Below, one piece after another: positions 1-64,000 of a stretch of DNA of 64,000 nt. The DNA lies in the NCBI GenBank assembly GCA_958009085.1, contig OY253671.1, positions 558,001 through 622,000 on the forward strand, read 5' to 3'. Source of the stretch: Protoeuglena noctilucae (lineage: Eukaryota). Under the pieces are notes generated by a model. That model was not told the DNA's origin. It searched no databases and worked only from the letters and a program-made list of their open reading frames with translations. Within the stretch, counting starts at the first letter, position 1; every line of letters starts with the position of its first letter. The translations under genes and the position numbers were made by a program.

Positions 1-2077
1 ATCGCCTCCTCCGCGGGCGAGCCGGTCTGGACCAGGAGCTCGGCGACGCGGTCCAGGTTGGCCGAGTCGGAGGCCCGGGGGTCGCAGAGGGGCATGAGGA
101 TGCCCTCCTTGCCCGCCCAGTGCGGGTGCTTGAGGTCGTACTGCCGCGACGACACCCAGTTGAGGTTGCCCATGAGCGTGTTGATCTCGCCGTTGTGGCC
201 CAGGAAACGCATGGGCTGCGCGGACGGAGCGGGAGGGGGCGGTGAGCGCGGGCACGGGGCCGGCAGGCGGGCGCGGGCGCACGGCCAGCTGCATGCGCAT
301 GGGCACGGGCGGCGGTGAGCGCTGCGCCTCTCGCCTGCGCCAGCGGCCACCGGGGGTTGGTGTTGGTGGAGAAGCGCGTGTGGTAGATGGCGAAGTTGCT
401 GACGTACGCCTCGTTCTGGAGGTCCTTGTAGAATTTGCCCAGCGCCTCGGTGCGCAGCATGCCCTTGTACACCATCGTGCGGCCCGACAGGGAGCAGAAG
501 TAGCAGTCGTCCGCCGCGGCACCGACCTTGTCGCGAGTGGCGCGCTCGATGCCCTTGCGGAGGAGGTAGAGCGCCCGCTCCAGCTCCTGCCCCTCCAGCT
601 TCTTGTCCGACTCGAAGACGACCTGCTTGATCACGGGCATGGTGGCCTTGGCCATGCGGCCCACCACGCTCACGTCCACGGGGACGTCGCGGACGCCCAC
701 CACCTTGAACCCGTCCGCCGCCGCGACTTCGTTGACGATGGCCATGCACTGCGGGCGCGGGGGCGGGTGGCGAGGGGCGTCGCGCGTGCACGTGCCAAGA
801 TGGCGCAGACTTCCTGCGTCGCCTGGGCGCGCCCGGCACCTTCTCGGCGACGGCCTTGTCTTGGGGAAGGAACAGCTGCCCCGCGCCCGCGTGGGGCCGC
901 GAGAAGGCCGGCACGTCCTTGGCAATGATGTCCCAGGGGACCTGCGTCATGATGCCCACGCCATCACCCGAGAAGCCGTCCGCCGGGCACGCGCCTCGGT
1001 GGTCCATGCACCCCACGGCGTGGAGCGCCTGGGACACGACCTTGTGGCTCTTCTCCCCCTTCAGGTTGCTGATGAAGCCCACCTGCGCGGAGGCGCGACA
1101 GCCAGGCACCTCTTGCAGGGCCACGTACGGGCCGCGCAGCCGAGAAAACGCGCGCGACACCTGCGCATCCATGCATGAAAACACGGGAGCGACTCGGCGG
1201 GGCTCCTCACCCCGCACGCGTCAAGCTCCTTAAGGATCTCCTCCTGGCTTGCCGCGCTGGGGGCAGGGACCCCCTCCGGCTTCACCCGGGCGGCCGCGAC
1301 CACCGACCGGGCACCGGACTTGACTCCTGGAGCGGAGGGACGCGACGACAGGGCGCCGGCCCGGGCGCCCCGCGACGCTTCCTGCGAGCCAACGAGTTGG
1401 GAGGGGTGGAACGCGGCAGGGGAGGGGCCGGGCGGTCCAGATGCAGGGCCTGCATCGAGATAAGAACGCGAAGAACGGATCGGCGACCGGCAAGCCGAGC
1501 CAGCGCCCTCCCCGGCGACGGGAGACGGCGCCCCGACGCCACCCCCTTTGGCTGCCTGGCCCAGGCGAGACGGGAGGGCGCCGGCCGACCGCCCGAGCCG
1601 GAGCGGAGCGTCGAAACTGGCCCGTATCGGGATCGCCGGGGGCAGGCCCAGGGGTGGCCAGGAACCTACGCCCCGTTGGAGGGCGCTGCGGGCGCGATTG
1701 CCGCGCGCACCGGCGCGGGCCGGCGAAGAAAGGGATCGGGTGGGAACGCCGACCGCACGGGTGCGATATATGGCGCGGCGGCTGCTCGCGGCGGCCCCAA
1801 TCCTGCTGGGGGCGGCAGCACGCTCGGCCGGAACCGCGCGGGGCCCGCCAGCCCCCTCGCAAGGCGCGCCATCGGGAGATAGGAGGGTCGGAGATCCCTT
1901 CGGCCCCCGCCAAATGCGACGCGCCGCCTGACCGGGCCCCACCCGCCCCACCTGCTCGATCCTCCCATCTCCCAGCGGCCTCTTGTCGTGCGCGCGCACC
2001 GGCGCATTTAGGCTGGCCGTCCGCTGCGAGAGCCCGCTGGCGGAAGCCACGGGGGTCGTCGCAGCTACGGCCTGCAT
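1..2077 (-). CDS. GLU1: Ferredoxin-dependent glutamate synthase (Fd-GOGAT), 5' part; runs off the window start
   Basis: Exons 2077-2000, 1381-1211, 1082-840, 748-335, 215-<1. Transit-like N-terminus, then the mature start CGVGFISNL, GCMDHRGAC..SGDG, HTRFSTNT and PRWPLAQ|PMRFLGHNGEINT (Fd-type). Intron 334-216 is GC-AG. Confidence 0.95.
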
Positions 2078-2386
2078 CGCCCTTTCTTCCCTCCCCGACC
2101 AATCTCCACTTTTCGTCCGGCTAGTGGTGAAAGGAGGTTCGACGCGGCAGAGAAAGGAACTGACGCGCGGCGGGGAGCGGGCCTCGTCGACCTGACTCCC
2201 CCAGTTCTGACAGCCCGCCTGGGTCGGACGCGCGTCCCCGCCCCATCTCGCCTCGCTGACGGCCTGCAGCCGCGATCAGCGACTTCAGGTGCAGCCGCAG
2301 CGAGCGACGTAGGGACGGGGGATCGTCGCCACGCTTGGTGGGGTTGCGCGAGGAGCGAACGACTGGCGGGGAGGGCCGGTAAGGAG
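2078..2386. promoter_or_regulatory. Probable bidirectional promoter, GOGAT / SPO11-3
   Basis: Divergent start codons about 310 bp apart. Similar head-to-head gaps occur at 17420-17707, 19985-20340, 33892-34202 and 39370-39748. Inferred from arrangement only. Confidence 0.5.
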
Positions 2387-4506
2387 ATGGCGGAGCCCCC
2401 CGCCAAGAAGAAGAGGGGCGCGAAGGGGGACGATGTGTCACAGCAACTCAAGAAGCGGATCGCGAAGGTGGGAAGCGCCAAAGACGTGCTGTGCGGCCCA
2501 GCGGACCTGCCCGCTGAGAAACTCCGTCTCCGGCGTCGCAGAGCGCGGACCAGGTGCTTCAGAAGGTCGCGGAGCTGGTGGATCAGCTGAAGGAGGCGGA
2601 CGGCGCGCCCAGGTGCGACGGGCGCTGGAGACCCCGGGCGCTGTCTTGGCGCAGCTGGTGCAGTTCGAGCGAGCCCCGGCGCCGCGTCCTTTGTCCCCAG
2701 GACAGTACTGGACGTCGCGCTTCCCCATGCTGTGCGGGAGGTGGTCGACAAGGGATCGCAGGTGAGAGCGCAGGCCAGGTGCCACCGCGGCGTGGACCAC
2801 GTGCCCACACTTACGCAGGGATTGGCGCCGCTAGCAGGACGTGAGCGAGGCCATCGAGTCTGCCATCCTAGAGGTCGCGCTCGGCATCTTGAGAGGGGAT
2901 GGCTTCGGCTACGACGTGCCCAGCCGCGCCAAGGGCAACCAGGTCTACGTGCCAGAGCTGGATCGGATTGTGCTGAAGGACGCCTCGTCGTTCCGGGCCT
3001 TCGCGAGCATGCAGACGTGCCGCAAGACGACCATCATGACGCGCATCATGCAGCTCGTGCATGAGCTGTGCCAGAAGGGCATCCACGTCACCAAGCGAGA
3101 CCTCTTCTACACAGACGTGAAGCTTTTCGAAGACCAGGGGCAGGTGAGATGGGAGCACGGTGTGCAACGCCCGCGCAGGGGGGGTCAATTGGCCGGAGGC
3201 CCTGCAACGTCGATGGGGACATTGTGCGCACGCAGTCGGACGTTGTGCTGGACGACCTCGCCTGCATGCTGGGGTGCACGCGGACATCTCTGCACGTCGT
3301 GGCGTCGGAGAAGGGGATCGTCGTTGGGCGCTTGAGGTTCAGGCGAGGGCAGGCCAGGGGGCGCTGTGCATGTTGAAATGTGCGGCGGGGGTGCAGTCTT
3401 AGATGGAGCCGGCGTCGAGGGGCCGGCGAGGGCTGCACGAGTATGCTGGCGCTGCATGGAAGAGCCGATTGCGCTGTGCACACGTCTGTACCCACGCAAA
3501 GCATGTTGCCTCGAGCGCAGGGAGGACGGCGACTTGATTGACTGCTCCCGGATGGGTGTCGGGGGCAAGGCCATCCCCCCACATATCCAGAAGGTGTCGG
3601 AGATCGAATCAGATGCCAAGTTCATCCTGTTGGTGGAGAAGGACGCAGCCTTCATGCGTCTGGCCGAGGACCGTTTTTACAACCAGGTGGGTGGGTGGGC
3701 GGCGCTCAATTGGGCGCAATCATGCTCTTGCGCGTTCAGATACATGGGTGCAAAGGCAGTCGCACACCCAACCTGCTTTTGCATGGCGAGAAGGCGAGAG
3801 GCGGAGAGCGTGCGCCCCACCTTCCATTGTGCGCAGTACCCCTGCATCATTCTGACCGCCAAGGGGCAGCCGGACGTGGCCACGCGCCTCTTCCTCAAGA
3901 GCCTGAAGCAGACGCTCAAGATACCCGTGCTGGCGCTGGTCGACTCGGACCCCTACGGTCTCAAGATCCTGTCCGTGTACATGAAGGGGTCCATGAACAT
4001 GTCCTACGACAGCAGCAACCTGACGACGCCCGACATCAAGTGGCTCGGGGTTCGACCCAGGTACGTCCCGCCCCAATGCGGCGCAGACGCATCCTGGAGC
4101 GTGCCGCCGGTCAGGGCCACGGCGCGAGCGAAGCTCGCCTGCTCGGCGCTGCCGCAGTGACTTGGACCGCTTCAACATCCCGCGCCAGTGCCGGCTGCCC
4201 ATGACGGAGGAGGACATCAAGACTGGCAAGAAGCTGCTTGAGGAGGATTTCGTCAAGGCGAACCCGCAGTGGGTGGCGGAGCTCGAGACCATGGTCAAAT
4301 CCAAGGCACGGGACGTCGCTCAGGGTCTCGAGGCGATGCTTCAGGATGCCCGGGCGTGGCATGTCCGGGTGCAGCAACGTTGCATTGTCGCTGCGCCTTC
4401 GTCCCCGCAGGAGAAGGCTGAGATCCAGGCGCTCAGCTCCTTTGGCTTCCAGTACCTCACGCAGGCGTATCTGCCGCTGAAGCTCCAGGAGGGCGACTGG
4501 ATATAG
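2387..4506 (+). CDS. SPO11-3: DNA topoisomerase VI subunit A (SPO11-3/TOP6A)
   Basis: 9 exons: 2387-2467, 2542-2612, 2701-2761, 2838-3143, 3236-3342, 3521-3686, 3837-4060, 4158-4305, 4411-4506. Motifs KRDLFYTD (catalytic Tyr), [35 protein letters not shown] donors at 3343 and 4306. Confidence 0.95.
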
Positions 4507-4729
4507 TATTCTGTCTTCTAGGTCCTCTGGCCGAGCTCTGGCGTTGCCTGCCGCTCTTGTCTGGCGTCGCGCTCGCGCGAGTGAAAAGACGGGGCGGGCC
4601 ATCGACGGGCTAGAGCAGAGAGGCACACGAGGCAACTGCGCAAGTGGGGCCCGCGCCACTGTCATCGGCCAGGAGTACCCTGTGGCCGGGAGGGGTCCCA
4701 GCTGCAGGGGCGCACGAGGCCGAGGCACG

Positions 4730-6300
4730 ATGCGGAACGGGGGCGTCAATGGCTCAGACGTTGAGAAAGGCCCCCTAATTGCGGGGGACGCCAAATCCGA
4801 TCCGAAGAAAGGTCCGCGCGCCGGCTCGGCCGCCGAGGGCCCCGCGCATGCTGGGTCGGGGCGCGGGGATTGAATCGCCAAGGTTTCCGCAGTGCGTGGA
4901 GCTATTCTCGCGCTCATGGTCCATTCGTACGCGCCGCAGCCGCAGGACAGGCTCAAGGATCGGCGATGGTCTCGGGGGCCTGCTATGTCGCCGCGTCGAT
5001 GTCCATGGTGCTCATGAACAAGGCCGTGCTCTCCTCCTTCCACTTCAAGTGCGAGAACTTTGTCGTTTTTATGCAATGCCTGACGGCCGTGGTCCTCGTG
5101 AAGGTCCTGGAGGGCATGGGCTACGTCAAGGTGGAGCCGTTCAATTGGGAGGTGACCCGCGCGGCGTCCCGGAGGCCGGGAGCGCGTGCGCGCCACGTAG
5201 GCGTGCGTCGTCACCCTGACGCACCTCCGCGCCCTCCACGCCGCCGCAGATCGTGAAGGTGTGGATGCCCGTCAACCTGCTCTTCGTGGGCATGCTGTCG
5301 TCCTCCTTCCTCGCCTTGGGCAGGATCGGGGTGGCCATGGTCACCATCCTGAAGAACTGCACCAATCTCATCACGATCGTAGGTGACCCGGGGGCCGCAG
5401 AGGCGACCATTTTCGTGCAGCATGGCCCGTCGTGCCACCGACCAGCACCGACCCAGTCCCGCAGGGGATTACTACCTGTACGGGAGGACGTACGGCTTGA
5501 ACATCTGGCTGTCCCTGGGGCTCATCATCATCGCGGCCATCATCGGGTCGCTGACGGACCCCGCCGCGAAGGCCGGGGACAGCCGAGGGTCCGCGCAGGG
5601 CTTCGTCGCCAGCGCCGTCCTCATGGGGTACTTCTGGCAGATCCTCAACTGCTTCTTCACGGCGGGGTACTCGCTCTACATGCGGGGCGCCATGGATAAG
5701 GTCAAGAACTACACGTCCGACCGGCAGAAGGCGACCCTGGCAGCGACGCGTTGATGACACGTGTTGGGTCACGCACGTTGCCAACATCTGACCTCGCTGC
5801 TCTCCCGCGCGCCGCAGCTGGGGGAGTTCTCTATGGTTTTCTACAACAACCTCCTCACGCTTGGGCCCGTCCTGGCGCTCATGTTCTTCTTTGGGGAGTT
5901 TTCGATCCTGCCGGAGCAAGAGGCCTGGGCCAATCCGTGGTTCCCCGTGGCCATGGTGAGGCCCGCCTTGCGCGCGGCTGCCGGCGCGGTCGCCCACGCG
6001 GACGGCGTGGTGCTGGTGCGTCCTACGCACGATGCGGCCCCATCGCCCCATCGCCCCGCGTGCGCCCCACAGTCCTTCTCGTGCCTCCTCGGGTTCCTCA
6101 TCTCCTTCGCATCTCTCTGGTTCCTCTCCAACACCACCCCCACCATCTTCTCCCTGGTGGGCTCCCTCAACAAGGTCCCCCTGGCGTTCGTGGGCATGGT
6201 CGTCTTCCGAGACCCCACGACCCCGGCCAACATCGCGTCCATCTGCGTCGGCCTGCTGGCGGGCGTCTTCTTCGCCCAGGCCAAGAGCAGCAGCCGCTGA
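4730..6300 (+). CDS. Golgi nucleotide-sugar (GDP-mannose, GONST/Vrg4-like) transporter
   Basis: Exons 4730-4811, 4946-5151, 5250-5382, 5465-5730, 5818-5955, 6073-6300. Motifs SMVLMNKAVLS, ILKNCTN, MVFYNNLL, TIFSLVGSLNKVP, with multiple TM helices. GC donor at 5731. Confidence 0.9.
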
Positions 6301-6401
6301 GTGCGGGGCCGCCCGTGCCGCTCATGTCGGAAACGATGTATTGCTCAGTTGAAATAGTTGCGCGCGGACAGAGCACCTGAAATGTGGAGCCATGTTGAAC
6401 G

Positions 6402-8377
6402 ATGAGCGTCGGCGTGCTGCCTCCGCGCCTGCGAACTCGAATCCATCGCATCAGCCGCTTCGGGCCCAGCCATGCAGTCCCGAGCTGTGAGAGCAGACTG
6501 CTCGATTGGCTCCAGCAGCGCGGCTGGAGCGATCATGCGCAGAGAGTGATCTTGTCTACCAGCGAGGATGGCGGCAGGGGGGTGAGGGCGCATGCAGGCG
6601 CAGGTCCATTTTTCTTTGACGATGTTCGTCCCATCCTCGTCATCATGGCCCCGTTCGCCGCAGCTGTTTGCACTGCAACAGCTGCGTGAAGGGAATGTCG
6701 CAGCTCGGGTGCCAATATCTCTCGCCATCACGCCGCGTGTGGCGCTGGACACGCCACTGGGGGTTGCGATGAGCGAAAATCTCCCAGCATGGTCGCTTAT
6801 CGCGGCCTTTCTGATGGCCACATCAAAGCTTCTATCCGATGACGACGAGTCCTCGCGATGGGACGGCAGCCTTGCGGCGTGGGGCCCATACGTCGAGTCG
6901 CTGCCGAGCAGAATTGGTGAGGGTGTGAGGGAGGTTGCAGTCGGGTGCAGAGGACGACTGCCGTGTTGCTATGAGGCTGCATGTCAGCCGTGTCATGGCT
7001 GGCTACCAATCACCCGCAGATACGGTGCTGGAGCTGGCTGCGGACGGGAGCGAGGCCCTGGCATACCTGCGTGGCTCGCCAAGCACGCTGGCTGCGCTCC
7101 AGATTGTGCGGGCCTTCCGAGCGTCGTGGGACGAGCTGCGCCCGGGTCTGCAGGACGCGGAGGAGCGGGGCATCGTGCCACGAGGCACCGCCGATGCACG
7201 GCTGGCGGTGTGGGCGTTCGCGGTGGCCCTGTCCCGCATCGCGAGGTTCGCGAGTCGGCCAGACATCGAGGCGCTTGTGCCCTGGATCGACATGTTTAAC
7301 CACAGCCCCAACGCCAGGAGCTTCATCGACCTGGCAGGGACCCAAGAGGTCGTGGTGCAGGCGGACCGTGCGTACCGGCCAGGCGACGAGGTCTTCATAT
7401 CCTACGGCCAGAAGTCGTCATCAGAGCTCCTTCTCTCCTACGGCTTTGCTCCAGTTCACCACGAGTGCGACTCCGCCTGGGTGCCTCTCGGCCTGCCACC
7501 CTCCCCGTCCCGATCTGGGGGTGACGAACACCGCCAGCGCGTTGTCAGGGCGCTGGCTGCGAGGGGCGACTTCTTGACGGCGACTCGCAGCGACGTCGTC
7601 GAGTTGTCCGAAGATTTTGCCGTGCTGTTGGTGCGTGTCGGGGCTGCGGGGCAGGTCCCCGAGGGCGTGATGCAGGCCGCGCTGTGCGTGGCGGCATGCG
7701 AGGGTGTACCCGGTGCTGACGTCAAGGCGTGGGTCGACAGGACGATGAGTCTCCCTGAAGACCGCCTCACCAAGGAGCACACCGCGCTTGCGGCGGGGAC
7801 TTTGGCAGACGCTTGCTCTTTGGCGCTCAAGGTGAAGTGCCTGGGCAGACCAAGAGAGCCCTTGCAGTCGCTCGCCAGCCGTGCACGGTCGCTGTTCTAT
7901 GAGTCGGGCCCTGTTCCGCGAATGCAGGGTTTCGCGAGGAAAATGCAAGACAACGTCGACTTGCTGCGCTCGATGGAGACGGCAGGAGGGGCAGCAGCAG
8001 CGGCACCCCGGGAGGCACCCCACCAGCCAAGCCCCAGCCGTCCCATGTCAACAGGGCGACCGCAGGCGAAGTGCGCGCCGTCAGGCGCCGGGGACGACCG
8101 GGGGCGAAGCATGGAGGCCACCGTGACGGCGCTGCTCCCTTCGTGGGCCGCTGTGGGCAGTACGAACGCTGGCAAGGGCCGAGCGGCGTCGCCAGCACCG
8201 AGCGGGGCACGGAGGCGAGGCAAGCGGGCTGACCCCAGCCCGGCCGGGGCTGAGGCGCCAGACGAAAGGGACAGGCGGGTCGCGGTGCAGGTCCTGCGTG
8301 CCGTGGTGGCCGAGCAGCGGGTGATTGCCGGTGCGGAGTTTGCTCTGCGCCGCTTCGTGCGGTCGGCTTCGCGCTAA
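6402..8377 (+). CDS. SET-domain protein-lysine methyltransferase (Rubisco LSMT/SETD3/6-like)
   Basis: Exons about 6402-6581, 6664-6916, 7020-7831, 7928-8377. Motifs GRGLFA, WGPYVESLP, LVPWIDMFNHS, EVFISYG..ELLLSYGF. Confidence 0.85.
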
Positions 8378-8573
8378 CATGCTTGAAGCAGACGCTAGAT
8401 AGGCAAGGGAAGGGCAGCGAAACGAAAAAGGGGCTCCAGGTATGAGGAGCAGGCAGCACAGGGAGTGCGCTCAAAAACGGTTGGTGAAGCGCCATAAGAT
8501 GGACCATCTCGATTTGTGGTGAAAAAGACGTGTGCTACAACTTGCAAGTGCTCAAACAAAGCTCTCGACAAGA

Positions 8574-11085
8574 TCAGGGAACCTCAAGCATCCCCGGCGT
8601 ACCCTCCTCAGGCTCCCTGGGCGCTTCGTCATCAAGGATGGGCACCCTGGGGAACCGAGCACTGGCCACGACCTTCCCCGTCACGATCTCTACCGCAGAC
8701 GATTTCCTCAGCGCCCCAGACTGCAAAGCCGCACCCTTGGCTCCCATATCTGGATAGCCGCCCCCCGTCGTCCTGCACGCGCGCAGGGGCAATCAAGTCA
8801 GGCAGCAGAGGAGTCACCTCCGCGCGCCGGCGCTGCTGTCCGTTCGGCGGCGGGTGCTCCAACGCAGCCCCGCGCAGCGACGGAGGTCACCTGGACCCCA
8901 ACGACCCCACCGATCCTCCCGACCGCCCCGCCGCCTGCAGCGCCGCCATCTCCGCGCCCTCTGCGACTCTCTGAGCCTTCTCTTTCCGGTAATCCAAGGC
9001 TTTGCTCATCGCCGCCCGCACCCGCGCGTCCGCCTTCGTGTCCAGCGCCGCGTTGGCCCACCGGCCCTCCCGCTCGGGTCGTGAGCCAGGCCCCGGGCCA
9101 GCCCCGGCCCCGCCCCGCCCGCCATCCAGCGCCCCGTGCCCCGCGTCGCTCTCCTCGCCCGCTCCGCCGCGAGGCGACCCCGCGCCGCCGTCCCTCGCAC
9201 CCGCGGCACCCGCATCGTCACCTCCCTCGTCGTCGCTCGCGGGGCTTGGCGAGGGGCTCGGCGAGGGAGAAGGGGGCGCTCCCTGCCGCCGGCGGTAGCT
9301 CAAGGCCTTGGCGAGGCGGTCGGCGGCCAGCGACGGCACCGGCATGGGCAGGCGGTTGATGTTGGGCGTGGTGGGCCGCGCCCCGCGGCTGGCGTTGGCG
9401 CGCTCGTAGACTGCGTTGGGGTCCTGCTTGGCCATGTCGACGCGCCGGCGCAGCGAGGACGTCCCGCCCAATATGCGCTCCCGCAGGACGTTGTAGTGCT
9501 TGAACTTGCCGACCAGCCACTCGATCCCTGTCCTCTCCACGTCCGCCAGCCTGCGAAAACCGCGTCCGCTCGGCTCGCCCCTTGCGCCCTCCGCGCGGCC
9601 ATGCACGCTCCATGCCATCGAAACTCATCACATCTACTGCCAGTTTGGATGAATCGTCTCTATCCGGCCCTGCCCCCGGACCATGCACTCGCCTGGGCTT
9701 GCGGTTGTTCTGCTCCTGGAACGCAGCCGTCCACGGCCGCAGCTCCTCCTTGAGCGCCTTGTACTCGCGCAGCATGGCCATGTACTGGTCCACCACCTCG
9801 GCCTTGAACGTGTTTCGGACACGCTTGCCCGACGCCGCAAAGACGCGAGGCACGCCCCGGCCCCCCCCGGGGCCCATCGGCATCGCCGTGCGGCTCTGCG
9901 CAGAGAAGGGCCGGGACAGGGCCCTTGAGACGGCGCTGCCGATGCGAGGACGACACGGCACTCCTGCACGGTGCAGTGCGACGAGGCCAACCAGGCCCAT
10001 GAGGCACCTTTGCGGAGGCGCCGCTGGGCACCAGGGCGCGGTAGTATTCCTCGATGGCTCGGAGCATCCGCGACGCGGCGGACTTGCGCCGCTGCGACGC
10101 CGCGATCCGCATGCGGTGTTCGGGCGACTTGGGCACGCCCAGCATCCGCGCCGACACCTCCTCCCGCTGCTGCTCGCTGCGGTCGCGGAATGGCCGGGCA
10201 TGGGCTCGGGAACTCCGGTCAGCACAGAGCGCGCGCTGCACGGCCCTGGCACTGCGCTGCGACCTCACGTCATGCGGCGTCCCTGCGTGCCCAGGGCGAT
10301 CTTCCGCCGCGTGGCCTTCGTGTGCCTCTTGCCCGTGTGGGCCTCCGACATCCGCAGACGCGTCTCCGCGCTCAGCTTCTGCCCCTTGTTCCACGCATCC
10401 TGGCCCTTGGCGCCCTTGTTCCACGCCACGCGCCCTGTCGTCGCCCCCACCACCTTGGCGCGGAACGTCGGGTCCTCCCACTTGCTCCGCAGAGCCGCCG
10501 CAATCTTGGCCCGGTGCTCCGGCGACATCTGGCGCCTCCTCTGCGGCAGCGTGCGGCCGGCAACGTCGCGAGCGGTCCAGCGGCGCCAACGGCATGCCCC
10601 GGCGCGCCCGAGGAGCGCACCTTGGGGGAATCGGCGACCTCTTCGCTCGTCTTCAGGGGTCCAGGCTCGCTGCTAGCCAGGGAGGGGGCCGCCACGAGGC
10701 GCGGCCGCTGCGGGGCATGGCTCCCTGCGGGCACGACGCCGGGTCCAGGCTCGCGGCGACGGCGCGGCTTCCGGGGCGCGTGGCGAGCGCGCGTGACAGG
10801 CACAGGACGGAGAAGAAGGCCGGTGCAGCGCTGCTCCGCAAGGCCGCCGCGCGAGGCGGATTCCGCGGGGAGTCTGGCCGGCCCCAACTTTCGGGGAGCA
10901 TGAAATCCTCTCCGTGGCCCGCATCCCGGGGCGCCCCGGACCCCATTGGCACACTCGATACACCCGAGGAGGAAAAGCAGCCGAGGAGCGCGCGGTGTGC
11001 TCTGGGCTGGGCAGGCCGCAAGCCAGGATAGAGGGGGGTGTTCGGCACAAATTCGAGCGCGTCCCGAGGGGCCAGCCAAGCGCAT
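8574..11085 (-). CDS. Protein with tandem NUMOD3-like motifs and a C-terminal coiled-coil (LKEELRPW..F...NRKP) domain; possibly organelle-targeted
   Basis: Exons <=11085-10621, 10540-10269, 10176-10008, 9895-9693, 9550-8891, and a probable last exon 8772-8574 (alternatively stop at 8887). Repeats MSPEHRAKIA, WNKGQKLSAETRLRMSEAHTGKRHTKATRRKIA, KSPEHRMRIA. Start codon uncertain. GC donor at 9692. Confidence 0.7.
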
Positions 11086-12391
11086 CGCGGGATACTAGAA
11101 ACAGGACCTCAACATCTGGTGCTGTCGAAAGGGGTCCCGGGTCCCTCTCGACGAAAGTAAACCGGTCACAACAGTGCGCGCGCCTACCGAAGGGCGCATC
11201 CGTCCCGCAAAGCATGCCAGGCGATATACTCACTATGAAGATGGCACAGGCGTCCCGCGGGAGGCCCTAGAGGCGGGGGGCCTCCCCACGACACCAGTCC
11301 CATCGCGGCCGCCCGCCACCCGAGCTTCCCGACACAGCAGTACTTGCTCGCAAGAAAAGTTTGCGACGAGAGCGGCGAATCAACGCGAGACGAAGAGAAA
11401 AAGGATTCGGGCACGAGGGCATCCCCGGTCTCAGGCCGCGCGTGGACGAGCGCGCCACACTTGAGCGAATACTCTCACAAATCGACGTTCGCTGCTCTGC
11501 AGAGGGCGAGGCGGGGCATCTGGGGGTTGGTGCTGGCGCGGTCGGTGAAATTTCCGCGGCAAGCTCTCTGCGCCAAGTAGGGCTCCCACGCGTCATGGGG
11601 GATCAAGACGATGTCGGAGGAGCAGCTAGGTGGGCTTTGCGATTGCCACCGAGGATTCCGGGTGGCGAACGAGCGTGGGGACGCGCGACGACGGCGTTTT
11701 CTTAGCCATTGCCACCGCACGCGGGGTGCTTGACATGACGTACGTGTCCAGGTGCGTTCGTATTCCGCGCGGGAGCTGCGTCTCGGCGGCAAGGCCCCGG
11801 TTTGTCCCCTCCAATGGTGAGCCGGTTTCTCGCCGCGAGGGAGCTTGCGGCATCCGGGTTCTGTCCTCTAGGCATGACACGCGTCCTCAGCTGTCACATG
11901 CGTGGGGACGGGCTTACGTCGACCCTCGCGCGGGCCGGGGACGCCAACGGGCACCCTGCGGGCCCTGCCGCCGCTTTCCCCGCCGCTGGCTCATCCGATG
12001 ACACTCCAGTCAATCGCGATCTTTTGCAGGTCCCCGTTGGAAGCGTTTAGGGGAGAACCTCCGGCGGGAAGCGACTGGGGGGCGTGGCCTGCCGCCGCAA
12101 GCACGGGGCGGGGCATGGAGGTGTGTGAGCCGTTCGGGGGATCCTGCGCCGTGGCTGACGAACGAGCACGTTCGGTGTCGCTGGCATCGCTGAGATCATG
12201 GTCCGGGCCGCGTCAAGATCAAGGGCCGTCTCGTGCTTTCAGGGGGGACGGCACGAGGGGAGCATCGCTTTGAGTTCGCGTCCTCCCGAGCAAGCGACGC
12301 AGCCCGGTGCGGCGCAGGCGCCTCTTGCCATCGCGTGTGGCGTTGCTGCGACCGAGAAATCAGCGAAGCGTTTCGGCACGCAGGCGCGGGA

Positions 12392-13813
12392 ATGATGTCG
12401 ATGTCCAAGCCAGGCACGGGGCCCATGATGGCGTCGGGAGTGGTCCCCCTGATGCACCGCGACGGCGGCCAGGCAGGCCGCGGGAGCGAGGGAGTGTCGT
12501 TGACGTTCCACCCTGCGTCGGCCGCCCAGCACATCACGCTCCCTCCGTCCCTGCCGCTGGTGGCGCCGGGCCAGCTGGCGCAGGTCGCGCAGGCAAGGCA
12601 GAAGCCCTTCGTACACCGTCACGGGAGAGGTGAGCGGGGCGACCCGTCGAGCTTTGGCGAGGGCAGGGGTGCGCGCAACAGCGCGATGTGCTTTGTGCCA
12701 CACCACGGGTACGGCGCTCTGCAGGCCACTCCAAGGACGTCAAATACGACGACGACTTCATCGCCCATGTCGCGAGCGAGTACGAGAAGGCGAGGGCTGG
12801 GTCTGCAAGCGTCGAGCTGGCGCCGTGCCTGGCACAGGGCATGCCGAAGACGAGACATCGACCCCTGTGCTTTCACGCAGCTCAAGCTGGACCCGCACCG
12901 CGACGCCATCTGCGCCGACAAGAACCCAGCGCAGGTCGTGGGCGAGCGCTTCGGCATCAGCGAGTGGACCGTTTACCGCCACTACAAGCGCGCCTGCACC
13001 GACGGCCTCATCGTGCCCGCGGACACCAAGTTCCGCAAGAGCAAAGCGGCGACGATGGAGGCCACGAGGGACACTGTCCTCTCCAAGGACGCAGCCAAGC
13101 AAGGGCCTGGCTGCCACGCTACCGCGATGCGCCGAGCGAGCCATGCAGTCGTGCCGCCATCCCATGGTGCCCTGCCCTGCCCGGCTCGCAGGAAGCGCCG
13201 GCCCGAGGCGGAGATGACGCTGGGGAGCGGGCCCTGGACCGTGAGCGTCTTCCACATCCAGGGCGCTCAGCTCGACGGCTTCTCCTTCTATTGCGAGTTT
13301 TGGCGAGAAAGCGGCAACACCTTCAACATGTGGTGCACGCTCCCGGGTGTGCGGAGCTCCGACGACCTCCAGGTGACACTGGAGAGGCCTGGGGACGTCG
13401 GGCGGGGGGCCTAAGGTTGGATGGGTGGGTGAGGCTGACGGTCATGGCGCGGTCGTATCTGCAGGTGCGGTGCCACGAGGACGGGCAGCTGCTGCTCATG
13501 ATGAACCCGCGGCACCTGGATGGCGTGGAGGCCCAGTCGTCGATCCCCGCGGAGCAGCTCTCCAGCCTGGCCGCGATGCATGGGCTGCCCGAGGAGGACT
13601 TGGTGCAGCCATTCAAAGTCAAGGCAAGTGCCGCTCTCGCTCCCTGAGCGCCGCTCCGCCTGCGTCGCTGAGATTCGAACGTGATGGTTCCACGTGGGAC
13701 CCCCGCAGAAGGTCGTGAGGCTGCCGGCACGCGTAAGCCCCGCGACGGCATCGGCCATGGTGACCCCCAAGGGGCAGTTCTACATCACTGTCCAGGCCAG
13801 CGGCGGCGAGTAG
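12392..13813 (+). CDS. Putative nuclear protein: helix-turn-helix plus C-terminal alpha-crystallin/HSP20-like domain
   Basis: Exons about 12392-12629, 12725-12789, 12881-13098, 13192-13372, 13465-13617/13623, 13709-13813. HTH-like AQVVGERFGISEWTVYRHYK, NLS-like KKRR, ACD-like WCTLPGV..DLQVRC..GQL and KVVRLPARVSPATASAMVTPKGQFYITV. Confidence 0.7.
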
Positions 13814-13992
13814 AGATAGGGGTTTCAACGTGAGCTAAGGTCAAACACCCGAGGCCAGTGCGCTTTGAGCTAAAGCACGGGGGGCCTGGCCCGTCGGCGG
13901 GCGTGCAGGATCTTATCGGCAGCCGAGGTGCTGCCAGCGGGGTGGGTCCGCGAGGCCGGCGGACGAGACGTCGCGGTGAGCGCCACGGCGCC

Positions 13993-15664
13993 TCACTTGC
14001 GCCGCCTGGACACCTTGTCGGAGGCGGCACGGCCCACGATCACGCCGACGGCCACCGCCACCGCCACGCCCACCACCGCGTGCTTCTTCTGGTTCAGCGC
14101 GCGGAACAGGCCGGCGATCGCCTTGCGCACGCCCTTGGGCTGCGCCGACGCCTCAGACACAGCCGCCTGCGAAGGAGCGAGGGCGCCCTGCGTCACGGAC
14201 CCTGCAATGCCCCACCGCGAAGTGCACTGCACAAAGCCCGCACTGCGTAGCCCTCGGCACAGAGGCACGCACACTGCCGCTTGCGCAGGGGCCACTCACC
14301 GTGATCTCGGCCGCGGGGGCCTGGGCGACCTCCAGCGTGGCGGCGGCGGCCTCCTTGGCCTCCTCCTCCGCGTACGTCGCCACCTTGGCCAGGTCGAGCC
14401 GGAAGCCCGGGGTCGTCGAGGTCGCCTCGCGGGCCTCCGTCAGGTGGTCGTCCTCCAGGTCCTTCATCTCCGCGTCATCGTGGTTGGCGGCATCCTCCGC
14501 GGCCTGGGCCAGCTCGGCCTCGGCCTCCGTGGCCATGCGCCGAGGCGTCAGCATGCGCATCAGGGGCCGGACGTACGGCATGACCGCCTCGCTTGCATCC
14601 GTCAGCTGCTGGATGAAGGACGCGCTGCGCTGCATGGGCTGCGGGGAGGCGCAGGGAAGCAGCGTCGCGTCGGCGTCGGCAAGGACCGCGGACCACGCTC
14701 CAACGCGACTTTGACCCCGATCCACCATCCAAGCCGCGCTGACTCCAATGCCCCATCCGACCCTGCTATGACTCGCCTTGGCCCCGTCCGCGTAGCCGTC
14801 AGCCTCACGGGACTCGGCCATCTTCGCGACCTTGGGTGCGAGGGGCGGCTTCGCGGCCTCGGGCTTCTGCGGAGGGAGGCCGGGCCGGGCTCGCTTTGGA
14901 GAGGTGGCGCACAGGGCAGGGTGCGCCCCATCCTAACGCGTCTGCGGCCTCGCCCCGGGCGTCGCCTCCGCTTCGCCGTCGACGGCGACCTCCGAGGTCT
15001 CCTCCTCGCGGGGGGTGGGCACGGGGGTGTTCTCCTTCGGCGAGACGGGGACGGTCGAGACGGGGTCAGCGGCCTCGGCCGCCGTCTCGGCGGGGAGCTT
15101 GCCGATGGGCGAGGCGAGGAGGGCAGAGAAGTCTACCTCCTCGGGCCTCTTGAAGCTGCGAAGGGCGGGGGCGGTCGACGGCGGGTCAGGCGTCGCGGGG
15201 CTCCAGCCCTAGCCGCGATCGACAACGGAGGGCTGCCCCGAGGGGAGGCGGGTTGACGCCCTCCGGCGCGAGACGGAAGTCCCGGCGCGCAAACAAATCA
15301 TCTCGACCGCAGACAGGCGGCGGAAACGGGGCCGAGCACGCCAAGGAGGGGGGCACATGCAGGGAGTTGTTATAGCCAGCCCGCTCACGGCGGGGCGTCG
15401 CCGTTGGCGTCGCGCGGGCGCGAGGAGACCGCGAATGAAAAGCAAGGCGGTGCGCGAGGGGAGGGCGGGCGCGCGTGCACGCGGCGCGGCGTTGGCGCGA
15501 AAAAGCGTCCGGGCTGTCGGCCCGCCGCGGGAGTCAACGCGGGGCCTCATCCGGAGGAAAGGCGTCGTCGCCAGCGCGGACAGGGTGGGAAAAAGCGCGT
15601 CGCGCTTGCTGGGCCCGCGTCGTGCACCCGGCGCGAAGACTCACGGGGAGTTCATCGTCGCCAT
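13993..15664 (-). CDS. Hypothetical acidic protein with a C-terminal transmembrane anchor (tail-anchored)
   Basis: Exons 15664-15645, 15155-14954, 14866-14777, 14638-14300, 14166-13993 join in frame (MATMNSPFKRPEEVDF...). Glu/Ala-rich body, hydrophobic AVVGVAVAVAVGVIVG, then a basic tail. Needs GC donors at 14953 and 14776. Confidence 0.6.
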
Positions 15665-16463
15665 GGTCTTGCGCGCTCGTGAGCGAGATTGGGGCGAGAG
15701 CCGTGAGCACAGGGAGCACAAGAGAGGAAATATGACCCCATGGGGGACCCGGGGCGGGCTAAAAGGGCCTGGCCAGGGCAGCCCGCGCTGTCAGGCCTGA
15801 CAAGAGATGGAGGGAACAGCCATAGGCGGGTCCTCGGGATACAGGCGCGACCCGCGCGAAATAAAATCGCTAATGGAAACCACTTTCCCGCCATGGACCC
15901 CCAATCTCGGCCATCCGATGGAATGCGAGACCAGGACATCCCAGGCGGCCCGAGCGTCGCTGAGATTATCGCGAAACGAGAAACGACAGCTGTGGCCCAC
16001 CAAACGGGGTCATCCAGGCGCGGCATCTCCGCGGTGCCGCATTCCAGCACCGCGGATGCGCCCGCCGGCGCGACGGAGCGCGTTCATCCCCCTCCTAGCG
16101 AAAGCTGGGACGCTCGCACGCGCGGCTTGGGGCCTCGCCCCGCGAGAGGAGCACGCGAGGCTTTCCGGCCTTGCCTCGAGCGAGCGCGCTCAGAAAAAGG
16201 GGCGTCCCCCCGCGCGCATCCCGCAACCCGCTGTTCTTGTCCTATTCCGGCGATCGCGCCCCAAATCGACGCGCGCCTCAGCTCGCCTGGGTCACCAGGC
16301 TCGGCCACGTATGGATTTTATCGAGCCCCGTGCGTCCTGCCATGCGCTACTACTTCAACCTCTTCAACTACTTCATGAACAGGACACGATGCCGGGAGAG
16401 CTGCTCCTTGCGCGAGACGGCGCCAGAGATCACGGACGTCAGAGCAGCACGGCCGCACATGCG

Positions 16464-17419
16464 TCAGGTGCTGAGGCTCGCCAGCTGGGCCTCGAGCGTC
16501 CGCAGTTGCGACTCAAGCTCCGCCTCCTGATCGCGCTTCTTCTGCTCCTCCCTGCACACGCGCGGCACGCGGAGGGTTTGGCACCCCACAAGGCACTCGC
16601 TCGGCACCAGCGGCGCGGCCATGCATGCAGCCCTCACGCATTCAGCGTCTCCCCTGCGGCCTCCCGCTCCTTCAGCTTCCCTATCTGCGAGAGCTTCGTC
16701 TTCACGTTCCCCATCTGCTTCTTGATGGGCTGCAAGCGAGGACAGAATGTGCTGTGACAGGAGGCCGTTAACGAGGCCCAGCAGGCTCGGGCATTCGGAA
16801 CTGGACCTCTGCATCGCCAAAGCGGGGCCTGACGCCCACCTTGGCCGGGTCATCAGCCTTGGGAGGCTCCGGCGCTGGGCTCTGGCCCGGGGGTCTCGCC
16901 ACGGCCCAATCAGGGGCCTTCACCACGCCGGAACCCCGCGGCCCCTTTCCCCCCGCCCCCTGCGTGCCGCTTCGAACGCCCCTCTGCGATATGGGAAGGC
17001 GCCCAGACAAATTGGATTTGCAGCAAGCAGTAGCAAAGCTTTGTGCCCATGCGTGAGGTGCGCACGTGGCTCCCTTGCCTGCTCCGGTGCCTTGTCAGAT
17101 CCCGAGAACCCGGGGATGCCGCGCGGACCGCTGTCCCTCGGGCGGTAGGCCTTCACCTCGTCCTGTGGGACGTACCCCTCGCGCACGCGGATTTCCTTGC
17201 GAATGGACCCATCGGGTCTACGCGAGGCGCTGCGATTCCGGAGAGAGAGGAGTTGTTATGAAGCGCCCTGCTCTCGGATCGGGAAAAAAAGGGTCGCGGG
17301 CGCCCACGGGGCCAGCTCGTCAGCTCGTCCGCCCCCGCAGGCCTGGCCACGCGGAATACTCACGGGATGACGCGCACGCCGTGCTGGTTAATCTCAGTCT
17401 TGAACGTTTCCGAAGCCAT
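16464..17419 (-). CDS. PYM1: Partner of Y14 and Mago (PYM/WIBG), exon-junction-complex disassembly factor
   Basis: Exons 17419-17364, 17229-17079, 16959-16840, 16729-16638, 16551-16464. N-terminal IPASRRPDGSIRKEIRVREGYVPQDEV, C-terminal KLSQIGKLKE..GETLNAEEQKK. GC donor at 17078. Confidence 0.9.
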
Positions 17420-17707
17420 CCATGCCTCTGCCCGTGTATTTGCCGCAGGCGACGGCGGGAGGCGCTGGGGAGCGCCCGGCGGGCCCGCAAATCCGAATTG
17501 CAAGCGAATGCGATCGAACTGGGCCCAGTCTGCGCTTGCACACCCGCATGTCCATCCCAACTCAGCACCCGGTCGGTGCGCGCGAACCTAGAAAGCCTTC
17601 TGGCCGCGTGTGACGTGCCAGACTTCGATTGCCCTGCACTGAGTGGGGGCCGTCGAAATGTCCCCACTCGACGTGCGCATCACGATGTTGTCCGCTGGCT
17701 GGACCCC

Positions 17708-19518
17708 ATGAGCCACGCCGCGGCGCAGGACGCGATGGGGGACGCCTCCGGCGACCAGCCGGCGCGGGGCTGCGGGCTGCGGCTGCTGGTGGGCGATGAG
17801 ATGGGCTGCGTGAAAGGTGACGGAGTGGACGTGACGTCGGGGAAAGAGCAACGCGGCGACGCTGGGCGCGTTTCGCTCCCGCTTGGCGTCCAGGCGCCGC
17901 GGCCGGGACGTTTCCGAGCAAATATAGTCGCCCGGGGATCCCGCACGCAGTGATAGAGGCCCTGTCCTCCCGCTCCATCTCGAAAGGGAGGCTGGTCGCC
18001 AGGCACGGCGACCTCAACGCGGCGCGGCGCGTCACTGTGGTGGCGACCTGCACCACGCACGACGCGGCGGCAGGGACGGCCGAGGGGAGCGTGTGCGTGG
18101 TTGCCAAGGCTGGCGGGGCCATGGAGATCTTCGACTGGACGACGGGCGTGGCGCGAGGCGTCATCGCCGGACACGCGGAGGGCGACCGGCAGGCCCGGCA
18201 GGTCGTGGGACTGAAGGCTTTGTGGCCAGGCGAGTGGTGGCCCTGCCGGCAGGGCAGCGAGGGATAGCGCGCTGAGAGGGAGTGCATTTGCACGGTCCTT
18301 TCCCATGCCTCAGCTCTCGTCCAGCCTGGCCCCGCCCTGGTTGCGCAACCGCAGAGGGGGCCGTCCCGACGGTGGTGAGCCTGACGGCAGGCGGCACGCT
18401 GCGGGTTCATGCGCGGAACAGCGGCGCCGGGGAGGAGTGGGTGGAGGTTGCCTGCGCGGGGACGGGGCTGCAGGAGGCGCAGTGCTTGGACGTTTGCGAG
18501 GACGGGGAGGCAGTCCTGGCGGTTTTGGGAGGGAAGGGTGCGGAGGTGCAGGTGTGGGATGTGTTGCAGGGCAAGGCGACGTGGCGCGCGCGGGGAGGTC
18601 GACCGGACCCGAGGACGGGGCTCATGGACCCGCCGTGGACATCGGCGTGTGCGTTTGTGCCGGGCAGCGGGTGCCGGCGCATCGTGGCAGGGACCGGGCA
18701 CTACAAGCTGCGGCTCTACGATCTGGACCACGGGCGGCGCCCGAAGCTCGAGGTCACGTGGGATGAGGCGCGCGTGACGGCCGTGTGCCCCGCACCAGAC
18801 GGGAAGGTGCGCGCTGGAGTGCTGCGGTGTGCACTGGGCCGGCGCAGCGTCCCAGGCCACGTGCAGCCCCGTGACGGACTGTCAAGCTGCTCTCGCAGAC
18901 GTGTTGGGTGGCGAATGGGCGCGGGGTCGTTTCGAGGTGGGACCTGGGGACCGGGGTCGTGACGGGGATCCTCAAGGGTGTGTCAGGGTCGATCCGGTGC
19001 CTCGCGCTGCACCCGGAGCACATGCTCATCGCGTCGGGGGGACTCGACCGCTTCCTCCGCGTGCACCACGTGGGCACTTTGAAGCCGCAGGCGAGTGGGG
19101 CAAGGCGTGTTTTAATACGTGCGGTCAGCCCAGGCACACGCCGTCATTGGCATGCCTGGTCGCCCCTGCAGCTCAAGATGTACCTCAAAAATCAGATCTC
19201 CGCCATCGCCTGGGGCCCGGTCTCGGCAACGGAGGCGGCGCAGGCAGAGGAAGAGGAGCGGCGTGTGCGGGAGGCAGAGGCAGCACAGAAGGAAGCAGAA
19301 AAGGTGACATGCGGGCGGCTAAATGCAAGAAGCGAGCTGGTGACTGAGCTAGGGAAACGTGAGCGTCACTGGCCCGCTTGCAGAAGGCGGCAAGTGCCAA
19401 GCGGCGGAGGGAGGGCGACGAAGAGAGCTCCGGGGACGAAGGGAACGCGGCGTCGGCGCCAGTCAAGGTGCAGATGCACAAGCGCGGTAGGAAGTCCAAG
19501 CGGGGCAAGAGGCGGTGA
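17708..19518 (+). CDS. WDR74: WD40 ribosome-biogenesis factor WDR74/Nsa1
   Basis: Exons 17708-17816, 17951-18229, 18355-18806, 18899-19090, 19172-19303, 19384-19518. Motifs LLVGDEMGCVK, LRLYD...RRP, GVSGSIR, SGGLDRFLRVH, KMYLK, and a basic tail. GC donors at 18230 and 19091. Confidence 0.88.
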
Positions 19519-19553
19519 CTTTGGCGCTGTGGTCCTGGCGTGCTAGCCCACCC

Positions 19554-19984
19554 TTAGACGGACGAATCGGCGGTCATCACGTAGCCCGCGTGCGCCAGGC
19601 ACGCGCCCACCATCGTGAGGAACACGCCGTGCTTGGCTCTGCGGACAGGAGCCGGAAGCCATCGTCTCGCCACGCTGCCCACGCCTCGGCAGCAAGGTTC
19701 GCGGAGCAGCGGGCCCGAGGAGCGGCGCGCCACCTTTGGCTGATGGGGACATGTTTTAGCACGTGTCGCGTGAGCGGGATGGTGGTCATGAAGATGAGCG
19801 GTGTGTACAGATGCCAAGGGGACAGCCTCCTGCAGCCAGGGCGAGAGATAGCAATGGGCAAGGTGTCCACGCTGCCTGGCCCGTTGGAAGCCGCCCCCGA
19901 CGTCGCTGCGCACCTTCCACTGATTCCGCCAGCTCCACCCCTTCTATTGCTTTCAATGCGAGGCTCAGAATGCTCCGCCGCCAT
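19554..19984 (-). CDS. Small (about 83 aa) hypothetical two-TM membrane protein
   Basis: Exons 19984-19914, 19829-19734, 19638-19554 with canonical GT-AG introns. Product: MAAEHSEPRIESNRRGGAGGISGRRLSPWHLYTPLIFMTTIPLTRHVLKHVPISQRAKHGVFLTMVGACLAHAGYVMTADSSV. Confidence 0.65.
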
Positions 19985-20340
19985 GGCAGTGGGCAACAGC
20001 GCCACGACTTGAGGGCTCACGTCGCCAGATCCACCACCGAGCGGCGTCACCGTGACTCCAGACGGGTGCACGTACAAGCAGTGCGCAGCCGAGGAGTGGG
20101 GGTGCGCATATGATCCGCTGCGCACCGGCACTGCCCTGCAGCGTCACTGCGCGACTGGCGCTGTGGCTGACGCCTCTGATGCCTCTTTCGCCTTCGATGC
20201 CGCGTCTGGGCAGCCTGCCACGACACGCCGCAGCCGCCGAGGCCGTCGACACGTGAGCAGGCTGCGAGCTGTGCGGCGTGCGTTTTCAAACGACGTAGTC
20301 TGCGCAGTGGCCCGTGGGCCTCGGCCGCTCGTGCCGCGGG

Positions 20341-23300
20341 ATGGCTTCGTACGTGTGGGAGGTCCGCATTTTGGAAGGGAGAGACATTCTTTCCCGGGAC
20401 ATCAAGGCCGTCGCGCTGGAAGTAACGGCCGGCCGTGTTAACAAGAAGCTCGGGCCCTTCTACGGCGCGCCGTCGCCCCGATTCGACCAGGTCGTCCCGC
20501 TGAGGTTCACCGCGGAAGAGTACAGGACACTTGAGGTGCCAAACGGCGCTGGGAGGGTTTCGTGCGCGGCATTCGCATCTGCGACTGTGCCAAAACAATG
20601 CACCATGCTCAGCGCGGACCGTCAGCTCGCCTCTGCCGCCGCAGAAGACGGGAATCAGTCAATGCAAGGTCACGGTCCTCGCTCAGTCTAGCCAAGGAGG
20701 CCCTCTGAAGGTGATGTTCGCCCCAGGCACCCCAGCACTGGTCGATTGCAGCCAGGCCTCTCAGCCACGTCCTCCCTGCCAGCCGCCCGCGCAGAGACTC
20801 GGATACCTTGTGCTGGAACTCAAAGAGGCGCGGAACAATGGCAGCCTCTCGACGGGGCCCAGGTCCGTGGCGGCGCTCTGCCCAGGTGACAACAGCATGG
20901 GAGCATCCATAGGCTGAAGCGGCCTCCGCGCCGTGTCCTCGCAGGCCCAAGTGGTACAAGCTCAAGGCCACCGTGAAGCCCGCGTCCCAGGACGCCCCGT
21001 CTGTCCTGGTGGCCCACGCCATGCGCAAGGAACCAGGCTCCGCCGAGGCGCTGCACCGGGCGGGTGCCCAGGCGGCCGCACCTGCCACGGGCGGCTCGGC
21101 GCCGACATCTGCCGGCCGAAGCGCTGACAACCCCGACTCGGCGGCGGACCCCGAGACGGAGAGGGTGATTCGGGACCTCGGGAGGCTCTTGGACCGGGGA
21201 ACAGGGCGCGTGGATGCGTCTGACCAGATGGACGAGGAGAGCGACATGCCGTCCTTTGCGACCATCGCCGCCGCCGAGGTGCGGCGGGGCGTCGACGATG
21301 CGCAGGGCGCACCCGCGACGGTGGGGTGCCCGGCGGTGGCCGTCCGCACGTCCTCGGCAGCCGGCGCGAGACCAGCCGCTGGCCAGGCGGACGGGCGACT
21401 CGGAGGCGACGGGTCCTCGCCGGGAAGGGACCCTGCACCTGACAGCGAGCACCGGGGTGGGGACAGTGGCGCAGACGGCGATGGTAACGACGGGGTCGAG
21501 GGGGGCGCGGAGGGAGCTGGGCTGGCTCGGAGCATCGGCTCGCCGGGCAACAGCACCGCGCTGAGCGCGGCGGGCGACGCGGCGCGCGAGCGTAAGCGCT
21601 TCCGCCTTGGCATCGAGTTGCGGAGCTTCCGGCCAGGCCCTCGGCTGCCGCTGACCGTCGCCCGCGTGTACGCGACGGCGCAGCTCCCCGCGGCGCTGGC
21701 GCCTATGCTCGGCCGCCGCGCCGGGCAGCCCATGCACGCAATGCGCACGGCCCACGTCGACGCCCCCCGGGGCATCGAGGTCCCTCTCAGCAAGGGCTTC
21801 AGCGAGGTGCAGTTCTCGGCACTCGTGGGTGACGTGTTTGACGTCCTGAAGGACGACCCCAAGCTTGCCCTGGAGGTCTGGCACAAGTGAATCGCGCAGC
21901 TGCGGACGAGTCGCGAGCATGCACCCGGCAGGCCCGAGCCACTCTATTCCCCGCGTTGGGAGGCAAGCGTTCTCCTCGCGCCCCTCCTGGCCCGCAGGGA
22001 GAAGGACCGTGCGGACACGCTGATTGGGTCTGCCGAGGTGTCGATGGCGCCACTGCTCCAGGAGAGCTGGGTCGACGGCTACGCGCCCCTCTTCGCCACC
22101 ATCTACGAGGCCGACGGCCTCACGCACGAGCGCGTGCAGGTCGGCCGCCTTCGCGTGATACTCCTCCTTGAGGACGTCGGGCCAGCGGCGGAGTCCGAGG
22201 CGCCCGCACCCGTGAGCAGAGAGGGAGCGTGGGCGGCAAATGAGATGGTGTCTGCGGGAGACCGGGGCAGCGAAGGGGCCCCGGCGACAGGCCAGAGTGC
22301 CCGGGGCGAGCACACCGGTGCAACGGCGGGTGCAGCACGAGAGGGGCCCCAGCCAGGCGCGGCGGCAGAAGCATTGTTGCCGGTGGGACCCTCGGGCCGC
22401 GCCGGGAGGGAGGCGCCCAAGCCGCGCGGTGCACGCGGGGACAGTCGAGGGGCTGTGGATGCGTCTGCGGAGACGGCAGCGGAGGTCCGGGCGCGGCTGG
22501 AGCGTGAGGTGGCGTACGAGTTGGACCTATGGAGGCGGTCTCAGGAAGCGATGTTTGCTGTGGAGCTCCGGGAGAAGGAGTTGGCGCGCATGCAGGCGCT
22601 GGAGGATGAGTGGCGGCGTCGGGAGCGCGCTAGGTGAGGTTTGAGGTGGGCGGGCATCTGCAAGGTCGGCAGCGTGGGCTGAGCCACGGCAAAGCTGCGT
22701 GCGGTTCTGCACGCAGGGAGGCGGAGCAAAGCCAGTTGCGAGGGCAGCAGAGGGCTCTCGAGACACGCGCGCGGGAGCTGCTGGCTGCCGTGGAGGAGAG
22801 GGAACGGCGCGTGGTGGCTGCCGAGGTCAGGGGTGGCCTTCGCACTTGCGCTGTGGTCCAGCCATGCCGCGACCGGCGCCCGAATAAGAAGCAGGGTCTG
22901 CCGCGTGCTAGTGTGACGGTGCGCGCATGCCCACGTAGTCGCTCTCCTCGCCTGGGCCCGCAGGAGGCGCTCGCCCGTCGTCGGCAGCAGATGGAGAGGG
23001 AGCATGCCAGCCGTCTGCAGGAGGCGGAGTCGGCCGTGCGGCGGCTGCAGGTGGAGTTCGAGCACCAGATTGAGCTGGAGCGATCGCGGAACATGGAGGT
23101 GGTCCGGCAGAGGCAGGCGGCAGAAGCGAGGGCCACGTCCCTGGAGCAGCGGTGCGCTGCCATCGAGCAGGCCTTCATCGACTTCCGGGCGCGCCAGCGC
23201 AGCACTCCGGAAGCCGAGATGCAAGCGCAGCTCAGCGAGGCCCTCGCGGCCCGCCACGCAGCAGAGGAGCGGGCGGGGCGGCTTGCCAGGTGCCTTGCGT

Positions 23301-24009
23301 GGTTGCCATGCACCTTGGGGCATACCCAGTGCTGCAGCTGCGCAGTGGTTTGCGCACTGTCGCGACGCGCCTGGTTCTTACCCGCACCGTGCCGCAGGGC
23401 CAAGCGTCACTACAAGGAGCAGGTGGTGAGGCTGGCCAAGGACCTCGCGGCGCTGCAAGCGGAGAGCCTGAAGGAGCGGGAGCGGTGGCTGGCCAAGGAG
23501 CGGAGGACGCTGGACACGGTGGCGTTCGCGCGGGCGGCGCAGGAGCAGCTGCGCCTGACTCAGGACGCCCAGAAGGAGCTCCGGGAGATCCGGGGACGGC
23601 TGGCGGCCATGGCGGGGGAGCCGGGGGGGGAGGCGGCCGCGGCCGGGGCGGACGCGGACGGCGCTGAGGGAGAGCAGGTGATTAACGGAGCTGGGGATGA
23701 GCCCGTGGCTTTGCTTCCCTCGCCTTGTGTGGCGACCGTACCCCGGCGGTGTCGAGCTCACGACGAGTCGGTGTGCCCCTGCAGGTCCGGAATCCACGGG
23801 AGCGCGGAGGCCGTGGCCTGGACGCGGCTGCAGCTGCAGGGGAGGCGGAGGAGGGGCGGTCGCATGCAGGCGGCCAGGGGCAGGACCTCGCAGAGATTCG
23901 ACGCCTGCTGGCGGAGAAGGCCGAGCTGCTGGCCACGGGTATCTACTCGCGGGAAGATCCTGTGATCGTGGAACTGGACGCGCAGGTCCAGTCCCTCATG
24001 AAAACGTGA
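20341..24009 (+). CDS. CEP120: Centrosomal/basal-body protein CEP120-like (C2 domains plus coiled coil)
   Basis: 9 exons with GT donors at 20536, 20711, 20863, 21887, 22634, 22826, 23290, 23678. N-terminal C2 (VRILEGR..LGYLVLEL..PKWYKL), ELDLWRRSQE..ELARMQALEDEW, and C-terminal LLATGIYSREDPVIVELD. Confidence 0.85.
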
Positions 24010-24285
24010 CGACGTGTGCCAGAGATCTGTGTCTAGCGCTGGCGCGGCTTTATTTCGAGAGGAATTTGACGCAGACGCGCTTGTTCAATCGCTGACCTGC
24101 ACGGAAGAGCTTCTAAATAGCACCTGCGGTCGTTGTTGTGACGAAACCCCTGGGTGGCGGTGATATTCGACGCTGCCGGCGCTGGCGCCCCACCGCTGGC
24201 GTGTCTTTCGTAACGTTGTTGCCTTATACTTCAGCCGCGGCTCCCGGGGCATCAGGTGGGGCGGAGACGCTCGGGGTACTTTCAA

Positions 24286-27200
24286 ATGCGGTGGGGACAG
24301 ATGCGGGGGAACGTGGGCCGCGCTGTCGCTGCTCTGGAGGATGAGAGCCTCGAGCAGGTCGTGGATTTCTTTTCCGGGGGCGGAGCCGGTCGGAACCGGG
24401 CCTGCCAGCTCGCCGACGTGCTGCAGGTGGGCGGACGTCGCCCTGCGCTCCGTGACCCGCGGCTCGTCCGAGAGTCGAGCTCCTGCCGCTCCCATGCAAC
24501 GTGCTCATGACTCGCGTACTTTATCACCCCAGGGGTGCCCCGCAAGCGAAAGAAAACGCCTGGATAAAGCGCTGCATGGATGCGTGCGCCGTGCGATCGC
24601 GGCGCTTCAGGGCGAGGCCGACGGGCCCGCCTCGCCTCAGTCGCCGGCGGATGCGAACAGGTGAGAGCAACAGTGGCTATAAGATTTGCCGTCCGACGCC
24701 TCCGGCCCTCAGCAGCGGGGTGGCTAACCAAATTGTCGAACCGTGGCAACGCAGGCGGCGACAGGACGCCGGCCGACTGCTGGAGATCGTCGCTGACGGC
24801 ATCGAAAATTTTGGTGAGGCTGGGTGCGCGGGTGCAGCTCCTGCAGGCGCAGCTGCCACGCCTGGGCATTCAACCAGAGTCGCCCTGCCTGCAGTCACGA
24901 GGGCCGGCAGCGAGGAGTTCAGCCAGCATCTGCTGGACGCGGCGGTCGCGATGCACAACGACGCGTTCGTCATGATCGAGGGCATGCCCGCCCTGAGGGA
25001 CGCGGTGTCCCAGATGTGCGAGGCGTGCTGGAAGGTGGGACGCGCAGGGTGGCCTTGCATGTGCACTTGGCCCAGTTCGGGCTATCATCGCCAACTCTGC
25101 GGACTCCATGCGCCCGCAGAAGAAGATCGCCGGCAGGGAGAACCTCGTGGCCGCCACGGTCGTGTACCTTCTCTACAGGTGAGTGCCGGCACTGTGCCCC
25201 AAGCTTAGGCCTGTCGAGATGCTAGGGAATCTTGGCAAGAGTACTCGAGAATAGGCACCCGCGGGCACGAGACGTGACTGGGTTGCTCCCTGCTGGCTGC
25301 CTGCAGTGCGGTGTCTTCGCCCAAGCCTGCCGCATTCGCCAAGCGTCTTTTCCACATCAAGGAGGGCCTGCAGGAGCTGGACTACGAGGACGAGAACACC
25401 GAGTTCTCGGTGAAGTGCATGCTGCGCGCGGCAATGTACCCACCTTTCCTCCGGGTGGCCGAGGGCAAGAAGCTGGTCGGTGAGCCGGGCAGCCCTGCCT
25501 GTCTCCGCGCTCTCTCGCACTGGCATAACGTCAGCACTCTGGCTGACATCTCCGAGAACTGGGTTCCGCCAGCTGTAACAGAGGTCATGGTCGTGCCCCA
25601 CACCCCACACACCCTTGCTCGCAGCATTCTTCTTCCAACTGTCTGACTATCTTGTGAAGGAGCTGACGGCGGTCATCCGCAACCAGATCACCAGGTGAAT
25701 TACCTTGTTGTTCGTACCTCAGCGCAGCGGGGTCCCCGACACAGATGTGACGTCAGGCCCTTGCGCGTTGCCACCTCCTCCGCAGTGGCCGACCCAGCCT
25801 GCTCCAGTGCTACGGGGAGGTGCTGTTCCGTGCCTGGAAGGACGCACCCGGGCCCCAGCGCCTCCACATCGAGGGGACCATTGAGTCCCTCGTTCAGTGC
25901 GCCGTGCTGGCACGGTCCCCCCCCCTCCTCACCTCCATCCTGCACGTCCTCGATTACCTCCACCAGCAGCGCCTGGCCAACAACCCCACGGCCCGCGCGC
26001 TCGAGACCCTCCTCTGCCGATGCTACGAGCCCATCGCCTTCCCGGCCCTGGCGGCTGCGAACCCGCTGGTCCGGGCCAACGCCGTCCGCGTCGTCGCCGC
26101 CGCGTTCCCCATCCAGGACTCAGCCCGCTCCGTCTCCGACAACGACGCGCTCGTCGCCAGGGCCGTCGGGGGCGTTTCCGACGCCCTCACCGACCCCAGC
26201 CCAGCCGTCCGCGTCGCCGCCGCCGAGGGCGCCGCGGCGCTCCTCGGCTCCTTCTGGGAGCTCGTGCCCCGGCAGCACCAGCGGTGCCTCCTCGACACCC
26301 TCAGCGGCAAGCTGGCCTTTGACGGCGCATCGCCCCTGGTGCGTGCTGCTGCCGTCGACTCCCTGGCCCTCGTCATGGACAACCCCCTCTCGGGGGAAGC
26401 ACTCCGCCCCGTGCTGCCCAGGCTCGCACCCCTTGTAAGGTGAGGGCACGGCGCCGATTCCCGCACCAAGCTGCCCATGTGTGCCTGTGCCTGCCGGCCG
26501 GGCTCGAGGGTGCTGGGCAGTTGTCCACGCTGGGCGCACCACCCTCGGCTATCTGCTGCGCAGGGACCCGTCCCCCAAGGTGCGCGCCGCCGTGTTCCAG
26601 CTCCTGACGTCGCTCTCCATCTCCCGCCACGTGGGCCTGGGGGTCTTTGCCGTGGTCCCTGGTGAGTCGACAAAATGAAGCGGGCGTGTATCTCGCATGC
26701 GTTCTCAGCACGCATCTGCTGTTCAGGCCCGCGCCGAGTGCCGTCCAGAACGGCAGCAGTGACACGGCATGGCGGTGACAGACTCCCCCGTCACACCTGG
26801 CCCAACACCCTTGCCTGCAGTCGAGGACCTGCTTTCCTGCCTAGAAGCGGACCCTTGTGCCACCAAGGTATTGGAGCTGGTCGCTCCTACCTTCTTCCCT
26901 GGGAGCGACGAGGGAGACTTCGACCTCCTCGTGGCCCTGCTGCGGGAGAGCGAGGATGCAGGCGTCGCCCTCTGCCGGGCCGTGGCGCACAGTCTCGCCA
27001 GCGGCAAGGGCCGAGGGAAGCGACGAGGTCCAGCGGTGACCCCTGAAGTGGCCGACGCGGCGGCAGCGACGCTGTTGAGCACCCTGCTCGCGCACCGGCC
27101 CGCCGGGCAGGCGGCCCCAGCGGCAGAGGTGCGTAGAGCGCAAGGCTCGCCGCGCGTGTGCTTTTCTCCACTTAGGGTACCACGCCTTCGAACCTTTCCG

Positions 27201-29157
27201 GGGGAAGCAAAGGCGCCAGTGATGGTCGATGCTCCTGATCGCAGGTCGAGCGGCCCCCGCGGAAGCGGCGGGGGCAGGCGTCTGCGGCGGGCGAGGCCGA
27301 GCTGCCAGAGATGCCGGAGGCGGAGTGGAGCGCCGTGCTGACGGGTCTGGTGGAGCTGGCGTCCCGGGCGGGGGCGGACCCGACCGTGGCCCCTTCGCGG
27401 CTGCTGGGCAAAGGCAACGCGTCCGAGCTGCTCTCTCGGTGCCCCGGGGGGCGGTGCCGCGGCCTGGCCCTCCGACTCCTGTCGGCGGCGCACGGGAGCG
27501 AGGCTGCGGCGGACCTGACGCGGCGCATCGCCAAGGCGGCCCTGTGCGGCGATGGGGCGCTGCACTCGCGCGCCGCCAGGGACGCGGCGCTTGCAGGGGA
27601 ACTCATGGGTAGCCTGGCGTGCCTGGCCGGCAGCGAGAGGGAGTGGGCGAGCGTGTGGGGCGGCACGACCGCGGCCCTTCGCGGCGAGGGCGGGGACGTG
27701 GCGGGGGCGCTGCACATCGTGGGCGCGGCGATGGCGGACGACCGCCTCCGCGAGGCCACGCTGCAGTCGGGAGCGGTCACCGCGGTGCACGAGGCCTTGC
27801 TCTTCGCAGCGCGGGGCGGGGCGGATGGCGCGCAGGACGGCGCCTCGGACCCGGAGGGCCACGCGCTGGCGCTGAGGGCCCTGGCTGCCGTGCTGGCGTG
27901 CAAAGTGGCCATGCATTGCCACCTGGGGAGCGAGGAGGCGAGCGCCTGCCCTTGTGCCTGTTCGATGTTGACTCGTGGGTGGCAGTGTTGTAGGCGCCAA
28001 ACCAGTGACCCGCAACTCGTATGCAGAGGCTGGACCTGGAGGCGTCTCTGGAGGTGGCTGCCAGGCTGGCCAGCGACGTGGCGGACAGCGCGATATCCAT
28101 GGCGTCCGCTGGGGCCAGCAGCCCTCCCGCCAAGCGTCACAAGCGGGCGAAGGAAAGCGGAACGGGGGCACAGCATCCGGAAACGGCCTGGGCGCTCGTT
28201 CTCGGAACCACTGCAGTCCTGGCGGAGTCCTGGGGCGCGGCTGCCGAGTTTGGGCTCGACCAGGACCGGCGCACGGCGACCATGTCCGCATGCTCGGCCC
28301 TGCTGACTCAGGCAAGGCCTAACCGTGCCCATGACACATGTGCTCTTCGACAAGTGTGGCGGCGCGCACAGGTCCTGGCCCATGGCGGGGACTGACGCAC
28401 CCTCACCTTCTGCCTGGCGTGCAGGTCCTGGAGATGGGAGGAAGCTGCCCCGAGTCGCTTGGTGGACCCGCGATGGCATGGGCCATCTGCACGCGCCTGC
28501 TTCGGGCCGTGTGCGTCAGCCCGGCCGCCGCCGAAGGTGGGAACGAGCGAGAGGATCTCAACCTTGGCTGACTGCTCGGCGCATGAACGTCGCTGCCCAA
28601 CCCGCGACCGCCGCTTCTTCTCGGCGCAGAGATGGCGGGTCCCCTGATTGCGCTGTTCCAGGGGACTCAGCATGAGACGCTTGCGGAGGCCAAGGGCCCC
28701 GTCACTTCGCTGCTCGCGGCGCTGCTGAAGGACGCCGTGGACCCCTCGAGGCCCCCAAAGTGGCTCGCGGCCCTCGGTGCGTAACAGCGCGGCCCGCATC
28801 GCGTCCAGCGCCGGGCACGGTGCGGCGCGGACGTCTGGGATAAAAGTGGCGTCCTTACTCGCAGCGGGGACTGCGGGCAGTGACGACGGCAAGACTGGAG
28901 GGCTGTGGGCCCTGGCACTGCAGGCGGCGAAGTGGCGTGGCCGCCTGACGCCCAGCCTGGCCGCGGCACTCGAGGCGATGGCGGAGGGTGCGGTGCGCAG
29001 CCAAGACGTAAAGCTGCTGTCGACGGCGGTCGCTGCGCTGGCCCAGGTCGCGGAGGGAGGGGCGTCCACCGTCGTACAACGCATCTCAGACGGCCTGGCC
29101 GGGGATGACGCGTTTGCTGTGGAGGCGCGGGCTGCGCTGGCCCAGGCATGCGCGTGA
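24286..29157 (+). CDS. NCAPG2: Condensin II HEAT subunit CAP-G2
   Basis: About 15 exons. Motifs FLRVAEGKKLVAFFFQL, IRNQI..GRPSLLQCYGEVLFRAWK, YEPIAFPALAAANPLVRANA..AFPIQD, DPSPAVRVAAAEG...SFWELVP. GC donors at 27938 and 28312. Start is 24286 or 24301. Confidence 0.85.
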
Positions 29158-30031
29158 GGACCTGCACCCAGGCCGCTCCTGTCGCCCTGCACGTATGGTC
29201 GCCACGTGATGAGGTTTTGAGGCGTTGAAGCTTCCCAAATGCCCAGGCCGCCCTGCAACGGTCTTCCTCTGACAGAATACCCTCCCCAGAACTGGGAGAT
29301 CTCTCTGAGGGCCGCTGGGGACGCCGTCGCGTTAGCAAGCACTGCTCTCCCGCGTCATTAGGTCGTGCGAAGCTCGCAGCCGCGCCCCTGTGGCAGATTC
29401 CAGGCTCTCGTCTCCAGCGCGGCCTTGTCCCTCGCCTTGTCTTTTGCCAATCCTCAGCTTGCAGTCAGGGGCATTCGGGCCGGGAGCCTGGCGCGCGCGT
29501 CGATTGGGCGGAGCTCCCTGGGCGTGAACCCCGCATCGGTGGCGGGACCCCCGCCACTTTCCGTCCAGGTCAGTAGGCCGGCGCCGTCGTCGCGCTCTGT
29601 CATCCTCTCGATGATTGCGTCCTGTAGGCGATGCAAGGGCGCTTGCGGAGGTCCCCAGCGCCGCGGAGCCATTGCTCTGCCCACCCCCGAAGGCGACCCT
29701 CTCGCGACGCCCCCCTCGCGGTCTTTGCTCGGTCTCGCAATCGGCGTTGCTTTGTCTCGGACCTTTCATTCCTCCCGGCTGGCACTGCGGCCGAGGCGAG
29801 GCGCGCACCGCGCGCAGGGCGGCAGGGTGGGGTGACCGGCCCACAGTTGCACGGCACGCTCCTCTCCTCGGCCGCAAAGCCAGCCCCAAAGCCTGCTGAC
29901 GAGGAGTCGTTGTCGGGCCCATCATGTTGCTTGGGTGATTTGCTCAGCCGTTCGACCAACGGGCACTCATTGGCCCCAGACCACCCTGCGAGGGGCGCAA
30001 ATGCGTTTGCCTGGTGTTTGCAGGGGTCAAG

Positions 30032-31253
30032 ATGATGATGCTTCCGAGCCAGATGGAGAGCCAGCCGGTGGGGATGACGGGCATCAGCCGGTACGAGAAG
30101 AGCGAAAAGATCGGCGAGGGCACGTACGGCGTGGTCTATAAGGCCTTCGACAAGTACACGGGCCGCATCAGTGAGCGCGCGCCGTGCCGGAGCTCCTTGC
30201 GTGCTATCACTTTGTGCGAAAAGCCACGGAGATGCGAAGGCTCCAGGGGCGCAGCACCGATCACGTCCGGTGCGCCATGCCGACTCGGCGGCCCTCATCC
30301 TCGCCCGCATACGCTCTCAAGAAGATCCGCCTCGACAACGAGGAGGAGGGCGTGCCGTCGACTGCCATCCGCGAGATTTCGCTGCTCAAGGAGCTGAGCC
30401 ACCGGAGCATCGTGTCGCTGCTCGACGTGGTGCACTCGCGCCAGAAACTCTACCTGGTCTTCGAGTACCTGGACATGGACCTGAAGCGGCTCATGGACGC
30501 CAACCCCAACTTCAAGCAGCACCACGCCCTCATCAAGTTCTACCTGTACCAGATGCTCGACGGGATCCGCTTCTGCCACGAGCACCGCATCCTGCACCGG
30601 GACCTCAAGCCGCAGAACCTGCTCATCGACAAGAGCAACAACTTCCTCAAGCTCGCCGACTTCGGCCTCGCGCGCGCGTTCGGCATCCCCGTCCGGCCCT
30701 ACACGCACGAGGTGGTCACGCTTTGGTACCGGGCGCCAGAGATCCTCATGGGGTCCAAGACCTACTCGGTGCCCGTCGACATGTGGTCCATTGGGTGCAT
30801 CTTCGCGGAAATGATGAACCACCAACCGCTCTTCGCGGGAGACTCGGAGGTGAGCCCGCAGCCCAGCGCGCGCCGGCAGCCGGCTGCACCAGCCCGGGGC
30901 CCGCCGGACGCCCCTACGCCCTGCCCGTGCCTCAGATCGATCAGCTGCATAAGATCTTCTACCACCTGGGCACGCCGGACGAGCACTCGTGGCCGGGCAT
31001 ATCGGCTCTGCCCGACTACCGGGACACCTTCCCCAAGTGGCGCCGCAAGAACGTCGCGGACCTCTGCCCGACGCTGTCCCCGGACGGCCTCGACCTCCTC
31101 GAGCGCATGCTCGTCTACGAGCCCGGGCACCGCATCTCGGCCGTGGAGGCCCTCATGCACCCGTTCTTCGACGACATCAAGCAGGCGGGCATCGTCGACC
31201 ACGGCATGTCGATGCCGTCGGGGCTCTTCGAGAACGCCGCCAAGCTCGAGTGA
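30032..31253 (+). CDS. CDKA1: Cyclin-dependent kinase A (PSTAIRE; CDK1 orthologue)
   Basis: Motifs [70 protein letters not shown]. Exons 30032-30170, about 30311-30849, 30936-31253. The intron 1 acceptor is non-canonical. Confidence 0.93.
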
Positions 31254-31872
31254 GCCGGCGGGGCTCCTGCGAGACGTAGCGGGGTCAAGTGACAACAGCG
31301 GACAGGCAGACGGGGCAGCCCCCCAGCAACCCCACGATCCTCGCCTCGCGGCGTCGCCGCGCGTGAGGTGCCCGGTTTCCGTTCCTGCGCTCCCTGCCGC
31401 CATTGCCCGCGCTTTGCTGGCCCTTGCTTGGACACAGCACACTGAGGCCCCGCACAATAGCTTTGGCCCGTTCTAGCCACTCCGGATGGCCCTGCGTGCA
31501 TTCTTCTTTTTGCCTTACGCTGCTGTCCACCTGCGCGGCCCTTGGGCCGCCCTGTCCTGCTTCTGGGATGTGCCCCGCCCCATCACCAGCACTGCGTTGC
31601 TGCGAAGGAGCGAGACCATGCCTGCCACGGGTGTCGAGCTTTAGCCTCCACCGACGCTTCTGTTTTTGAAAATATCGGCGAAAAACATCAAAGGGCCTCG
31701 ACAAAGATGCAGACGCACAGTGCAGTTGGGAGATGGGATGCTGACGGGTGAAGGGCAGATAGGACCGATCCAGTGCACGCATGGTCCTCGCCGCAGCAAT
31801 ACGGGTGACGCGGCCGGCCAGTCGTGCCCCGGTGCTCGGTGCGTGATCGTCAAGTCGTGCGCATCCTCGGCC

Positions 31873-33891
31873 CTACACGCGCAGGCGCTTGGTCGCAGGC
31901 ACGTCCTGGTCCGGCACTTCGTTGTCCGGGACCGCGGCCTCGATGTCGGGAACGGCCATTGAGCCCCCGTCCGACTTGACCACGGCGGGGCCGCGGAGCG
32001 AAGCGAGATCCATCGTCTCGGGTGACAACAGCGCGAGCTCCGTGGGAACGAGCTGCGGGGCAGGAAGCGCGCTGGAGCGGGTAAATACATGCACGGGCAC
32101 GGCGGACGGCGCGAATGAGTGTCGTCTGTATGTATCTCGCGCCTCCGCACGCACGCCGCACAGTCACCTTGTCCTGAGTGCTGTCGAGGCCCAGCTGCCC
32201 GTTCACGCCGCGCCCCCAGGCAAAGACACGGCCGTCGCTCGTCAGGCACAGCGTATGTCGCCAGCCGCACCGCACCGTCGCCACCCGCGCTCCGCTCAGC
32301 CCCTCCCCCGATACGAGCGTGGGGGCGCTGCGGTCCACCAGGTCTCCCAGCCCCAGCTGCCCAAACTTGCCCCATCCCCAGGAGTAGAGCTGCGGGTGCG
32401 CAGGGCGACACGAGATGGACGACGTTTGGAAGCTGAAGAGAGCTTGTACAAACCCCTTGCACTCCCACCCCGCCTGCGCCTCACCTGCCCCGCCTTGGTC
32501 AGGGCCACGGTGTGGCGCCAGCCCCCCGACACTTCCTGCACCTGCCCCGCTAGATCCTCGATCTTCTTGGGCCGCAGCTGGTCGACAAAGTCCCCGTGCC
32601 CCAGCTGACCGTACTTGGACCAACCAAACGTCCACAGGTCCCCGTCGGCCGTGAGGGCGACCGAGTGACGCCAGCCGCACGCAACGGCAGCAACTGCAGA
32701 GACGGGACGACACGGAGGGGCGTGGGTGGGTGCGGTAGGAAGCGGGCTGGGCGGCACTCGAAGGGCACAGACGCTGCTCCGGGCTCGCCTGGGACCCCCT
32801 CCATGCCTTGGACCTTCTCCGGCAAGCTCCGGTCGTTGCAGTCGCCCACCCCCAGATTCCCGTACCGCCCCCATCCCCACGCGAAGACCTCGTGCGACCG
32901 CGTGCTCGCCACCGAGTGCTCGGCCCCGCAGGCGATGCTCGTCACCTCGCGGCCCGACAGCGCAGTGACGGGCTGCGGGACGAGCGAGTCCTGCGGCGGG
33001 CGGGCAGCGGAGGCTGGGCGGGCAGGGCAATCGTGGCATCGCGGCGGGCGAACCCCATCCCACTTGGGTCCCTCGCCTCATTGTGCCCCAGGCCCAGTTG
33101 GCCGTTCTGGTTCCGTCCGAAGGCGTACAGCTCGCCCGTCGTGGATGCCACCAGCGTGTGGTTGTCCCCGCACGCGATCTTGGCCACAGGGACCGCCGCA
33201 AGCGCGGTGATGGCGCGGGGGATGGTCTGGTCCGAGGAGGTCCCGTGCCCCAGGCGGCCAAAGTCTCCCCTGCAAGACGCAGGAAATATGGCAGGCTCCC
33301 GCACGGCGGCGCTGCAGCTCGGCGCCGGGGCAGGCGGCGCGGAGCCCCCCGCAGGTCACCATCCCCAGGAGTAGACCGTGTTCGACCGGGTGGAGTGCGC
33401 GAGGACGAAGTCGGCGCCGCAGATGACGCTATCGATGTGCTTGTCGTCCAGCCAGCTGATGATGGAGGGCGTCAGGCGGTCCTGGGCCCAGAATCGGGAG
33501 ATGCAACTGTTATCCCATGGCGATGGCGGGGGCGATGGCGCTTTTCCGGGGACATCGCCGGCGGCAGCGAAGATCGCAGGATGCCATGGCGCGCGGGCAG
33601 GCGTTGCCGCGCCGCCGGAGGGCCTGTGCGAGGCAAGGCGTGGCGATGCTCGCGCCCGGCGCGGTCACCTGGGCGTCCCCGTGGCCGAGCTGGCCATCCT
33701 CCCCCTTCCCCCATGACAGCACCATACTGTTGCCTGCGGGAACGGCAAATCGGTGCGGGATCCGGCCCAGGCGGGCATCCCAACATCTGCGACGCAGGAA
33801 GTCGGCCTCTGCGCGGGGGAGCCTCACTCAGGAGCGCCACGGAGTGCGAGCACCCGGCTCCGATCGCCATCACCCGTATGGGCTCATTCAT
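31873..33891 (-). CDS. UVR8: UV-B photoreceptor UVR8 (RCC1-like propeller)
   Basis: 8 exons: 33891-33828, 33733-33669, 33481-33360, 33269-33077, 32990-32789, 32693-32485, 32389-32168, 32052-31873. SWGWGDFGRLG, WGWGRYGNLG, the Trp triad GWRHS/GWRHT/GWRHT, and C-terminal VP motifs. GC donors at 33076 and 32788. Confidence 0.93.
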
Positions 33892-34202
33892 CCTCCCCCC
33901 TCGCACCGTCCCCGAGCCAAAAATCAAGGTCCCACTCGGGAAACAGCGCCGATGCCGACACGCTGCACAGAATCGCGCGATCCGAGCGTCGGAGCGACAT
34001 CTGGAGGCGGATGCGAGCGAAAACGGCCAGTTGCGCAGATTTTTGAAACCTGGGTAGGGCACTGGAAATGACGGCTCAAGGAGCATCCCAAGGGGTCAGC
34101 GGCCCCATTTATGAGTGCCATCGACGCGCTGGTTCGTGCAGGAACGGACTGGGTGCATCAAGGGAGAAGAGAAGCGGCGAAGGCTTGACTTGGCCCCGAG
34201 AG

Positions 34203-35278
34203 ATGCCATTGCTGGCGGTGAAGGGCAAGGACGAGCTGGCTGCGGCTCTGGGGGGCAGCGGCCTGGTGAGGCCAGCGGGGGACTTACGCAAGGGGTGGAT
34301 GCACAGGGCTGCCGGTTCCGACGATATCTTCCCCGCTCGCAGACTCTGTGCCTGTGGGGTGCAACATGGAGTGAGCCGAGCAAGGATATGGAGGACGTGG
34401 TGGAGGCGCTGTGCGAAGAGCACCCCAGCAGTGCGTGGACGGGCCATTGCGGGGACGTTAGACGAGAATGCATTGCTCCAATCACGTATCCAGGCACCTT
34501 GGTCGTGCATGCAGTCAGAGGCGTGAAGGCAGACGCGGAGGCGCTCGCTGCGGACGCGCAGGCTTCGGGAGTCCAGGCGGTCCCGACGGTCATCATTTTC
34601 AGGGCGAGATCCGCCGCTCTCGTCGTTGCGCCCCGCTGTTTCGCTGCCTCGCATCGTCACTCATGCGCAGCAGTGCACCGACGATCGCAGGACGGCAGGG
34701 AAGTCGCGCGGGTGGTCGGGGCCTCGGCACCGGAGCTGGCAGCCAAAGTTTCCGAGCTCAGCAGCGGGCCACAGGCGGCGGAGAGCATCAACGATCGCAT
34801 AAAGAAACTGCTGTCCTCGCAAAAGGTGACGCGGCATCCCAGGGGGATGCGCACGATGGAGGGGGACAGAGTCACACTCCAGCGCACGCCGCACCCAGCA
34901 CAATCCGTTCCCCGCCGCAGATCATGCTGTTCATGAAGGGGTCCCCGGACGCGCCCCGCTGTGGATTCAGCCGCCGGGTGGCGGACCTGCTGAGGCAAAC
35001 AGGCAAACCCTTTGGGCACTTCGACATCCTGAGGGACCAGGACGTCCGGCAGGGGCTCAAGGTGCGTCCTCCGCACCGACTCCGTGTCCGTGACATGCCA
35101 CCGCATGCACATGCAATGTGGTTACCAGAGCGTTGCTCTCCTCGCTCCGCAGGAATACAGCAACTGGCCCACGTACCCTCAGCTGTACGTGGACGGGGAG
35201 CTCGTGGGCGGCTGCGACATCATCGAGCAGCTGGCGGAGGCGGGGGAGCTGGGGGCCACGCTCGAGGGTGCCTCATGA
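34203..35278 (+). CDS. Monothiol CGFS glutaredoxin with N-terminal Trx-like domain (Grx3/4, GRXS17/PICOT-like)
   Basis: 6 exons. Trx-like [17 protein letters not shown], then [48 protein letters not shown] donor at 34604. Confidence 0.92.
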
Positions 35279-35299
35279 GAGGTTTGCTTTTTTAAAGTG

Positions 35300-36068
35300 T
35301 TATTTCTGGAATGCTAAGAAGAAGTTGTCGGCCGGCATGCTGCACCTGTCCACGAGACGCAAGCCGTGCGCCTCGCCCTGCCGCTGCATCTCGGAGAGGT
35401 CGCGGTACCCCCACGACGGATCACGCGCCATGAGGTTCCGGTGGAACTCGGCGTTGCTCTCGGTGGTGGGCTTGCCGTCGACCATGAACGGGCCGTAGAT
35501 GAACAGCCAGCCCTGCGGGCGCGTGGAGGGTGCGCACGTCACTCTCTAAGCGAAGACTTGCAGGTGCTGCAAGCACACCCTGTCACCCACCCGCTGCGCT
35601 CACCCCGGGTCTCAGCATCGCACCGGCGCCAGCGAAGAGCCCCAGTGTGGCCTGCCAGGGGGAGATGTGGCACATGTTGATGCACAGCACCGCTGCGGCC
35701 GTCCCCGGTGCGATGCCGATCTGCCAATTCCGCGACGAGCAGTCGAGGATGACCGGAGGTCGCATGTTGGAGACGTCCGCCGCCCACGCCCGCACGCTGG
35801 GAAAGCGCTCGTCCACCACATCAGTCGGCAGCCAGTCCAGCTTGGGGAAAGCACTGGCGAAGAAGGCCGCGTGCGCGCCGTTCCCGCAAGCGATTTCCAC
35901 GACCGGCCCCGTGGCGTCGGGGGCCAGGAAGCGCTGGAGGGCCTCCAAGATGGGGCCGCGGTTGCGCTCCTGGTACCCAAGAAGCTCCTTCCCCTGAGTC
36001 GCCATGGCGCGTGTCCGTCCCCTCCGTGCGACGTGCAGGGAAGCTCTGGCGCAAGGCAGCGCTCGCAT
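35300..36068 (-). CDS. METTL26: DUF938/METTL26-like SAM-dependent methyltransferase
   Basis: Exons 36068 (or 36005)-35604 and 35512-35300. Motifs ERNRGPIL, VEIACGNGAH, WLPTD, INMCHISPW, YGPFMVDG..ESNAEF, WGYRD, MPADN. Confidence 0.9.
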
Positions 36069-36670
36069 GCGCTCAGAAGCGGACCTTGAGCTGCGCCGTC
36101 TTGCTCTCCGCTGGCTGCACGGCCCAGGCACACGGCTGGAGCTCCGATGCTGTGGAGCCCTGCGAACGCGACGGCGAGCGTCGATGGTGGGCGGCAATCG
36201 AACCGGAATAGCGAGCAGAAGCGCTGGGGATCGGCGACGTGCCTGTGGCACCGGGCACAAGCCAAGGAGGACCGGAGCGCCGACTGCCACGCGATCTCCG
36301 AACTCAAATGTGGCCAGAGATGATTCTGTTTCGGGTCCGGGGCTCGAGGGCCTGCGTGGCATCACGAGGTTGTCACAGTGATCCCCGCTGGCGGGAATTG
36401 GCCTTGTCGGGGTTGGCAGGTCCCATCGCGGGCTGCAAACTCGCTTGTTCGACTGTGTCAGCACGGGCTTGGCAGGGGCAGGCTCTTTGGTTTGCTGCGA
36501 CCGCCACCACATTCTGCGAAGGTGCGGTACGCAACGATTCTACGACCTAGGGTGCGCGCGGAGTCCGATGCATGGCACGCATCAATGACAGGGCGGCGGG
36601 GTTGACGAGGAGCCTTCCTTCAGAACGAGTGGCCGCAAGTAGAAGCCGCTAGTCACACTGAGGGGCAAGT

Positions 36671-39369
36671 TCATGCAACGCCGCCCGACTTTAGCAACTT
36701 CTTGTACTCATCGAAGGTGCCCGGGAAGGGCTTGACGCGCTGGTCAGCGACGACCCACAGCTCCTCCATGCACGCCTCGATCAGGTGCTGGTCGTGCGAG
36801 ACCATGACGATGGCGCCCGGGAAGGTGTTGAGGGCGTCGGCGAGGGCGTCCACGCTGTCGATATCCAGGTGGTTGGACGGCTCGTCGAGGAGGAGGGCGT
36901 GCGGCTTGATCCACGTGACCTTGGCCAGCGCCACCCGGGACTTCTGCCCGCCCGACAGCGTGTACAGCGGCTGCAGGGCCATGTCGCCCGTCACGCCGAA
37001 GCAGCCCAGATGCGAGCGCAGCTCCTTCGAGTCCGCCTTCGGGAACGCCTTCTCCAGCGCCGCGAGAGCCGTGAGGTGGAGCTCCAGGCTGTCCACGTGG
37101 TGCTGGGAGAAGACGCCCCATCGGATGCGCAGGTCGCGGTAGCAGATCCCCCGCGTCGGCTCCAGCTCCCCGACCATGAGCTTGATCAGCGTAGACTTGC
37201 CTGCGGCGGCGCGCCCGAGCCCTCCCGTGGCGGGCGTGGCGGCCGGCACAGGCAACACGATCGCGGCGCGCGCGGCTCACCTGCGCCGTTGGCGCCGACC
37301 AGCGCGATGCGGGACCGGCTGTCGATGCCGAACGAGACGTTCTTGAACAGCATGGGCCCGTTGGCGTAGTTGAAGGCCACGTCGTCGAAGTTGACCACGT
37401 TGCTGATCTCGCCCGCGTCCGTCGCGGGGAACTTGAAGTTGACCTCCGTCTCCGGGGCGTCCATGTCGACGGGCGTCATCTTCGCCAGGGCCTTGATCCG
37501 CGACTGCACGAGGCTGGCCCGCTTGGCGTTGAAGCGGAACTTGTCGATGAACTGCTGCATCTGCGCCTGGCGCTTCTGCTGCGACTCCGCGGCCTTCTCC
37601 GCGTTCGCGGCGCGCTCCTGCCGCGTGGCGATGAACTCGTTGAAGTTGCCGCGGTACTGCACCAGCACCCGCTCGTGCAGGTGGACGATGTCGGTGCACA
37701 CGGCGTTGAGGAACTCCCGGGCGTGCGACACGATCACGACCGTCTTGGGCCACGCCGCCAGGTAGGACTCCAGCCACAGGACGGCGTGCAAGTCCAGGTG
37801 GTTCTGCAAGGGAGCCCATGCGGTGCTGGTGTCAGTTGCCGGAGCCATGCCATCCCGACTGCACCATGGTGGGCACAACTCGGTCCCCGCTCACCGTAGG
37901 TTCGTCGAGTAGCAGGAGGTCTGGCTCGCAGAAGAGGGCCTGGGCCAGGGCAATGCGCATGCGCCAGCCGCCCGAGAAACTCTTGGTCGGCATGTGCTGC
38001 ATCTCGCTCGTGAACTGCAGGCCAGCCAGGACCTGCGCGGCCCTCGCCGGCGCGCCCTCGCAGTCGATCTCCTCCATGCGCCGGTGCACGGCCGCCAGAG
38101 CCTCCACCGCCCCCTGCCCCGTGGCCGGCCGGCCGTCCGCCCCACTCAGCGCCGCAGTGCTCGAGGCCGGCGTGTGCCCGGCCGTCGCCAACCCTCGCGC
38201 CTCTTCCTCCTCCACGAGTCGCAGCAGCTCCCGCTCCCTCCTGCACAGGTCACCGAGGATACGAGCGTACGTCCCGCAGGGTGCAAGTGCCCCATCAGAA
38301 CCGAGCCAGAGCTCCCCCGTGACAGCCCTTGCCAAACGAGCGCAGATGTGTTGCCAGCAGCCGCGCCTGCCCCTCACTGCATGAGCTCCAGGCGCTCCAC
38401 GTCGCACTCGAGGACGGTCTGCAATGCCGGCGTGTCGTCTCCCCGGACCTCCTGCGCCACGTGCAGCACGGTGATGTTCTCCGTGAGGCCGTCTACCTGG
38501 TACTTGGCCATGGCACGCAGGAAGGTCGTCTTCCCCATGCCGTTCCGCCCCACGAGGCCGTACTTGCGCCCGTAGGCCAGCGTGACGTTCGAGTCGTGGA
38601 TGAGCTCCCGCCCGCCGTTCGAAACCGTCACGCGGTCCAGCTGGATGTCCTGCGCACACGAAACGCGAGCGGCAGCGCGTCGGCCGGGCCGCGGGCTTCC
38701 CCCAGGCATCCCATCCGGCGTCATGCCCTCTGCCCACGCACCCGTGGCCCAGCGGTGCCGCGGTCGGGGCGCATGAGCACCGGCTTGTCCTCCTCCTGCT
38801 GTACCACTATCCGGGCGAGGTGCTGCTCCATGCCCATCAGCGCCAGCTTCTCCTCCTTCTGCCGCCGCTTCTCGAGCTTCTTGAAGTCCTGCGCGACGCG
38901 GGCCGGGCCCGGGGTGGGCGGCGCGCGATGCCAGGGCAACCGAGCGCCGTTCACCGCACAGGTGGCTCGCCTTGGTCTGGCCGACCGTCCAGTCCTCCTC
39001 GAGCTTGGTGCGCACGATGCTCGACACGTCTAACTTCTCGAAGAGCGTCTTCTCCTGGTTCTCGGACATCTTCACCGGACCGCTCTCGAGCGCCCGGAAG
39101 GCCCGCGCCCGCTCCTTCTGCGTGCCGCCCGCGCTGTCGCCCTTGATGGCCCGGGCGAGCGCAGCACATACGTCGGCCGCCTCCTGCGCCGTCGAGCAGA
39201 AGCCTCCCTCCACGAGGATCTCCCCCACCGCGTCGTTGATGCCATCTCCGTTGCGCCCGTAGTCAAAGTCCTCGTCCTGAAGGATGCTCACGACGTAGTC
39301 CACGATCGTCTCGTCGCCCCCCCGGCCGCCGATGGCCCGCTGCACCTCGTCCGCCACCGACACCGTCAT
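36671..39369 (-). CDS. ABCF3: ABC-F ATPase (ABCF3/GCN20-like)
   Basis: Exons 39369-38971, 38888-38742, 38649-38378, 38240-37895, 37803-37281, 37200-36671. Two NBDs ([43 protein letters not shown]) and no TM segments. GC donor at 38970. Confidence 0.93.
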
Positions 39370-39748
39370 GGTCACCACCGCCTCTGACAGTCGCCCTCAG
39401 GCCGCCACCAGCAACTGAAAGCGCCTGCTCCCGGAGACTGGCCCAAACGGCGGAGATGAGCCACTTGTGGGTCGCCTCGGGACCGCCAATGATGCCGATG
39501 CACGCGAATGGCAATCACGATTGCGATGGGATCGGGTCTGCCGCCCATCTCTCTCAACCGCGCCCCTGTCGGACGCCAGTCGACGCTGGAGACCCGTTTC
39601 CCGGCCCGAAGGGCCCTGCGACGCGCAGTTTCGAGGTCTCCGCGAATCCTTCACCTTCAGTATAATCCGTTGCGGTCGCCCGCAGCCCGACCAGAGACTC
39701 CCCGGCTTCGTTGCGCAAACCCGCGCCTGTGCGAGTAGGGGAGCAGGG

Positions 39749-40649
39749 ATGGCGAGGGCGGACTACGTGCTCTCGAAGGTGGACAAGGTCATCAACTGGG
39801 CGAGGCAAGTGGGGCGCGGTGGGGCGCGGGGGACACGTGCACGCGTGAACGCGCCTGGCCCCGCGTTTGTCGGCCGTCCCGTGGCAGCTCCCTGGCAACA
39901 ATCGTTTACTCGTGCGCGCAGGACGGGTTCGCTGTGGCCGATGACCTTCGGGCTCGCGTGCTGCGCCGTGGAGATGATGCACGCCGGGGCAGCGCGCTAC
40001 GACCTGGACCGGTGAGGCCGCCTCCGCCTCCCCGCTCCCTGCCGTGACACCGTTGCGTGTATCCACGGACGCTGGCCTGAACTCGGCCCCTCGAGTCGCC
40101 GCGCAGGTTCGGGATGATCTTCCGTCCGTCGCCCCGGCAGTCCGACTGCATGATCGTCGCCGGGACGCTCACGAACAAGATGGCCCCAGCGCTGCGCAAG
40201 GCGAGCGAAGTTTTGCGCCTGTTGCCATGGGCGTCGGCGGCCCTGGCGCGCCGCGCGGTCGCCAGGACTGGCGCGAGGCGTCATCCCTGCCTGTCGTGTG
40301 CTCGTTCACCTGCAGGTGTACGACCAGATGCCCGAGCCCCGCTGGGTCATTTCCATGGGGTCTTGTGCGAACGGCGGGGGCTACTACCACTACTCGTACT
40401 CGGTGGTTCGGGGTTGCGACCGCATCGTGAGTGGCAGTGGCTGGGCAGCGCGATGCCGGCGCCTGGACCCAGTCCTCGCTGACCTTTGTGTGGCTGACGC
40501 CGCCGCTGCGCCGCTTGCAGGTCCCCGTCGACGTCTACGTGCCGGGGTGCCCGCCCACGGCGGAGGGGCTGCTGTACGGGCTCTTGCAGCTGCAGAAGAA
40601 GATTCGGCGCATGAACAAGGCCACGACCTTCTACTACGAGGAGGCGTGA
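39749..40649 (+). CDS. NDUFS7: Mitochondrial complex I PSST subunit (NDUFS7/NuoB)
   Basis: Exons 39749-39804, 39922-40011, 40107-40200, 40316-40426, 40521-40649. Motifs [45 protein letters not shown] donors at 39805 and 40201. Confidence 0.96.
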
Positions 40650-40728
40650 ATGTATGGGGTGGCTTTGGTAGGACGTGCTAGCTTGAAACCCGCTCTGCAT
40701 CGGCACGCGTGTGAGGTTCGCGAGCTCG

Positions 40729-42366
40729 TCACATGCACTGCTTGAGCGCGTCTCCCTGGCCCTGGAAGAAGAGATAGCTGAGGAAGAAATCCGCGACGAA
40801 GATGCAGACCAGGGAGATGACCACGGCACTGCGAGGGCGGGCGAGGGCCAGCTGGTGCGATCTGGTGCGACTTGCATCAGCTGAGGAGCTCCCTCCTTGA
40901 GAAACGTTCCGCAGCGGCACTTGAGCCTGCTCGCTTGTTAGGCTTGGCCGCATCCTCACCTGGTGGTGCCCTCGCCGACGCCCTTGGCCCCACCCGAGGT
41001 TGTGAAGCCCCACGCGCACGAGATGACAGCGATCACGCCGCCAAAGATGACAGACTTGATCTGCGGAAGCATAGGCAATCGCAAGGGTCAGCCATGCAAC
41101 CTGCGTGCGACCACTCTTGGCTCTCGTCCCGCTAGGGCAGCCGCTCACCTGCGAACTGACCACGTCCCAGAGGGTGGTAGCCCGCGCCGCCGAGTCGAGG
41201 ATGATGTTGGCGTTGACGGAGTAGACGACCTCAGCCAGGAAGGTGGAAGCCGCCATGCCCGTGGCGAAGCATAGGATGTTGAGGATGGGCATGGCCACCA
41301 TGCACGCGAGGACCCTCGGAGAGATGAGGTAGTCGACGGGATCGCTCCCGAGGACCCGCAGCGTGTCCGTCTGCTCAGACACCTGCATGGTTCCGAGCTC
41401 GGCCGCAAAGGCGCTCCCCACCCGCCCGGCCAGGATGATGGCTGTGACCACCGGGGTCAGCTCGCGGCAGAGAGCGAGAGACAAGACCCCGCCGACGGAT
41501 CGCGTCAGCCCCAGCTTGGCGAATTCCCTGCGAGGTGCCGAGGGATGGTGCCGAACATAAACACCGCACCGGAGGGTCCCCGAACCCATGCCCCCGTCTA
41601 ACCCAGGCGCAGGCCTCACCGCACGAACTGGATCGTGAACACCATGCCTACGAAGGCAGAGGTGAGAAGCGCCACGCCCAGGGACCGCGGGCCCACGACC
41701 GTCAGCTGGTCGATGAAGTTGCGGCGGTGGACTTTCAGGAGGAACGCCCGGCGAAGCACGAGACCTGCGGAACGCGAGCGGCATTGCAAGGTATAACGAT
41801 GCCCTCTCGACCAGGACAATGCCACGGTGCAGCCAGACAGCCGCCCTGCGCTTCGCACTGACCAAAGAACGTGACTGCTGCAAAGCCCCTCCACATCCAC
41901 GTGGGAGGCTGCCAGGAGTCCACCAGGCGCGCCAGCCACGACTTCTCGACCACCTCAGGCACCGAGGCGCCTCCATCCTCGCTCGCAGCGCCGCCCGTGG
42001 CCGCGGCACGGCGTGCATCCCCCCGCGTCGCTCTTTGAGGCCACGCCCTTCCAAGGGCGCCGGCGATGTCGAGTCTGATGGCGAGAACGCATCGATTGCA
42101 TGGTGAGCAACATCAATAGGGCCCGTTCGCGCCACCGTCTTCCTTCGTTCGCGGAAACGTTCGCTTCAGGTCCGTCAAGCGGATTGAAACGCTCACCTCC
42201 GGCCATTGGACAAGCAGGGCCTGAGACGAGCCGACGTCAACTCGGAGTCGAAGGCGGACGGCGTGGATGGGCGAGGCGTCTCTGCGCCCTTACGCGGGCA
42301 GAGGTGCCCTCGCCATGGCGCCCTGGGTCCCCCCACGACCCCAGCGGTCAAGACGACGCCATTCAT
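40729..42366 (-). CDS. TGD1: Plastid lipid ABC transporter permease TGD1 (MlaE family)
   Basis: Exons 42366-42197, 42074-41863, 41764-41620, 41527-41149, 41060-40960, 40828-40729. Motifs VGMVFTIQFVREF, RELTPVVTAIILAGRVGSAFAAELGTMQVSEQTDTLRVLG, GGAKGVGEGTTSAVV. The transit-peptide exon is less certain. Confidence 0.92.
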
Positions 42367-43104
42367 CCCGCCATGCACTCGAGGACCCCAGCCAGCGCTC
42401 GTTGACGTCGCTCGGCGGAGCCGAGACCCAGGCTGAGCACTCGGAAACCAGACACACGGGTCAAAGCGCCGGGAGTCACGAGGGCAGCCGCGATGGAGGG
42501 GAGCGGGGGTGCGGGCGGACGAAAAAGACCGAGACGCCCCGCAGCAAACGAACGTGGCAACGAATTGCCACGCAAATGGCACAGGTGCACAGACACTGGC
42601 GACGAGTGCTGCCAGTTTCAGCTGGAGGAGAGCACCAAGCAAGCCCCCTGCGGGCTACTGTGGCCATTGCCGTGTCAGGGCCCGCGTGGGCAAGCTGCCC
42701 CGCTGGCGAGCTGGTCTGAGTGCCCACAGCAAGAGAGGGTGTGGAGGAACAAAATGCGCACGGGCTGCGCTTTCGCCATCAAGACGCTGCAGGTGACGTC
42801 CGTAATCCTGCTGGATCTCACGAAACCGAGTTGCCGCGGCGAGCGTCGGGGGCTCGGCAAGTTGGGACGCCACGCCTTACCCATATGGCCGCGACTGCTC
42901 CGGGCATATCATCGCCCGTTATGGGAACTGCACGATTGCGAGTGACTTGCGGACACCAGCGCTGCGTCGCGCTGGGTCCGATGTGCCTGGCGGCGCTGGC
43001 ATTGAGCGCTGTTCGGCCAGCGTTGCAGGGACCCCGCGGGCGCTTGAGCAGGTGGTTTGGGTGCGCTTCTAATGGTCCAACACATCTCTTAGCAACAGAA
43101 CAAC

Positions 43105-46100
43105 ATGGCATTGTTCACCTCGACCTCGTCCCGGCGCCATCGACGCGGAGGCAGTGCCGAGGACAGCAGTGGCTCCCGTTTCACGCCGCAGAGCCTCGCG
43201 CGGAGAGCGAGACTGGCTGAGCGCAGGACAAACCGTCTGCAGAATGCACGGCTGGGCTGCTCGGCTCTCGGAGAGAGCGGCGCACGGGCGGAGAGGGATG
43301 GGGGCAGGGGCCCCACGTGCCGTGCGGCCAGGTGCCTTGCCTGCGCCGGCCCCTTGCCCGTCCGTCTCGTCCCGCTCGTCCCTTCGCTCACCTCCATGCG
43401 TCTCCCCTCCCGCAGCGTCGCCTCCGAGGCCCGCCCGGCCCCCGCCCACGCCGCGTCTCCGCCGGGCCCGGCGCAGGGCCCGACCTTCCAGGAGGCCATC
43501 CAGCGCCTGCAGGACTACTGGAGCCGCCAGGGCTGCGCCGTGTGGCTGCCGCACAACACCGAGGTCGGCGCAGGCACCATGAACCCCGCGACCTTCCTCC
43601 GGGTGCTGGGCCCTGAGCCGTGGAACGTGGCATATGCCGAGCCCTCCATTCGCCCAGACGACTCCCGCTACGGGGACAACCCCAACCGCGTGCAGCGGCA
43701 CACCCAGTACCAGGTCATCCTGAAACCCGACCCGGGCAACTCCCAGGAGCTCTTCCTGGGCTCTCTGGAGGCGCTGGGCATCGACACGCGCAAGCACGAC
43801 GTGAGGTTCGTGGAGGACAATTGGGAGTCGCCTGCGCTCGGGGCATGGGGTCTGGGATGGGAGGTCTGGCTGGACGGGATGGAGGTCACGCAGGCGAGGG
43901 ACAGCATGCGTGGGAGGATAGGCGATGATGACACATGCGGTGTGCGGCTCCCGTCACGCTGGGGGCGACGCTGAGGTGCCATGACGCGCGTCCGCCGCCT
44001 TCTCGCCGCAGTTCACATACTTCCAGCAGGCCGGCAGCAACGCGCTGGCTGTGCCCGCGGTGGAAATTACCTACGGCCTCGAGCGTATCGTGATGTCGCT
44101 CCAGGGCGTGACGCACTTCAAGGACATCCGGTACAACGACACGGTGAAGTACGGCGAGATGTTCCTGCAGAACGAATACGAGATGTCCGTCTTCAACCTG
44201 GACGAGGCCGACGTCGAGGACCAACGCAAGCGTTTCGCGCTGTTTGAGAAGGAGGCACGGCGGCTGCTGGAGAAGCGCCTGCCCATCCCCGCCTATGACC
44301 ACATTCTCAAGGTGACGCGAGGCCCATGGACAGGCTATGGGATGGGAGAGAGCTCTCATGGAGTGGACAGTGCGTTGGCATGAGGCCGTCTGCACCGCGG
44401 ATGCGCTGGAAGTTACGATCTGTGCCTGCGCTGCTGCCCGCAGATGTCCCACGCCTTCAACGTCCTCGACGCCCGCGGCGCCGTCGGCGTCACGGAGCGC
44501 GCCGCGTGCTTCGCTGCGCTGCGGTACCTGTCACGCGAGGTCGCCAAGCTGTGGGTGGAGCGACGGGGAGAGCTGGGCCACCCGCTGGGCCAAGTGCAGG
44601 AGCCCGCGGCCCCGCACGTGACGGTCGACGTCTCCCAGGCACCCACGGCGCCCGCCGACTTCGTCCTTGAGATTGGCACGGAGGAGCTCCCGCCCGACGA
44701 GGTGGACAACGCTCTGGAACAGCTGAGGGCAGCGGTGCCCAAAGCCCTCCAGGCGCTGCGGCTCGAGCACGGCGCGATCGAGGTCGACGGGACGCCGAGG
44801 AGGCTCGCGGTCATCGTCTCGGTGCGTTGCGTGGACCATGCCATGCCGCGGCAATCGATCCTCGGCCCTGCAGAGCGTCCCTGGCTCCAGCAGGCTGAGG
44901 GTGGCAATCAGAGGAATGCGATGTGTTCTGGACTCTTATCCCGCTGCGCTTGCAGGATTTGGCCCCGCGCCAGCCGGACCTGAAGGAGCGGGTGCGGGGA
45001 CCCCCCATGAAGGCGGCCCTCAAGGACGGCCAGCCTACCAAGGCGGCGGAGGGTTTCTGTCGCAAGAACGGCGTGGCCGTGGAGAGCCTCGAGGTCGAGG
45101 GGGACTACGTCTGGGCCACGGTCGAGTCCAAGGGCCAGCCTGCCGCGGCGGTTCTGGCAGAGGTGAGCTGTGCCAGAACCTGGCTGTGCTGGCTGAGTTG
45201 GAGTACCCTTGGCAGTTTGTGCAGTGCGCGGCGCTCGCCTGCCCAGCCTCCTGACCAGGCCCACAGCCATATATAGCGGGACTGACACGCACAGCGATTG
45301 CCGGGCATAGCAACACGCGCTCAGTCGGAAGCGGGTGCCCGTGTGTCGCAGGCGCTCCCGGGTCTGATCTCGGGGCTGTCCTTCCGCAAGTCCATGCGGT
45401 GGGACACGCAGCTGTCCTTCTCGCGCCCTGTTCGGTGGCTCGTCGCCATGCATGGGGCGTGCCCGGTGCCCGCCGTGTGGGGCACGCTGGTGGCTGGCCG
45501 TACGACGCGAGTGCTGCGGAACGCGGACGAGCCGGCGGTGGACCTGGAGAGCGCCTCGGACTACCGCCGGGTGATGGAGAGCGCCGGGATCGACTATCGT
45601 GTCGAGAGCCGCCGGCAGGGCATCTGGGAGGCCGCGCAGGCGGTGGCCTCTGGGCTGGGGACCATCCCGGAGTCGGCAAAGGGCGACCTTCTCAAGGAGG
45701 TATCGAACCTCGTCGAGTCTCCCACCGTGGGTGAGCTGCGCCGCACACCCGGCGACATGGGACAGGCGCTGGGTGGCGCCGAGCACCCTGGACCACCCTG
45801 GGTACGAGATGCTGGGCGCTGCCGCCCGCAGTGATGGGGTCGTTCGACGAGGACTTTTTGGAGCTGCCGCCCGAGGTTTTAGTGATGGTGATGCGGAAGC
45901 ACCAGCGGTACTTCCCGGTCTATGACGGCAAGGCACTCAAGCCGTGCTTTGTGACGGTGGCCAATGGACCCATCGACGAGGACGCCGTGCGGGAGGGCAA
46001 CCAGGCGGTGCTGAGGCGAGTGCAGACCCTAGCTGCGTACCTTGCTTGCGTGCTTACGATTGCCCTTCAAACGAGCATGGCGTGGCTGCCTGGACGCAGG

Positions 46101-47201
46101 GCCCGGTTCTCGGACGCGCGCTTCTTCTACCAGGACGACCTCAAGACTCGACTGGAGGACGTGAGGCCGCGCCTGGCCAACACGCTCTTCCAGAAGGACC
46201 TCGGGTCTCTGCTGGACAAGGCAGAGCGGGTGGAGAAGATCGCACCGGGGCTTGCGAGGGCCATGGGGCTCGGGGAGCACGCGGAGGTGGCGGGGCAGGC
46301 GGCGCGGCTGGCGAGGGCCGACCTGGCGACCAGCATGGTCATGGAGATGACGGCTCTGGCGGGCACCATGGGCCGGCACTATGCCGAGAAGGAGGGGCTG
46401 CCCCCAGCCGTGTGCGAGGCCATCTTCGAGTCGGTGCTGCCCCGGTCGGCCGACGACGCCGTGGCGCGGACCGGGCCGGGCATCGTGGTGTCCGTGGCGG
46501 ACAAGGCCGACTCGCTCGTGGGGCTGTTCGCGGCCAAGTGTGCCCCCACCGCCAGCGCGGACCCCTACGGCCTGCGCCGGGCGGCCCTGGGTCTCCTGCA
46601 GACTCTCGTGGAGAACGGCGTGCGCGCGTCCCTGCGCCAGGTGCTGGGGCAGGCAGCCGCGGTGCAGCCGGTGGCCGTGTCGCCCGCGCTGGCGGCCGAG
46701 GTGGAGGGCTTTGTGCAGAAGCGACTGGAGCAGATGCTCGTGGACCGCGGGTGCGCGGTGGAGGCGGTGCGGGCCGTCCTGGCCGAGCGCGGCGACGACC
46801 CGGCCCTGGCCGCGGCGTCGGCGGCGGACCTTGACCGGGAGATGCGCGAGGGCGGGCGCCTGGGTGCGGCGATGGAGGCGCTGGCGCGGCCCACGCGCCT
46901 CGCCCGGGGCAAGGACATCGACGCCGAGGCGCGCGTGGACCCCGCGCTGTTCGAGAAGGACGAGGAGCGGGCCCTCTACGAGGCGGTGGAGGCCGCCAAG
47001 GGAGCGCTGCGGCCGGGCATGGCGGTCGGGGTCTTCCTGGAGGCTGCCGCGCCCCTCTGCGCCCCCGTCGCGGCCTTCATGGACAACGTCTTCGTCATGG
47101 CCGAGGACCCCGCCGTGCGCCGCAACCGCCTGGCGCTCCTTCGCGACGCCTCGCAGCTCGCGTCGGGCGTGCTGGACCTGTCGCAGCTCCCGGGGTTCTG
47201 A
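43105..47201 (+). CDS. Organellar glycine--tRNA ligase, bacterial-type fused alpha-beta (EDD1-like)
   Basis: 8 exons. Alpha part: [48 protein letters not shown]. Beta part: [34 protein letters not shown] donors at 43894 and 46016. Confidence 0.95.
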
Positions 47202-47575
47202 TTTGAAGTGGCGCGTAGTGATTGGAAGCGCGCTGGGAAGCACCGGCGGGCCCTGCTCTCGGCAGGGTCTCTTGAATCTGATCCTGCCGCCTATGTCGTG
47301 GGTGGTCGCGACACCAACGTCGTTGCATTGCTGCTCCACGAGGGCCAGTCGTCAACGTGAAAGCCCAGGTCCGATTCAAGGGTGCGCACTGGGTGCTGCA
47401 CTTGCACGTGTGGTGCCGACATCCACAAGACATGACATTGCTCAGCAAAGGGGGCGGAGGTGGGAGGGACGAGGCTAGGTCTAGACGTCTCATGGAATAC
47501 ACATAGTCAACTTTTGATGCATCACAGGATCGCGAACACGAAAGGGCGACACGCGGCGTGGCTGACGAAGCGCCA

Positions 47576-50500
47576 TCAGTCGTCTCTCTCCAGCGTGAGG
47601 CACGTGCCCCTCATCACCCAGTGCGAGGGGTCCAGGGTCGTGGGCATGGAGATGCTGATGACGTAGTTAGTCGAGTGGCCCGTCGTCGTCAGCTGCCCGC
47701 GCCTCTCGGTGGTCCGGTACAGGGGACACTCGTAGGCACCAATTGCGTTCGGCTCGAACCCGCGCGTAGGGCGCAGCAGCACCATGGGCGCAGGGGTGAA
47801 CAGCTCCCGCGGCCGCGCCTCGACCAGCGTGCCGCTCTCCAGGTCCCACGCGGCCCCTTCCAGGTACATCCCTCGCACCAGGGCGCCGTCCACCGGGCGC
47901 CGGGTGCGGTCCTCCAGGAGCGGCTCCCACATGCCCTGCATCTCGTACGCGTACGCGACCGTGTCGATCGGGATGCGGTGCTTGCGCGCGTAGTTCTGCC
48001 TGCGGGCGGGACGGGAGGGCGGCAGGGCGATGAGTCGTCCTGCGTGTGTGGGCTGTGCCGCAACATGTTGGCACCCCAGGCCACCGCAAGGCCGCTCGCC
48101 TAATGGCGGTGAGGAAGGAGTGGGTGAAGAAGAATCCGGAGAGCCAGTAGATGGCGGGCGGGTGGGTGTCGATCCACCGTTGGAACTCGTGGATGCGCAT
48201 GAGTAGCAAGTCAAAGTACGACCCAAGGGGCTTCAGGGACGGGTAGGACTTGGCCAGCCAGGCCGCGGGGACGGCGCCGACGACGAAAGACTTGAACACG
48301 TCGTCGAGCTCCCGCGTCATGACCACCACGCCGTCAATGGCCCTCTGCAGCTCGTGCAGCGACGAGCGGATCTCGCGCAGCAGGCGATTGTACCGCACCA
48401 CCTCCTGGTTCACCACCTGGTTCATCGACTGGTTGTAGTCGGGCGGGTACTTGTCCGCCGCACGCGCCGCGTCCAGGTCCTGCGAGTGAGCCAAAGCAAC
48501 GCGAGTCAGAGACACGGTGCGAAAGGTACACCACCTGCGGTGCAGCATCGGCACAGCGACGCGGCAGCTGTGCAGGGGTGTAAGCGCTGGCTGCGGCACG
48601 GCAGTGCCGCCTCAGGCCAGTCGCCCCATCTCAGATCTCCGGCACTACCGCAGCTCCTCACCTGGGGCAGCCTCGAGGCCATGTCGGCGCAGATCTGGTG
48701 CACGAGCTGCTCCTCCACCCGCATGTCCGCCTGCTTCCGCACCGCCGACCCCGTCACCGCGTCCGCCAGGTCCTCCAGCAGCGCCGTGGCCTCCTGCAGG
48801 TCCTTGGCGATGTCGGCGTTGCGGTGCAGCCCCAGGCACTCGGGGCTCGCGGTGGGCGGGAGGCCGTGAACGGCCGCGTGGAGGTCTTCCAACGCAAAGC
48901 CCCCGGGCGGCACGAAGGGCCCCGCGGGGTCGATGAGCGGCGCCGGCTGCAGCGAGGCCAGGTCCGTTGTGAAGATGCTCTCCAGCAGCGTGGCCATGAG
49001 CCGCCGGTCCTTGTCGTCCGTGACGCGCCCGCCGTAGTTGATCTCGCCGACGATGTACTTGATCGCCTTGAGCGGGTGCTCCTGCCCCGGCGCCGCCTGC
49101 ATCAGCAGGTTGCGCAGCTGCGTGAGCGAGATGGTAAAGTCACCGTCGCTGAAGGAGTAGGGCACGCTCCACCCCGCGGGGCCGTAGCCGCCGCGCTCCT
49201 TGACCACCGCGTGGAGGAAGGAGAGGGCGTAGACGAAGCGAGCGAAGGACTGGTGGCGCACGGACGCGGGGTCCTCGTCCGCCTCGGGCCAGAGGCCCCG
49301 CTGCCGCATAGCGTCCATGTTCAGGCACCGCAGCATGTTGGCCTTCATGCCCTGCTGGGGCTCGTTGCAGACCTTGATGGCCTCGCGCAGCAGGTAAAGC
49401 GGCATGTCGCCCGTGGGCATGCTCGTGATGAGCAGGCGGAACTGACGATTTGTCTCCTCGGGCGAGAGGTTGCGAAGGAAGCGCTCCAGCCAGGGCAGCC
49501 AGCTGGGCGCCAGGTGGGCGTTCTGGAGCACCACCCAGTCGCCGTCGCGCACCGCCGGGCCCAGGACGCGCTCCGCCTTGGGGCCCTGCCCGCGGCCCAG
49601 CGACACGCTCACGACGCTCTTGCGCATGCCCACGCGCTCGGCGTACTGCCAGATGGCCTGGATCGGGTCCAGACCGGGCGCCAGGAGGAAAATCATCGGG
49701 CGCGTCGACGTGCTGTGCGCGAACACCTGCTCCATGTCGAGCGGCGGCGGCTCCGTGAAGCGCGCGCCGAGCGTCTCGGACACAAACGCCCGGGCGGCGC
49801 GCACGGTCAGGTCCGGCCGCAGCGCCCGCACCACCAGGAGGCGGTCCCAGGCGTCCAGCTGCGGCCCCTCCTCCAGGGACCCCCGGGGCAGGCCGGCGCA
49901 GGACTCGTCCATGTCGTCGATCGCAGCCCGGGCGGGCGGCAGGGCGTTGTACACGGCCTCGGGCAGGCCGTGGAGCCTCGGGTGCACGGCGGCGAGGCGG
50001 CAGACGCGGAACCACGTGGACTGGGCCATCCAGGCGGGCGGCGAGGCCTCGCGGGGGTGGCGCGCCGTGCTCTGCCCGCCGGACAGCAGGAACCGGACCT
50101 GCTCCGGGACGGATCCCGCGGCGGGCCCCGGGTCGCGCTGCTTGAGCCGCACGGCGACAAGCGTGGTGAAGGTGAGCTTGTCCCGTGCGAAGAGGCCCAT
50201 GCAGACGTTCTCGAACACGGTCCAGAGGAGCTCGGCGCTGATGGCGGCCAACCGGCGGGGGACGTCGTGGCTGGCCGGGGCGCGCTTGATGGACGCCACG
50301 AACAGCCCCACAAACCAGTCGAGGCTGAAGACGTACATGGGGTCGAGGGCGTTGAGGTCTTGCGTGCAGAAGAAGAGCATCGCCGCGTACAGGCCGACCT
50401 TGTGGAACAGCCGCCGGGCCTCCTCCAGTCGCTCCTGGGCGGCCTCGATGCCGCGGTTCTTCTCCTTGACCTCCAGAGACAACCGCTTCGACTCCTGCGG

Positions 50501-53500
50501 GAACGGAGACAGTTTCGAATGTCATGCAGCGGCCCACCACGCGTGCACCCACAGCGGTGTGACGCTGCGCACAAACGCACAGCGTCACAAAGCATGCGCA
50601 CGCTTGCGAACCGCACCTGCACGATCGTGATGGCCGCCTCGTCGTCGAGGATGGACCCGGTCCCCGCGACGCCGCGGTGGTCCGTGGACACGACACGCAG
50701 GATCTCGTTCTCCAGCTCCTGGAGCTTCTTGGCGTTGGCCGCCCGCTGCAGCGTCAGCTCCTTGTGCTCCAAGGCCAGCTCCGGCCGCTCCTCCGCCAGC
50801 ATGACGCCCAGGAGCTGGTCGCCCAGGCCCTCCTCGGTGATGGCGAAGTTGACCATCGTGACCTTGGCCGCCGTGTCGGGCAGGAGCCGGGGGTTGCCGA
50901 GGGGGCTCGAGAGGTACAGCGAGAACTTGTCGTTCCACTCGATGTTCGCGTCGCCCATGTGCACGTAGACCACGCCCTGGTGCGTGAAGATCTGGCGGCC
51001 CAGCACGGGGTCCAGGGCCGGGTCGATCGTCTCCGTCACCTCCGTAATGATGACGGGCAGGCCGAACTGCACGGCGTTCTCGATCTTCCGCAGCAGGTCC
51101 TTGTCGTGCGACTTGATCTGCTGCAGGCTCGACTTCTTGAACATGTTGGTGAGCCATTTGGTGGCCTGCCCCACCGGGTCCACCAGCAGCGGCGCCCGCA
51201 CGGCCCAGTGCGTGATGATGGCGTTCTCCACGCTCAGCGCGTCGTTCGGGAGACCGTCCAGGTGCCACCCGAGGATCTGCACGGGGTCTCCCAGGTGCGA
51301 CACCACAGAAAACCCTCCCTTGGTCGGCCGCGAATACCGCAGGCCCGCCTCCACCACCTCGCGCTCCCACCGCGTCAGGGCCTCGTCGCGGAAGTCCTTC
51401 GGGAAGGGCCCGAGGTACGTGATGACGCCCGCGCAGAGCACCATGTCCCCGACGATGCAGTCGAGCCAACCCTGGATGACCTCGGCCTCCCCCGCCCACC
51501 GCAGCTTCTCGTCCCCCAGCCCGACCACGAGCCGCTCCGCCCGGCTGATCTTGAGCCCGCACGTGTCGATTTCCTTCCCCAGCTCCGCCTTGCGCTTCTC
51601 CAGCTGCTGCGCCTGCTCCTTCAGCCGCGCCAGCTGCGCCAGGAGCTTCTCCAACTCCTCCTGCTTGGCGTGCACCACCTCCATCGTCTGCCGGTACTCC
51701 TCGTCGGCCTTGGCCAGGTCCTGGCGCTTCGGGGCGATCTCCTTCGCCACCGTGTCGTAGCCCGACAGCGCCACGACCCACTTGCAGATCCCGGCCATGG
51801 CCTCGGACGCCACGCGCACGCGCTCCGTCTTGAAGTCCTCGCGCGAGATGTACTCGCGGCGCACACGCTCCATAATTTTGGCGTCGATGTTGTCCTTGTC
51901 GTACTTCTTGAGCCGGTCGAGCAAATGCTGGTCCTGCAGCATGCGCAGCGCGGGTGTCCAAAAGTCCACCAGCTTCTTCCCGTACTCGTTCGGGTCGGGC
52001 AGGACCAGCGGGTCGATGCGGAGGAGCGCCATGACGGCCTGCAGCACGAGCTTGATGGGCTCCGGAGGGCTCTTGAAGCTCTGCACGATGCGCATGTCCT
52101 TGGAGTCGATCGTGTCGAGGCTCTTGATCGCCGCCTCCATTGCCGGGAGGGCGTCCTGCAGCCGCGCCTCGCACTCGAGGCGGATGCGGTTCGCGGCCTC
52201 GGCCGTCTCGTTCGCGCGCGCCAGCTCCTCGTCCACCTGGCGCTTGTACTCCTCCACCTTCGCCTGCTCCGCCGCCACCTCCACCAGCTTCCGCCGCGCC
52301 TGCTCCGTGGCGTCCTCCAGCTTCGGCTTCAGCATCGTCAGCTCCAGCTGCAGGTCCGCAACCTGCGACTGCGCGCTCTCCAGCTGCGCCAGGCCGTCCA
52401 GGAACCGCTGGTGCATGGTGGAGAGGTGGGCGCCGCGGCTCCCGACCAGCTTCTTGATGCTGGTGAAGAGCGAGAGGAAGACCTTGGGCGTCACGGTGCT
52501 GTAGCGCCCGCGCTGCCGCCGCAGCTCCGCGCCCATGAGCCGCGTGTCGAGGTGGATGCGCTTGCACACCCGGATGACCCGCGCCTCGGTGCCCTCGCCG
52601 CCCCGGGACTCCAGGCCGGCGAACCCGGCGAGCTCGAACTCGGCCACGGCCTGGAGGGCCTCGTCGGGCCAGTCCTGGAACCAGTCGATGGTGCAGCAGT
52701 TGACCAGGGCCGGGAACTGGCGCAGCCGCTCCCGGAAGGCGTCGTGGTCCGGGGACATGCACAGCACGGTGTGCAGGTTGCGGCGGACGCGCGAGACGAA
52801 CATGCTCCACATCTCGAGGTTGGAGAGGTCGGCGCCGCCCTCCATGGACGCCACCATGCGCGCCGTGTTCTGACTGCTGTTGCGGCCCACCGCGTCGGCC
52901 GCCTGCTCCATGTTGGCCCGCATGGCGTCCACCATCTGGCCCTTCTCCTCGGCCGTGAACAGCGAGGGGACGTCGCCGGACTGGATCAGCGACGAGATGT
53001 GCTCGACCTGCTCCTCGAACCGCACTTGCTGCTCGCTGAAGAGGAACACGGTCGGCTTGCCCTGGCACCCGGCGAGCGTCATGGCGCGCTTCACGTCCTC
53101 CTTCCAGTCCTCCATCGAGTACAGCCGCCCCGCGTGCACCTCCACCAGCGTGCAGTGCGCCATGAAGGCCGCCAGCCGCGTGAGGCTCTGCCGCCCCGTG
53201 CCGCCCATGCCCACCAGCATGGCGTGCTCCCCGGGCAGCCGCAGCACGCGCAGCACGCGCGCCATGTGCTGCACGACGTACCAGAACACCGAGATGCGCA
53301 GGGGCTTGCGGTTCACGGTGTGATACTCTTTCAGACCCTGCGCGGCGGCCTCCACGGCAGTGGCCGTGCTGGGAGCCTCGCCGTAGGGCTTGGCGCGCTC
53401 GATGCCGATGTTGCCGCCCGACCGCAGCTCCGTGGTGAGGTCTGAGAAGGACATGGTCTTGAGGGCCTCCTTGGTGGACGGCACGCCGGCGACCAGGTAG

Positions 53501-56500
53501 GACGTGAAGGCGAACTCGGGGGACGTCTGGAGCGTATCCTGCATGACCTGCAGGACCTTGTCCTGGAGCCAGTCGAGGTCGCCGTCCTCGATGAGGCGGT
53601 CCCCGAAGACCCTCATGCACTCGTGCGCCCACAGGCGCGTCATGCAGGGCACGTCCATCTCGTCGTAGTCGGGGAGCGTCATGCCCTCCACGACGCGCGC
53701 CACGTCGCGGGCGCTGAACAGGTAGTGGCTCTTCTGCGGCGTGGGCATGAGCCGCTGCACGGAAGCCTCGTAGACGCGGAGGGTGGCACTCACCGCCTGC
53801 CCCGACAGGGCCAGCAGCTCGGGCGGGGCCTCCTCGTTGGCCATGTGGATGTTCAGCTTGGCCTCGAAGATGAACTGCATCGTCGACGGCGGCAGATCGA
53901 CCATGGTCACCGTCACGAAGTGGCGAAGGAGACGCTCCGTCACGGCGTGGCGCCCGCCGCCCGTGGGGCCCATGGCCGCCACGAACGAGCAGTCGGAAAT
54001 CTGGTAGAACTGCCGGTCGGTGCCGAACACGCCGCCCTGGTCGAGCACCGTGCGCAGGAGCTCGATGGGCGGCTGTGCGCCGTACTCCTCTGGCCGTGGC
54101 ATGTTCAGGTCGTCCACAAACACCACCATGGTCTTGCCGAGCGGCGGCCCGAGCACTCCGCGGCGCCGCCGGTCCAGCTTGGCCTCGATGACGGCCTGGG
54201 CCTTCTCGGCCGTGGTGCGGGCGGTGAAGACCAGATGGTTGGTCGGGGTGTACCGCTCCGTATCGAGTTGCGCCAGGTGCTGGAGGATGTACGTGGACTT
54301 GCCCACGCCCGTGGGGCCCACGAAGAGGACCGGGAGCGACTTGGGCACGCACAGGTCCAGCACGGCGATGTACTGCGCGTGCTCGGGCGTCGGGATGACC
54401 ACGTCGCGGAACGTTGGGCCCACGCCGGCCGGCATGTCGAACTCCTCCTTGCTGTACTGCCGCCAGTCGATCGTCTTGGGCACGTAGTGCCAGTCGAACA
54501 CGGTCCTGTCCGTGCTGGTGCGCGGGATCGTGTCCACGGTCAGCTTGAACCCCAGGGCCTGGGGCATGCCCAGCAGCGCCAGCCACGCCTCCTCGGCAGC
54601 CGAGTAGCCCTGCTCCGCGGGCTGCATGGACCCCTCCTCCTCGAACAGCGACGTCTGGCTCAGGAGCACCCCGCTGCTCTCCTCCGCCACGCCCCCCGGC
54701 CCCGGCCCCTCCTCCGCGATCGAATCAATGACCGGGCCCGGGTACAGGCCGCGCCGCGAGAGGCTCCGGGAGACCACGGACGTCAGGCGCGCCGGGTTCT
54801 GCCCCTCCTCGGTGATGGATCGCTGCACGCGGCGTCGGTTCGTCTCGAGCGCGTCCCGCACCACCTCCTCCGCCACGATCAAATTGATGTGGCGGTTCAT
54901 GTCCTTGGCCAGCTCCTTGCGGGCCATCACCGTGGCCGCGTCGTCCACGCCGCCCGCCATCATGACGCTCTGCCGGCGCAGGGCCACCTCGGCCTCCCGC
55001 TGCCCCACGCCCACCTTGCGCCCGACCGCCTTCCACAGCTGCGTGGCGCTGGGGTGGCTGGACAGCGCCCCCTCCGACGTCTCGTTCACCGCCACGGCCG
55101 GGATGTCGTTCCGCGACGTCTGGCGCGACAGGGGAACCGAGATGGAGCCCCCCAGGTCCCGCCGCAGGTCACCCAGTCGACTGCCCGACCGCCGCACGGC
55201 CCCGCGCGAGCCATGGCTCTCGCGGAACTCGGTCGTGTTGAGCATGTCCATGCCGCGCGAGGGCGACGCGGCCAGCGAGCGCTGTGCCTGCATTGCGGGC
55301 GACACGGACGCCCCCCGCAGCAGGGCCGACACCCCGTGTCCCTGCTCGCCCTGCATCATGGGAACCAGGACGCTGCGCCAGTCCATGAGGTTGCCCGACT
55401 CCATGCCGTCCGAGTAGACGGCGCCGGAGGGGGACTTGAAGTGCCGCAGCTCGCTGTGGACCAGGGCGCGGAAGAAAGTCGAGAAGACGTGGCGGTCGGC
55501 GTCCGAGGCACACACGCTCCCGACGGACCACAGGAGTGCGTGGACGAAGAGGTGCTGGAGGTGGATGTCCGCGCCGCGTGCGTGGCGGTCCCACCAGTGC
55601 GCGTCGCACATGAAGGCCGAGATGGCATCAAAGACGAGCATGAAGGACTTGACCACCGCGCAGTGCGAGACGGGGACGAAGGAGCGCACCTCGCGGGAGA
55701 TGAACTGGAGCGTGACGGGCACGTAGTTGTTGATCAGACCGAGCAGCAGGGCCTTGTGGGCGTCGGTGAGGCCGTCCATGTGGTCCCCCAGGCGCTCCAG
55801 CCACGACAGGACCATGGGCTGCCAACCCAGGGTCTCCGGGTCCGTGTAGACCATCCCGCAGCGGGAGATGGTGGCCGGGGACGCCCGGGAGAGGTCCATG
55901 ACCTCGAAGATCATCGTCATGCCGGGGGACATGCGAATAATCTCGCCCGAGTTGAGGCAGAGCTTCTTGTTGTCGTCGAGCACGGTGTTGAGGTTCTCGA
56001 TCCACATGGCGTCGACGGGGCCGTCCAGGACGATCCACTCGCGGTCCTCGGACTCCGGGTGGCGCCGGGACGCCTCCCGGAAGGTCATGGCCAGCACGCC
56101 GTCCTGCCACTCGTGCGTGTTGATGTCGAACTTGCCGAAGAGCCTGCCGATGGGCATGGCCTTGGGGTTGATCACGTGGTAGTGCACCGGGTGGCAGTCC
56201 TCCTGCCCGTGCTCCGCGAGCATCGTCAGCGCCTGCGCCAGCGTCCGGAACGCCGTCGACTTGCCCGACAGGGGCCGCCCCACCAGCATGAGGCCGTGGC
56301 GCACGGCCACCATCTCCTGGAGCTGGATGCACTTGGTCAGGAAGTAGGGCGACGGCTGCAGCCCGATGGCGATGCACGTCTCCCGCAGCGCCCACCGCAG
56401 GTTGGAGTAGTCCGACACGAGGGGCTTGCTGTCGGGGAACAGGTCGGCCACGATCCCCTGGAACAGCGGGATGTCCTCCGCGACGAACTTGCACAGGTTG

Positions 56501-59500
56501 ACGTCCAGGAGCGACCGCAGGATGAGCTTGTACTCGTCGTCCTTGGGGAAGCGCCGCTTGAGGATGCCGGCCGCACGCAGCACGGCAATGACGGCGCGCA
56601 TGCCGTAGTCGTAGTGGTCCTGGCTCGACAGCTGCTCGGAGCAGAGCTTGTAGCACTGCACGATCTTCTGCGCGCACTTGTTGGCGGCCACGTAGCCCTC
56701 GCTGAAGAGCATCGTCTCAGCGATCATCGCGTAGTCGGGCACCATCATGGCCATCGCGCGGAACCGGCCCTTAAGGTTGTCGGGCAGCTCGTTGCGCCCC
56801 GCGTAGGACGGGTTCATGGTCACGCCCACCCACGCCGTATGCTTGAGCTGCAGGGTGGTGCCCTCGAACTCGAGCGTGAAGACCCGCGATGCGATGGCCA
56901 TCTGGATCGTCGCGATCTGCTGTGCCGCCACGGACAGCACCTCCAAGTTGATGCGGTTGAACTCGTCGAAGCAGGCCCAGGCGCCCGTGGCGCAGAGGCC
57001 CTTGAAGAACTTGCCGAGTGACAACTCGTCCAACTCCTCGCTGCAGTTGAACACCAGGCAGTGCTTGGCCACCGTCTTCGCCAGGTCCTTGGTCGTCTCC
57101 GTCTTGCCCGTGCCCGCGGGGCCCTCGGGCGCACCGCCCAGCGTCAGCTGGTAGGCCATCACCAGCGTGCGGTAGCACCGGTCCGTGAGGGGCGTGACGA
57201 CCAGGCGGGTCGAGTTGCCCAGGTACTCGTAGCCGAACTCGATGCGCGCGTCCATCATGCGCAGGCAGATGGCCATGCCGTCCTGGGCCACCTCCGCGTC
57301 CACGCCCGGGGTCGCCGGGTGCGTCGATGCCGTCTGCCGGAAGTGCTTGCTCACGCTCCGCACCACCGCGCTCGGGCGGCGCGAGATGGACCGCACCGAC
57401 GGCGTCGCAGGCGTCCGCGCGTCGTCGTGCCCCGCGTCCGACGGCGCCTTGGGCGTCCGCGCATCCCCCCGGAACTCCGCCAGCTTCTTGCGCCCCAGCG
57501 AGCCCCACCGCGAGGCCGACTGCGCGGGCTCGTAGTAGGTCCGCAGCTGGGACTTCCACTCGAAGTCCGCGAGGTCCCGCACAGCCGTGCCGACCAGGTG
57601 TTGCGCGACGTCGCGGGCGTGGACGTCATGCACGAGGAGCGTGGAGAGCGTCAGGCGCGACAGCGGGTCGAGGTCCCCGCGCACGCGCTCGACGACCTGG
57701 ACGATGTCGTCCTGGCACTGCATGACCAGGTCCTCGAGGGCGTGCGACTCGATCGCCTCCTCGACCGCCCGCGTCCAGAAGAGGGCCGAGACGGCCAGGA
57801 CGCTCATCTGGGGCCACTTGAGCATCCACGCGACCTGGCGGCCCCCGGGGAACTCGGCCATGCACTTGCTGGTGACGACCTTGGTGGCCTCGAACATCGA
57901 GCTCTCCACGCGCGAGAGCCACTTCTCCACGTTGCCGCCGGCGTCGCGCGGGAAGACGTTCGTCACGAACGGCACGAACTCGCCCTCGGCGCTGACCATG
58001 CCGGTGATGAGAGGGTCGCGGACCTTTCCCTCAAACCGCAGCTTGGCGATGCCCTCGAAGCTCTTCCGCAGGTGGGGCTCCACGCGCGTCGGGTCGCGCA
58101 CCTCGCTCAAAACCTCGAGCATCTCGTCGTCGGACAGGAAGAAGAAGCGCGGGAACAGCAGCCGCTTGGCGTCCAGGTACGTCGACAGCGCCTTGTGGAC
58201 TGTCTCCAGCGTGCCCAGGGACCGCTGCAGCTGCTCCAGCATCTCCTGGTTGCGCGCCGTGTTGGCGGGGGCGAACACCACCCTCGGGTCGTCGTGCGCG
58301 TCGTGCATCATGACCTGCGGGCGCAGTGCGCGTGCATGGCTCAGACGCCGGCCCACTCCATGCCAGCCCGGCAACTAAGCGACGACCAGGACAGCTCGAG
58401 GCGTCATGCACTGCCAAAGCGACTCCGGGCGCCCAACAAAGAACCCACCTGGAAGGCCGTGTCGACGCTGAGGAACTGCGTCGTGGTGTCCGGCAGCTGC
58501 GCCCCGATGTCCTGGGACTGGAAGATGGGCTCCAGGTACAGCCACTTGCCCTGCACTTTGATCCACGTGTCGATGAGATCCTGCAGGATGAGCAGGTGCT
58601 TCTCCCAGCGACGCGCGTCGGGCTTGAAGGAGGTTGAGAAGGGGCTCGCCACGATCGTCTGCGGAGAGCAGGGGGAGGCGAGCGGTGAGTTGTAGAAACA
58701 GGCGACGATGACGGCACAGGAAAGTAGGAGAGCAAAGAAGGGCGGGTCTGCTGGGCAAGCGACGCGTCCAGCCACGGCCCCGTCATCTCACCTGCACCGT
58801 CATGACTTGCTCGTCGAGGAGGGTCAGAATCTCGTCCACGCTCCCCAGCTTGTACGCCCCCTCCTTGTCCTTGTACCGCAGGACGGTAAGCTCCCGCTCC
58901 TGCAGCTCCGTCTGCATCCGCTTGAGCGCCTGCTGCACCCCCGCCTCCTTGACGGCCACCGCCTGGATCTGGTCGGCCTTCTTGAGCACGTCCGGGTTGC
59001 CCAGCCCCAGCTTGCGCAGGTCGTCAAGCGAGAGACCCCTGCGAGCACCGGGAGGAAGGATGGTGTGTCACGTGGCTACCCTCGCAACGGAGCAACAGGT
59101 GGGGCCCGCCATCTACCACGCCAATCGCCTCATGTAAGCCGGCATGCCCACACAGAAACGGCATCGCAAGCAAACTGCCAGACAAGTGCGCATCGGCAAT
59201 CCAAGTCAGCGCCCCATGAACCTCGGCCCAGCCATGCATGGCCGCCCGCGAGTCACTCACTTGACCGATCGCTCGCCCTCCTCGTCGACAGGCAGCTGCC
59301 TCCCAATGATGTGGAAGATCTTCTCCCAGTGCCTGTTCTGCAGGGCCTTGTTGGCCGCCAGCTCCAGCAGTGGCTGGGTGTCCTGGAATTCGTGGATCTC
59401 TTGGGCCAGCAAGGTCGCCACCGCGTCGTCCTTGTAGAGCTTCGTCATCTTGTAGGCCTCCCGCACGAGCTCGTCCAGGTTGTCCTGGATGTCGTCCAGG

Positions 59501-62500
59501 TGCAGCGAAGTCACGGGCGACAACTGCCACTCGAGGCGCTTGTTGCGGAACAGGCGCATCCAGTCCCAAATGCGGCGGCGCATCTCCAAGTCCCGCGCCG
59601 CCTGCTCCAGGTTCTGGTCGTCCCGGGCCATGCCCGGCGTCAGCACCATCCCGTACACGTGGTACTCTTGCGACGTCGCCGAGAGCCTGCAAATGGGGTG
59701 TGGCGCCCGTTGGAGACTCGCTCGCATCCACTCGCAGCTATGCTTACTGCTACCCTCACCGCACGAGCTGTGTATCCTAGCCCCCCTGCCACCCTCGCTC
59801 ACCGCACGAGCTGCTCGTCCAGCTTCTCCAGGGCCTCCGCGACCTCGCGGGCGTCCTCGTCCGGGTTCGAGTACCGCCCCGTGTTGAGCTCCGTGACGAT
59901 GCTGAGGAGCTGGGCGTCGAGCTGCATCAGCTTCATGTCGAGCTCGGCCACCATGCTGGCCCGCTGCGACGACAGGTACGCCTCGGCGTGGTCGAGCTCG
60001 TCGGCGATCTGGGCGTGCAGGTCGTGCATGGCCTTGCGCATGACGTCGTCCTCAAACGACAGGACGTCCTTCTCGTCGCCGGAGAGCAGGATGAGCTCGT
60101 ACACGTCCTCGACCGCGTCCACCTGGGCGCGGATGTCGTTGCGCGACGCCACGCAGTCGTTGAAGTCGTTGTGGAAGGCCACGAAGGCCGCGAGGGCCTT
60201 GGGGCGGACCTGCAGCCGCTCCAGGCGCTCCTGGAGGGACGTGGACACGTCCCTCACCATCATGGTCCCGATCTCGTGCAGCGCGCGCTGCATGCTGCGG
60301 TAGATGGCCTGCGCCTGGACGACCATGTACTCCTTGATTTCGCGGAGGTCGACGGACAGCGCCCCGCAGATGAGGAGCTTCTTGACGGCGTCCATGCCGC
60401 GCACCCAGATCTTGATCTTGCGCATCTGGAGGGCGAGGGCCTCGGGGTCCGGGGACCCCTGGGGGTGCAGGATCGCGTGGATGACCCGGTCGCCCTCCCG
60501 CTCCATCTGCTTGATGAACCGGTGCATCTCCAGCTTGGTCTCGAGGACCTGCGTCTGCTCGCGCGCCACCGCGAAGCTGTGCCGCACGACGGCGCCCATG
60601 CCCTCTCGGCACGCGATCCACGCGTCCGTCTCGAGCACGATGTGCGTGGGGTCGATGGCGGCCCGGGGGTCCTCGTCGGGGAAGAAGCGGTTGAGGTACT
60701 TGTAGCCGCTGGCACCGTACACGCGTGGCATGGACTCGAGGGCCATCATGACGGCGCCCAGCACCTGCTCGACCGCGTAGTTGATCTGGTCCTCGTCGGG
60801 GACGATCGCCACGCGGTTGTCCACGATCTCCACCTTCGTTTCGAACACGCCCTTGTACACGCTGCCCGACCGCCACTCCTGGGACCGCAGGAGGCGGTGC
60901 ATGGCCGACACGGAGCCCAGCACGCACCGCACGGTGTTCTCCATGAGCACCAGGTCGGCCAGCTTGATCAGCCGCGGCATCAGCGCCACGTCGGCCTTGG
61001 TCTGGAGGTGCTTGCGGTGCCGCTCCTGGCGCTGCGCCTTGGCCTGCGAGATTGACAGCTTCTCCTCCTTGCGCAGGCTCCGCTGGTCGATCTCCACCTG
61101 GTCCCGCGCCCGGCCCTCCTGCTCCGCGATGTGGTCCCCAGTGGCTTCCAGCGCGTGGCCCACACGGTTGCTGATCTCGCGGATGTACTCCATCGCGTCC
61201 TCCCGCTGACGGTTGTTCGCCTCCAGGAAGTCGGCCACTGCGAGAAACGTGGCAGGTGCAAGGTGACGGAACCAGGCTATGTCAACGCCAAGCGAGACGG
61301 GACCAGACGCGCAGCACATCGCAGGCCAAGGTCAGGCGGAGGGTCGGGATCGTGAACTGCCTACCGACCCCCATCGCCTCAGCCGCGCCGTGCCATCACG
61401 CACCCGAGTAGAGCTTGGGGCTCTCGCCGTGGACGTCCTCGTAGTCCCCGACGAGCACGCGTGTCTCCTCGACGGCCGTGCGTGCCTCCATGAGCGCGTC
61501 GATCGTGTCTTGGAACACCGGCTTGACCAGGAAGAGTCGCTGCGCCAGGCGCTGGCGCGTGCGGCGGAAGAGGCTCCACCGGACCATGGCGCGCCAGATG
61601 CCGAAGTACTTGCGGCAGAAGTACTCCTTGAAGAAGCGTATGGACTTGATCATCTTGAACGTCGACCGCTCGCGGATGAACTCCCCCAGGGACGTGAACT
61701 GCGACTCGCCCGTCTCGAGCACCCGCACCACGCCCTGCACCGTGACGGTGAAGTGCTGCGGGGCCACGTGTGCCTGGTCGACCAGCCATGCGTCGTAAGG
61801 GTCGTAACTACGGTCGCCGGGGTAGTTGCTGGGGTTGAGGTAGAAGATCTTGATCGCCGCCTGGCTGCCGTGGGACAGGTAGTAGTCCAGCACGTCCTGG
61901 AGCTCCCGGAGGACCTTGCCCGTTTCTGGCGCATGGATCTCGATGCTCGCCGCCATCGCCTCCTCCCGCATGCGGCCACGGCTCGCGCTCTGCCGTGGCG
62001 CCATGTACACTTGCTCACCCCTGCGGCGCAGCAAACGGAGCGTTCGGCGGCGCCGGCCCAAGGCACCTGGCGCGACAAGCGCACTGCTTCCGCTCCACAC
62101 GCACCTTGGGGGTCCTGCCTCACGCGCCCGCTCTGACAGGGGGAGCCCCAGCTGGCCCACGGGGAGGCCCTCGGGCTCCTCGATGCCCACCTCCCGAATG
62201 TCCAAATGCCCCTGCAGGTTGGGCTGTGCCCGGCGGCCCTGGCCGGCGACGGCCGCAGCGCCCCGGCCGGCTGCGTTGGGCGGCCTCGCGTTCCGGTCCC
62301 CCGGGGGCCCGGGCGAAAAGGCCACCTGCGTCGCTTTCCGAAGCGCCAGCGTCTGAGCCACAGACATCATGTCTGCAGCGGACATGCCCCTCGCGTGCGT
62401 GTGCGGGGAGTGGTCATCTGCGGCATCAACCGGCGCCCCGGCGCGGTCCGCGGGAGCCGTGGAGGTCACGGAGCGCGCGGACTTCGCGACGTCGCCCGCA

Positions 62501-63373
62501 GGTGGCAGCGGATGTGCGGCGTCTGGCAGGGGCGGGAGGGGTTGCAGGCTTCCCGACAGGGGCGGGAGGGAGTCCAGGTGGGTCTGCGCACAGGACGGGA
62601 GAATGATGAGTCGCGAATAGCAACAGTACACCCAGCGAGAAGCGGCGACCAGCCCTGGCTCCCTCACTTGCTCGCCAGCGCTGACGCGGGCCTGGAAGGC
62701 CGCTGCTGCCGCGCCGTCGAAGGTGGCATGATGACGGCCGGCGGAGAGGATTCTCGCATCGCTGAGCGCCTTCCCGGACGTCCCGAGTGACGCAGACAGT
62801 GCCTCCAGCCTCCGGACCCGGTCCGTGTTTGCCGAAAAGAGCTTCACGCGCTGGAGGGAGGTCGGGGCAGGCGCGTCGAGGGACGAGGGCGCATGGTGGG
62901 AACGGCACACAAGAGAGGCATGCAGTCACCACGGAAAGGTGAAGCGCTGATGCGCGTGCGCACCTGGACGGCCTCCTGCGACGGGGGCCTGGGCAGGGGC
63001 AGGCCTGCTGCCCTCTCGTCGGGGCTGCCCGTGCGCTCGTAGAGGCGGACGCCACCCTGACGAAAATCCTCGATGTTGACGCGGTCATGGTCTCGTCGCC
63101 GCACGCGCTTGGTCCATATGACCTCTCCGTGCGCTTGCGTCGCCCGCTTCTTCGCGTCTTCCCCGTTCGCCGCCCTGCCTGCCTCGCTAACGTGCTTATT
63201 TCCGTGTTCCTGCGAATGTCGCGACGCGATGTCGCTCCTCGGGCTGCCCCCCAGCCGCGGAGGCGTGGGACATGGGAGCAGCGCTGCAGGCGAAAGCGGC
63301 TCACCCGTGCCACCCGCGCCCTCCCCGGGCTCCCATTCAGAGCCTCTTGTCGCCCGGCAAGGAAACCTTCCAT
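47576..63373 (-). CDS. Axonemal dynein heavy chain (inner-arm, single-headed type)
   Basis: About 13 exons including a 7.7 kb exon 58314-50617. FPRFFFLSDDE, AAA1 GPAGTGKT/WACFDEFN, AAA2 GRPLSGKS, AAA3 GPTGVGKS, AAA4 GMGGTGRQ, stalk/MTBD, C-terminal YECPLYRT..HWVMRG. The 5' end is uncertain. GC donor at 48099. Confidence 0.93.
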
Positions 63374-64000
63374 CTTCAAGGGCTTCCACTTGAATGCGAG
63401 GGCGTCACTGCAATGAGGAGCATTCCTTAAAGAATCATTCCTCAACAATCCTTTGGCCCCCGCTGAGATGCAGTTCGAGCCTGTTGTACCACAGAAAGCT
63501 GAGACAGAGACAAGGATCCCCGGGGACCGTGGCAGCTCACCCCAGCCATCAAACGTCTCCTGCCATGCCGTTGCTCGCTGTCCCGTCCTCCAACGCCTCA
63601 ACACAGCATCAGAACGGGATGACAGAACGCGCACACGTGTCTCTGTGGCGGTTGCGCTTCGACTTTGCATGCACTCGTGCCTAGATGCAGCGCACCGAGC
63701 AATTCATTGCATCAGTCCCTACGACGGTTTCTGCACTCTGTTCCGCCACACGAGGTCCAGACAGACTGCGTTTGGGTGCCCGCCTCGGTGCGTACATGAC
63801 ACCAGCTCCGACAAACGACGCAAGAGTTTTTGCATCGTTTTCCGCGCGCTTCGCTTGTTGCCAACCAGGTCCTTGGCTTCTTTCGTCGATTCAAATCTTT
63901 CTAGGCCTGAATATCAGAGACTGACCATCGCATTTCTCGCCCGAACAGCATCACTGTTCGCAGGCATGGGTACGGAGGCGGGGAGGCATGGGCAAATACT

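Follow-up and report, generated by a model that had tools for sequence, protein, structure and literature searches.

Abundant GC-AG introns in a 64-kb window of nuclear DNA from a GC-rich green alga

Ordinary U2-type introns that begin with GC and end with AG make up about 1% of the introns of animals and plants. In the survey of Iwata and Gotoh (2011; PMC3033335), GC-AG introns amounted to 1.3% across 61 species and to 2 to 8% in most of the green algae covered, with values of 2.0 to 2.7% for Chlamydomonas, Volvox, Ostreococcus, and Micromonas RCC299 and of 7.7% for Chlorella sp. NC64A (1611 of 21048 introns, 67.1% G+C; supplementary table 1). The same survey reports 22.2% for Micromonas pusilla CCMP1545 (831 of 3743 introns, 65.9% G+C) and 39.6% for Aureococcus (69.5% G+C). 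Other reports give 56% GC donors among 241 curated junctions of the haptophyte Emiliania huxleyi (PMC4028052) and 14 to 17% in the pelagophytes Aureococcus and Pelagomonas, which are stramenopiles (bioRxiv 10.1101/2024.10.30.620910); both lineages are unrelated to the green alga studied here.

We analyzed a single 64-kb stretch of DNA, here called the window, which belongs to the nuclear genome of a core chlorophyte, a green alga rich in introns and very rich in G+C. The G+C content is 65 to 70% in every 4-kb bin, so that the window, taken by itself, reaches the level of about 64% or more seen in the GC-rich algae with abundant GC-AG introns. GC3 is 0.83 to 0.96 in all 18 modeled genes, and the density is about 5 to 6 introns per modeled gene. 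GlyRS puts the organism among the core chlorophytes, apart from the Mamiellophyceae, by its place in a tree and its best named matches (60 to 62%). As a separate observation, intron positions vary strongly among relatives: the GlyRS gene of L001 is intronless, and L016 carries introns at places that are uninterrupted in the window.

GC-AG donors are abundant in the window, which confirms the observation of an earlier note on this DNA. Our curated model holds 103 introns, of which 29 start with GC (29 of 95 when counted over 216..48099); 14 of these have independent support, 11 were called ab initio only, and 4 are doubtful. With the doubtful four left out, 25 of 99 introns are GC introns, a share of about 25%, or roughly one in four, in which 11 of the 25 come solely from the ab initio gene finder and the sample is one 64-kb window. 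Among the 15 RNA joints listed, of 43 in total in contigs from three RNA runs, 4 are GC-AG (P = 1.8e-4 against a 2% background), as are 6 of the 19 transcript-proven introns (P = 1.4e-6 against 2%). Thus, the joints, the transcript-proven introns, and the modeled introns (25 to 29 of 99 to 103) of this one window all give a share far above 2%. The earlier note had likewise placed it far above the usual 1 to 2%; its count of about 23 GC introns in about 115 was right as to the high share and differs from ours in the exact totals, and the spread that it described, over 15 of 21 genes, agrees with the roughly 15 genes in which we find them. All 15 donors that it named carry GC at the positions given and sit at predicted exon ends.

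Abundant GC-AG introns had been treated there as new, but they are already published for several other GC-rich algae, to which the window's alga is an addition. Like this organism, M. pusilla is a green alga of about 66% G+C in which a fifth to a quarter of the introns are GC-AG and the AG acceptor is kept, and the survey ascribes the excess at least partly to G+C content (PMC3033335). It differs in having few introns (3743 in the data set) and in belonging to the Mamiellophyceae, whereas the window's organism is a core chlorophyte with about 5 to 6 introns per gene. Chlorella NC64A is, from the survey's figures, an intron-rich core chlorophyte of nearly equal G+C with a raised GC-AG share (PMC3033335), but GC-AG introns are about three times as frequent in the window (25 of 100 versus 7.7%; P = 1e-7, based on a single window and on calls that are in part ab initio). 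E. huxleyi and the pelagophytes resemble the window in a G+C content of 65 to 70%, common GC donors, and canonical acceptors (PMC4028052; bioRxiv 10.1101/2024.10.30.620910; PMC3033335), and in junctions that standard gene finders mispredict, for which the authors of these reports blame G+C content. In contrast to the window, the pelagophytes are described as having fewer than one intron per gene, and GC is the majority donor reported for E. huxleyi (PMC4028052). The U2-type GC-AG introns of animals and plants share with ours the GC..AG termini, a stronger donor consensus elsewhere, and the lack of a U12-type motif; their frequency is 10- to 25-fold lower than that in the window.

The GC-started segments are absent from mature RNA and present in DNA. 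When contigs were compared, the GC-AG joints were found in all three RNA runs, and none of the 15 listed joints occurred in the one DNA run, whose contig is colinear with the window over all 20 kb. Four RNA joints permit a GC..AG placement only (below, exon in lowercase and intron in uppercase). Two lie in the gene for the PSST/20-kDa subunit of complex I, at 39805..39921 (plus strand, gag/GCAAGT) and 40201..40315 (plus, aag/GCGAGC), each seen in 3/3 RNA runs and 0/1 DNA run. The other two, at sites not named in the earlier note, are on the minus strand: 36352..36444, in a DUF938 methyltransferase-like gene (caa/GCGAGT; RNA 3/3, DNA 0/1), and 36160..36242, in the upstream part of that gene (cag/GCACGT; placement CT..GC only; RNA 3/3, DNA 0/1). 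Independently of the RNA runs, the transcript-derived database protein P0122 fixes two GC donors in the TOP6A/SPO11-3 gene, those of the introns 3343..3520 (plus, cag/GCGAGG) and 4306..4410 (plus, aag/GCACGG). Its 250 amino acids come from a 980-nt contig, whereas the corresponding genomic span is 1280 nt, so the contig cannot be unspliced genomic DNA; all 250 of 250 residues are identical to a spliced model in which two introns are GC and two are GT. The in-frame GT donor at 3337 was considered in place of 3343 and is excluded by this protein. Use of nearby GT donors, named in the earlier note as grounds for refutation, is thus excluded at 3337, and 39805 and 40201 allow no GT..AG placement.

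Besides these six GC introns proven at the transcript level, eight others are independently supported. One-sided boundaries of RNA pieces fit four of them, on the donor side at 38970 and on the acceptor side for donors 46016, 48099, and 32788, and each boundary is exactly the leftmost equivalent cut. In the ABCF gene (38889..38970, minus, aag/GCGAGC, 13.1 bits), the RNA piece begins at 38970; in the RCC1/UVR8-like gene (32694..32788, minus, cag/GCGAGC, 8.6 bits), a 209-nt piece stops exactly at 32693. For the dynein heavy chain intron (48000..48099, minus, tag/GCGAGC), the piece stops at 47997, and the 381 nt of contig between pieces fit the model exactly. RNA pieces from three runs begin at 46098 for the intron 46016..46099 (plus, gag/GCGAGT) of the organellar GlyRS gene, and a junction test with 30 homologs also favored this donor (273.1 versus 256.2 for the best GT, +16.9 mean BLOSUM units). 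The same test gave 376.0 versus 349.4 (+26.6) for the other GlyRS GC donor, that of 43894..44011 (plus, cag/GCGAGG, joining VTQ/FTY), up to which tblastn finds 92% identity as far as 43893. Protein continuity supports the remaining three. Across the Fd-GOGAT intron 216..334 (minus, cag/GCGAGA, 12.9 bits), the Pfam GATase_2 profile runs unbroken from 90-224 to 225-295 over the junction PLAQ/PMRF. The WDR74-like introns 18230..18354 and 19091..19171 (both plus, cag/GCGAGT) align with ortholog P0245 without gaps, scoring 286 versus 262 and 257 versus 241, respectively, for the best GT.

A further 11 GC introns are probable. Those called ab initio are 9551..9692 (minus, cag/GCGAGT, 24.3 bits), 12790..12880 (plus, aag/GCGAGG, 13.5 bits), 13099..13191 (plus, caa/GCAAGG, 19.6 bits), 13624..13708 (plus, aag/GCAAGT, 10.5 bits), 14639..14776 (minus, aag/GCGAGT, 19.2 bits), and 14867..14965 (minus, gag/GCGACG), whose donor is at 14965 or 14953 and is GC either way. 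Two more lie in a condensin-II-subunit-like gene, at 27938..28026 (plus, gag/GCGAGC, 12.2 bits) and 28312..28424 (plus, cag/GCAAGG, 5.9 bits), and one in the RCC1/UVR8-like gene, at 32991..33076 (minus, gag/GCGAGG, 22.4 bits, ab initio only), where the replacement donor is GC too. In the GDP-mannose transporter-like gene, the call at 5731..5817 (plus, aag/GCGACC, ab initio only, 6.3 bits) has a frame-keeping GT alternative at 5701. At 34604..34690 in a Trx-Grx gene (plus, agg/GCGAGA, 3.5 bits), the flanking exons are collinear on the thioredoxin chain 6x0b_A (111/112), with weak E-values of 0.24 to 0.28. The gene finder also produced at least three false GC introns (18584, 42060, and 4333): 18584-18667 is coding, 41954-42060 lies inside an uninterrupted 215-nt RNA piece, and donor 4333 should be 4306 according to P0122, with a Pfam Toprim profile overlap also against it. 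The finder accepted decoy donors as well once these were permitted, calling GG and GA 3 to 13 times each; because of these and the false GC calls, the ab initio-only share of the count is soft.

The sequence flanking the donor is generally stronger in GC-AG than in GT-AG introns, a classical compensation, and the GC donors of the window show it. They lie closer to the U1-complementary consensus elsewhere, with exonic AG, +4A, +5G, and +3A more frequent. The mean U1-match score was 6.39 for the 14 supported GC donors and 5.52 for 23 supported GT donors (Mann-Whitney P = 0.005). Exonic AG, which the earlier note had described as nearly always preceding GC donors, stands before 13 of the 14 supported GC donors and 16 of the 23 supported GT donors, a nonsignificant difference (Fisher P = 0.10). 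When ab initio sets, which were picked by a donor weight matrix that biases their consensus upward, were included (25 GC and 57 GT), the U1-match difference had P = 0.001, exonic AG was found in 22/25 versus 36/57 (P = 0.019), and +4A with +5G in 21/25 versus 29/57 (P = 0.004). Position +3 is G in 54 of the 57 GT donors. The two classes are alike in length (about 80 to 180 nt), YGCAG acceptor, and pyrimidine fraction (0.65 versus 0.66), with CGCAG or TGCAG at the acceptor of 25/25 GC and 51/57 GT introns. A search for U12-type donors (/[AG]TATCC, with a TCCTTAAC-like branch site) found ATCC at +3 to +6 in 0 of 82 introns.

We consider it probable that these are ordinary U2-type GC-AG introns made common by extreme GC pressure, for which no snRNA change is needed. 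C at +2 would be a tolerated U1 mismatch, offset by stronger pairing at neighboring positions. Strong AT-to-GC pressure, through mutation bias or biased gene conversion, may lie behind the high frequency of GC donors; the same pressure would give a GC3 of 83 to 96% and donors that read GTGAG instead of GTAAG. At +2, changes from T to C would become fixed wherever the remaining splice site is strong enough, with splicing presumably by the ordinary major spliceosome without altered snRNAs. Composition as the only cause is contradicted by Micromonas RCC299, with 64.1% G+C but 2.7% GC-AG introns, and Chlorella NC64A, with 67.1% but 7.7%, in the survey's tables (PMC3033335); since similar G+C goes with unlike GC-AG shares, something beyond composition differs between lineages. 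The window's own share, which is much larger than that of Chlorella NC64A, an alga of similar G+C, also means that composition alone is insufficient, and this would suit a 5' splice-site machinery so altered (a variant or second U1, the U6 ACAGAGA box, or U1C/Luc7/U1-70K) that GC is accepted nearly like GT. A share of about 25%, at or above the highest that the survey reports for green algae, points the same way, and its authors, who call the cause an enigma, themselves proposed differences in U1 snRNP proteins or base modifications (PMC3033335). However, most donors are still GT, GC donors require better flanks than GT donors, as an unchanged U1 predicts, and the U1 5' end is given in the survey as the canonical 11-mer in M. 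pusilla and Aureococcus (PMC3033335). No snRNA genes were found in the 64-kb window, and nothing in it bears on such a change. The relaxed or altered recognition suggested in the earlier note, for example through U1/U6 variants, finds no pointer here, the GC donors showing classical compensation, and we regard it as unlikely.

That the GC donors are modeling artifacts, with GT neighbors used or no splicing in vivo and a true share that is ordinary, could draw on the three false GC introns, the decoy calls, and the frame-keeping GT alternatives at 3337 and 5701. It is nevertheless highly improbable: six GC introns are proven by transcripts, eight more are supported, 3337 is excluded, and 4 of the 15 RNA joints listed are GC-AG, a share at odds with 2%; for the 14 supported introns, it is already refuted. 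Hardly credible, finally, is a spreading introner with a GC donor, whose copies would form many similar young introns. The narrow range of intron lengths, 80 to 140 nt, and the strongly differing intron positions of relatives would fit it, but when 82 introns were compared all against all by blastn, there was 1 trivial non-self match (13 nt) versus 9 in shuffled controls, and the GC introns lie at conserved positions of unrelated genes with only splice signals in common.

GC donors at such a share matter for gene annotation. Of 21 confident introns, a gene-finder run restricted to GT donors found 14, at a loss of 405 bits, and database protein calls for the window DNA read through introns, which bears out the expectation that standard gene finders would misannotate these genes.

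The 64-kb window has a G+C content of 65 to 70% in each 4-kb bin and carries about 18 to 21 intron-rich nuclear genes on both strands, whose identities were taken from Pfam matches to 93 exon translations and to ORF translations. These genes encode Fd-GOGAT, TOP6A/SPO11-3, a GDP-mannose-transporter-like protein, a WDR74-like protein, a condensin-II-subunit-like protein, a protein kinase (plus strand), an RCC1/UVR8-like protein (minus strand), a Trx-Grx protein, a DUF938 methyltransferase-like protein, ABCF, the complex I 20-kDa (PSST) subunit, an MlaE/TGD1-like permease, an organellar GlyRS, and a dynein heavy chain. Across all 18 modelled genes GC3 is 0.83 to 0.96, and it reaches 0.957 in the dynein heavy chain gene (47576-62370, minus strand), which contains a single 7.7-kb exon (50617-58314). 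The long plus-strand ORFs across this gene are antisense shadows, the true strand being minus. We also found a NUMOD3 motif (E=2e-10) in the first large exon of an intron-bearing nuclear gene at 8708-10528 (-); NUMOD3 is a DNA-binding motif more familiar from homing endonucleases.

Introns beginning with GC were read directly from RNA. Among 14 sequencing runs for positions 37000-46999, four RNA runs contained 55 to 62% of the words of this stretch, which matches the expectation for spliced RNA, while four runs of unrecorded kind contained 100% and behave as DNA. When positions 30500-50499 were compared with three RNA runs (three samples from one study) and one DNA run, the DNA contig was colinear with the window across the entire 20 kb. 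We found 43 joints, and all 15 that were listed occurred in 3 of 3 RNA runs and in 0 of 1 DNA run. All equivalent cut positions were enumerated for each joint before the donor and acceptor were read. A GT..AG reading on one strand was possible for 11 of the 15 listed joints, and GC..AG was the sole possible reading for the other 4, at 36160-36242(-), 36352-36444(-), 39805-39921(+), and 40201-40315(+). The two plus-strand introns are the PSST sites that the earlier note had picked out from sequence alone (donors 39805 and 40201), and the two minus-strand introns are RNA-proven GC introns absent from the sites it had named. Three additional joints are probably assembly chimeras, since they contain inserted letters and connect distant places.

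Searching with a single TOP6A exon recovered P0122, a transcript-derived TOP6A/SPO11-3 protein of 250 amino acids that comes from a 980-nt JGI contig. Splicing of this contig follows from its length, as the corresponding genomic span measures 1280 nt. P0122 is identical at 250 of 250 residues to the exons joined at GC donors 3343 (cag|GCGAGG) and 4306 (aag|GCACGG) and at GT donors 3687 and 4061. The in-frame GT donor at 3337 would give a 248-amino-acid product that does not match P0122, nor does donor 4333, which had been called by our own gene finder. The concern that transcripts might use nearby GT donors instead is thus answered for these introns by the exclusion of 3337 and by the four RNA joints that admit only GC..AG. 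Across both transcript sources, 19 introns are proven, of which 6 are GC-AG (p=1.4e-6 against a 2% background), confirming that GC donors are abundant here.

For four more predicted GC introns, RNA pieces start or end exactly at the leftmost equivalent cut, the position at which piece boundaries are reported, giving one-sided evidence. An RNA piece begins at 38970, the donor side of 38889-38970(-), and pieces from three runs begin at 46098 for 46016-46099(+). A piece stops at 47997 for 48000-48099(-), where two pieces are separated by 381 nt of contig, equal to the modelled exon content, and a 209-nt piece stops at 32693 for 32694-32788(-).

Homology and profile matches bear on further GC junctions. 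In GlyRS, we scored six junctions against 30 homologs, considering all frame-keeping GT or GC donors and AG acceptors within 45 nt, and the modelled junction was top-scoring in 6 of 6; GC donor 43894 scored 376.0 versus 349.4 for the best GT donor, and GC donor 46016 scored 273.1 versus 256.2. A representative search with WDR74 gave 17 matches, with P0245 as the sole full-length ortholog, and its alignment is gapless over the GC junctions at 18230 (score 286 versus 262 for the best GT donor) and 19091 (257 versus 241). The alignment to P0245 also shows that 18584-18667, modelled as a third GC intron of this gene, is coding sequence. In GOGAT, one exon carries positions 90-224 of the Pfam GATase_2 profile and the following exon positions 225-295, the two meeting at PLAQ|PMRF, and this continuity at 224/225 locates GC intron 216-334(-) with single-residue precision. 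The exons flanking Trx-Grx donor 34604 are collinear on one thioredoxin chain (111|112), with weak support since the E-values are just 0.28 and 0.24. The GDP-mannose-transporter-like gene also has, at 5701, a GT donor (AAG|GTCAAG) that keeps the frame and precedes candidate GC donor 5731 by 30 nt; an alignment to yeast Vrg4 did not separate the two, and all 10 codons from 5701 to 5731 end in G or C, like coding sequence in the window. A Pfam search of exon translations at unverified junctions (E<=10) gave no usable match. For a lineage-specific gene at 12.1-13.8 kb, a protein search returned only P0241, the window's own read-through ORF, so its three predicted GC introns stay ab initio.

To count introns over the whole window, we used an exon-chain dynamic program that combines an intron length prior with codon log-odds and with splice-site matrices built on 21 confident introns. 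Self-retraining of this finder drifted, with genes merged and GCGCGC donors called, and the matrices were hence fixed on the 21 confident introns. With GC donors at a 20% prior, it called 103 introns, 29 of them GC, and recovered 19 of 21 confident introns; at a 5% prior, the values were 102, 25, and 18 of 21. In contrast, a run restricted to GT called 88 introns, recovered 14 of 21, and scored 6088 versus 6492-6493, a loss of 405 bits, which bears out the earlier note's warning that standard gene finders would mis-annotate these genes. When decoy donors were allowed beside GC, 3 to 7 GG and 7 to 13 GA donors were called, compared to 22 to 24 GC donors. With GC forbidden, the decoys bridged real GC introns, so this all-donor-types test was used in place of that run. 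Three GC calls of the finder were wrong (18584, 41954-42060, and 4333). Once corrected, the curated model comprises 103 introns, 29 of them GC, or 25 of 99 without the doubtful ones: 14 are independently supported, 11 are ab initio only (mostly losing 6 to 24 bits if the donor is banned), and 4 are doubtful (poor consensus or less than 1 bit). About 15 of the 18 to 21 genes have at least one GC intron, and the GC share within the 20-kb RNA-compared stretch is 11 of 38. The first estimate, about 23 GC introns among about 115 in 15 of 21 genes, was thus a fair description.

We compared GC and GT introns in supported sets (14 GC, 23 GT) and in combined sets that add ab initio introns losing at least about 5 bits (25 GC, 57 GT). 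An exonic AG precedes the donor in 13 of 14 GC versus 16 of 23 GT introns of the supported sets (p=0.10) and in 22 of 25 versus 36 of 57 of the combined sets (p=0.019). The U1-match score without position +2 is higher for GC donors in the supported sets (6.39 versus 5.52; Mann-Whitney p=0.005), and in the combined sets +4A occurs with +5G in 21 of 25 GC versus 29 of 57 GT donors (p=0.004). At +3, A is found in 6 of 25 GC versus 1 of 57 GT donors, with G in 54 of 57 GT donors. Intron lengths are 81-178 nt for GC and 74-222 nt for GT, the acceptor is CGCAG or TGCAG in 25 of 25 and 51 of 57, and the pyrimidine fraction upstream of the acceptor is 0.65 and 0.66, respectively. A U12-type donor was found in 0 of 82 introns. 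Comparison of introns with each other gave 1 trivial match versus 9 in shuffled controls; having no common sequence, they are not introner copies.

On these features, the GC-AG introns would be ordinary major-spliceosome introns in which C at +2, a mismatch to U1, may be compensated by stronger pairing of the flanks. We infer that GC donors most likely became abundant through the AT-to-GC pressure that also raised GC3 to its present range and would have made +3 a G in nearly all GT donors. The earlier note had instead proposed relaxed or altered 5' splice-site recognition; its suggested dependence on the exonic AG gains support from the combined sets, and an altered U1 or U6 would not be needed to explain the excess. 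An Rfam scan of the 64-kb window at gathering thresholds gave 0 matches to any family, snRNAs included. G+C content is not the whole cause, since GC-AG shares vary several-fold among published green algae whose G+C is similar. Iwata & Gotoh (2011, PMC3033335) report GC-AG fractions of 1.3% over 61 species, 39.6% in Aureococcus (2100/5308; G+C 69.5%), 22.2% in Micromonas pusilla (831/3743; 65.9%), 7.7% in Chlorella NC64A (1611/21048; 67.1%), 2.7% in Micromonas RCC299 (52/1907; 64.1%), 2.4% in V. carteri (457/18839; 56%), 2.4% in O. lucimarinus (13/549; 60.4%), and 2.0% in C. reinhardtii (85/4210; 55.2%, the paper's own figure). At the same G+C, Chlorella NC64A has a third of the window's share (about 25%). 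One could suppose an intron-rich core chlorophyte, possibly near Pedinophyceae, that independently reached the highest share known among green algae through altered 5' splice-site recognition specific to its lineage and not by composition alone; a U1 snRNA variant or an altered U1C/Luc7 could tolerate or pair with C at +2. We regard this as improbable, and the U1 5' 11-mer is canonical in Aureococcus and both Micromonas, where the cause was termed an enigma (PMC3033335). If true, it would offer a natural system to dissect reading of the +2 position.

The organism would be a further case of a phenomenon known in GC-rich algae since 2011, with a high share for an intron-rich green alga. In E. 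huxleyi, GC donors make up 56% of 241 curated junctions, and ab initio models under-call them (Feldmesser et al. 2014, PMC4028052). A 2024 preprint (10.1101/2024.10.30.620910) gives 14-17% in Aureococcus strains and about 14% in Pelagomonas, with 0.32% in Aureoumbra, which has lower G+C. We found no per-alga GC-AG figures in the text of Pucker & Brockington 2018 (PMC6310983), and its supplementary tables may bear on the question. The list of GC-rich algae in which GC-AG introns are very abundant is short, and with the window it gains an intron-rich green alga. Lineages of equal G+C differ several-fold, as between Chlorella NC64A, Micromonas RCC299, and M. pusilla, and more many-intron cases would ease a test, by comparison of orthologous introns and snRNP components, of the 2011 question of whether composition or machinery sets the GC-AG fraction.

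The window's GlyRS shares 60 to 67% identity with its closest database relatives, from Micractinium, Pedinophyceae sp. YPF-701, Chlorella, and Chlamydomonas. In a quick single-gene tree, it groups with two environmental sequences beside the pedinophyte, within core Chlorophyta (SH-aLRT 92), which tentatively suggests a placement near that lineage. The literature search found no report on GC-AG introns in a pedinophyte-like or comparable intron-rich chlorophyte; a pedinophyte nuclear genome paper, reportedly published, lay outside that search. When metagenomes were scanned for relatives with orthologous introns, 18 loci were recovered, with no orthologous donor to compare. In the closest relative (L001:1-3300; 70% G+C), GlyRS is 72% identical and is an ORF free of introns, versus at least six introns in the window, and in another relative a segment 85% identical (L016:286-1050) has about three GT introns inside one window exon. 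Together, these loci point to fast turnover of intron positions among these algae.

The value of these results lies chiefly in annotation and in a comparison point on what sets the GC-AG fraction. If GC donors are ruled out or strongly penalised, annotation will mis-model about one-quarter of the introns and most multi-exon genes. Three database protein entries, P0121 at 3456-4157 (+), P0241 at 12634-13647 (+), and P0242 at about 17950-18230 (+), are prokaryote-style ORF calls that cross introns unspliced and so are not gene models. At 30500-32400, the kinase gene (plus strand) and the RCC1/UVR8-like gene (minus strand) share one RNA contig, which covers the 3' end of the former and enters the latter, showing that the convergent transcripts abut or overlap. 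Within the kinase gene, the RNA contigs of all three runs depart from the window at 30597-30627, with loose ends on both sides, which could reflect a paralogue or an allele. At 46253 in GlyRS, all three RNA runs have G versus T in DNA, a synonymous change (CTT to CTG, Leu) that more likely comes from RNA samples differing from the assembly in strain or population than from editing.
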